Assembly (NCBI GenBank): GCA_964247135.1
Contig: CAXTTL010000039.1
Location: 1 to 26,811 of the forward strand
DNA: 26,811 nt
Direction of reading: 5' to 3'
From: an uncultured Deinococcales bacterium
Lineage (GTDB): Bacteria; Deinococcota; Deinococci; Deinococcales; JAAFIG01
Shown here: in pieces, positions 1-26,811 of the stretch
Layout of the letters: every line of letters begins with the position of its first letter
How positions within the stretch are numbered: position 1 is the stretch's first letter
The notes under the pieces: generated by a model
What the model was told of the DNA's origin: nothing
Databases searched by the model: none
Seen by the model: only the letters and a program-made list of their open reading frames with translations
Position numbers and translations under genes: made by a program

Positions 1-139
1 TCATGTTCTGGCGTTGCAAGCCGGTCCCACGGTCATCCGTTACCTGCCGCCGTTGGTCATCGAACGCGCCGACATTGACCGCGTGGTTGCCAAAACCGCC
101 GAGGTGCTCGAGAAAATCGACGGCAAAAACGCGAAATAA
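1..139 (+). CDS. lysJ: C-terminal end of a class III aminotransferase, probably [LysW]-aminoadipate semialdehyde transaminase (5'-truncated by window edge)
   Basis: Frame starting at base 2 reads [45 protein letters not shown], stop TAA 137-139. [19 protein letters not shown] matches my recollection of the Thermus/Deinococcus LysJ/ArgD C-terminus. Confidence 0.8.
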
Positions 140-158
140 AATCTGAATCACACCATTT

Positions 159-190
159 TGGGGCGCATGTCGATGCGTCCCATTGCTTTT
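159..190 (+). terminator. Hairpin after lysJ (possible intrinsic terminator or degenerate REP)
   Basis: tggggcgcat-gtcg-atgcgtccca stem (one G:U) followed by ttgctttt. Confidence 0.55.
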
Positions 191-241
191 GATGTGGCAT
201 CTGAACATGAACCCAAAATTTCCTTTGCTAGACTTCCAAGA

Positions 242-685
242 ATGAAACCGGCTCATTTCATCCTCGGCATTTTAAGCATTGCGGCTCTTGCCACCACACT
301 CAGTTCCCGTGCGTTGGCACGACCTATTTACAACGCGATCATGGAACACCAGTACGGCATTCGAGAAGACAAAAATGCCCGAGCCAGCACCTGCCTGTAC
401 TGTCACACCGACCTCGAGGGCAGCGATTGGAATCCTTTCGGGCTGCAATTGCGAAATACCTTTAAAAACGAGGGTGAAAAACGCCTTCCCGAATCGTTGT
501 ACCTGGTCTTAAAACGGGGCAAAGACTCGGACCAGGACGGTTACAAAGACGTGCTCGAGGTGTTTGCCAGAACTTTGCCAGGTGATCCTGAATCCAAACC
601 TACAGTACCCGCAGCCGAACTCGAGGCACAACTCGAGGCTGAGGGTGGCGTGGACTTGTTCAAACCCGTCATTGCGCGTCAGTAA
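242..685 (+). CDS. Secreted putative monoheme c-type cytochrome with a TSP3-like DxDxDG Ca-binding motif
   Basis: Signal peptide MKPAHFILGILSIAALATTLSSRALA, heme-binding motif CLYCH, and DSDQDGYKDVLEVFARTLPGDP. ATG 242 lies 7 nt after tgcTAGACT (leaderless-type -10). Confidence 0.7.
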   Translation: MKPAHFILGILSIAALATTLSSRALARPIYNAIMEHQYGIREDKNARASTCLYCHTDLEGSDWNPFGLQLRNTFKNEGEKRLPESLYLVLKRGKDSDQDGYKDVLEVFARTLPGDPESKPTVPAAELEAQLEAEGGVDLFKPVIARQ

Positions 686-697
686 TCCAGCGTTCAA

Positions 698-734
698 AAA
701 TCATCCCTCGAGCTGAATGCTCGAGGGATGATTT
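698..734. terminator. Perfect 16-bp hairpin with CTCGAG in both arms
   Basis: aaatcatccctcgagc-tgaat-gctcgagggatgattt just after the stop at 685. Confidence 0.8.
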
Positions 735-1146
735 CATTGGTGCATTAAGGCAAAACTCGAGAATATTTTTGGAATTCTGCTCGTCTGCATCTTCCGCGAT
801 TCAATGGTTTGAAATGTGAGCCTGAAATGTTGCTATCAAAAAAGAAGTTTGATCGGTCTCGTGTGATCAATTGTTGTGGGCGCACAATCGATTTAATGCG
901 TGTGGCTGTAAGCATTTGGTGATTCTAAAAATGTCATTCTTGTCACCAACAGTGCTAGAAGCAAACAATGTGGTTTAAAACAGTTTGCAATCTCGAGCGG
1001 GTCAAAAACCATTGAGCTATCGAATTGAAATTTGGCTTGCATCACCTCAGTGTGTTCTCAATAAGTTTATTAAAGCGATATCAATCAGGGTTATTTCAAC
1101 AACACGACCTCTCAAAAACCGACGTTACGGAAGAAAGGCTGGTTTC

Positions 1147-2409
1147 ATGAAAAGTACGATCCAATTTGAAAACAATTTCAAAAACATTGGCAAGGTTTGT
1201 TTGTTCAGTCTGACACTGCTGGGATTCAACGCTTGCAATTCGAGTCCTGCGTCAAATCAAAGCTCGAGCAACCCCACCCAGACACGAACGATGGCAATTC
1301 AGTACGCTGTGCCGGAAGCCGATGGTCAGGGGCGAAGCGTCTGGTTAGGTGGACGCTCTGTGTGGTTGGGTGGACGTTCTGCTTGGGCTGGGGGACGATC
1401 TGTCTGGCTAGGTGCAGATACCAGTATTACTCTCGCTGAAAACTACGACGCCTGGAAACAAATACACCTTGATACAGCACAGGGTCTTGCGAAAAAATTG
1501 GGTGCAGGGGTCAAGGTTGCCGTGATAGATACTGGCGTGGATTACACGCATCCTGCTTTTCAAGGTCGTATGGCAAATCCTTCCGAATGGCGCGATTTTG
1601 TTGACAATGACAACGATCCACAAGAAGTCGGTGTTGGTGGTGTGGATGCTGGTTTTGGTCATGGAACTGGTGTGGCTGGGGTGATCGCACAAATTGCCCC
1701 CAAAGCAATCATCTTACCGATTCGGGTGCTTGGACCAAATGGTTCTGGCGATGCCACTGTGGTTGCCAAAGCCATCAAGTACGCGGTCAGCGTTGGCGCT
1801 CAGATTATCAACTTGTCACTTGGAACAGCGGGCTTTGATTGTGATCTTCAGACTGTGTTATCCCAGGATGTACCCGAAGGGGTTTTTGTGGTGATGTCGG
1901 CGGGTAACAATGGCACGACAAATATTCCTTACCCAGCGGCAACAAGTAGGTACAGTCCAAATCTGTACTATAGTGCCGATCCAGCTTTGAAAGCACAAGT
2001 TCTGGCTTGCGGTGTGACCTCGAGCAGGAGTGATGCGTTAACCAATCGAACCGTTGGCGTTGGCAGTGTGAGCACCATCAATTTGGATCATAAATCAAGC
2101 TTTAGCACTTACGGAAAATATTTGGAAATGCTTGCCCCAGGTGAAGGAATCTACACGGCTGTTCCTGGTGGTTTGTTGGGTTCTTGGAGTGGAACAAGTT
2201 TTGCTGCCCCAATGGTTTCTGGAGCACTTGCCTTGGCTGCCGCCGAAACCCTGAAATCAACGGTCAGTATGCCAATGTTGGCGCGTTACGTTTCAATCAG
2301 TGCGGACAATATTGATGTTGCCAATCCTGAGTATGCTGGACTGGATTACTTGGGACTCGGACGATTAAACATCTATGCTTTCATCAAGAAAACAATCGTT
2401 CCTCAATAA
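1147..2409 (+). CDS. S8 subtilisin-like serine protease lipoprotein (subtilase 1) with 4x heptapeptide repeat before the catalytic domain
   Basis: Catalytic motifs VAVIDTG (Asp), HGTGVAG (His), GTSFAAP (Ser) and oxyanion SAGN; lipobox-like LLGFNAC. Start moved to ATG 1147 because the upstream extension of the 985 ORF looks non-coding. Confidence 0.92.
   Translation: MKSTIQFENNFKNIGKVCLFSLTLLGFNACNSSPASNQSSSNPTQTRTMAIQYAVPEADGQGRSVWLGGRSVWLGGRSAWAGGRSVWLGADTSITLAENYDAWKQIHLDTAQGLAKKLGAGVKVAVIDTGVDYTHPAFQGRMANPSEWRDFVDNDNDPQEVGVGGVDAGFGHGTGVAGVIAQIAPKAIILPIRVLGPNGSGDATVVAKAIKYAVSVGAQIINLSLGTAGFDCDLQTVLSQDVPEGVFVVMSAGNNGTTNIPYPAATSRYSPNLYYSADPALKAQVLACGVTSSRSDALTNRTVGVGSVSTINLDHKSSFSTYGKYLEMLAPGEGIYTAVPGGLLGSWSGTSFAAPMVSGALALAAAETLKSTVSMPMLARYVSISADNIDVANPEYAGLDYLGLGRLNIYAFIKKTIVPQ
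1330..1413 (+). repeat. Four tandem 21-bp coding repeats: GRSVWLG GRSVWLG GRSAWAG GRSVWLG
   Basis: gggcgaagcgtctggttaggt / ggacgctctgtgtggttgggt / ggacgttctgcttgggctggg / ggacgatctgtctggctaggt; differences are mostly synonymous. Confidence 0.95.
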
Positions 2410-2422
2410 ATAAACTGAAAAT

Positions 2423-2465
2423 CTCGAGTCTTGATTGATGCAGATCAGGACTCGGGTGGTTTCTT
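2423..2465 (+). terminator. Hairpin after subtilase 1
   Basis: ctcgagtcttgat (2423-2435) pairs with atcaggactcggg (2444-2456) with 2 G:U pairs; followed by tggtttctt. Confidence 0.6.
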
Positions 2466-2477
2466 GAGTTTGAAGAC

Positions 2478-2618
2478 TCATACGGAATTAACGAGAACAC
2501 TCCGTTATTCCGCTTCGCTCTACAACTCCGTTAACCTCGTTGATTCCGTACTTTTGCCACTCCCGTTGGTCGGGGGAAGAGTCGATAAAGCATGACTGTT
2601 CCCCGCAATTTGGTATCA
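2478..2618. repeat. ~140-bp modular palindromic intergenic element (SNR/MITE-like, Deinococcus-Meiothermus type)
   Basis: Ends tcATAC...GTATca. 15-bp IR 2481-2495/2536-2550 enclosing actccgtta twice and cgcttcgctc; core ctcccgttggtcggg; second 11-bp IR 2573-2583/2594-2604. Only one copy is in the window, and the family resemblance is from memory. Confidence 0.6.
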
Positions 2619-2715
2619 GATTGCTCACAACGGAATTGAACAGGTGTGATAGCACTCAAGCAGTAGGCTCCAAACAGCAGAACCAACCTTCGGGTTTTGC
2701 CAAACACTGAATCGA

Positions 2716-4725
2716 ATGGTGATTAAAATGTCGATGAACGCTGCGAATTTCAATACCAATCATTCTCGAGTACCACGCGTGCTCGAGGTTGATGATTTGA
2801 TTGATAATGCGCAAGCGGCACTTGAAAAAGAACCTGCTCAAGCGCTCGATTTCGCTCTGATGGCTGAACAATTGGCAAGCGATGGTCAGTATTTTGATGG
2901 TTTGGCAAAAGCACTGTTTATCGCTGGCAATGCACAACATAAACTCGCACATTTCAAACCAGCAATAACCTTGCTGGTTGCAGCCGAGTTACACTATCGC
3001 AATCTCAGTGACAAATCTGGTGAGCTTGATACACTGCTCGAACTGAATCGTGTTTATCGAGCCATTGGCGATATTGCATTGGCTGGTGATTGCCTGAATC
3101 AAGCACTTGGTTTAAGTCATGATCTTAAAAGAGATGATGCTCGAGCTGATGTCTTTAATGGTCTTGCAGCCATATCACATACCTTGGGTGATGCCAAACA
3201 AGCACTGCAATGCTTACTCCAATCACTTGAGATTCGTCGTGTGATTGGAGATCGAAAAGGCGAGATTGACTGTCTAAACAATCTAGGTGTTCTGCAAAGA
3301 CACGCTGGAGAATATGCAAGTGCAGTTGAAACGCTTTTTGAATGCCATAAACTGATACGAGAACAAGCTCGAGAACCTGTTTTGGAAACGGCTTGCCTCA
3401 TGAATATTGGTACGGTTTATCAGGATCAGGGGCAATATGATGCCGCTTTGGTTCAATTCCAAAGCGTTCTTCAGATTGCACAAACCGCAAACCTGCCACA
3501 ACTCGAATCAATCGCTTTAACAAACCTTGCCGAGACGCATTTACTCATGGGTTCTTTCAGCGAAGCCTTATTGCTTTATGATGAAGTGTTTGTCACTGCA
3601 CAAATGTCAGGATATTCGGTAACCGAGATCGACGCCCTTGAAGGGATCGCTCGGGTTCATATCAATCTTGGACAACCCAGAAAAGCCCTGTCTGCCATTG
3701 CTCGAGCGCTTGAGATCAGCCGCAATTCTGGTGACCGTCACCGTGAAATTTTGCTGCTCTTAGACCTCGCCAAAACTCAAAATTCTTTGGGGGACATCCA
3801 TCAAGCCATCGACGCGGCTCGAGAAGCCATCGGACTTGCGACCAATGCCAGCGCCAAAAAGCTTCATCACGACGCTCAAGTTCAACTCTCCAGCCTGCTC
3901 GAGTCGGCTGGCGATGTGGCTGGCGCGTTCAAACATTACAAAATCGCGCATCAACTCGAGCGCGAGTTGTTCAACGAAGAATCCGACCGGCGTTTGCAAG
4001 GTTTGAGTGCCAGGTTCGACCTCGAGCGAGCCAGGGCGGAAGCCGAAATTTACCGCGAGCGAACCTTAGAGATTGAACAGGTCAACAAGACCCTCGAGCA
4101 CAAGGTTAAAGAGCGCACACTCGACCTTGAACAGGCTCAGATTGAAACCGTCACACGGCTGGCGCTGGCTGCCGAATACCGAGACGACAACACCGGTCAG
4201 CACACCTACCGCGTGGGTCATTACGCCGCCCTGCTGGCACAAGCCATTGGGATGCCAGAACTCGAGGTTCAGGCGCTGAGGATCGCGGCGCGACTTCACG
4301 ACGTGGGTAAGATTGGTATTTCTGACCTAATCCTTTTAAAACCAGGCAAACTGACCCCGAATGAGTACGAACTGATCAAAGACCACACCACCATCGGCGC
4401 TCAGATTTTGTCCGGCGGGAAGTCATCGATTTTAAAACTGGCAGAAGAAATCGCCATGACCCACCACGAACGCTGGGATGGCAACGGCTACCCGAACCAA
4501 CTTGCGGGCGATCAGATTCCATTGGTGGGTCGAATTGTGGCGGTCGCCGATGTTTACGATGCGCTGACCACCGAACGACCCTACAAAAAGGCTTGGACGC
4601 ACGAGGAATCGATCAGCGAACTCGAGGCTCAGGGCGGCAAGATGTTCGATCCGAAGATTATTGAAGTTGTGCGGGTTGCCTTGGCTTTCATCCCGAATGT
4701 GCAACCCTTTCCCGAACATGAGTAA
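2716..4725 (+). CDS. TPR-repeat HD-GYP c-di-GMP phosphodiesterase
   Basis: N-terminal ~420 aa of helical TPR-like repeats (e.g. CLNNLGVL, CLMNIGTVY), a coiled-coil linker, then RDDNTGQH, RLHDVGKIG, HHERWDGNGYP, VADVYDALT and RPYKKAW. No TM segment. Exact start uncertain (2716/2728/2734). Confidence 0.92.
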   Translation: MVIKMSMNAANFNTNHSRVPRVLEVDDLIDNAQAALEKEPAQALDFALMAEQLASDGQYFDGLAKALFIAGNAQHKLAHFKPAITLLVAAELHYRNLSDKSGELDTLLELNRVYRAIGDIALAGDCLNQALGLSHDLKRDDARADVFNGLAAISHTLGDAKQALQCLLQSLEIRRVIGDRKGEIDCLNNLGVLQRHAGEYASAVETLFECHKLIREQAREPVLETACLMNIGTVYQDQGQYDAALVQFQSVLQIAQTANLPQLESIALTNLAETHLLMGSFSEALLLYDEVFVTAQMSGYSVTEIDALEGIARVHINLGQPRKALSAIARALEISRNSGDRHREILLLLDLAKTQNSLGDIHQAIDAAREAIGLATNASAKKLHHDAQVQLSSLLESAGDVAGAFKHYKIAHQLERELFNEESDRRLQGLSARFDLERARAEAEIYRERTLEIEQVNKTLEHKVKERTLDLEQAQIETVTRLALAAEYRDDNTGQHTYRVGHYAALLAQAIGMPELEVQALRIAARLHDVGKIGISDLILLKPGKLTPNEYELIKDHTTIGAQILSGGKSSILKLAEEIAMTHHERWDGNGYPNQLAGDQIPLVGRIVAVADVYDALTTERPYKKAWTHEESISELEAQGGKMFDPKIIEVVRVALAFIPNVQPFPEHE

Positions 4726-4833
4726 GGTTTACAACTCCTGAACATCAATTCGGCAAAATTCACACTCTAGATTCCACCTCTCACGCCGCAACCCTTATAG
4801 TGTTGCAATGGACTCCAGGGTGGTGAGGTTTTA

Positions 4834-6441
4834 ATGCAGACGTTCTCGCAGTACGCTGCCACGCGTCCACTCCGATCATCCTCGAGTGGCACGGCAATTG
4901 GTGCGGGTACGGCGGTTGCCGAAAGCATTCAAACTTTCGCTGGTGTGGACGTGGTGACTGGAATGCCCGTGATCGTTTACACCATGCCTGGACAACCGCC
5001 CAGCATTGCTGAGGTTATCAGTGAAAGCATTCCTGTGGTGCTCGAGACTGGAATCCAAGACCAAATGGGTTTTGTGGTTGTCTCGAGCGCCCCTGGTTAT
5101 TTGCCGTTGCGGCTCGGGGTGTCTCAGGCGCGGCTCGAGTGGTTGACGAAATGCAGCGCCAAAGCCTTGTCCGACGCGCACGCTGGCGGTCTGGTGCACG
5201 GTGATTTCAACCCAAGCCACTTTTTTGTGCAGGGCGACCATTTGCTGCTCGAGGGTTGGGGTTTGAACTGGCAGAACGCCCAACCCGATTTTACCCCGCC
5301 CGAAGGTCAAGGCACGGCAGCCGCCGACGTGTTCGCCTGGGCGCGAACCATGCAAGCTTTTGGCAAAGGCGATCCGCGCAAATTGCTCGACGGCGAGATG
5401 GGACGCCTGATTGGGCATTGCCTGAATCCAAAACCTCAAGAACGCCCCACCGCGCTCGAGCTGGTGATTGCGCTCGAGCAAGTGATTGGCAAGAAAATCC
5501 TGAAACCTGAAGTCAAAACCGTACATTTGGATCAACCAATCGAATCTGAAATCAAACCTGAGAAACTCGAGAACACGCTATCAATTGTGCCAGAGACGCT
5601 CGAGACGCCAAGCGCTCAAACGATTGAGCCTTTAAAGCTTGAACCAACCCAGACCGTTGACCCACTGATGCCGATTGATGAGGGCATCAAAATTGTTGCC
5701 ATCGCCAAAGCCCCAGAAGGCATTCAGATTGGTGAAGCGCAAACCTCGACCGACCCAGCGCCATTGAATCCACCAACGCTCGAGAATCCAACCCCAACTC
5801 AAGCTCAAGTCCTCGAGCCAAACAGCCAATCAGAACATGACCTGCGCGAACCAGAGAACCTTGCCGCAGACGAACCCGACATTGTGCCCAGTGTTCGCCC
5901 AGAGCACGAACCCGTGCCCTTGCCAAGTCACGATGGCAGCATCGAACCAGGAGTTGTGCTCTACAAAGACGGACAACCGCCTGGCGACACCATCCGAGTC
6001 GGCTTTGACGATGATGATTCCTGGCGAAGTGTCAAACAGTATACAAGACCAAAAACCAATCCACTGATTCTTCCAATCGCACTGGTCGTGGCGGTCTTGC
6101 TTGGAATTTTGGGCGTTGTTTTACTGATCCGAAAAGCTCCACCAGCCACAACGGGCAACAGCATTCAAACCCCGTCAATTACGAATCCAAGCCAGAACAG
6201 CATTGTGAATTTTATTCTGAAATCCTCGAGCAACCAAACGGCGCGATTGACCGTGATTTCCGCCCCAGCCAAATCCAACCTCGCATCGGGCGCGTTGCTC
6301 GCCACCATCCCAGGTCCGGTCTTGTTCCCGTACCCTGGCGTGTACAAAGTGCGGGTCAGTATGCCCAATTTTGCCCCAGGCGATGTGACTGTGAACGTGC
6401 CGCAAGACAAAGAGATCGTGATTCAATTGCGGCAACCCTAA
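4834..6441 (+). CDS. Membrane-anchored Ser/Thr kinase-like (probably pseudokinase) protein with Pro/Glu-rich linker and extracytoplasmic C-terminal domain
   Basis: LSDAHAGGLVHGDFNP, FTPPE, AADVFAW and CLNPKPQERPTA resemble kinase subdomains VI-XI; TM helix LILPIALVVAVLLGILGVVLLI; RBS gagg upstream. Confidence 0.75.
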   Translation: MQTFSQYAATRPLRSSSSGTAIGAGTAVAESIQTFAGVDVVTGMPVIVYTMPGQPPSIAEVISESIPVVLETGIQDQMGFVVVSSAPGYLPLRLGVSQARLEWLTKCSAKALSDAHAGGLVHGDFNPSHFFVQGDHLLLEGWGLNWQNAQPDFTPPEGQGTAAADVFAWARTMQAFGKGDPRKLLDGEMGRLIGHCLNPKPQERPTALELVIALEQVIGKKILKPEVKTVHLDQPIESEIKPEKLENTLSIVPETLETPSAQTIEPLKLEPTQTVDPLMPIDEGIKIVAIAKAPEGIQIGEAQTSTDPAPLNPPTLENPTPTQAQVLEPNSQSEHDLREPENLAADEPDIVPSVRPEHEPVPLPSHDGSIEPGVVLYKDGQPPGDTIRVGFDDDDSWRSVKQYTRPKTNPLILPIALVVAVLLGILGVVLLIRKAPPATTGNSIQTPSITNPSQNSIVNFILKSSSNQTARLTVISAPAKSNLASGALLATIPGPVLFPYPGVYKVRVSMPNFAPGDVTVNVPQDKEIVIQLRQP

Positions 6442-6454
6442 AACTCGAGCATCA

Positions 6455-6486
6455 AAAAATCCCACCGCGAAATGGCGGTGGGTTTC
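6455..6486. terminator. Bidirectional terminator between the convergent kinase-like gene and typA
   Basis: cccaccgc-gaaatg-gcggtggg (6461-6482) flanked by an A-run and ttt. Confidence 0.75.
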
Positions 6487-6504
6487 AAAATCAAAACTCG
6501 AGCT

Positions 6505-8286
6505 TTATTTACGCATGTTGGGTTCAAGCACGCGCTTGCGAAGGCGAATGCTTTGCGGCGTGACTTCGACCAGTTCATCGTCCGAAATGTACTCGAGTGC
6601 TTCCTCGAGGCTCATTGGACGAACTGGAGTCAAACTGACGGCATCGTCCGCGCCACTGGTGCGCATGTTGGTCAGTTTCTTGGATTTGCAAACGTTGACG
6701 TTCAAATCCCCAGCGCGTCCGTTGCTGCCGACAATCAAACCGACGTAAACCTCTGCGCCAGGTTCGATAAAGAACACGCCACGATCCTCGAGTTTCCAAA
6801 TCGCGTAAGCGAAGGCATTGCCTGGCTCCATGGCGACCAAGCTGCCGTTCTGACGGGTTTTGATCTCGCCGGCAATCGGGGCGTAACCGTCGAAGACGTG
6901 GTTCATGATGCCCTCGCCCTGGGTCATGGTCAAGAAATGCGTGCGGAAACCGAACAGGCTGCGGGCTGGAATCTTGTACTCGAGCCGCACGCGTCCGCCT
7001 TGGTTGTCCATGTTGATCATGTCGCCCTTGCGTGAACCGAGCGTTTCCATGACTGGACCCATTTTGCCTTCGGGAACGTCAATCACCAGATGCTCGTAAG
7101 GTTCGTGGTTGACACCGTCAATCATGCGGGTAATGACTTGCGGGGTGGAAACCTGCAACTCGTAACCCTCGCGGCGCATGGTTTCGATCAAAATCGAAAG
7201 GTGAAGCTCGCCGCGCCCCGAAACCACGTAATCTTCGCCTTTTTCTTCGACGCGCAAGGACACGTTGGTTTGAGCCTCTTTGAACAGACGATCCCGAATG
7301 TGACGGCTGGTGACGTACTTGCCCTCTTTGCCCGCGAATGGGCTGGTGTTCGGACCAAAGGTCATCGATACGGTTGGCTCGTCCACGGTGATGGTCGGCA
7401 AGGCTTCGGGGTCGGCAAAATCGGCAACGGTGTCGCCCACGCCAACATCCTCGAGTCCAGACAGCGCTACGATATCTCCCGCGTAAACCTCTTCAACCTC
7501 GAGCCGTTGCAAACCCATGTGGGTGAACGGTTGGGTCACTCGAGCCTTGCTGGTCGAACCGTCTTTGTGCATCAACATCACGTACTCGTTGCGTTTGACC
7601 TTGCCGCGTGTGATGCGCCCCAAGGCGATGCGCCCCAGGTAATCGGAGTAATCGAGGTTGGTCACGAGCATTTGAAACGGCTTGTCAATTTCGGTGGCTG
7701 GGGCTGGAACGTGTTTGACAATCAATTCAAACAGTTCGTCGAGGTTTTCTTTGGGGACTTTCAGGTCGGCAAATGCCTTGCCTTCACGTGCAATCGCGTA
7801 AATGATCGGAAAATCGAGTTGTTCGTCGGTCGCGCCCAAGTTCGCCATCAAATCAAACGTCAAATTGACGACTTCGGTGATGCGCTCGTCTTTGCGGTCA
7901 ATCTTGTTGATGACCACAATCGGATGCAAACCAAGCTCGAGCGCCTTTTTCAGCACGAAACGGGTTTGCGGCATTGGACCTTCGGCGGCATCCACCAACA
8001 ACAAACAACCGTCCACCATGCCGAGCACGCGTTCGACCTCGCCACCGAAATCGGCGTGACCTGGCGTGTCCATGATGTTGATCTTGATGTCGTGAAAGAG
8101 CACAGCCGTGTTTTTGGACAAAATCGTGATGCCACGTTCACGCTCGAGATCGTTCGAGTCCATGACGCGTTCGGCAACCACTTGGTTGTCCCGAAAAGTG
8201 TGCGTTTGACGAAGCATACCGTCCACCAGGGTTGTTTTACCGTGGTCAACGTGAGCGATGATGGCAATGTTCCTAAATTCCTGCAT
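6505..8286 (-). CDS. typA: Translational GTPase TypA/BipA
   Basis: MQEFRNIAIIAHVDHGKTTLVD, ERERGITI, DTPGHADFGGEVER, NKID, GRGELHL and C-terminal KKLTNMR...SLEEALEYI..DELVEVTP. Start at 8286; the ORF-track extension to 8502 is taken as leader. Confidence 0.98.
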   Translation of the reverse strand: MQEFRNIAIIAHVDHGKTTLVDGMLRQTHTFRDNQVVAERVMDSNDLERERGITILSKNTAVLFHDIKINIMDTPGHADFGGEVERVLGMVDGCLLLVDAAEGPMPQTRFVLKKALELGLHPIVVINKIDRKDERITEVVNLTFDLMANLGATDEQLDFPIIYAIAREGKAFADLKVPKENLDELFELIVKHVPAPATEIDKPFQMLVTNLDYSDYLGRIALGRITRGKVKRNEYVMLMHKDGSTSKARVTQPFTHMGLQRLEVEEVYAGDIVALSGLEDVGVGDTVADFADPEALPTITVDEPTVSMTFGPNTSPFAGKEGKYVTSRHIRDRLFKEAQTNVSLRVEEKGEDYVVSGRGELHLSILIETMRREGYELQVSTPQVITRMIDGVNHEPYEHLVIDVPEGKMGPVMETLGSRKGDMINMDNQGGRVRLEYKIPARSLFGFRTHFLTMTQGEGIMNHVFDGYAPIAGEIKTRQNGSLVAMEPGNAFAYAIWKLEDRGVFFIEPGAEVYVGLIVGSNGRAGDLNVNVCKSKKLTNMRTSGADDAVSLTPVRPMSLEEALEYISDDELVEVTPQSIRLRKRVLEPNMRK

Positions 8287-8418
8287 GAAAAACCTCGAGT
8301 CGGGCTGAGAAAGTAACAAACCCAAAAAACTCGCCCGATACTCGAGATTCGAGTTGGGCGGCGATGAAAGGCGTGAATTCTCGGGCGTGTTGGCTCGAGC
8401 GCCCGAAAGAGTGTAGCA
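8287..8418 (-). promoter_or_regulatory. typA promoter (extended -10 TGcTACACT) and structured 5' leader
   Basis: Reverse complement of 8410-8418 is tgctacact. Hairpins at 8381-8406 and 8332-8360, the latter followed on the minus strand by a U-run (A-run 8324-8329). Confidence 0.55.
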
Positions 8419-8452
8419 CGAATAACGGGGGATGAAATGGTAAAACAGGTTC

Positions 8453-9016
8453 ATGTTAACGGTTTTGCTCGTGCGCCACGCCGAACCCGTGCTTCCAGGC
8501 ACAATCGGTTTTGATGAATTCAGCCGTCCTTTGACCGAAAAGGGCGCTCGAGATGCCAGTGCTCTGGCAAAAGCGTATGGATTTCTCGAGCTTGATGCGG
8601 TGTACTCCAGTTCGATGCGCCGCGCCGTGCAAACCGTTGAGGGTTTCGCAGAAGCTCGAGGTTTAGAAGTTGTGCCAATGCCCGAATTTCAGGAGCACCT
8701 GCTCTCTCCAGAACCCATTTCAAACTGGCGCGAAGTGCTCGAGCAAGCTTGGAATGACTTTGATTTTGCGCTGCCTGGAGCTGAAACGATGCGCGGAACC
8801 CAAGCTCGAGGATTCGAGGCGCTCAACCTTTTGGCAAAGCAACACTCGAAGGGAACAATTGTGATTGGTGGTCATGGCACGATTTTTTCGTTGATCTTAA
8901 ACAAAATTGAACCACGGGTTGATTGTGCTTTTCACCTGTCCATGCCGATGCCTGCCGTTTATACGCTCAAGTTTGATGGTTGGACTTGGGAGATTATTTC
9001 AGGTGCAGGATTCTAA
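8453..9016 (+). CDS. Histidine phosphatase (phosphoglycerate mutase-like) family protein
   Basis: LLVRHAE, RPLTEKG, YSSSMRRAVQT, PGAET and GHG motifs. Confidence 0.9.
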   Translation: MLTVLLVRHAEPVLPGTIGFDEFSRPLTEKGARDASALAKAYGFLELDAVYSSSMRRAVQTVEGFAEARGLEVVPMPEFQEHLLSPEPISNWREVLEQAWNDFDFALPGAETMRGTQARGFEALNLLAKQHSKGTIVIGGHGTIFSLILNKIEPRVDCAFHLSMPMPAVYTLKFDGWTWEIISGAGF

Positions 9017-9042
9017 ACCTCTCGAGCGGTTAAACTACCCAA

Positions 9043-9537
9043 GTGATTTACCGCATCCCCCAAGAGGCTGACTTCCCAGCCATGCAAGCGCTCGACCTCG
9101 AGTTGTTGCTGCTCGAGCAACCCAAATTTTTGGAATCCAGCCCCAAAGACCGCGAACCGCACTTGCGCACCAGTTTGCCGAGCCTCAAATTTTACGCCCG
9201 CTCAGAACACAGTTTTGCTGCTATCGATGACCCTAACCTCGAGCCAACCCTGGTGCTTGGGTTTATCTTGGCGCAAAGCGTTTGGATGGGCGATAAAGCC
9301 ATCGTTTATATCTCAAGCCTTCGCGTTCACCATGACGCACCTGCTGGAACGCTGGCAGGATTGCTTCATGCCGTGACCAAAAGTGCTTATGACGGTGCGG
9401 TGTACGAACTTCACCTGGCAAGCGACAAGCACCTCGAGCCGTTTGCCCTTAAAGAAGGTTATCTGGACACGGGGTTCAAACGCATGGTGCGGATTTTAGG
9501 CTCGAGAGGCACAGGTGCAGGAGAGGGCGAGGCTTAA
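9043..9537 (+). CDS. DUF1999-like (GNAT-fold) Deinococcus-Thermus protein
   Basis: FYARSEHSFAA, GFILAQSVWMGD and KSAYDGAVYE motifs recalled for this family; GTG start 6 nt after TAAACT. Confidence 0.7.
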   Translation: MIYRIPQEADFPAMQALDLELLLLEQPKFLESSPKDREPHLRTSLPSLKFYARSEHSFAAIDDPNLEPTLVLGFILAQSVWMGDKAIVYISSLRVHHDAPAGTLAGLLHAVTKSAYDGAVYELHLASDKHLEPFALKEGYLDTGFKRMVRILGSRGTGAGEGEA

Positions 9538-9588
9538 ACTTGGGGCTGCATCGCTGTAAACCCTCGCTCGAGAGCGCAAACTAAACCC

Positions 9589-10215
9589 GTGAACACCCTC
9601 ATTTTTGGCGCAACCGGCGGCATCGGTGCTAGCCTCGCACGAATTCTTCCAGCGCCACTAATTCTTGCCGCCAGAAATTCCAAGAAACTGCGCGAACTCG
9701 AGCTTGAAACGGGCGCTTACGCCGTGCCAACCGATGTTTGCAACGAACTCCAACTTGATGCTCTGGCGCAAGAGATACCTGCTCGAGGTGGTTTAAAAGT
9801 GTTGATTTACGCCGTGGGTGACATTGCTCCCGCCAGCATTCTCGAGTCGAGCGCCCAAGACTTGGAGCGCGTCTGGCGTGCCAATGTTTTGGGGGCGCAA
9901 CTGGTTTTAAAACATTTCTCGCCCTTGCTCGAATCGAATGCTCGGGTGTACTTGCTTGGTGCAAAACAAGAGTTGGTGAGTTTCAAAAACTTTTCTGGGT
10001 ACGCCGCCAGCAAAGCCGCCTTGGACAGCCTTGCCGCCATTGCCAGGCTCGAGTTTCAGTGTGTTGTGACGGTGGTGAAACCACCAGCCGTGAACACCGA
10101 TTTCTGGCAGAAGTTGGGTGCTCGAGCGCCGCGCAACGCGATCAGCCCCGAGGCTGTGGCACAGGCGATAGCTTTGGATTTGGCGCAAGAATCCAAACTT
10201 GAGTTGCGGCTTTAA
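9589..10215 (+). CDS. Short-chain dehydrogenase/reductase
   Basis: GATGGIG Rossmann motif and YAASK catalytic motif. Confidence 0.9.
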   Translation: MNTLIFGATGGIGASLARILPAPLILAARNSKKLRELELETGAYAVPTDVCNELQLDALAQEIPARGGLKVLIYAVGDIAPASILESSAQDLERVWRANVLGAQLVLKHFSPLLESNARVYLLGAKQELVSFKNFSGYAASKAALDSLAAIARLEFQCVVTVVKPPAVNTDFWQKLGARAPRNAISPEAVAQAIALDLAQESKLELRL

Positions 10216-10216
10216 A

Positions 10217-10245
10217 ATAAAAACCCTGCTCGAGACAGGGTTTTA
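10217..10245. terminator. Bidirectional terminator between SDR gene and tRNA, with CTCGAG in the loop
   Basis: aaaaccctg-ctcgaga-cagggtttt (10220-10244). Confidence 0.7.
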
Positions 10246-10322
10246 TGGTGCGCACGACGGGGATCGAACCTGTGACCTCAGCCTTAGGAGTGCCGCGCTC
10301 TATCCAACTGAGCTACGTGCGC
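10246..10322 (-). tRNA. tRNA-Arg(CCU)
   Basis: Reverse complement GCGCACG TA GCTC AGTTGGATA GAGC G CGGCA CTCCTAA GGCTG AGGTC ACAGG TTCGATC CCCGT CGTGCGC A CCA; 77 nt, encoded CCA, upstream -10 TACACT at 10333-10338. Confidence 0.9.
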
Positions 10323-10434
10323 AGGGCTTTTTAGTGTAGCACTCGAGTTGGTTGTACTCAAGTGGAAAGCTTGAATGAGAGTTTCCCAAATTGCAGTGGT
10401 GCTATCTTGTAAAGGACGAGTTGAAAGGAGTTTT

Positions 10435-11223
10435 ATGCGGATCAAACATTTTCTTTTTGGCGGTGCAATGGCGGTTTCGCTGTTCGCGTGCGCTCCAGCG
10501 ACGCGCTACGAGGCGGATGGCGCATTTTCCTCGGAACCCGCGTTTTCGCAGGTGGTACGACCTGAACCAGTGACCAGCAAACCACCAATCAGTACCATTA
10601 AACCAGACACCACGCCGGTCAATACGAATCCAGCACCGGTTACACAGGGTACAACCGTGGTGGTTCAGCCAGTGGTCACGCCAACACCCGTGGCAACCCC
10701 CGCCGAACCAGATGCGCCAGATGAAGTTGTGGTTGGTGACGCCCCAGCCGCCAACGCTGGTGGCGGTGCAGGTGTCAACGTATTACCCGAATCGTACACG
10801 GCAACAACTGGCAACAATACCTATATTGACGATACCGGCAAGCAACTGATCGACAACCAAATTGGCAGTGACCGCTTTAACGCCAAAATTTTTGGCACAC
10901 CAGGTTTTGAATGGGTTGGCTGGTCGCGTCAAAACGTGTCCATGAATTTTAAATTTGCCTCTGAGCGCAAATTTACCAAAGTCAAAATTGGTTTCAATTA
11001 CAACTCTGGGGCGGGTATTTTACTGCCATTAAAAGTGACGATCAATGGCAAGTCTTTTGATTTAAAGGGCACAGAACTCAAACGCAACTCTCGAGGATTC
11101 TTGGTCTTCAATGTTGCATTTACTTCCAACCAGATCACCATTGATCTCGAGCGCAACCCAGCCCGTCAATGGATTTTGGTGGATGAAGTGAAATTTGTGG
11201 CGGTTCAACAAAACACGATGTAA
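10435..11223 (+). CDS. Lipoprotein with Pro/Thr-rich linker and C-terminal discoidin/galactose-binding-like beta-sandwich
   Basis: RBS aaggag then ATG 10435; lipobox SLFAC; P/T/V-rich stalk; C-terminal WVGW...FKF..ERKF.KVKI...WILVDEVKF. Confidence 0.75.
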   Translation: MRIKHFLFGGAMAVSLFACAPATRYEADGAFSSEPAFSQVVRPEPVTSKPPISTIKPDTTPVNTNPAPVTQGTTVVVQPVVTPTPVATPAEPDAPDEVVVGDAPAANAGGGAGVNVLPESYTATTGNNTYIDDTGKQLIDNQIGSDRFNAKIFGTPGFEWVGWSRQNVSMNFKFASERKFTKVKIGFNYNSGAGILLPLKVTINGKSFDLKGTELKRNSRGFLVFNVAFTSNQITIDLERNPARQWILVDEVKFVAVQQNTM

Positions 11224-11252
11224 TGCTGCAAAAAAGATATCAATACACGGTG

Positions 11253-11280
11253 GTAGGGGCGCTGCTTGCTGCGCCCCTAC
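11253..11280. repeat. GTAG-type REP-like palindrome
   Basis: GTAGGGGCGC-tgcttgct-GCGCCCCTAC, a perfect 10-bp IR overlapping the stop codon of the convergent gene. Confidence 0.7.
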
Positions 11281-12386
11281 TTGTCTGGTGGGTCCACCAG
11301 CGGGTCGAGCGCCTCTTCGTTTTGAATGAAGGCTTTCTCGAGCTTTAAAGTTGGCAGGAAACTTGCCAGCACGCCCACCGCGTCTTTCCAATGCCAGTCG
11401 AGCGTGACATACTTCCCAGAATTTAAGACCGCATACGAGTAACGCCCTGCCATGCTCTGCTCGAGTCTGGTGCGCAAAAGGCGTTGAGCGCCAATCGGGT
11501 TGGTCACGTCGTACCGCGCGGCAATCTGCAACAAGGGCAATCTGGCGTTCTCGAGTTTGGTCCAATCATCCTCGAGAAATGCCAGTTTGTTAAAGTAAAC
11601 GTCTTGCAGTACAGGTTTAAACTCGAATGGGACTTTTTGTTTGCCGTACAGTTCAAAATACTTTTTGCCCTCAGATTTTTGGGCGAAGCCATTGGCGAAA
11701 TTGTCGTTCCAAAATGCTTGGTTGGCGTCTTTTTTGCTGTAGATATCGCGGTAAATAAAATCGCCAACTGTTCTGGCTAGCCATGCTTGGTGCTCGTTGC
11801 GTTCTCTTGGAACAAATGGCGCGATCAAGACCAGCCCCTCGAGCCAATCGGGGTGCTCGTTTGCCAGTTTTAACGCCAGCAACGATCCCAAGCCCGAACC
11901 GACCAGCACGACCTTTTCTTTTTTGGAATCTCGACGTGCGGCAATCAACGCGTCTCGAGCGTCCTGCAAGTAATCGTTGGTGCTGACACTGCCAAAGTTC
12001 ACTCCGCTTGGCGCTTGCACCGTTTCAGCGCCCGTCATGCCACGGTATGAGACGCCATACAGGTTAAAGGATTCTTTCATCGCGCCTATGACTTTTTCAA
12101 ACATCCACGCGCCCGTGCCGCTGTCGGGCAGCATCACCAGTGTCCGACCAGCACCAGCGGCGTGATACAACGCTGCCTTCCCTGCCCGCAGTACAGGGTA
12201 ACTCGAGATCGGGGCAATCTTGGTGTCGTCCACCAAACGTTCGCTGCGTTTGCGTTCGTTGAAATTGGGTTCGACCACGGGCGGTTGCAAAATAATCAAT
12301 TGAAAAAACACGTAAAACACGCCAGCTACCAGGGCTGCCAGCAGCACGCTCGGAAAAATCCACCATCGTTTCACATCCCCGAGCAT
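11277..12386 (-). CDS. Membrane-anchored alpha/beta-hydrolase-fold protein with non-canonical catalytic residues
   Basis: N-terminal TM helix; SYRGMTG, DYLQD, VVLVGSGLGSLLALKLA..HPDWLEGLVLIAP and PLLQIAARYD follow the abhydrolase pattern. Confidence 0.8.
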   Translation of the reverse strand: MLGDVKRWWIFPSVLLAALVAGVFYVFFQLIILQPPVVEPNFNERKRSERLVDDTKIAPISSYPVLRAGKAALYHAAGAGRTLVMLPDSGTGAWMFEKVIGAMKESFNLYGVSYRGMTGAETVQAPSGVNFGSVSTNDYLQDARDALIAARRDSKKEKVVLVGSGLGSLLALKLANEHPDWLEGLVLIAPFVPRERNEHQAWLARTVGDFIYRDIYSKKDANQAFWNDNFANGFAQKSEGKKYFELYGKQKVPFEFKPVLQDVYFNKLAFLEDDWTKLENARLPLLQIAARYDVTNPIGAQRLLRTRLEQSMAGRYSYAVLNSGKYVTLDWHWKDAVGVLASFLPTLKLEKAFIQNEEALDPLVDPPDK

Positions 12387-12419
12387 AAGGCTTTGGGCGG
12401 GGACGATTGGCTCGAGAAG

Positions 12420-13199
12420 TCAATTTTGGATAATCCCCAGCATCGCGTCATGAATCAAGCCGTTGCTGGCAACAATTTTCTTGTCGTCATACAGGTAGGT
12501 TTCCCCTGTAAAGCTCGAGACCCGTCCGCCCGCCTCCTCGATCATCAATATGCCGGCGGCACAATCCCAGGCGTTCAGTTTGTACTCGAAAAAACCGTCG
12601 ATTCGTCCGCAGGCAATGTATGCCAAATCGAGTGCCGCCGCGCCAGGGCGACGCACGGGCAAGCCGAGCGCCAGGAACTTCTTAAAAATTTCGACGCTGA
12701 CAAGTGCCGCCTGGGTGTCATAGGGAAAACCTGTGGCGAGCATGGCGCGACCACTGAGCTGCGCGATGCTCGAGACCTTGATCGGCTTGCCATTCAAAAA
12801 TACGCCGCCGCCCCGAACGCCCGTAAAAACCTCATGACGGTTTGGGTCATGAATCACACCCACGGCACGCACGCCGTCGATCTCGAGCGCAATCGAAACG
12901 CAAAAAAATGGGAAACCGTGCGCGTAATTGACCGTGCCATCGAGCGGATCGACAATCCACTCGTAAGAACCCGTGCCAACACTGCCGCCCTCTTCACCCA
13001 AAATGCTGTGATCGGGGTGCGCCGCCAGAATGATTTTGCGAATGGTCTCCTCGCAGGCTTTATCGACCACCGTGACCAAATCGGAATCATTTGATTTGCT
13101 TTCGATCCCCAAATCTCCACCCAAATGCTCGAGTTGAATCTCGGCGGCGGCGGCGGCGGCTTTCAGGGCGGTTTGTAAGTACAGCTCTAGGTTATTCAC
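12420..13199 (-). CDS. suhB: Inositol monophosphatase family protein SuhB
   Basis: DLVTVVD, ILGEE, WIVDPLDGTVNYAHG, RRPGAAALDLAYIACGRIDGF and WDCAAG. Confidence 0.93.
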   Translation of the reverse strand: MNNLELYLQTALKAAAAAAEIQLEHLGGDLGIESKSNDSDLVTVVDKACEETIRKIILAAHPDHSILGEEGGSVGTGSYEWIVDPLDGTVNYAHGFPFFCVSIALEIDGVRAVGVIHDPNRHEVFTGVRGGGVFLNGKPIKVSSIAQLSGRAMLATGFPYDTQAALVSVEIFKKFLALGLPVRRPGAAALDLAYIACGRIDGFFEYKLNAWDCAAGILMIEEAGGRVSSFTGETYLYDDKKIVASNGLIHDAMLGIIQN

Positions 13200-13231
13200 G
13201 CCCCCGAGTTTACCGCGCTTTGGTCAGGTAT

Positions 13232-13264
13232 AAAAAAGACCTCGAGATCATGCTCGAGGTCTTT
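13232..13264 (-). terminator. Terminator of subtilase 2 with CTCGAG in both arms
   Basis: aaagacctcgag-atcatg-ctcgaggtcttt (13235-13264); the A-run at 13232-13237 gives a U-tail on the minus strand. Confidence 0.8.
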
Positions 13265-13280
13265 GGTTTTGGCGAATTGT

Positions 13281-15044
13281 TTATTGTGTGGCAAAGACCA
13301 TCGCATCGTCAACGTAAGCCGTGCCCGCAGTGGTTCCCCAGAAATCGGCGTAAACAATGGCGCTGGTGTGGGTGGCATCGGTGGTGAAACGGGTCGAGAC
13401 CAAAGTGTACGTGCTTGGACTGTAAAGAGCACTATGGGACAAAGCGCCCATCACAAGATCAGATGTGAAATTGTAAGCACCAATCGAAACGTAGCGATTT
13501 GGGGTTGAGGTTTTGACCCAAGCCAGGTAGGTGTACGTGGTGTTTGGCAAGAGTCCGGTCAAGGTACTGGTCGCATTCTGGTCAGTTGCCGAATTCAGCA
13601 TCAAGGCACGGCTTCCGCTTCTGGCATCGGAGCTGATAATGCTCGAGTTTGTCAAATTCCAGGCGCTGCTTGGAATGGTTTCAAAACCAGGGTTTCCAAG
13701 CAAGTTGATTTGGGTGTTGGGTATTGCAAACTTTGGCAGTTTTAAGATAAAACGTTGAATTTCGAGACCACCCTTGCCATGCCCCCAAATTGGACTGGTT
13801 TGATTGGCGTAAAGTTCAGTCCAAATACGGTCTGTCTCGAGGCTGCTGCCAAACGCCGCACCCAGTTGAGGGCGGTCGGCAACATTCGCCAGTTCTGACA
13901 TTGCCAAGGCAAATGCGCCAGTCACCAGCGGTGTGGAGAAGGAAGTGCCAGTGGCATAGGTGACGCGGTTGCTCGGGTACAAGGTATAGACCTTTTCACC
14001 TGGCGCAAAGGCGTAAACCCCTTCGCCTCGAGCGCTGAAGCTCGAGATGGCGTCCTTGTCATCAATGCTGCCAATGCCGAATAGGTAGCCTGACATTGAA
14101 TCCTGCAACGAGTCTTTGGCTGGGTAATCTGCATCTTTACCATTGTTGCCGGCGGCAGCAATCACATAAACACCTTTGGTTTTGGCGTAGGCAATTTCTT
14201 GATTCAAAGAAAGATTGGTTTTCACAGAACCAAGTGAAAGGTTAATAATTTGCACTCCGTTAAGAATTGCGTAATCGATGGCTTTGACGACATCGTCAAG
14301 GTTGCCTTTGCCTGTGGGACTCAGCACCCGAAGCGGCAAAATGGTGACTTTGGGCGCAATTTGCAAAATGATTCCGCTGACCGCCGTGCCATGACCATAG
14401 GCTTTCGCCGAGTTTCCATTGATGCCTGGATCATCGTTTGGCACGGTATCATTGTCTATATAGTCGCGCCATTCGCTGCTTGGCGCGAGGTTGTTGATCA
14501 AAGCTGGGTGGCTGAGGTCTACACCGGTATCAATGACAGCCACTTTAATGCCTGCACCAAAATTTTTGGCAATGCTATGGGCTTGGGGCAAACCGATTCG
14601 TTTAAACATGTCACTGTTTTGAACGGGCAGATTTGGAATGGTCGAACCGCTGCCCAATGTGGTCCAACCACTCGCCCAGGTGGCGCTGCCACTTGCCCAC
14701 ATGTTGCTGCCACTTGCCCAGGTGGAGGTGCCCAACGCCTCTGCCTCTTCAGGGTTTGCCAGCGCGTCGATGTTGTCGCTGACACTGCGAACCTCATAAC
14801 CTTGGGTCGATTGGTTGGTGCTGACAATGGCAAAACCAGCCTCTGGATGAAAGGCATTGACCCGTCCTTGGTAGCGTTGCTCGAGTGAAGCGACGGTGTC
14901 GGTCGTGGTCAAATTAACGCTGATCACGTATTTGGCTGCTTCATTTAAATTGGTTGTAATTTCAGGTTGCGTTCCGCATGAACTCAATAACCCTGTCAGC
15001 AGGGCAAAACCAAAAATTGTTGGAACTTTGAGTTGAGGGTTCAT
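13281..15044 (-). CDS. S8 subtilisin-like serine protease lipoprotein (subtilase 2) with heptapeptide repeats and C-terminal CBM4/9-like domain
   Basis: Lipobox LLSSC; VAVIDTG, HGTAVSG, AAGN, GTSFSTP; C-terminal NLLGNPGFE...W...LLPNTTYTYLAWVK...YVDD typical of CBM_4_9-like modules. Confidence 0.92.
   Translation of the reverse strand: MNPQLKVPTIFGFALLTGLLSSCGTQPEITTNLNEAAKYVISVNLTTTDTVASLEQRYQGRVNAFHPEAGFAIVSTNQSTQGYEVRSVSDNIDALANPEEAEALGTSTWASGSNMWASGSATWASGWTTLGSGSTIPNLPVQNSDMFKRIGLPQAHSIAKNFGAGIKVAVIDTGVDLSHPALINNLAPSSEWRDYIDNDTVPNDDPGINGNSAKAYGHGTAVSGIILQIAPKVTILPLRVLSPTGKGNLDDVVKAIDYAILNGVQIINLSLGSVKTNLSLNQEIAYAKTKGVYVIAAAGNNGKDADYPAKDSLQDSMSGYLFGIGSIDDKDAISSFSARGEGVYAFAPGEKVYTLYPSNRVTYATGTSFSTPLVTGAFALAMSELANVADRPQLGAAFGSSLETDRIWTELYANQTSPIWGHGKGGLEIQRFILKLPKFAIPNTQINLLGNPGFETIPSSAWNLTNSSIISSDARSGSRALMLNSATDQNATSTLTGLLPNTTYTYLAWVKTSTPNRYVSIGAYNFTSDLVMGALSHSALYSPSTYTLVSTRFTTDATHTSAIVYADFWGTTAGTAYVDDAMVFATQ
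14649..14732 (-). repeat. Four tandem 21-bp coding repeats: GTSTWAS GSNMWAS GSATWAS GWTTLGS
   Basis: Residues 105-132 of subtilase 2, at the same position relative to the catalytic domain as the repeats in subtilase 1. Confidence 0.9.
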
Positions 15045-15308
15045 CTTAAATTGGATTTTAAACAGATCACTCTTACAAAAATCTGACAGACAAACAGCCT
15101 AAAATGTTGTCGAGCAAAGGTATTTTTGTATTTCTTAGCGATTGTAAAGCTTGGTTTAGTGATACCCAAACACAATTCTTTACCAGACCAAGTAAGGTCT
15201 CGAGCTTTGACTTTAAGGGCTTGTGTGACGTCAGTTTGGCTTTGAAATAAGACAAGACCCGATCAATCCGAGACTTGAAAACCCAATCATCTCGAGATTT
15301 GCCTCATC

Positions 15309-15344
15309 AAAAAGTACCGCTCGAGAAACTTTCTCGAGCGGTAC
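15309..15344 (-). terminator. Terminator of the GGDEF gene with CTCGAG in both arms
   Basis: gtaccgctcgagaaa-c-tttctcgagcggtac (15314-15344) with an A-run at 15309-15313. Confidence 0.8.
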
Positions 15345-15364
15345 AATCGAGGCTTTTAAAAGAC

Positions 15365-17047
15365 CTAAGCCTTGACCTTGTTTTTGCCATCATTTTTGGC
15401 TTCGTACATTCTGGCATCGGCAAGTGAAAGAAGCTTTTCAAAATCGGGTAGGCTCAGATCATCGGCTACGCCAATACTGACCGTCACCTTTAAACCTTTT
15501 GCAATCCGCGCCCAATCGTGACTTTCGATTTGCTGCCTTAAGTGCTCAGCGATGCCGTGGGCGGTTTGGGCGGTGGTTTTGGGCATGACCACCACAAACT
15601 CTTCACCCCCGTAACGGGCGGCAATGTCGGTGGTACGAATGTGGGTGCGGGTCAAATCGGTGATTTCGGTTAACACCAAATCGCCAACATGATGCGAAAA
15701 CGTGTCATTGATGCGTTTAAAGTCGTCCGCATCGAACAGCAGCACGGTCAAGGGTTCTTGACTGGATTTGGCTTCACGAAACTCCGTCTCGAGCGTGTTT
15801 TCCAGATGACGACGGTTGTACAAGCCCGTCAGCGGGTCGCGCATGGCGAGAATCTCGAGTTCTCTGGCTTGAATCTCGAGCGTCTCCAATAAATTGGCTT
15901 TCTCGAGGTTGGCTTCCTCGAGCGCCTCGAGCGCCTGAGCAAGTTCGACGTTTCGCAGGCGCTGAATTTCGGATTCGGTGCGCAACTTTTCGACCTCGTG
16001 CTGGGCGCTGAAAACCCGCAAGCGCTGCTCCATGTTTTCATCTTTCATGATCCGTTCAAGATCAAAAAAGCGTTTGAAATACAGCAAAGCCTGGTCAAAA
16101 TGCCCCGAGCGCTCAAACGCATCCGAAAGGGTGCGCTGTATTTTGGCTTCGAGCGGACGCAAACCCAGACTTTGGGCTTTTTCAAGGGCTTGACGCAGGG
16201 TTTCAAAGGCTTGACTCGAATTTCCGGTGGCAAACTCGATGATGCCTTTTTGCCACAAGCAATCGACAATTTTTTCGCGCTTGCCCGAATTCTCGAGCAA
16301 GATCAGGGCTTGATCTAAAGTCTCGAGTGCCTCATCAAAGCGTTTTAAAAATCCCAACGATTCGCCCAAATTGATCAGGTTGATCGCCTTAAAATCGCTC
16401 AAACCATGAATTTCGCACAACTCGAGGGCTTGGCGCAGGGTGCGTTCAGCCTCATCGTAACGTGACAAGCTGGCAAAACTCGATCCCATATTGCCCAGAA
16501 TCGTGGTCTCACGGATTTCATCGTGTAAAGCCCGAGCGCGCTCCAAAGCCTCATTATAGACCACCAGCGATTCCTCGTCGCGTTCGAGCTGATTGTACAG
16601 AACACCAGAATTGATCAGGCTGACCAACAAACCCTGGGTATCATTCATCAGACGGTTGAGTTCGTGGGTGCGTTGCAAATACTGGACCGCCGAATCAAGA
16701 TCACCGATGGATGCCGAAACGGCTGCCAAAAAATTCAGGCAATCGCGTTCGAGTTGTGAATTTTCGAGTTCCAAGCCAATCTCAAGACCTTCACTCAGAA
16801 TGCTAAAGGCAGCCGTGTGATCCGCGCTCGAGTAGGCACAAAATCCCAAGCCGCGCAAGGCAAATCCTCGACCCAGTTTAAAATTGATCTGATCGGCTTT
16901 CTCAAGCGCCTGACGGCTTAATTCCAGACAACGACTGCGGTCGGTCAAACGCAATTCCCACGCTTGCTCATTTAATAATGTCACTTCCTCGAGCAAGCCG
17001 CTCGAAGTGTAGGCATCGTGAAATGTGCTCAAATCAATCGTGCTCAT
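15365..17047 (-). CDS. TPR-repeat diguanylate cyclase (GGDEF)
   Basis: TPR-like repeats, coiled-coil linker, then DPLTGLYNRR, DADDFKRINDTFSHHVGD, I-site RTTD and A-site RYGGEEF; no TM segment. Confidence 0.93.
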   Translation of the reverse strand: MSTIDLSTFHDAYTSSGLLEEVTLLNEQAWELRLTDRSRCLELSRQALEKADQINFKLGRGFALRGLGFCAYSSADHTAAFSILSEGLEIGLELENSQLERDCLNFLAAVSASIGDLDSAVQYLQRTHELNRLMNDTQGLLVSLINSGVLYNQLERDEESLVVYNEALERARALHDEIRETTILGNMGSSFASLSRYDEAERTLRQALELCEIHGLSDFKAINLINLGESLGFLKRFDEALETLDQALILLENSGKREKIVDCLWQKGIIEFATGNSSQAFETLRQALEKAQSLGLRPLEAKIQRTLSDAFERSGHFDQALLYFKRFFDLERIMKDENMEQRLRVFSAQHEVEKLRTESEIQRLRNVELAQALEALEEANLEKANLLETLEIQARELEILAMRDPLTGLYNRRHLENTLETEFREAKSSQEPLTVLLFDADDFKRINDTFSHHVGDLVLTEITDLTRTHIRTTDIAARYGGEEFVVVMPKTTAQTAHGIAEHLRQQIESHDWARIAKGLKVTVSIGVADDLSLPDFEKLLSLADARMYEAKNDGKNKVKA

Positions 17048-17186
17048 CGAAAATTTATCCTAACCGCACTCACCCTTAAAGATGATGTTACTTCAAAACG
17101 GTCGCTTCAATCCCAAAAAATCGACATTGCACTTGAGAGCATACTGTCACACGCTTGCAGCACCCTGAGGCAGACTGGGTTTTAAG

Positions 17187-18416
17187 ATGTTGCTCGAGAT
17201 GCAATTTCTGAAACTTTTCTGCATTCTGGTCCTTTTGCTGACGTATGCCCTCTTGCGCCCTGGGGTGCTGCCGTGGCTGATCTTGATTGCCTTGATCGTG
17301 CTGGGACTCAACCTTGTCTATCGTACCGCCCCAAGAATCACAATCAAACGCGAACTCGAAAACAGTCGCACCTTTCAGGGCGCGAGCGTCAAGGTCAGCC
17401 TCAAACTCGAGGTGTATGCCCCCTTGCCCGTTTTGATGACCGTTTGTGAAATTGTGCCGCGCACATTGATTCCCGATCAACCCGCCGCGATGACGGGTTT
17501 GTTCTGGGGCGTCAGCCATCACGAATTAAGCTACAGCATCACCCCCAATGCTCGAGGTGGCTTTATTTGGAATGGCTTGGAACAAAACTGGTCAGACCCG
17601 CTGGGTTTGTTCATCAAGGACGCCAGAATTCCCAATTCAACAACCGAATTTGAACTGCTGGTCTATCCAGGCTCGCACGCCCTCGAGCTGCCCGACCTGG
17701 CAAGACCCCTGTTAAGCGACGGACCGCCATCGCGCACTTGGGGACTGGAAGACGAAAGCACCTTCGCTGGGGTGCGCGAGTACGCCCCGGGCGACCCGCA
17801 ACGCCGCGTCCACTGGAAACAAACCGCCAGGCACGGCATGACCGACGGGCGATTCAACCAACTTGTTGTGCGCGAACTCGAGCGGGTCGCCGCCACGGGG
17901 GTTCACATACATTTGGACTTGGATGCCACCGGACGCAACGGCGCCATGTTTCTCGAGGGTGCCACCCGACTGGCGAGCAGCATTTTGCGTGAAGCCTTTG
18001 GGGCGGGCTTGCGGGTTAGCGTCTCGAGCTTGACTGGACGCACCGAGGCTGGCGGCAGTTTCGCCGCACTCGAACGCGCCCTGGCGTACCTGGCGCTGGT
18101 GCAACTCGAGCCGAACGGTTCGCAAGTCGTGCCAGAATCCAGTCCAGGCGCAAACCTGGTCATCATTACCATGAACGCCCCAACCACACTGATCGAAGGT
18201 GCAATTCGCGCCCGCGCTCGAGCCGCCAGGGTCTTGGTACTGGCGCTTTCTGAAGGTTATTACCTCGAGCCTGGGGAAAGCCCGCGCCCACTGTTTTATT
18301 CTATGCCCGCTGCCTTAAAAGATTTGGAAGCAAGAGCGGGAGTGCTCGAGGCGGCAGGGGTCAAGGTTTTTGTGTTGCGGGGCGATGAGAGCGTGTTGAA
18401 GTTGGCGTTGCGTTAA
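17187..18416 (+). CDS. DUF58 family membrane protein
   Basis: N-terminal TM helices; RGGF...DPLGLF, LLVYP and FAGVREYAPGDPQRRVHWKQTAR. Start may be ATG 17199. Confidence 0.88.
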   Translation: MLLEMQFLKLFCILVLLLTYALLRPGVLPWLILIALIVLGLNLVYRTAPRITIKRELENSRTFQGASVKVSLKLEVYAPLPVLMTVCEIVPRTLIPDQPAAMTGLFWGVSHHELSYSITPNARGGFIWNGLEQNWSDPLGLFIKDARIPNSTTEFELLVYPGSHALELPDLARPLLSDGPPSRTWGLEDESTFAGVREYAPGDPQRRVHWKQTARHGMTDGRFNQLVVRELERVAATGVHIHLDLDATGRNGAMFLEGATRLASSILREAFGAGLRVSVSSLTGRTEAGGSFAALERALAYLALVQLEPNGSQVVPESSPGANLVIITMNAPTTLIEGAIRARARAARVLVLALSEGYYLEPGESPRPLFYSMPAALKDLEARAGVLEAAGVKVFVLRGDESVLKLALR

Positions 18417-18456
18417 TTCCTGGGTTGTTTGCGGTTTCTCCAGTTTTACTGTTCGC

Positions 18457-18744
18457 ATGACCATGCTCAATGTCTCGGACAAGGTTTTGGCGGCAATAGA
18501 CCGCGTTCGTGTCACACGTGGTATCAGAACCCGTCTCAAAGCGCTCGAGGTTATTTTGGAAAAAGCTGCACCAGAACATCCACTCGAAACCAAAATGCGT
18601 CTTGCAAAAACCGTGAAACCCACAAAACTCGAGCATCAAAGGGCAGATGTGTATTTCGCGGAAAAGAACTCTGGATTTTCTCAAACGTTTTCAGCGACTG
18701 AAGCTTTGAAATGCGCTTCAGAACTGCGAAAATTGTGTGATTAA
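18457..18744 (+). CDS. Small hypothetical protein, possibly antitoxin-like DNA-binding
   Basis: 95-aa ORF filling the gap between two + strand genes; N-terminal strand-helix-helix-like pattern (LNVSDKVLAAIDRVRVTRGIRTRLKALEVIL). Confidence 0.55.
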   Translation: MTMLNVSDKVLAAIDRVRVTRGIRTRLKALEVILEKAAPEHPLETKMRLAKTVKPTKLEHQRADVYFAEKNSGFSQTFSATEALKCASELRKLCD

Positions 18745-18788
18745 GATCGAAGTTATTGTAGACAGCCTCAACCCGTTAAACTACCGCC

Positions 18789-19391
18789 ATGTCCCTCGAG
18801 CGAGAATTAAAACTAACCGGCGACCATCCTGATCTTTCAAACCTGACTAGCATCGCGGGTCATGAATTAAAGTTTTCGCATCTCGAGCGGCAACAAAACA
18901 CGTATTTTGACACCAAGGACGCGAAACTTCGGGCGCTTTCGTGGACGTTGCGCTTACGGAAACTTGAGGGTGATGGGGCGGTGTTTACGCTGAAGGGTGC
19001 GAGCCAAACCAGCGATGGTTTTGCGACGCGGGAGGAACTTGAGGAGCGTGTCGCAGGTGCGACCTCAATCCAGGATTTGCACGATCCTGAAATGTTGGCG
19101 CGAATCTCGAGCGTGACCAAACTCGAGAGGCTGATGCCGTTGTTGACGCTCGAGACGGTTCGCCAAGTTTTTGATCTTGAGGGTGTGGGAGAGTTGGCGC
19201 TCGATGCGGTGAAGGTTTTGCGGTCCGATGGCAGCGTCGCTGAAGAATTTAGCGAACTCGAGTTGGAACTTCTCGAGGATGTGACTGAACAAAGCATTGC
19301 TCCTGTGGTGATGGCTTTGAAACGTATGGCAAACCTCGAGCCGAGCAGCATGGGGAAATTCTCGAGGGCGCTGGTGGCGTTGGGTTTCTAG
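18789..19391 (+). CDS. CYTH domain (triphosphate tunnel metalloenzyme) protein
   Basis: ERELKL, NTYFDT.D..L, LRLR, TLKG, REELE, ELELEL and C-terminal KFSRA; ATG 6 nt after TAAACT. Confidence 0.9.
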   Translation: MSLERELKLTGDHPDLSNLTSIAGHELKFSHLERQQNTYFDTKDAKLRALSWTLRLRKLEGDGAVFTLKGASQTSDGFATREELEERVAGATSIQDLHDPEMLARISSVTKLERLMPLLTLETVRQVFDLEGVGELALDAVKVLRSDGSVAEEFSELELELLEDVTEQSIAPVVMALKRMANLEPSSMGKFSRALVALGF

Positions 19392-19477
19392 CGCTTGCCA
19401 ACTGCACACAATCTCGAGTTTTGGCTTTGTTCGCTTGTGTTTTTGCGTCTTCGTCACTGTTTTATTATGTAAATTGA

Positions 19478-19610
19478 ATTGTATACAGCGTATGAAATCT
19501 CAGGTTTTGAATTCTTGTTTATATTTTCACAAGCTTAAAAAGTGCGTGTGGTTCGGGATTCAATTGGTTTACAAGTCTTGTTATGATTGACTTGGTATAC
19601 CAAAAGTGTG
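19478..19610 (+). promoter_or_regulatory. gltB promoter region with extended -10 and GntR/FadR-like operator palindromes
   Basis: TGtTATGAT at 19579-19587; perfect palindrome TTGGTATACCAA 19592-19603; related TGTATACA 19480-19487 and ttggtttacaa 19564-19574. Confidence 0.55.
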
Positions 19611-19714
19611 TATGGTTTTGCATCAAGGCATCGTCTCAGGAGCATTCCGCTCGAGGCGATTTTTTCACAAATTGTTCCAGCCTCGAAACAATCGTGCTTC
19701 ACGGAGGGATGAAT

Positions 19715-22700
19715 ATGTCGCAACTCGAACGCAAGCGCCCCAAGAATGAAACCCTTTATCGACAAGCCGAACGTGCGCGGTTGCAACTGACCATCCCGAA
19801 TGCCCTGAACGAACCGATTGGACACGATGCCTGCGGCGTGATTGGCACAATCCGCAAAACGGGTGTTCCAACCCACGGCAACGTCAAACGGGCGCTCGAG
19901 GCACTGACCCAAATGGCGCACCGCAGCGGCGAGGTTCGTGGCGAGGGCGACGGCTGCGGCATCATGACCGACATTCCGCGAAAGCTCTGGAAAGCCTGGT
20001 TTCTCGAGGCTGGTTTGGATGTTGCCAGTGTCGATGACGCTGGGTTTTTTGTCGCGCATTACTTTATTCCGGTTTCGATCAGTCCGCGCGACGTGCTCGA
20101 TCACGTTCGCGCCCAAGGTGGCAAGTTTGGCGTGCGGGTCATGCTCGAGCGCCGTGGGCAGACGCACGGCAGCGTGCTCGGTCCTGTGGCGGCACTGACC
20201 GAACCCGTGTTTTATCAGGTGGCGGGTGTTGTGATCGGCTCGAGTGACGCCGAACGTGCCGCAAATCTGTTCAAGCTCGCGCTCGAACTTGAGAAAGCCA
20301 CACCGGTTCACGTGGTTTCGCAAAGCACGCACACCGTGGTGTACAAGGTGCGCGGCGCGGCAGACATTTTAGACCGGTATTACCCAGAGTTGCGTCGCCC
20401 CGACTTCGAGAGCGTGGCAACCATCGGGCACAACCGTTACAGCACCAACACCATGAGCACCTTCGAGCAGGTGCAGCCCTTCAGTTTGCTGGGTCACAAC
20501 GGCGAGATCAACACGATTGAACGCCTGCGCCGCGAGTGCGAGAGTTTGAACGTGCCGCTGACTGCAGGTTCGGATTCTCAAGACCTCAACCGCGTGCTCG
20601 AGGGTTTGATGCACGTTCACGGTCTGTCGTTGCTCGAGGCGCTCGAGATGTGCTGCCCGCCGGTGGTGGGGGAGATCAAGACCTTCTCGCCGGCGCTTCA
20701 GGATACCTATGTTGGTTTGCGTCAGGCGCTCGGACCACTGGCTCAAGGACCCGCCGCGCTGGTGTTACGTCACGGTGCTGAATGTGCGTTCAGCGTCGAT
20801 GCACTTGGCTTGCGCCCGTTGTGGTTTGGCGAAACCGAAAAAGAATTCTTTTGGTCGTCTGAACGCGGCGTGCTGCCTTTGGGCGCGTTCGTCAACGACC
20901 CGCGCCCACTTGCCCCAGGTGAAAAAATGGCGGTCACATTGCGTGCGGGCAACATCCAGCCGATGCCCCACCACGAGGCGCAACGCATTTTGCTCGAGCG
21001 GATTCACAACCGTCAAGCCGTGAGTTTGGGCGCTCGAGTTCATTTGGCGGGTCCGGTCATGGATGCAAAAAAACCTGTTCCAGCCGAATTTGACCGTCCA
21101 GAGCACACCAGTGGCGCGTTGACGGCGATGGGTTGGGAAAAATGGGACGAAGAGTACGTGCGGGCGCTCTCGGAGCGTGGCGTTGAGCCAATCTCGAGCC
21201 TCGGTTATGACGGTCCGATTGCGGCATTGCGTGACCCAAAGCCCAACCTTGCCGAGTTCATGAAAGAGACCGTCGCAGTCGTGACCAACCCTGCGGTGGA
21301 CCGTGAACGCGAGATCGAGCAATTTTCGACCCGTACCATCATGGGTCGCCGCGCCCTGCCGAACGGCAAACTGGGTGGTACGGTCATCGAATTGATCGCG
21401 CCAGTCATGCCGACCACCGCCGCCGTGGCATCCAAAGCGGGCACGTTGACGGTCGCGCAACTCGAGTCGCAACTGAGCAGCAAGCGCGTGGCAATGGAGC
21501 GCCTGGTCAACAACAATTTTGGCGAACCCCTCGAGAAAAGCCTTGACCGACTGCGCGAACGGGTGCTCGAGGCGGCAAAATCTGGCGCGGAATTGATCGT
21601 GCTCGAGGATTTGGGAATCTTGAAGGCGGGCAACATGCCGATTGACCCCGTGCTTGCCATCGCCGAAGCCAATAAAGCACTCGAGGCAATCTCACCGGAG
21701 GGCGTGACGTACCGCCGTCTGACCAGTTTGGTCGTCTCGAGCGGCGCAATTCGGAATTTGCATGATGTCATGATTTTGCTTGGCTTGGGTGCGGAGGCGG
21801 TCGAACCGTGGATGATGTTTGATATTTTCGCCCCTTCTGTCGAGGCTGGCGACAAATTGCTTTCGGGCTTGGTCAAAGGCATCGAAAAGGTCATGAGCAC
21901 GATGGGCATTCACGAGGTTCGCGGTTACGGGCGGGTGTTCGCCGCGATTGGTCTGAGACCAGACTTGGCAGACCGCCTGGGCGTGAAAAGTTTTCTGGCA
22001 TCCGAAAATGCTGGCTACGGACTTGCGGACCTCGAGCAGACCATGTCTGAACGCCGTCACCAATGGCAACTCGGCGCCGCCAGCCTGGCTCGAGATGCGC
22101 GACTCAACACCAGAATTTACAAACACGTTCTGGCTGCCAGCACGGGCGAAATCACCCACAGCGATTACACAGGACGGGTTCGCAGCCTCGAGCTTGATTT
22201 TCCGGTCGCAGCCCGCAATTTGCTCGAGGTCAAGGGCTTGGAGGGTCCGAGCACCGAAGACGAGATTCGCATGGCGGAAGAGATTGATATTTCGGCTGGC
22301 AAACACGCGCTGCCATTTGTGATTAGCGCCATGAGCTTCGGCTCGCAGGGCGAAACCGCCTTCCGTGCCTACCCCGAAGCCGCCAAACGCCTCGATATGG
22401 TTTCGATGAACGGCGAGGGTGGCGAGATTGCCGACATGATCGGCAAGTACGTGCGTTGGCGCGGACAACAGGTTGCCAGCGGGCGTTTTGGCGTCTCGAG
22501 CGAGATGCTGAACAGTGCCGGATTTATTGAGATCAAAATCGGTCAAGGCGCAAAACCTGGCGAGGGTGGGCATCTTCCTGGCAGCAAGGTCACGGTCAAG
22601 GTGGCTCATGCGCGTCACGCGACGCCTGGCGTGGATTTGATCTCGCCGAGCAACAACCACGACCTGTACAGCATCGAAGACTTGGCGCAATTAATTGAGG

Positions 22701-24274
22701 AACTGAAAACCATCAACCCTTACGCCAAGGTCTGCGTCAAAGTGCCAGTCGTTCCAGAAATCGGCACGATTGCCGTCGGTATCGCCAAGGCGGGCGCGAA
22801 CGTCATCACGCTCTCGGGTTTTGAGGGCGGTACGGGCGCAGCTCGAGCACATGCCTTAAAGTACGCGGGTTTCCCTGCCGAGTTGGGTTTGCGCCGTGCG
22901 CACCGTGCGCTGGTGATGGCTGGCATTCGGGACAACGTTGAACTCTGGGTGGACGGCGGCATGAAAACTGGCTTGGACGTGATCAAAATGGTCTGTCTCG
23001 GCGCGAACCGTGTGGGTTTTGGCACGGTCGCCATGAGCGCCATCGGTTGTACGATCTGTCGCGGTTGCCAACTCGACACCTGCCACGTTGGCATTGCCAC
23101 CCAGGTCGAAACCCAGGAGGAAGCCGATCACAAGGGCATGAAACGCTGGGTTCCAAGGGAACTGGATACCGCCACCGAAAACCTGGTGCGTTTTTTCAGC
23201 GGCATGGCAGCCGAGGTTCGCGCCATGATCGCCACGCTGGGTTACGAGCGCCTGCAAGACATGGTCGGGCATGTGGAACACCTGGGGCAGTTCATCCACA
23301 AAGACAAACTCGATCTGGCGTACCTGCTCGAGGCGGTCGAACCGCTGGCGCTGCCGACCCAAGCCTCGAGGGTGATTCGCAAACCACTGAACAGCCTGAC
23401 CCGAATGCTCTCGAGCTGGATCACCGAGGCGGCAGTCGGCGGTGACGAAAACCTGATGTACCAAGATGGACCCGTCGCCAGCGCCGACCGTGCGCTGGGC
23501 ACGCACCTCTCGGGTGAACTCAGCCGCCGCAAAAACGACCCGAAAATGAAACTCGGGCACGCCAAACTGTACTTTGATTCCGGCAGCATTCCAGGCAATG
23601 GACTGGGTGCATTCAACGCCCAAAACCTCGAGATTCTGGTGGACGGCGGTGCCCAAGATGGTGTCGGTAAGGGCAGCATCGACGGCAAGATTGTGATTTT
23701 AAAAGGCTTGAACGATCAGGGCACTCGGGTCGATGGCAGCGTCGGCAAGAGCTTTGGTTACGGCGCGATTGGCGGCACGTTTATTGTTCAAGGCGATGCC
23801 GACTCGAGGTTCTGCATCAGGCTTTCGGGCGCGGACGTGGTGCTCGGCGGCGAGGTCAAAAAACCGCTCGAGGACAGTCTGGGAATGCTGGCATCTCGAG
23901 CCAACGCCAAAGGTTTTGCCTTTGAATACATGACCAACGGGCGCGTGGTGGTGCTGGGCGATGCGGGTCCCTGGATTTGCTCGGGCATGACAGGCGGCGT
24001 GGTGTATTTGCGTTACAACCCCGCACTGGGCTTGGATGACACCGCGCTCGAGCGTCGTCTCGCCAAAGGGGCGCTGGTGAAAATTCATAAACTCGGGCAA
24101 AAAGGCGTGGCGGATGTCCGCGAATTGCTGGGTGAATACCACAAAGCGCTGGTTGCCAGCGAGCAGATTGAAGCCGCACGACGCGTTGCCGAATTGCTGG
24201 TAGACCCAAGCAACCATTTCAGGATGGTTATACCCGCCAATCAACAGGTGGACGCCAGCGTTTCGACAGAGTAA
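19715..24274 (+). CDS. gltB: Glutamate synthase large subunit
   Basis: HDACGV (GATase Cys), HNRYSTNT, HNGEINT, AMSFGS, QVASGRFGV, EIKIGQGAKPGEGGHLPG, an Fe-S Cys cluster and GXGXG C-terminal repeats; RBS GGAGG 19703-19707 before ATG 19715. Confidence 0.96.
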   Translation: MSQLERKRPKNETLYRQAERARLQLTIPNALNEPIGHDACGVIGTIRKTGVPTHGNVKRALEALTQMAHRSGEVRGEGDGCGIMTDIPRKLWKAWFLEAGLDVASVDDAGFFVAHYFIPVSISPRDVLDHVRAQGGKFGVRVMLERRGQTHGSVLGPVAALTEPVFYQVAGVVIGSSDAERAANLFKLALELEKATPVHVVSQSTHTVVYKVRGAADILDRYYPELRRPDFESVATIGHNRYSTNTMSTFEQVQPFSLLGHNGEINTIERLRRECESLNVPLTAGSDSQDLNRVLEGLMHVHGLSLLEALEMCCPPVVGEIKTFSPALQDTYVGLRQALGPLAQGPAALVLRHGAECAFSVDALGLRPLWFGETEKEFFWSSERGVLPLGAFVNDPRPLAPGEKMAVTLRAGNIQPMPHHEAQRILLERIHNRQAVSLGARVHLAGPVMDAKKPVPAEFDRPEHTSGALTAMGWEKWDEEYVRALSERGVEPISSLGYDGPIAALRDPKPNLAEFMKETVAVVTNPAVDREREIEQFSTRTIMGRRALPNGKLGGTVIELIAPVMPTTAAVASKAGTLTVAQLESQLSSKRVAMERLVNNNFGEPLEKSLDRLRERVLEAAKSGAELIVLEDLGILKAGNMPIDPVLAIAEANKALEAISPEGVTYRRLTSLVVSSGAIRNLHDVMILLGLGAEAVEPWMMFDIFAPSVEAGDKLLSGLVKGIEKVMSTMGIHEVRGYGRVFAAIGLRPDLADRLGVKSFLASENAGYGLADLEQTMSERRHQWQLGAASLARDARLNTRIYKHVLAASTGEITHSDYTGRVRSLELDFPVAARNLLEVKGLEGPSTEDEIRMAEEIDISAGKHALPFVISAMSFGSQGETAFRAYPEAAKRLDMVSMNGEGGEIADMIGKYVRWRGQQVASGRFGVSSEMLNSAGFIEIKIGQGAKPGEGGHLPGSKVTVKVAHARHATPGVDLISPSNNHDLYSIEDLAQLIEELKTINPYAKVCVKVPVVPEIGTIAVGIAKAGANVITLSGFEGGTGAARAHALKYAGFPAELGLRRAHRALVMAGIRDNVELWVDGGMKTGLDVIKMVCLGANRVGFGTVAMSAIGCTICRGCQLDTCHVGIATQVETQEEADHKGMKRWVPRELDTATENLVRFFSGMAAEVRAMIATLGYERLQDMVGHVEHLGQFIHKDKLDLAYLLEAVEPLALPTQASRVIRKPLNSLTRMLSSWITEAAVGGDENLMYQDGPVASADRALGTHLSGELSRRKNDPKMKLGHAKLYFDSGSIPGNGLGAFNAQNLEILVDGGAQDGVGKGSIDGKIVILKGLNDQGTRVDGSVGKSFGYGAIGGTFIVQGDADSRFCIRLSGADVVLGGEVKKPLEDSLGMLASRANAKGFAFEYMTNGRVVVLGDAGPWICSGMTGGVVYLRYNPALGLDDTALERRLAKGALVKIHKLGQKGVADVRELLGEYHKALVASEQIEAARRVAELLVDPSNHFRMVIPANQQVDASVSTE

Positions 24275-24288
24275 AACTCGAGCATCAA

Positions 24289-24336
24289 AATCCAACCTCG
24301 AGCGTGAAAGTTTTCGCTCGAGATTGGGTTGTTTTG
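24289..24336. terminator. Terminator after gltB with CTCGAG in both arms
   Basis: ccaacctcgagcg-tgaaagtttt-cgctcgagattgg followed by gttgtttt. Confidence 0.7.
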
Positions 24337-24523
24337 CCATCTGGGATTTGTCAAATTTCGAGCGACAAGCTCCTGACCCTCATCACTTGCGCCCGACCTT
24401 GCGTTAAAATGTGCCAATGAACCACAGCGACGCCCTCGGGTTTTCGCCGCAAGCCAGCACGATTCCGCCCGAACTGCCGATTGAAGCCTTGCCGTTCCTG
24501 GCGTAGGTAAATCACAAACTGCT

Positions 24524-25036
24524 TCATTTTGTTCCCAGGCTTTGACCCGTCGCGGGCGTCGCAAAGTCCAGCACCCAGTAATGCTCGATTCCCGCCGAAT
24601 CGCTGGGCACAAACACGTGACCCGCCGCAAATTGCGTGTACGCCGGATTCATGATGTTGCGGCAATGCACCGGACTCTCGAGCCACCACTTGACCGCGCT
24701 CCGAGCCGAACTGCCCAGGCGCTGACCGCCCAAAATGTTCTCGCCGACCCGAGACGCCAGATAGCCGGCATTGGCGACACGCTCCTTGACCCCGACCCCG
24801 TCCGGCGACTCGTGGGCAAAATAACCGCGCAACTGCATGTCCGCCGCATGGCTCCTGGCGGCGCGACGCAATTTAGGGTGCGGCACCAGCGGCGCGAGCG
24901 GCACGGCGCCGTAAGACTTTGACAGGCAATCAAAACCGTGCTGCCTGGCATAATTGATGCGTCCCATGACCTCGAGTTCGGCGGCTTGCCAGGGCGCGTT
25001 CAAGCCCAAAGCGGTCAGCATCAGCAGTGCCAGCAT
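24524..25036 (-). CDS. Secreted CAP/SCP domain protein
   Basis: Signal peptide; INYAR, AARSHAADM..RGYFAHESPDG, GENI, WLESPVHCRNIMNP and YWVLDF. Confidence 0.92.
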   Translation of the reverse strand: MLALLMLTALGLNAPWQAAELEVMGRINYARQHGFDCLSKSYGAVPLAPLVPHPKLRRAARSHAADMQLRGYFAHESPDGVGVKERVANAGYLASRVGENILGGQRLGSSARSAVKWWLESPVHCRNIMNPAYTQFAAGHVFVPSDSAGIEHYWVLDFATPATGQSLGTK

Positions 25037-25037
25037 G

Positions 25038-26222
25038 TCAGTTTTTCAACCTCGAGTCGTTTGGATTGACCGCGTAGACCGCACCCCAGGGTTGATAAAC
25101 GCTTTTCAGGGTTTCGGTCTTGACCTTGCCCGAAGCCGTCATGGCGATGCGCCTCGAAATCACCACGCTCATGCCCTGCTGGGCGACATCGATCAGGCGC
25201 GACGCGCCCAAACGAACTTTTGGATCGCCGCTGTAACTCGGTTGGGCGGCGGGTTTGAAATTCGTCACCACCGGACTCGAGACGCTCACTTTTCGCTCTG
25301 GCGTGCGCCCAAAGAGGTCAAACTCGAGCGTTTGAGCCTGCCCGTTCCACTGGGCTTGAATCAGCAGGGTGCCGCCGGAATCGTTTTTGAATTTCAAATT
25401 TTTCGTCGGGGCGTAGACGGTCGCCTCAAAGCCGACCGGATCGTAATAATGCACGCGGTGCGAGTGCTCATGGCGTTCGGTGATCGGCAATCCGCCGTTG
25501 AACGCCGCCCGAAACAGCGTGGCGCTGACCTGACAAAGACCGCCACCGTCCTCTTTCTCGAGCGTGCCGTTGTTGATCACAAAGCCCTCGACAAACCCCG
25601 TACCTTTATTGATGACCCCGACCGACGCGTTGAAGTCGAGTTCGGCATCAGATGCCAGGTAATCGTTGTCCAACTTTGACGCGCCGACAATGATGTTGCG
25701 CACCCGAAACGGTGGTGATCCCTTAAAACCCGAGCTGCCTCTGGCGAACAAGGTTGTGATGCCCGACTCGAACCAGTTTCGCACGTTGCGCTTGGGGGGC
25801 GTGACCTTCAAAACGACCTCGGCGCTGGAGCTTCCAGCCCGAATGGCTGCCAAAATCTGATTCCGGGTTGCTGGCTCGTTGACCGTCCAGGCGCTGCGTT
25901 GCCGCGCCACCCAATGCCCCCGCTCGAGGTTGAACCGTGCGTCCTTGCCTTCACGGCTCAGGCTTTTAAAAATATGTTTCAGCGCCGGTTCCAAACTCGA
26001 ACTGAGCTTGTCAAACTTCTGGCTGCGGGCGATCCCTCGAGCCTCCAGGACAAAAGTTTTTTTGATGATCTGCACGCCCAACTTGCCCTTTTGAATGAAC
26101 GGTTCTGAAACGCTCAGGCTCAACACGAACTGTGCCGCTGTCGGGGCTTTCGCCAGACTGAGACTCGAGACACTGAGGGCGCTGAAGCAAAGGCACAAAA
26201 GGCGTTTCATGAACTTTAGCAT
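25038..26222 (-). CDS. VanW family secreted protein
   Basis: FNASVG, GGGLCQVSATLFRAA...GLPITERHEHS, GFEATV and LKFKND; signal peptide from M at 26210; likely co-transcribed with the CAP gene (1-nt gap). Confidence 0.9.
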   Translation of the reverse strand: MLKFMKRLLCLCFSALSVSSLSLAKAPTAAQFVLSLSVSEPFIQKGKLGVQIIKKTFVLEARGIARSQKFDKLSSSLEPALKHIFKSLSREGKDARFNLERGHWVARQRSAWTVNEPATRNQILAAIRAGSSSAEVVLKVTPPKRNVRNWFESGITTLFARGSSGFKGSPPFRVRNIIVGASKLDNDYLASDAELDFNASVGVINKGTGFVEGFVINNGTLEKEDGGGLCQVSATLFRAAFNGGLPITERHEHSHRVHYYDPVGFEATVYAPTKNLKFKNDSGGTLLIQAQWNGQAQTLEFDLFGRTPERKVSVSSPVVTNFKPAAQPSYSGDPKVRLGASRLIDVAQQGMSVVISRRIAMTASGKVKTETLKSVYQPWGAVYAVNPNDSRLKN

Positions 26223-26574
26223 CCAGCTTGGGGTTGAACATCAGCCAATCGGAGGGTTGAAGCCTGGCTGAAGCTCAGCCCAGCTTGCGGTCAGCGGCTT
26301 TGAATCCTTGAAGGCGAAGGCGGAGACTTTGTACAGTCAACATTCCTGTGGACCACACGCTCGAGCGCAGCTTGAGCCATTGCCCGAATTGCTGGAAAAT
26401 GGACGCCGGCGTTTTGAAAACCTAAATCTCGAGAAAGCCCATAAATCCCGAGCGTGAATGGTGAGGCTCGAGCGTTGATGTCGCCCCTGGACGTTCGAGG
26501 GCATCATTTCGGGTTTGAAAATGAAGCCGACGTTTTGTCCGGCAATTTGCTTCACAACATTTTACTCAACTTGT

Positions 26575-26612
26575 CTCGAGCCTGACCTGCAAGTCAGGCT
26601 CGAGGTTTTTTG
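26575..26612 (+). terminator. Terminator-like hairpin with CTCGAG in both arms and no annotated upstream + strand gene
   Basis: ctcgagcctgac-ctgcaa-gtcaggctcgag followed by gtttttt. Confidence 0.65.
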
Positions 26613-26645
26613 ATGGTTTGATCGGTTTGGCGCTAGACTGTTTTT

Positions 26646-26811
26646 ATGCTCAGCGCCCGAGAGTTCAACGCAACAAAGTTGAAGCTCGAGTGTCGTTTGC
26701 TGGGTTCGCCCAAGTTGCTGCTGGATGGTCTGGAACTGGATGTCCGTTACCGCAAGGTGATTGCCTTGTTCGCCTTTTTGGCGCTCGAGGGTTTAACGCC
26801 GCGTTCTAAAC
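26646..26811 (+). CDS. N-terminus of a SARP/AfsR (BTAD) family transcriptional regulator (3'-truncated by window edge)
   Basis: Not in the ORF track. ATG 26646 gives MLSAREFNATKLKLECRLLGSPKLLLDGLELDVRYRKVIALFAFLALEGLTPRSK, matching the LLGxP...RK..AL.A.LALEG...R pattern; TAGACT 6 nt upstream. Confidence 0.8.
   Translation, partial: MLSAREFNATKLKLECRLLGSPKLLLDGLELDVRYRKVIALFAFLALEGLTPRSK

Follow-up and report, generated by a model that had tools for sequence, protein, structure and literature searches.

The locus analysed here raises the question of why one palindromic hexamer, CTCGAG, recurs throughout it and what keeps it there. The stretch examined, referred to as the window, is 26,811 nt long (positions 1–26,811 of the forward strand of contig CAXTTL010000039.1, assembly GCA_964247135.1, from an uncultured Deinococcales bacterium). 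An exact count showed that CTCGAG occurs 178 times, approximately once per 150 bp, in an array spanning 107..26789 (first site 107..112, last site 26784..26789); a preliminary description of this DNA had given about 178 sites with the same ends. In 100 dinucleotide-preserving shuffles of the window the mean was 5.09 sites (SD 2.18, maximum 13) and none reached 178, giving an approximately 35-fold excess. The strong excess claimed in the preliminary description therefore stands, while its expectation of about 7 sites was slightly high for the window.

The same word dominates the whole assembly (386 contigs, the longest of 115.6 kb; genome G000, 84% complete), in which 33,925 sites were counted in 5,091,702 bp, that is, 6.66 per kb or approximately 25 times expectation. 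Observed/expected (O/E) ratios were 24.8, 35.2, 14.4, and 3.45 under Markov models of orders 0, 1, 2, and 3, respectively. The k-mer comparison that had been proposed for this DNA placed CTCGAG first among all 4,096 hexamers at each of these orders, the next-ranked words being overlaps of CTCGAG itself. The sites cover 4.0% of all assembly bases. The enrichment was not confined to one contig, the outcome that would have pointed to an artefact: no contig of the 386 fell below 2.56 sites per kb, and none of the 1,473 five-kb windows held fewer than eight sites. The windows of lowest density include a conjugative element, a Tn7-like transposon, and a sugar-utilisation island, all still well above expectation; the low density in such mobile elements and islands is a residence-time signature, which counts in favour of the explanation preferred below. 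Site spacing was nearly random (CV 0.96) except for a deficit below approximately 18 bp, the sole short-range period was 3 bp, and the spacing analysis gave no sign of selection for even spacing, which counts against the preferred explanation.

In the window, where gene positions are an ORF-based proxy, 149 of the 178 sites lie within ORFs, in genes of both strands, and the remaining 29 lie outside ORFs, in a total of 2,859 bp. The ORF sites occupy all three frames (CTC GAG, 99; nCT CGA Gnn, 24; nnC TCG AGn, 26), bearing out the earlier statement that the word occurs in all frames, on both strands, and in intergenic DNA. Genome-wide, the density was 6.59 per kb in ORFs and 7.04 per kb in non-ORF DNA. 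That the CTC GAG frame accounts for 62% of sites within ORFs is what could be said for a codon or Leu-Glu dipeptide bias, or for an assembly or library artefact, as the source of the word. However, 10 synonymous shuffles that kept the proteins and the per-gene codon usage gave a mean of 4,006 sites (maximum 4,095) in ORFs compared to 28,390 observed, so that an approximately 7-fold excess survived the codon-preserving shuffle proposed in the preliminary description. The excess was present in every frame: 17,711 observed versus 3,148 shuffled for CTC GAG, 4,273 versus 303 for nCT CGA Gnn, and 6,406 versus 555 for nnC TCG AGn. This shuffle excess and the equal density of non-ORF DNA, where O/E is 32, agree with the earlier view that Leu-Glu codon bias is not the explanation. 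Enrichment of every contig, the orthologous positions of sites in independently assembled genomes, and the presence of the trait in all 19 genomes of the family, described below, likewise refute bias or artefact, and we give this reading practically no credence.

The effect on the proteome runs in the opposite direction. For the dipeptide Leu-Glu (LE), 22,915 occurrences contrast with an expectation of 9,662, a 2.4-fold excess, compared to only 9,793 occurrences of the reverse dipeptide EL, and 17,711 of the 22,915 LE dipeptides (77%) are spelled CTCGAG. Outside the CTCGAG context, CTC accounts for 15% of Leu codons and GAG for 32.5% of Glu codons. The motif inflates Leu-Glu, rather than a Leu-Glu bias producing the motif, and the force on the DNA word is strong enough to have reshaped proteins.

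The unit under this force is the bare hexamer. Flanking preferences are weak genome-wide, the strongest being G at −1 (39%), and no 10-mer exceeds 833 copies. Gaps adjoin only 7 of 1,048 aligned sites, which is not above background. An interspersed repeat of the REP or MITE type was rejected, given that there is no longer consensus (flanks at most 39%) and no link to indels; the sites arise by base substitution, not insertion. In the window, a non-ORF cluster of three sites at 15291..15350, in the gap between the ORFs at 13281–15044 and 15365–17047, holds an inverted repeat with perfect 12-bp arms (GTACCGCTCGAG / CTCGAGCGGTAC) around a 7-nt loop, each arm carrying the motif. A modest genome-wide excess was seen in the 40 nt past stop codons, where the metagene profile rose to 11.7 and 10.6 sites per kb immediately downstream of the stop compared to approximately 6.6 elsewhere; the three sites with 20-bp spacing at 24277..24322, directly past the stop codon of gltB, are an example.

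Comparison with congeners showed that the sites are conserved. Pairwise identity was 75–81% for site hexamers and 41–49% for other hexamers, and 105 of 188 sites (56%) were identical in all five to six congeners compared to 4,708 of 24,709 other hexamers (19%), as expected of orthologous sites if the word is of the HIP1 type. The conservation extends to silent positions, with divergence at 4-fold positions of 13.8% inside sites and 35.5% outside (2.6 times less), and at the third base of GAR codons of 11.0% inside and 28.5% outside; in non-ORF DNA the corresponding values were 11.9% and 20.5%. The sites thus persist two to three times better than neutral positions.

The glutamate synthase large subunit gene gltB (19583..24274, + strand; NCBIfam NF008730, E 5.7e−202), which contains 31 sites, was aligned with its congeners and, as a conserved gene, used to follow how sites turn over. 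At 20003..20008 (+ strand) an alignment with four congeners showed a genome-specific site, CTCGAG (Leu-Glu) here compared to ACTGAT, ACCGAC, AGTGAT, and ACGGAT (Thr/Ser-Asp) in the four congeners. This change amounts to at least three base substitutions within 6 bp, while the upstream 18 nt are identical in all five genomes and the downstream flank is identical to that of G003 and G004. A window scan with congener alignment also showed a pair of sites 9 bp apart at 20633..20647 (+ strand), the second of which, at 20642, is specific to this genome, the congeners having ATAGAA or ATCGAA (Ile-Glu). A further genome-specific site lies in a subtilase gene (13836..13841, − strand), where all four congeners have TTCAAG, two transitions away. 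In typA/bipA (6505..8502, − strand; TIGR01394, E 1e−288), which contains 12 sites, several in-frame sites are common to multiple genera of the family. At the typA site positions, outgroups often carry near-Leu-Glu dipeptides, such as IE, LD, VE, or LQ, and LE itself in 45 of 144 scored cells. The genera differ partly in the positions of their typA sites, yet are similar in site numbers.

On the terminal branches of a 25.7-kb alignment, 55 losses and 26 gains were counted; because losses exceed gains, the process may be weaker now than in the past. Loss per hexamer was 2.0-fold lower at sites (55/619) than at other hexamers (5,391/30,441). Where a one-off neighbour is conserved among the other genomes, gain of the site showed no detectable rise, with 2 of 65 transition neighbours converted against a background of 1.9%. 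At a simple equilibrium, a 25-fold excess was calculated to imply approximately 8-fold slower loss together with 3-fold faster gain, so the measured retention falls short of what such an equilibrium needs, a point that counts against the explanation preferred here. These turnover values, together with the failure to find a conserved agent, would fit a relic, in which a strong drive acted in the ancestor of the family and the present sites, partly protected, are slowly eroding with no current dedicated function. However, all 19 genomes in five genera still carry approximately 4.3–6.8 sites per kb, silent positions within sites are clearly constrained now, and a 20-kb region with no homologue in the five congeners nevertheless holds 116 sites. 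The partly different site positions between genera also require continued gain after the genera split. A relic is, on this evidence, very improbable.

Investigation of other genomes of Deinococcota, where the preliminary description had proposed to map a lineage trait, showed that all 19 genomes of the family, belonging to five genera, carry it, with 12,028–35,442 sites each. In sampled loci of five relatives, O/E was 14–29 at GC contents of 42%–62%. Outside the family, G253 has 24,536 sites in 3.5 Mb compared to 683 sites in 2.3 Mb in its congener G197. In another genus of the same phylum (g7), 90 of 92 sampled genomes have only 26–865 sites each, as restriction avoidance would predict.

Very-short-patch repair (Dcm/Vsr) can raise the frequency of its methylated site, as with CCWGG in Escherichia coli, where the effect is small. 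The word could accordingly be a neutral by-product, functionless itself, of methylation-coupled short-patch repair of the Dcm/Vsr or Elhai type, in which a CTCGAG-specific methyltransferase, acting with a mismatch-processing nuclease or glycosylase, would bring T:G mismatches back to the site or generate it there. Indeed, the commonest site differences are transitions at the central CpG (CTTGAG/CTCAAG 48 versus TTCGAG/CTCGAA 34 of the listed variants), and C5 methyltransferases were found in 17 of 18 relatives. Vsr (PF03852) was found only in G196, a genome with 13,562 sites, where its gene directly follows a C5 methyltransferase gene. CTCGAG is a known m5C target in Halorubrum (PMC8112702), its methylation has been seen in hot-spring metagenome bins (10.64898/2026.06.24.734251), and Elhai's model has been proposed for HIP sites (PMC4390886). 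However, Vsr was not found in G000, G009, G011, or G253, all of which bear the trait, and the effect here is 25-fold. The T-variants, which such repair should drain, are not depleted (O/E 1.16 for CTTGAG and 1.77 for TTCGAG) and are the most abundant variants at their positions, and gain from one-off sites is not raised, as noted above.

The distribution of C5 methyltransferases also argues against this repair by-product, and the failure to find a family-wide methyltransferase among the classes screened counts against the explanation preferred here as well. G000 encodes many of them; those identified pair with nucleases of other, avoided words, or are of type I, or are MmeI-like (PF02086 and PF02384 were screened in G000 only). 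Among the classes screened across the family, none was present in every genome: PF01555 had no match in G011, a single-contig family genome, and PF00145 (C5 methyltransferase) had none in G008, which is 91% complete and has 21,883 sites. The 29 C5 enzymes fetched, when clustered at 45% identity, gave 20 unrelated groups, and no group spanned the family; the fetched PF07669 matches of approximately 500 aa are HsdM subunits of type I systems, with the exception of a type II-like protein in G009. The co-distributed orphan methyltransferase suggested in the preliminary description was looked for among these classes and not found. XhoI and PaeR7I restriction–modification systems recognize the same word, which here is enriched rather than avoided; a XhoI-family nuclease (PF04555) was not found in six genomes, a weak result as the control genomes were equally silent. 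The repair by-product is in our judgement unlikely.

Another possibility is that CTCGAG is bound by an abundant protein that organises the nucleoid or shapes chromosome architecture, and is selected for its density along the chromosome. The uniform density over five-kb windows, the equal density of genes and non-ORF DNA, and the exclusion below approximately 18 bp, as a footprint would give, are consistent with this, as are the weakly dyad-symmetric non-ORF flanks (A at −3 and T at +3, 43%); a nucleoid role was favoured for HIP1 by Xu et al. (PMC5861425). However, flank preferences track the GC content of each genome and only G at −1 is kept across the family, no helical or other short-range period was seen besides 3 bp, and a candidate protein was not found. 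Such a role appears quite improbable. The interpretation in the preliminary description was partly supported: its overall reading of a HIP1-like, lineage-wide palindrome held, but of the mechanisms it put forward (methylation-coupled repair or recombination, uptake bias, or a nucleoid-protein site) none could be singled out.

Uptake sequences offer one comparison. The DUS of Neisseria and the USS of Pasteurellaceae are lineage-specific words that occur in all frames and in intergenic DNA, can bias peptides, and often stand behind genes; known uptake sequences are 9–12 nt long, non-palindromic, and present at approximately one per kb. CTCGAG resembles them in occurring throughout genes and intergenic DNA, in its modest post-stop excess, and in one hairpin with the motif in both arms. 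However, CTCGAG is exactly palindromic, is 6 nt long with weak flanking preferences, and has a density of 6.66 per kb, so that it lies outside that definition; the greater length and non-palindromic form of known uptake sequences count against the explanation preferred here.

The closer likeness is to cyanobacterial HIP1 (GCGATCGC). Both are short GC-rich palindromes that are the most over-represented word of their genomes, and both occur in all frames, in and between genes, at conserved orthologous positions, and lineage-wide. HIP1 is reported to exceed expectation 15- to 300-fold, with conservation both inside ORFs and between them (PMC5861425), and to have a periodic distribution at 10–90 kb (Xu et al., 2018), and has been linked to methylation-dependent transformation (PMC13756078). 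In contrast, CTCGAG is a hexamer rather than an octamer, belongs to a different phylum, and at 6,663 sites per Mb exceeds the range of approximately 500–2,500 per Mb given for HIP sites (PMC4390886, section 2.3). HIP1 also has conserved orphan methyltransferases (GATC, CGATCG), whereas no family-wide methyltransferase was found for CTCGAG. In Calothrix PCC 7103 a bare palindromic hexamer, GGCGCC, replaces HIP1 as the dominant word (Elhai, 2015; PMC4390886), and that genome also avoids related restriction-type sites (PMC4390886, sections 2.3 and 2.5.3), as is the case here. Reports of that word cover Calothrix PCC 7103 and 19 kb sampled from another Calothrix strain, and a GrCGyC methyltransferase matches it; CTCGAG, by comparison, spans a 19-genome family and one outside genome with a measured effect on the proteome, and a matching enzyme was not found.

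Taken together, its top rank, its presence in all frames, the equal non-ORF density, the conservation, and the lineage-wide distribution demonstrate that CTCGAG is a genuine highly iterated palindrome of this uncultured Deinococcales family, a HIP1-like word in a second phylum. We are highly confident that an exact 6-bp word is kept at approximately one per 150 bp chromosome-wide by a force whose target is the DNA word itself rather than codons, peptides, or any longer repeat, with equal density in and between genes and in all sampled family members, and that it arises by substitution, persists two to three times better than neutral sequence, and pulls codon usage and Leu-Glu along. What exerts this force can be suggested only tentatively: the exact, dyad-symmetric hexamer may be recognized by a lineage-specific protein system. 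Our best guess is a HIP1-like role, in which the word would be a mark of self DNA in DNA exchange or recombination. DNA bearing the word would be preferentially taken up, recombined, or repaired, so that the word might spread as a molecular drive and selection would then keep it in place; the sites may be methylated or unmethylated. A bolder version, which we regard as possible though rather doubtful, is that a putative transferable self-recognition system (uptake, recombination, or repair) was gained at least twice in Deinococcota, once in the 19-genome family and once in G253 but not G197, as an independent second-phylum counterpart of HIP1 whose drive would have altered even conserved enzymes, as where Leu-Glu replaces Thr-Asp in gltB through at least three clustered changes.

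The role of HIP1 has been debated for three decades and, to our knowledge, HIP1 has been studied only in cyanobacteria. The present family offers an independent case of this type in another phylum, with a different word and a several-fold higher density. Natural contrasts are available, in that the trait extends through an entire family, the word is mostly depleted in a Deinococcus-like genus, and of two congeners one has it and the other does not. They permit a comparative test of dependence on methylation, DNA exchange, or chromosome structure; if a transferable system was indeed gained more than once, the agent could be sought by comparing G253, which has the trait, with G197, which does not. 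In practical terms, a force acting at the level of DNA dictates approximately 4% of the bases and one dipeptide of the proteome, and this distorts analyses of codon usage, k-mer binning, and protein evolution in these metagenome-assembled genomes.

The window contains exactly 178 CTCGAG sites, the first at 107-112 and the last at 26784-26789, against 5.09 ± 2.18 (maximum 13) in 100 dinucleotide-preserving shuffles. With ORFs as a proxy for genes, 149 of the 178 sites fall within ORFs of both strands, in the frames CTC GAG (99), nnC TCG AGn (26) and nCT CGA Gnn (24), and the other 29 fall in the 2,859 bp of non-ORF DNA. The preliminary description, which had tallied about 178 sites between 107 and 26789 on both strands, in three frames and between genes, was correct in these respects. 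The source genome, the Deinococcales MAG G000 (5,091,702 bp in 386 contigs, of which the window is C39; 52.7% GC, 84% complete by marker genes), contains 33,925 CTCGAG, or 6.66 per kb; this is by far its commonest hexamer, and the sites span 4.0% of all bases. Under Markov models of orders 0 to 3 the observed/expected ratio (O/E) was 24.8, 35.2, 14.4 and 3.45, and CTCGAG ranked first of the 4,096 hexamers at each order. The maximal-order (order 4) model gave an O/E of 1.24, but this value carries no information, since CTCGAG sites themselves account for 88% of all CTCGA and 62% of all TCGA. Every contig carried at least 2.56 sites per kb and all 1,473 five-kb windows carried at least 8 (mean 33.2), excluding confinement of the excess to one contig. 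These results demonstrate that the hyper-abundance of CTCGAG is real and out of the ordinary.

The typA gene (window 6505-8502, minus strand) has its affinity to Deinococcales MAGs and then to Truepera, the nearest named genus (67% identity), so the earlier guess of Deinococcota was right; the 16S 515F primer pattern had no match in the MAG. All 19 genomes of the family, a group of related Deinococcales from five genera that includes G000, carry 12,028-35,442 sites each, or about 4.3-6.8 per kb with rounded genome sizes. In sampled loci of five relatives the trait was present from 42% to 62% GC, with O/E of 14-29. The phylum was surveyed in 251 Deinococcota genomes. In genus g7, 90 of the 92 sampled genomes had 26-865 CTCGAG each, indicating depletion, and the other two had 942 and 1,010. 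In the Thermus-like genus g9 the word was about as frequent as its reversed control GAGCTC, and families f2 and f5 include genera that reached 2-3.5 per kb. Outside the family, G253 and G196 are conspicuous. The 3.5 Mb of G253 contain 24,536 sites (7.5 per kb, GC 52% and O/E 29 as sampled), and its congener G197 (GC 50%) has 683 in 2.3 Mb (O/E 1.2); the two are labelled as genus g36 of family f3 and differ about 25-fold in CTCGAG density at similar GC. On the one contig tested, G253 was closer to G197 (66-71% nucleotide identity) than to the family. Five C5 methyltransferases were found in G253 and none in G197 (loci L212-L216 and L221-L224). This natural presence/absence pair is suited to tracing the agent. 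In G196, with 13,562 sites, 69% of the sampled sites are preceded by C and followed by G, amounting to CCTCGAGG, and a Vsr-type gene comes immediately after its sole C5 methyltransferase gene (G196:C11:83962-85231; L232, L235). G196 may therefore be a related yet distinct case with a methylase-Vsr pair.

The contribution of codon and dipeptide usage was evaluated on 4,560 proxy genes of G000, taken from ORFs scored by codon usage and covering 84.5% of the bases. CTCGAG density was 7.04 per kb (O/E 32) outside these ORFs, in DNA that may conceal some genes, and 6.59 per kb inside. Synonymous codons were exchanged within each gene in ten replicates, keeping the protein and the codon usage of the gene. 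The result showed 28,390 ORF sites against a shuffle mean of 4,006 (maximum 4,095), and the excess was found in all three frames: 17,711 against 3,148 for CTC GAG, 4,273 against 303 for nCT CGA Gnn and 6,406 against 555 for nnC TCG AGn. The shuffle is conservative, because the codon usage it preserves is itself inflated by CTCGAG. The excess per frame, together with the equal density in non-ORF DNA, rules out codon or dipeptide bias as the cause, and the earlier claim that Leu-Glu codon bias does not suffice survived a shuffle preserving codons and protein. No dipeptide exceeds its expectation as strongly as Leu-Glu (22,915 observed, 9,662 expected, 2.37-fold), and Glu-Leu (9,793) lies near the same expectation. 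CTCGAG spells 77% of Leu-Glu dipeptides; outside CTCGAG context, GAG makes up 32.5% of Glu codons and CTC only 15% of Leu codons. At the positions of in-frame sites in typA, Leu-Glu was present in nearly all family members, whereas thirteen outgroups had it in no more than 45 of 144 scored cells, the remaining cells holding conservative neighbours such as IE, LD, VE and LQ. The proteins have been reshaped by the DNA word.

Some further features of the window genes were recorded. A 408-aa open frame at 7090-8316 (plus strand) runs antisense within typA, and gltB (window 19583-24274, plus strand) is likewise overlapped by several long ORFs on the opposite strand; shadow frames, rather than genes, are the most likely reading of all of them. 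The window also encodes two mycosin-like subtilases (985-2409, plus strand, and 13281-15044, minus strand), a TPR-HD-GYP-type protein (2716-4725, plus strand) and a TPR-GGDEF diguanylate cyclase (15365-17047, minus strand), and subtilase and TPR-HD pairs of similar kind recur in G000 on contigs C5, C109 and C78.

Comparison of G000 with four congeners at 84-87% identity showed that site hexamers were identical in 75-81% of cases and other hexamers in 41-49%. Divergence, pooled over four related and hence non-independent genomes, was 13.8% inside sites and 35.5% outside at 4-fold degenerate positions, 11.0% and 28.5% at the third base of GAR codons, and 11.9% and 20.5% in non-ORF DNA. Over 25.7 kb aligned, 105 of 188 sites were identical in all 5-6 congeners, against 4,708 of 24,709 other hexamers. 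These comparisons argue that sites are retained beyond background; evidence of the same kind was used by Xu et al. for selection on HIP1 (PMC5861425). In typA, site positions vary between genera and site numbers are alike, implying that gain continued after the genera split. With the ancestral state taken as the hexamer common to all other genomes, loss of a site was seen in 55 of 619 lineages (8.9%) and change of another hexamer in 5,391 of 30,441 (17.7%), only a 2-fold difference. One-off neighbours had turned into sites in 2 of 130 lineages; for transition neighbours the figure was 2 of 65, not significantly above the background of 1.9%. Losses on terminal branches outnumbered gains (55 against 26; 30 against 21 in the window alone). 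By our own calculation, loss would have to be roughly 8-fold slower and gain 3-fold faster to hold a 25-fold excess at equilibrium. This points to a force that was once stronger, or else to a sample so small that it misleads. One-off variants of CTCGAG were not depleted, and the transition variants were the commonest at their positions (O/E 1.77 for TTCGAG, 1.41 for CCCGAG and 1.16 for CTTGAG), a pattern resembling a halo left by decayed sites.

Replacements of at least 3 bases clustered within the hexamer were over-represented in both directions. They accounted for 5 of the 26 site gains and for 7 of the 55 site losses, compared with a share of 2.8% among other lineage-specific hexamers, although these counts are small. 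Gained sites with at least 3 bases changed relative to every congener lie at window positions 20003, 23154, 17975 and 11717 and at G000:C2:8876; near-identical flanks were found at two of the five, window 20003 and G000:C2:8876. The clearest case is position 20003 in gltB, where G000 has CTCGAG (Leu-Glu), four congeners have ACTGAT, ACCGAC, AGTGAT and ACGGAT (Thr/Ser-Asp), and all five genomes share the same 18 nt just upstream. Such clustered replacements may be unsampled alleles imported by recombination, they may reflect rapid protein-level adjustment after the creation or breakage of a site, or they may be one-step events.

Genome-wide, the flanks of the word are weak (39% G at -1, 38% C at +1), and the commonest 10-mer has only 833 copies in G000. 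Non-ORF flanks are weakly dyad-symmetric (A at -3 and T at +3, 43% each). Across the family, flank preferences track GC content, and G at -1 alone recurs. Only 7 of 1,048 aligned sites touched a gap, inside the 0.9-2.1% background; sites are thus not linked to indels, implying an origin by base substitution, not element insertion. Spacing was near random (CV 0.96, mean 148 bp), with a deficit below about 18 bp and period 3 as the only short-range period; no pairs lay at exactly 6 bp, a spacing that would create GAGCTC, a word absent from G000. Density stayed level along genes; it rose modestly to 9.4 per kb at 20-40 nt ahead of start codons and to 11.7 and 10.6 per kb over the first 40 nt past stop codons, as exemplified by three window sites that follow the gltB stop. 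In a non-ORF gap at window 15309-15350 the arms of a perfect inverted repeat, 12 bp each (GTACCGCTCGAG and CTCGAGCGGTAC), enclose a loop of 7 nt; both arms contain CTCGAG, so paired sites can build hairpins. The poorest windows (1.6-2.7 per kb; G000:C75:10001-17500, C79:1-5000 and C78:1-12500) include a conjugative type IV secretion element with a VirD4/TraG-type coupling protein and a TraG P-loop, a Tn7-like transposon with TnsA, a Mu-type transposase and TniB, and a sugar-utilisation island of glycoside-hydrolase and ABC-transporter genes. At a threshold of E 1e-100, none of the five congeners matched the region G000:C1:1-20000 (L142), yet this region carries 116 sites (5.8 per kb).

The strongly avoided words of G000 match its encoded restriction-modification loci (G000:C320, C14, C178, C36, C189, C207 and C4). 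An NgoPII-like and an Eco29kI-like nuclease, each with a C5 partner methyltransferase, correspond to avoided GGCC (380 copies, O/E 0.02) and CCGCGG (11); a PvuII-like nuclease with an N4/N6 partner corresponds to CAGCTG (15), and a SacI-like nuclease with a D12 class partner to GAGCTC (0) and GRGCYC (0-6). MvaI/BcnI-like and NotI-like pairs, a further type II pair, a type I system and two MmeI-like enzymes are also encoded. Besides GAGCTC, the near-absent palindromes include GGGCCC (1), CGGCCG (3), AGGCCT (4), CGTACG (5) and GGATCC (7).

The preliminary description had proposed looking for a co-distributed orphan methyltransferase; the search found none family-wide. Two candidates, a 466-aa type II methyltransferase on C4 with an adjoining type II nuclease and a 1,499-aa methyltransferase-SNF2 fusion on C112, looked orphan and were rejected as accessory, because each occurs in just 6 of 18 family relatives. 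PF01555 had no match in the single-contig relative G011 or in G015, PF00145 had none in the relative G008, and 29 C5 enzymes fell into 20 clusters at 45% identity. Of twelve PF07669 matches of roughly 500 aa retrieved from family genomes, eleven were type I HsdM subunits, and the remaining one, in G009, looks type II-like. A regular-expression screen for N6/N4 methyltransferase motifs over all 4,560 proxy ORFs returned nine ORFs. Four had been identified before; of the other five, four were unrelated enzymes or a TPR regulator, and one (404 aa) had no family or structure match. The XhoI-type nuclease family PF04555 had no match in G000, G009, G011, G020, G024 or G028, which says little because 14 control genomes were also silent, and no Vsr was found in G000, G009, G011 or G253. 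Among the loci examined, no gene thus appears to point to CTCGAG; PF02086 and PF02384 were screened in G000 alone, MAGs are incomplete and methyltransferase specificities are not readable from sequence here, so that not found with these queries does not mean absent. A search of viral contigs for triplets of sites spanning no more than 84 bp was uninformative: most contigs that matched had 60-70% GC, and GAGCTC was often common in them too, indicating a codon effect.

Among known systems, the nearest counterparts are the highly iterated palindromes (HIPs) of cyanobacteria, including the alternate hexamer GGCGCC of Calothrix PCC 7103 (PMC4390886). As with HIPs, the top-ranked word of G000 is palindromic, lies within and between genes, is conserved in position and coexists with strong avoidance of other palindromes. 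Unlike HIPs, the case concerns another phylum and another word, its density exceeds the 500-2,500 sites per Mb given for cyanobacteria (PMC4390886), a proteome imprint was measured, and a cognate methyltransferase was not found in the genomes screened. Neither CTCGAG hyper-abundance nor a HIP-type word in Deinococcota was found among the papers listed by our literature searches, although the supplement of Elhai 2015 may list more words. CTCGAG is an m5C target in Halorubrum (PMC8112702), and its methylation has been detected in hot-spring metagenome bins (10.64898/2026.06.24.734251).

Taken together, the preliminary description held for the word, its frames, its genome-wide spread and its lineage, and none of the mechanisms it had listed (methylation-coupled repair or recombination, an uptake bias, a nucleoid-protein site) was singled out. 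The value of the finding is tempered by the lack of an agent and of cultures; it is relevant to the evolution of genome words, HIP1, uptake sequences and restriction-modification. Because HIP1 has been linked to methylation-dependent transformation (PMC13756078), we rank first, by analogy, the reading that CTCGAG may mark self-DNA in exchange or recombination.

Follow-up and report, generated by a model that had tools for sequence, protein, structure and literature searches.

What couples an exported protease that carries short tandem peptides to a TM-less TPR protein? The window analyzed here, a stretch of 26,811 nucleotides from an uncultured Deinococcales bacterium, raises this question twice. 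Two subtilase genes with tryptophan-containing heptapeptide repeats each lie beside a gene for a TPR protein with a c-di-GMP enzyme domain.

Two copies of a protease-TPR module

The four genes lie where the first-pass annotation had placed them, and Pfam bore out their domains (Table 1). The window contains two copies of one conserved two-gene module, an exported S8 protease and a TPR sensor. The co-oriented adjacent pairing does occur twice as described, but the gene order is reversed between the pairs: the protease precedes the TPR gene in pair 1 and follows it in pair 2, on the minus strand. The annotation had also cautioned that terminators separate the genes. Both intergenic gaps are about 300 bp long and contain terminator-like hairpins, and the count of terminator-like sites in the sub1/TPR-HD-GYP region is no higher than in shuffled sequence.

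Table 1. Features of the two modules in the window.
Feature	Position	Strand	Details
Subtilase 1 (sub1)	1147-2409	+	Pfam Peptidase_S8, E 5e-37
sub1 repeat cassette, four heptapeptide units	1330-1413	+	Residues 62-89
Terminator-like hairpin between sub1 and TPR-HD-GYP gene	2423-2456	+	14 pairs, weak T tail
TPR-HD-GYP gene	2716-4725	+	Pfam TPR_12 plus HD_5/HD
Subtilase 2 (sub2)	13281-15044	-	Pfam Peptidase_S8 (E 3e-36) and weak CBM_4_9 match
sub2 repeat cassette, four heptapeptide units	14649-14732	-	Residues 105-132
Terminator-like hairpin 3' of TPR-GGDEF gene	15344-15314	-	14 pairs (8 GC), TTTTT tail
TPR-GGDEF gene	15365-17047	-	Pfam TPR_12 plus GGDEF

Four heptapeptides per protease, different in sequence between the copies, had been noted as well. 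Both arrays are present. The sub1 units are GRSVWLG, GRSVWLG, GRSAWAG, and GRSVWLG, and the sub2 units are GTSTWAS, GSNMWAS, GSATWAS, and GWTTLGS. The difference between the GRSVWLG type and the GSATWAS type holds, but the fourth sub2 unit has no tryptophan at the usual position.

Linkage of protease and TPR genes across genomes

In this genome, 8/9 proteases of the family have a co-oriented adjacent gene for a TM-less TPR protein with an HD-GYP, GGDEF, histidine-kinase, or no output. The same neighbor was found for 31/53 family genes in relatives and named Deinococcota contigs and for 11/20 in a second sample with one best match per genome, which brings the total to 50/82 across many genera. 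Five more family genes have the TPR gene on the opposite strand or at position +2. No TPR neighbor was found for 1/9, 19/53, and 6/20 genes in the three samples; 11 of the 19 partnerless members in the 53-gene sample are long forms of at least 590 aa. The gap between protease and TPR gene is often 1-47 bp, as in loci L006 (5 bp), L047 (8 bp), L165 (2 bp), and L153 (1 bp). In two Acidobacteriota loci, a family protease is paired with a TPR-CHAT gene. The neighborhood enrichment that the annotation had proposed to check across Deinococcota is thus strongly positive.

The annotation had warned that both families may be expanded in this lineage, and match counts in this genome are indeed high (16-17 for the S8 queries, 28 for TPR, 29 for GGDEF, and 20 for HD-GYP). 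Expansion of both families could place such genes side by side by chance. However, the TPR query matched 28 of 17,889 ORFs (at least 80 aa) at E<1e-3, a frequency that excludes chance adjacency as the source of eight co-oriented neighbors among nine. From these 28 matches in a 5.09-Mb genome, we infer an expectation below 1-2% per neighbor. The pairing also spans many genera and recurs in a second phylum, Acidobacteriota. The census therefore refutes chance adjacency, and we give this explanation practically no weight.

Architecture of the protease family

Both window proteases belong to Peptidase S8 (PF00082) and to a family of nine members in this genome, which is present in 121/251 Deinococcota genomes. 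The catalytic residues D128, H172, N254, and S351 (sub1 numbering) are invariant among 62 family members. No NCBIfam model matched the proteases at its cut-off; the nearest sub-threshold models were mycosin, QhpE, and PatA/PatG. A Cys follows the hydrophobic N-terminal helix in sub1 and sub2 and is at least 90% conserved among the 62 members. In a motif scan, most family members had a lipobox-like motif; the FNAC of sub1 is non-canonical.

Sub1 is a short form: its signal peptide contains Cys30, and the repeats precede the catalytic domain with no folded prodomain ahead of them. Sub2 is a long form in which Cys23, a prodomain (residues 39-98), the repeats, and the catalytic domain are followed by a beta-sandwich at the C terminus (residues ~462-585). 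In the AlphaFold model of sub2, the prodomain is folded with pLDDT 80-97, as in zymogen-type subtilases, and the best Foldseek matches of the model are the unautoprocessed pro-subtilisins 3afg, 3whi, and 2z2z. The AF2 model of sub1 has a confident mature domain from about residue 95 and no confident fold before it, so that sub1 does not fall in the zymogen type by its prodomain. The pLDDT is below 50 at residues 54-93 of sub1 and at residues 101-108 and 111-135 of sub2.

Repeat cassette

All nine family proteases of this genome carry W-rich tandem units of 7-8 residues just N-terminal to the mature domain. Family-wide, the cassette consists of 2-5 near-identical units of 6-8 residues with the consensus G-x(2-4)-W-[AS]-[GST]-G. 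It lies between the propeptide (or signal peptide) and the mature domain and is disordered in the AlphaFold models. In canonical S8 proteases, nothing separates the propeptide end (AEPN) from the mature start (PNDP..QW); it is exactly at this point that the family cassette is inserted. When the whole genome was scanned for exact tandem units containing W, 13 matches were obtained, six of them inside family S8 genes. None of the other seven, which fall in different ORFs or reading frames, has the G..W frame, so that G..W-type tandem units occur in this genome only in family S8 genes.

The repeats are more alike in protein than in DNA. The three identical sub1 units use the codons AGC/TCT/TCT for Ser, TTA/TTG/CTA for Leu, and CGA/CGC/CGA for Arg, and the first two units differ at 7/21 nucleotides. 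At least two exact amino-acid copies of a unit are present in 46/62 proteins, and over their 127 copy pairs 387/2,787 nucleotides differ, all synonymously. When adjacent units were compared with no preselection of exact copies, 1,689 codon comparisons comprised 857 identical codons, 498 synonymous differences, and 334 amino-acid changes. Judged from these codon comparisons, unit identity is kept by selection at the protein level.

TPR partners and their outputs

The TPR-HD-GYP protein has a linker from residue 414 and an HD-GYP domain at residues 487-648 with intact HD (HDVGK, residue 528) and GYP (residue 591) motifs. The HD_5 match (2e-34) and the nearest PDB entry in a profile search (4mcw) place it among HD-GYP proteins, and it is a predicted phosphodiesterase. 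In the TPR-GGDEF protein, the linker starts at residue 330 and the GGDEF domain spans residues 401-557, with GGEEF at residue 480 and the RxxD I-site RTTD at residue 471. Its class, that of the GGDEF diguanylate cyclases, is clear from PF00990 (2e-42) and from NCBIfam TIGR00254 (169.5 bits against a cut-off of 37.4). The partners had been described as TM-less proteins with a similar linker. We agree with both points: no TM segment was found in the partners (highest 19-residue Kyte-Doolittle mean, 1.31), and a helical linker is conserved family-wide among them, as seen in the consensus and in phmmer linker matches.

The window TPR proteins match TPR_12 at 2.5e-32 and 3.5e-40 and are of the LGN/KLC type. 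A PDB sequence search with a profile of 29 TPR partners gave 248 matches, of which we inspected the best 60 (E up to 1.5e-16). These 60 are LGN/Pins, KLC, OGT, AfsR, and designed TPRs, with Pins 5a7d (5e-50), GPSM2 3sf4 (4e-48), and KLC1 (2e-23) among the closest; no RRNPP receptor (Rap, NprR, PlcR, PrgX, or AimR) is among them. The Pfam TPR matches of the partners are all to generic families, with no HTH family among their Pfam matches, and the outputs are C-terminal or missing. They comprise HD-GYP, HD-GYP+GGDEF, GGDEF, GGDEF-EAL, HisKA-HATPase(-REC), and CHAT, and the TPR-only partners have 346 aa. The constancy of the TPR module and linker against a varying output points to the TPR as the input domain tied to the protease.

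Distinct units and covariation

Among paralogs of the same genome, an identical W-heptamer is common to 0/64 pairs in which each protease has its own TPR partner and to 10/16 partnerless pairs, counts that come from few genomes and are non-independent, with the 16 partnerless pairs mostly from two genomes (G004 and G008). With the same limits, pairs below 45% mature-domain identity share a heptamer in 0/27 partnered versus 5/9 partnerless cases. Orthologs alter all copies jointly (GRSAWAT, GRRAWST, and GRKAWAT, each three times), and the S8 and TPR distances of 36 pairs are correlated (Mantel r = 0.67, a value reached in 0/2,000 permutations); shared ancestry inflates both comparisons, and simple co-inheritance of linked genes would give the same outcome. 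Peptide charge and TPR net charge showed no correlation (Spearman rho -0.06, p = 0.74).

Possible roles of the repeats

We propose that peptides released by the protease from its own chain are imported and read by the TPR sensor, and we put the probability of this reading at roughly 0.45. Once exported, the protease would cut itself at the repeated W sites as its zymogen matures and so free several copies of one short peptide. The peptide could be taken up by an Opp/Dpp-type permease (this genome has 26 SBP_bac_5 matches of the Opp/Dpp type), dock in the concave groove of the neighboring TPR domain, and switch the output attached to it. The two window modules would then be opposed, the HD-GYP module lowering and the GGDEF module raising c-di-GMP. 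Such a signal might pass between cells, for quorum sensing, or remain private and report protease export and activation from the periplasm to the cytoplasm. Release, import, TPR binding, and the effect on output are thus presumed steps. A cognate peptide-receptor system is partly supported, as it fits the swappable outputs, the unit identity, the joint change in orthologs, the distinct units, and the junction position. Points against it are the ~300-bp gaps with terminator-like hairpins in this window, the reversed gene order of pair 2, the uncorrelated charges of peptide and TPR, the W-repeats of partnerless members, and the absence of RRNPP receptors among the best 60 of the 248 PDB matches.

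The repeats may instead serve the protease only, as stacked substrate-like autoprocessing sites at the zymogen junction that work as a stepwise activation timer or a tethered inhibitor. The TPR gene would then be linked for another reason, such as control of, or response to, a common physiology (matrix turnover or nutrient proteolysis), and would read no peptide. This reading is rather unlikely in our judgment, although several observations suit it. W-repeats are family-wide and occur also in 25/82 members that have no nearby TPR gene, so they may serve the protease itself. They are disordered and lie at the propeptide/mature junction, their W-[AS]-x-G frame is constant while the residues upstream of it vary, which resembles a cleavage-site frame, and a need to fit one active site could explain why the units are identical. 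However, one site suffices for autoprocessing, yet 2-5 identical copies are under purifying selection. Moreover, a unit dictated by the pocket of its own protease would not predict sharing among divergent partnerless paralogs, and partnerless catalytic domains of about 40% identity do share units (5/9 pairs) while partnered ones never do (0/27). Service to the protease also leaves unexplained why the TPR pairing is conserved over at least six output types and in two phyla.

Two further explanations keep the cassette attached to its protein. In the first, the TPR protein would bind the cassette before export, while the pre-protease is still unfolded in the cytoplasm, with no peptide released or imported; it could be a dedicated chaperone or an export monitor that couples the secretion load of the protease to the output (c-di-GMP, kinase, or CHAT). 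In favor of this reading, extended peptides are common ligands of TPR domains, the cassette is both disordered and multivalent, LGN and KLC are among the best 60 of the 248 PDB matches, the TPR-only partners of 346 aa would suit a chaperone, and specific cognate pairs would be required here too. We nevertheless consider such binding improbable: the cassette lies after the prodomain at the cleavage junction, away from the signal peptide, partnerless members retain the repeats, and a chaperone role leaves the second-messenger enzyme and kinase outputs unexplained. The W-Gly repeats could also stay on the mature protease, a putative lipoprotein, and position it in the envelope as a tether or as a linker that binds a ligand such as cell wall, S-layer, or polysaccharide. 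Aromatic-glycine repeats often bind carbohydrates, and the long forms end in a CBM-like beta-sandwich. The arrays are, however, short (14-40 residues) and predicted to be disordered, they lie N-terminal to the mature start motif, where subtilases are normally cut, and the sharp unit differences among paralogs of one cell are unexpected for a common envelope ligand. A role of this kind appears very improbable.

Relation to known systems

LGN/Pins and KLC are the closest solved TPRs among the best 60 of the 248 PDB matches (E 5e-50 to 1e-17). These TPRs bind extended peptides in a concave groove, and KLC binds tryptophan-acidic motifs. They are eukaryotic scaffolds with no enzymatic output, and the likeness shows the TPR subtype, not a common function.

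Tandem peptides are freed by subtilisin-family proteases from the cyanobactin PatE cassettes (by the S8 proteases PatA/PatG) and from the yeast alpha-factor precursor (by Kex2). The module resembles these in the tandem short-peptide copies of one precursor, and PatA/PatG is among the sub-threshold NCBIfam matches. It differs in that precursor and protease would be one polypeptide and that the neighbor is a sensor rather than a biosynthetic enzyme; the loci examined contain no genes for modification enzymes near the family genes. With pro-subtilisin E, pro-Tk-subtilisin, and ProN-Tk-SP, the proteases have in common the catalytic D/H/N/S, the recognizable propeptide-end and mature-start motifs, and, in sub2, a folded N-terminal prodomain. 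Unlike these zymogens, they are putative lipoproteins with a disordered cassette of identical W units at the cleavage junction, and sub1 and the C87-type relatives have no folded prodomain.

The first-pass annotation had likened the module to RRNPP systems. Passages of one article (PMC11343458) describe RRNPPA pheromones as matured by extracellular proteases and re-imported via Opp, with tandem duplication possible within one propeptide, and its reference list cites subtilisin, Epr, and Vpr as the proteases that produce the CSF peptide of Bacillus. As far as such passages and abstracts describe RRNPP(A) systems (Rap-Phr, NprR-NprX, PlcR-PapR, PrgX, and AimR-AimP), the likeness lies in a cytoplasmic TPR-type protein beside a (candidate) peptide gene, in S8 enzymes among the extracellular proteases that cut the precursor (the candidate peptides here being within an S8 protease), in re-import through Opp (here a proposed step), in tandem peptides in one precursor, and in many non-cross-reacting pairs per genome. 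The comparison fails for the TPR itself, which has no RRNPP homology among the best 60 of the 248 PDB matches. The module is therefore at most an RRNPP analogue, not a member. Its outputs are C-terminal enzymes, whereas RRNPP(A) receptors have an N-terminal HTH or a Rap-type interaction domain, and its candidate peptides lie inside a protease zymogen (the neighboring S8 of 400-650 aa), not in a small secreted propeptide gene. Abstracts describe RRNPP as a Bacillota/Firmicutes system; the hosts here are Deinococcota, plus the two Acidobacteriota loci, and import and binding are proposals.

Our literature searches found no description of such a protease-TPR peptide system. With its own peptide for each module, the proposed arrangement would allow several modules to work side by side in one cell. 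If the proposal is true, these genes would constitute an undescribed peptide signaling system, found mainly in Deinococcota.

Two protease-TPR pairs in the window

The window is the whole 26.8-kb contig C39 of a 5.09-Mb genome (386 contigs, 53% GC). The nearest named relatives of its protease belong to Truepera, Meiothermus and Deinococcales genomes, and the genome was therefore placed in Deinococcota. The first-pass annotation described two pairs of a subtilase and a TPR enzyme, and Pfam identified all four genes where it had put them. The heptapeptide repeats it read in both proteases are present and differ between the two. The protease precedes the TPR gene in the first pair and follows it in the second. 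The terminators it proposed between the paired genes correspond to a 14-pair terminator-like hairpin in each intergenic gap (2423-2456 and 15314-15344). Pfam gives no match at E<=0.01 for any of three co-oriented ORFs (535, 187 and 408 aa) that lie 3' of the TPR-HD-GYP gene at 4834-8316, and the 535-aa ORF, the first of them, lacks an NCBIfam match as well.

Features of the window and of the Acidobacteriota loci (L-numbers are fetched loci)
Feature	Position	Strand	Basis or remark
S8 subtilase of pair 1 (sub1)	1147-2409	+	Pfam
sub1 repeats GRSVWLG, GRSVWLG, GRSAWAG, GRSVWLG	1330-1413 (DNA)	+	sequence
TPR-HD-GYP protein of pair 1	2716-4725	+	Pfam; HD and GYP motifs intact
S8 subtilase of pair 2 (sub2), with weak CBM_4_9 tail	13281-15044	-	Pfam
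sub2 repeats GTSTWAS, GSNMWAS, GSATWAS, GWTTLGS	14649-14732 (DNA)	-	sequence
TPR-GGDEF protein of pair 2	15365-17047	-	Pfam; GGEEF site and RxxD I-site intact
Acidobacteriota triads	L057:3659-10318 and L191:3732-10546		units GGSWSI and GQSWAI

The protease family and its partners in the source genome

We searched all ORFs of the source genome by phmmer with pieces of the window's own proteins. The search delimited an S8 subfamily of nine members, sharply set off by mutual scores of 166-250 bits vs at most 64 bits for other S8 proteases. All nine carry W-rich tandem units just N-terminal of the catalytic domain, in eight different forms: GRSVWLG, GRSAWAT, GRMSSWAS, GSIAAWAG, GRSGMWAF, WSTWGSS, G[ST]xxWAS and, twice, the SGWT[ST]WASGWSV type. 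For eight of the nine, the immediate neighbour is a co-oriented TPR protein. The outputs of these partners are HD-GYP (2), GGDEF (2) and HATPase histidine kinase (2); one partner is TPR only and one is cut by a contig end. None has a TM segment, as claimed earlier for the two partners in the window. The other TPR-GGDEF and TPR-HD-GYP genes of the genome (contigs C24, C11, C137, C10 and C234) have no adjoining S8 or repeat gene, and a further gene of this kind, on C375, is interrupted by the contig end. When the whole genome was scanned for exact W-containing tandem units, no stand-alone precursor gene with the G..W frame turned up outside the family S8 genes.

Several individual loci of this genome show variations. 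One of the two histidine kinase partners, on contig C87 (L001:8901-12665), has the hybrid architecture TPR-HisKA-HATPase-REC, and its gene precedes one for a REC-HD-GYP response regulator. The arrangement, also conserved in a further two genomes of that genus (L130, L137), would be a two-component route to the output that is directly fused in the window's first pair. The sole partnerless family protease, on C78 (L003:6662-7972), has the repeat SGWTSWASGWSV, nearly that of the C30 protease (L004:4490-5800), which has a TPR-GGDEF partner; the C78 protease may be a second producer for the sensor of the C30 protease. On C316 (L002:127-2001), an ABC-transporter ATPase gene lies directly upstream of the protease. 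A second protease-TPR theme occurs on C8 (L010:4191-8988), C181 (L011:3225-7615), C185 (L012:4317-8865) and C57 (L013:4106-8777), where four more distantly related S8 proteases carry an IPT/TIG-like region at the N terminus and lack W-repeats. Each lies directly 3' of a co-oriented AAA_16-TPR STAND protein of ~1000 aa, with gaps of -4 to 35 bp, and two of the four STAND proteins also contain a BTAD (SARP-type) domain.

Distribution across Deinococcota and beyond

A profile of the nine proteases (A1) found full-length members in 37 of 41 related genomes (E<=1e-30). In a phylum-wide sample at E<=1e-80, members were present in 121 of 251 genomes, or 117 of the 243 high-quality ones; by taxonomic family the counts were 5/5, 78/103, 15/61, 0/12 and 22/69. 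Named Meiothermus and Deinococcus genomes also contain members. For the neighbourhood census, 40 regions from 14 related genomes were picked by assembly quality and protease score, blind to neighbours, and named Deinococcota contigs were also taken. Removal of three duplicate loci left 62 family ORFs, nine of them in the source genome. Among the other 53, 31 have a co-oriented adjacent TPR gene, directly or past only a second family S8, two have a TPR-GGDEF gene adjoining on the opposite strand, and one has a TPR-CHAT gene two genes downstream. The remaining 19 have no TPR gene; one of them adjoins a divergent gene that weakly matches TPR_14, and 11 are long forms of at least 590 aa with a C-terminal extension. 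A second, independent sample (the best match in each of 20 further genomes) gave 11 co-oriented adjacent TPR genes, one at +2, two on the opposite strand and six loci with none. Among the neighbours of these six, two have no match in domain queries or Pfam and a third is an ABC ATPase. With 8/9 in the source genome, these rates bear out the neighbourhood enrichment across Deinococcota that the first-pass annotation had named as a check. In many loci, unlike both window pairs, the protease-TPR gap is a few bases, which suggests an operon.

Other arrangements were also seen. An ABC-transporter ATPase gene takes the place of the TPR gene directly downstream of one protease (L178:5963-6799), and a protease with five copies of GSVTAWSG is followed by a 1091-aa eCIS_core-domain protein instead of a TPR sensor (L140:7381-10656). 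In the related genome G004, two S8 genes precede one TPR-GGDEF gene (L134:5870-10943), and an 8.4-kb stretch contains three long forms without a partner (L136:5528-13928), all with the unit GWNSWVS, which a fourth protease elsewhere in that genome also carries (L138). Tandem family proteases also occur at L159:6002-12559 and L052:6476-9213.

In other phyla, such repeats were found in only one of ~70 loci with S8 ORFs, from an Acidobacteriota metagenome-assembled genome. This genome has two paralogous triads of a TPR-CHAT protein, a W-repeat S8 protease and a CHRD/FG-GAP protein. The module therefore exists outside Deinococcota, with a caspase-like output.

Anatomy of the repeat cassette

Of 80 family proteins in which the catalytic start could be recognised, 78 have two or more tryptophans in the 55 residues before the mature domain, and tryptophan makes up 8.0% of this zone vs 1.2% of the mature domain. 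The W-W spacing peaks at 7 and 8, with 3+4 in double-W units. A W-[AS]-[GST]-G frame is conserved (G at +3 in 69%), and the 2-4 residues before W are variable. In ordinary S8 proteases of other phyla, the propeptide end (..VEYAEPN..) lies within ~10 residues of the mature start (..PNDP....QW..). Both motifs are retained in the W-repeat family (..LEPN.. and ..P.N...W..), with the cassette inserted between them.

AlphaFold models of the window proteases (62- and 50-row alignments; mean pLDDT 82.9 and 82.6) give the cassette a pLDDT below 50 in both. The sub2 cassette separates a folded prodomain (residues 39-98) from the mature domain. Sub1 has no folded prodomain, and its cassette joins the signal peptide to the mature domain. 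Foldseek matched the sub2 model best to the unautoprocessed pro-subtilisins 3afg, 3whi and 2z2z. By analogy with subtilisin biology, the cassette probably occupies the autoprocessing junction.

Some arrays depart from the simple tandem form. Two alternating units form A-B-A arrays at L170:4277-5779, L174:4364-5809, L178:4464-5816 and L169:4531-5880. The types are GSRS[FIM]WMG - GEWQAWAG - GSRS[FIM]WMG, in which a single position of unit A varies between genomes, and ARRTVWING - EFTTWAS - ARRTVWING. At L160:5791-6981, a protease next to a 1037-aa TPR-HD-GYP protein has five copies of the tryptophan-free six-residue unit AGAFVT, which differ at synonymous sites only. NCBIfam has no model at cut-off for the W-repeat protease. 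A link to type VII secretion WxG proteins was rejected, with the mycosin match at 117-127 bits, far under the NCBIfam cut-off of 278.75. A cyclophane/RiPP reading, prompted by a sub-threshold HaaT TPR match, was also dropped; no radical-SAM or other modification gene adjoins the examined loci.

Selection on the units and distinctness between paralogs

At least two exact amino-acid copies of a unit occur in 46 of 62 proteins. Comparison of the DNA of these exact copies in 127 copy pairs showed 387 differences in 2,787 positions, every one of them necessarily synonymous because the copies were chosen for identical protein sequence. For example, the three GRSVWLG copies of sub1 use AGC/TCT/TCT for Ser, TTA/TTG/CTA for Leu and CGA/CGC/CGA for Arg. 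When adjacent units were compared without exact-copy preselection, 1,689 codon comparisons in 78 proteins gave 857 identical codons, 498 synonymous and 334 amino-acid differences. The copies are therefore old, and identity among them is maintained at the protein level. Between orthologs of the genus, all copies change jointly (GRSAWAT/GRRAWST/GRKAWAT; GRSGMWAF/GRSGMWAD; GSIAAWAG/GLSAWAG). Among the HD-GYP and kinase classes, divergence is greater in the repeat zone and the TPR domain (ortholog identity 68-82% and 61-82%) than in the mature protease and the output domain (79-90% each).

Within-genome paralog pairs share an identical W-centred heptamer in 0/64 cases when each member has its own TPR partner, in 3/47 when one member is partnered and in 10/16 when both are partnerless, the partnerless pairs coming mainly from two genomes and the pairs being non-independent. 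The distinctness is not merely a matter of paralog age, because the contrast persists at mature-domain identities below 45% (0/27 partnered vs 5/9 partnerless) and of 45-55% (0/35 vs 2/3). Protease and TPR distances co-vary over 36 pairs (Mantel r = 0.67, 0/2,000 permutations), which co-inheritance of linked genes would also produce. Across 34 pairs, peptide charge showed no correlation with TPR net charge (Spearman rho -0.06, p = 0.74), a measure too coarse to weigh on the question. A complex prediction, run without controls, of TPR residues 1-425 of the HD-GYP protein (29-row alignment) with sub1 residues 54-95 scored 0.02 (mark 0.32), a value that weighs on binding in neither direction.

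The TPR sensor

A profile of 29 TPR partners was searched against PDB sequences. The best 60 of 248 matches include LGN/Pins (E 5e-50), GPSM2, OGT, kinesin light chains and AfsR TPRs, and the C-terminal half of the profile matches HD-GYP structures such as 4mcw. The linker between TPR and output, noted earlier as similar in the two window partners, is conserved throughout the partner family. Because of these profile matches and the conserved linker, the sensor, judged from sequence, combines a TPR_12-type superhelix, a signalling helix and exchangeable outputs, and, with no RRNPP receptor among the best 60 of 248 matches, is not a member of the RRNPP family. Unlike RRNPP systems, the W-repeat module has a putative receptor of the LGN/KLC type.

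A candidate peptide circuit and its alternatives

We regard the linkage and the pattern of selection as solid. In the protease, only the cassette is at once paralog-specific, multi-copy and selected for identity; in the partner, only the TPR module is constant. A single reading would explain all the observations together, and we give it a probability of about 0.45. Zymogen maturation would cut the cassette into identical short peptides, which would get into the cytoplasm, bind the TPR groove and switch the attached output. The source genome has 26 matches to Opp/Dpp-type binding proteins. Each step has a precedent in the Bacillota RRNPPA systems (protease maturation, Opp import and tandemly duplicated pheromones), as parts of PMC11343458 describe.

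The main rival is that the repeats serve protease activation only and that the TPR linkage has another cause. The repeats are present in all family members, including the 26 of 82 without a TPR neighbour, as activation would have it, but this explanation accounts neither for the multiple conserved copies, nor for unit sharing between very divergent partnerless paralogs, nor for the conserved protease-TPR pairing; we consider it unlikely. It is improbable that the TPR protein is a cytoplasmic chaperone or export monitor, and very improbable that the repeats are an envelope tether. Chance adjacency of the two genes was excluded. Extending the peptide-circuit reading, we propose only tentatively that families of non-cross-reacting peptide signalling circuits operate in Deinococcota and in at least some Acidobacteriota. 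Their pheromone would be a multi-copy cassette in the zymogen junction of the releasing protease, and their intracellular receptor an LGN/KLC-type TPR wired to c-di-GMP enzymes, histidine kinases or CHAT proteases.

We found no description of a W-repeat protease and TPR sensor module in searches of main article texts, nor in the passages of PMC7159879 matched by these searches. Peptide-TPR receptor signalling is already known in kind. If the mechanism holds, the novelty would lie in the precursor-protease fusion, in a receptor joined to c-di-GMP enzymes, kinases or CHAT, and in the hosts, Deinococcota and Acidobacteriota. Each module would have one short linear peptide and each cell many non-overlapping modules, as the eight different units of the source genome illustrate, and the outputs (c-di-GMP synthesis or breakdown, or kinase activity) are directly measurable; synthetic peptides should therefore make the hypothesis easy to test, and the modules could supply independent peptide switches. 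Should the signalling idea fail, it would still have to be explained why a subtilase cleavage junction holds a cassette that is conserved, multi-copy, paralog-specific and diverged at synonymous sites, and why this cassette is linked to TPR sensors across two phyla. If the circuit reading is true, RRNPP-like signalling was invented independently outside Bacillota, with a peptide signal linked directly to c-di-GMP turnover and signal output tied to extracellular protease secretion. The peptides, if they are signals, would serve phylum-wide for communication or for reporting on the envelope, with the precursor fused to its own processing protease, in a lineage of diderms for which we found no such system described.
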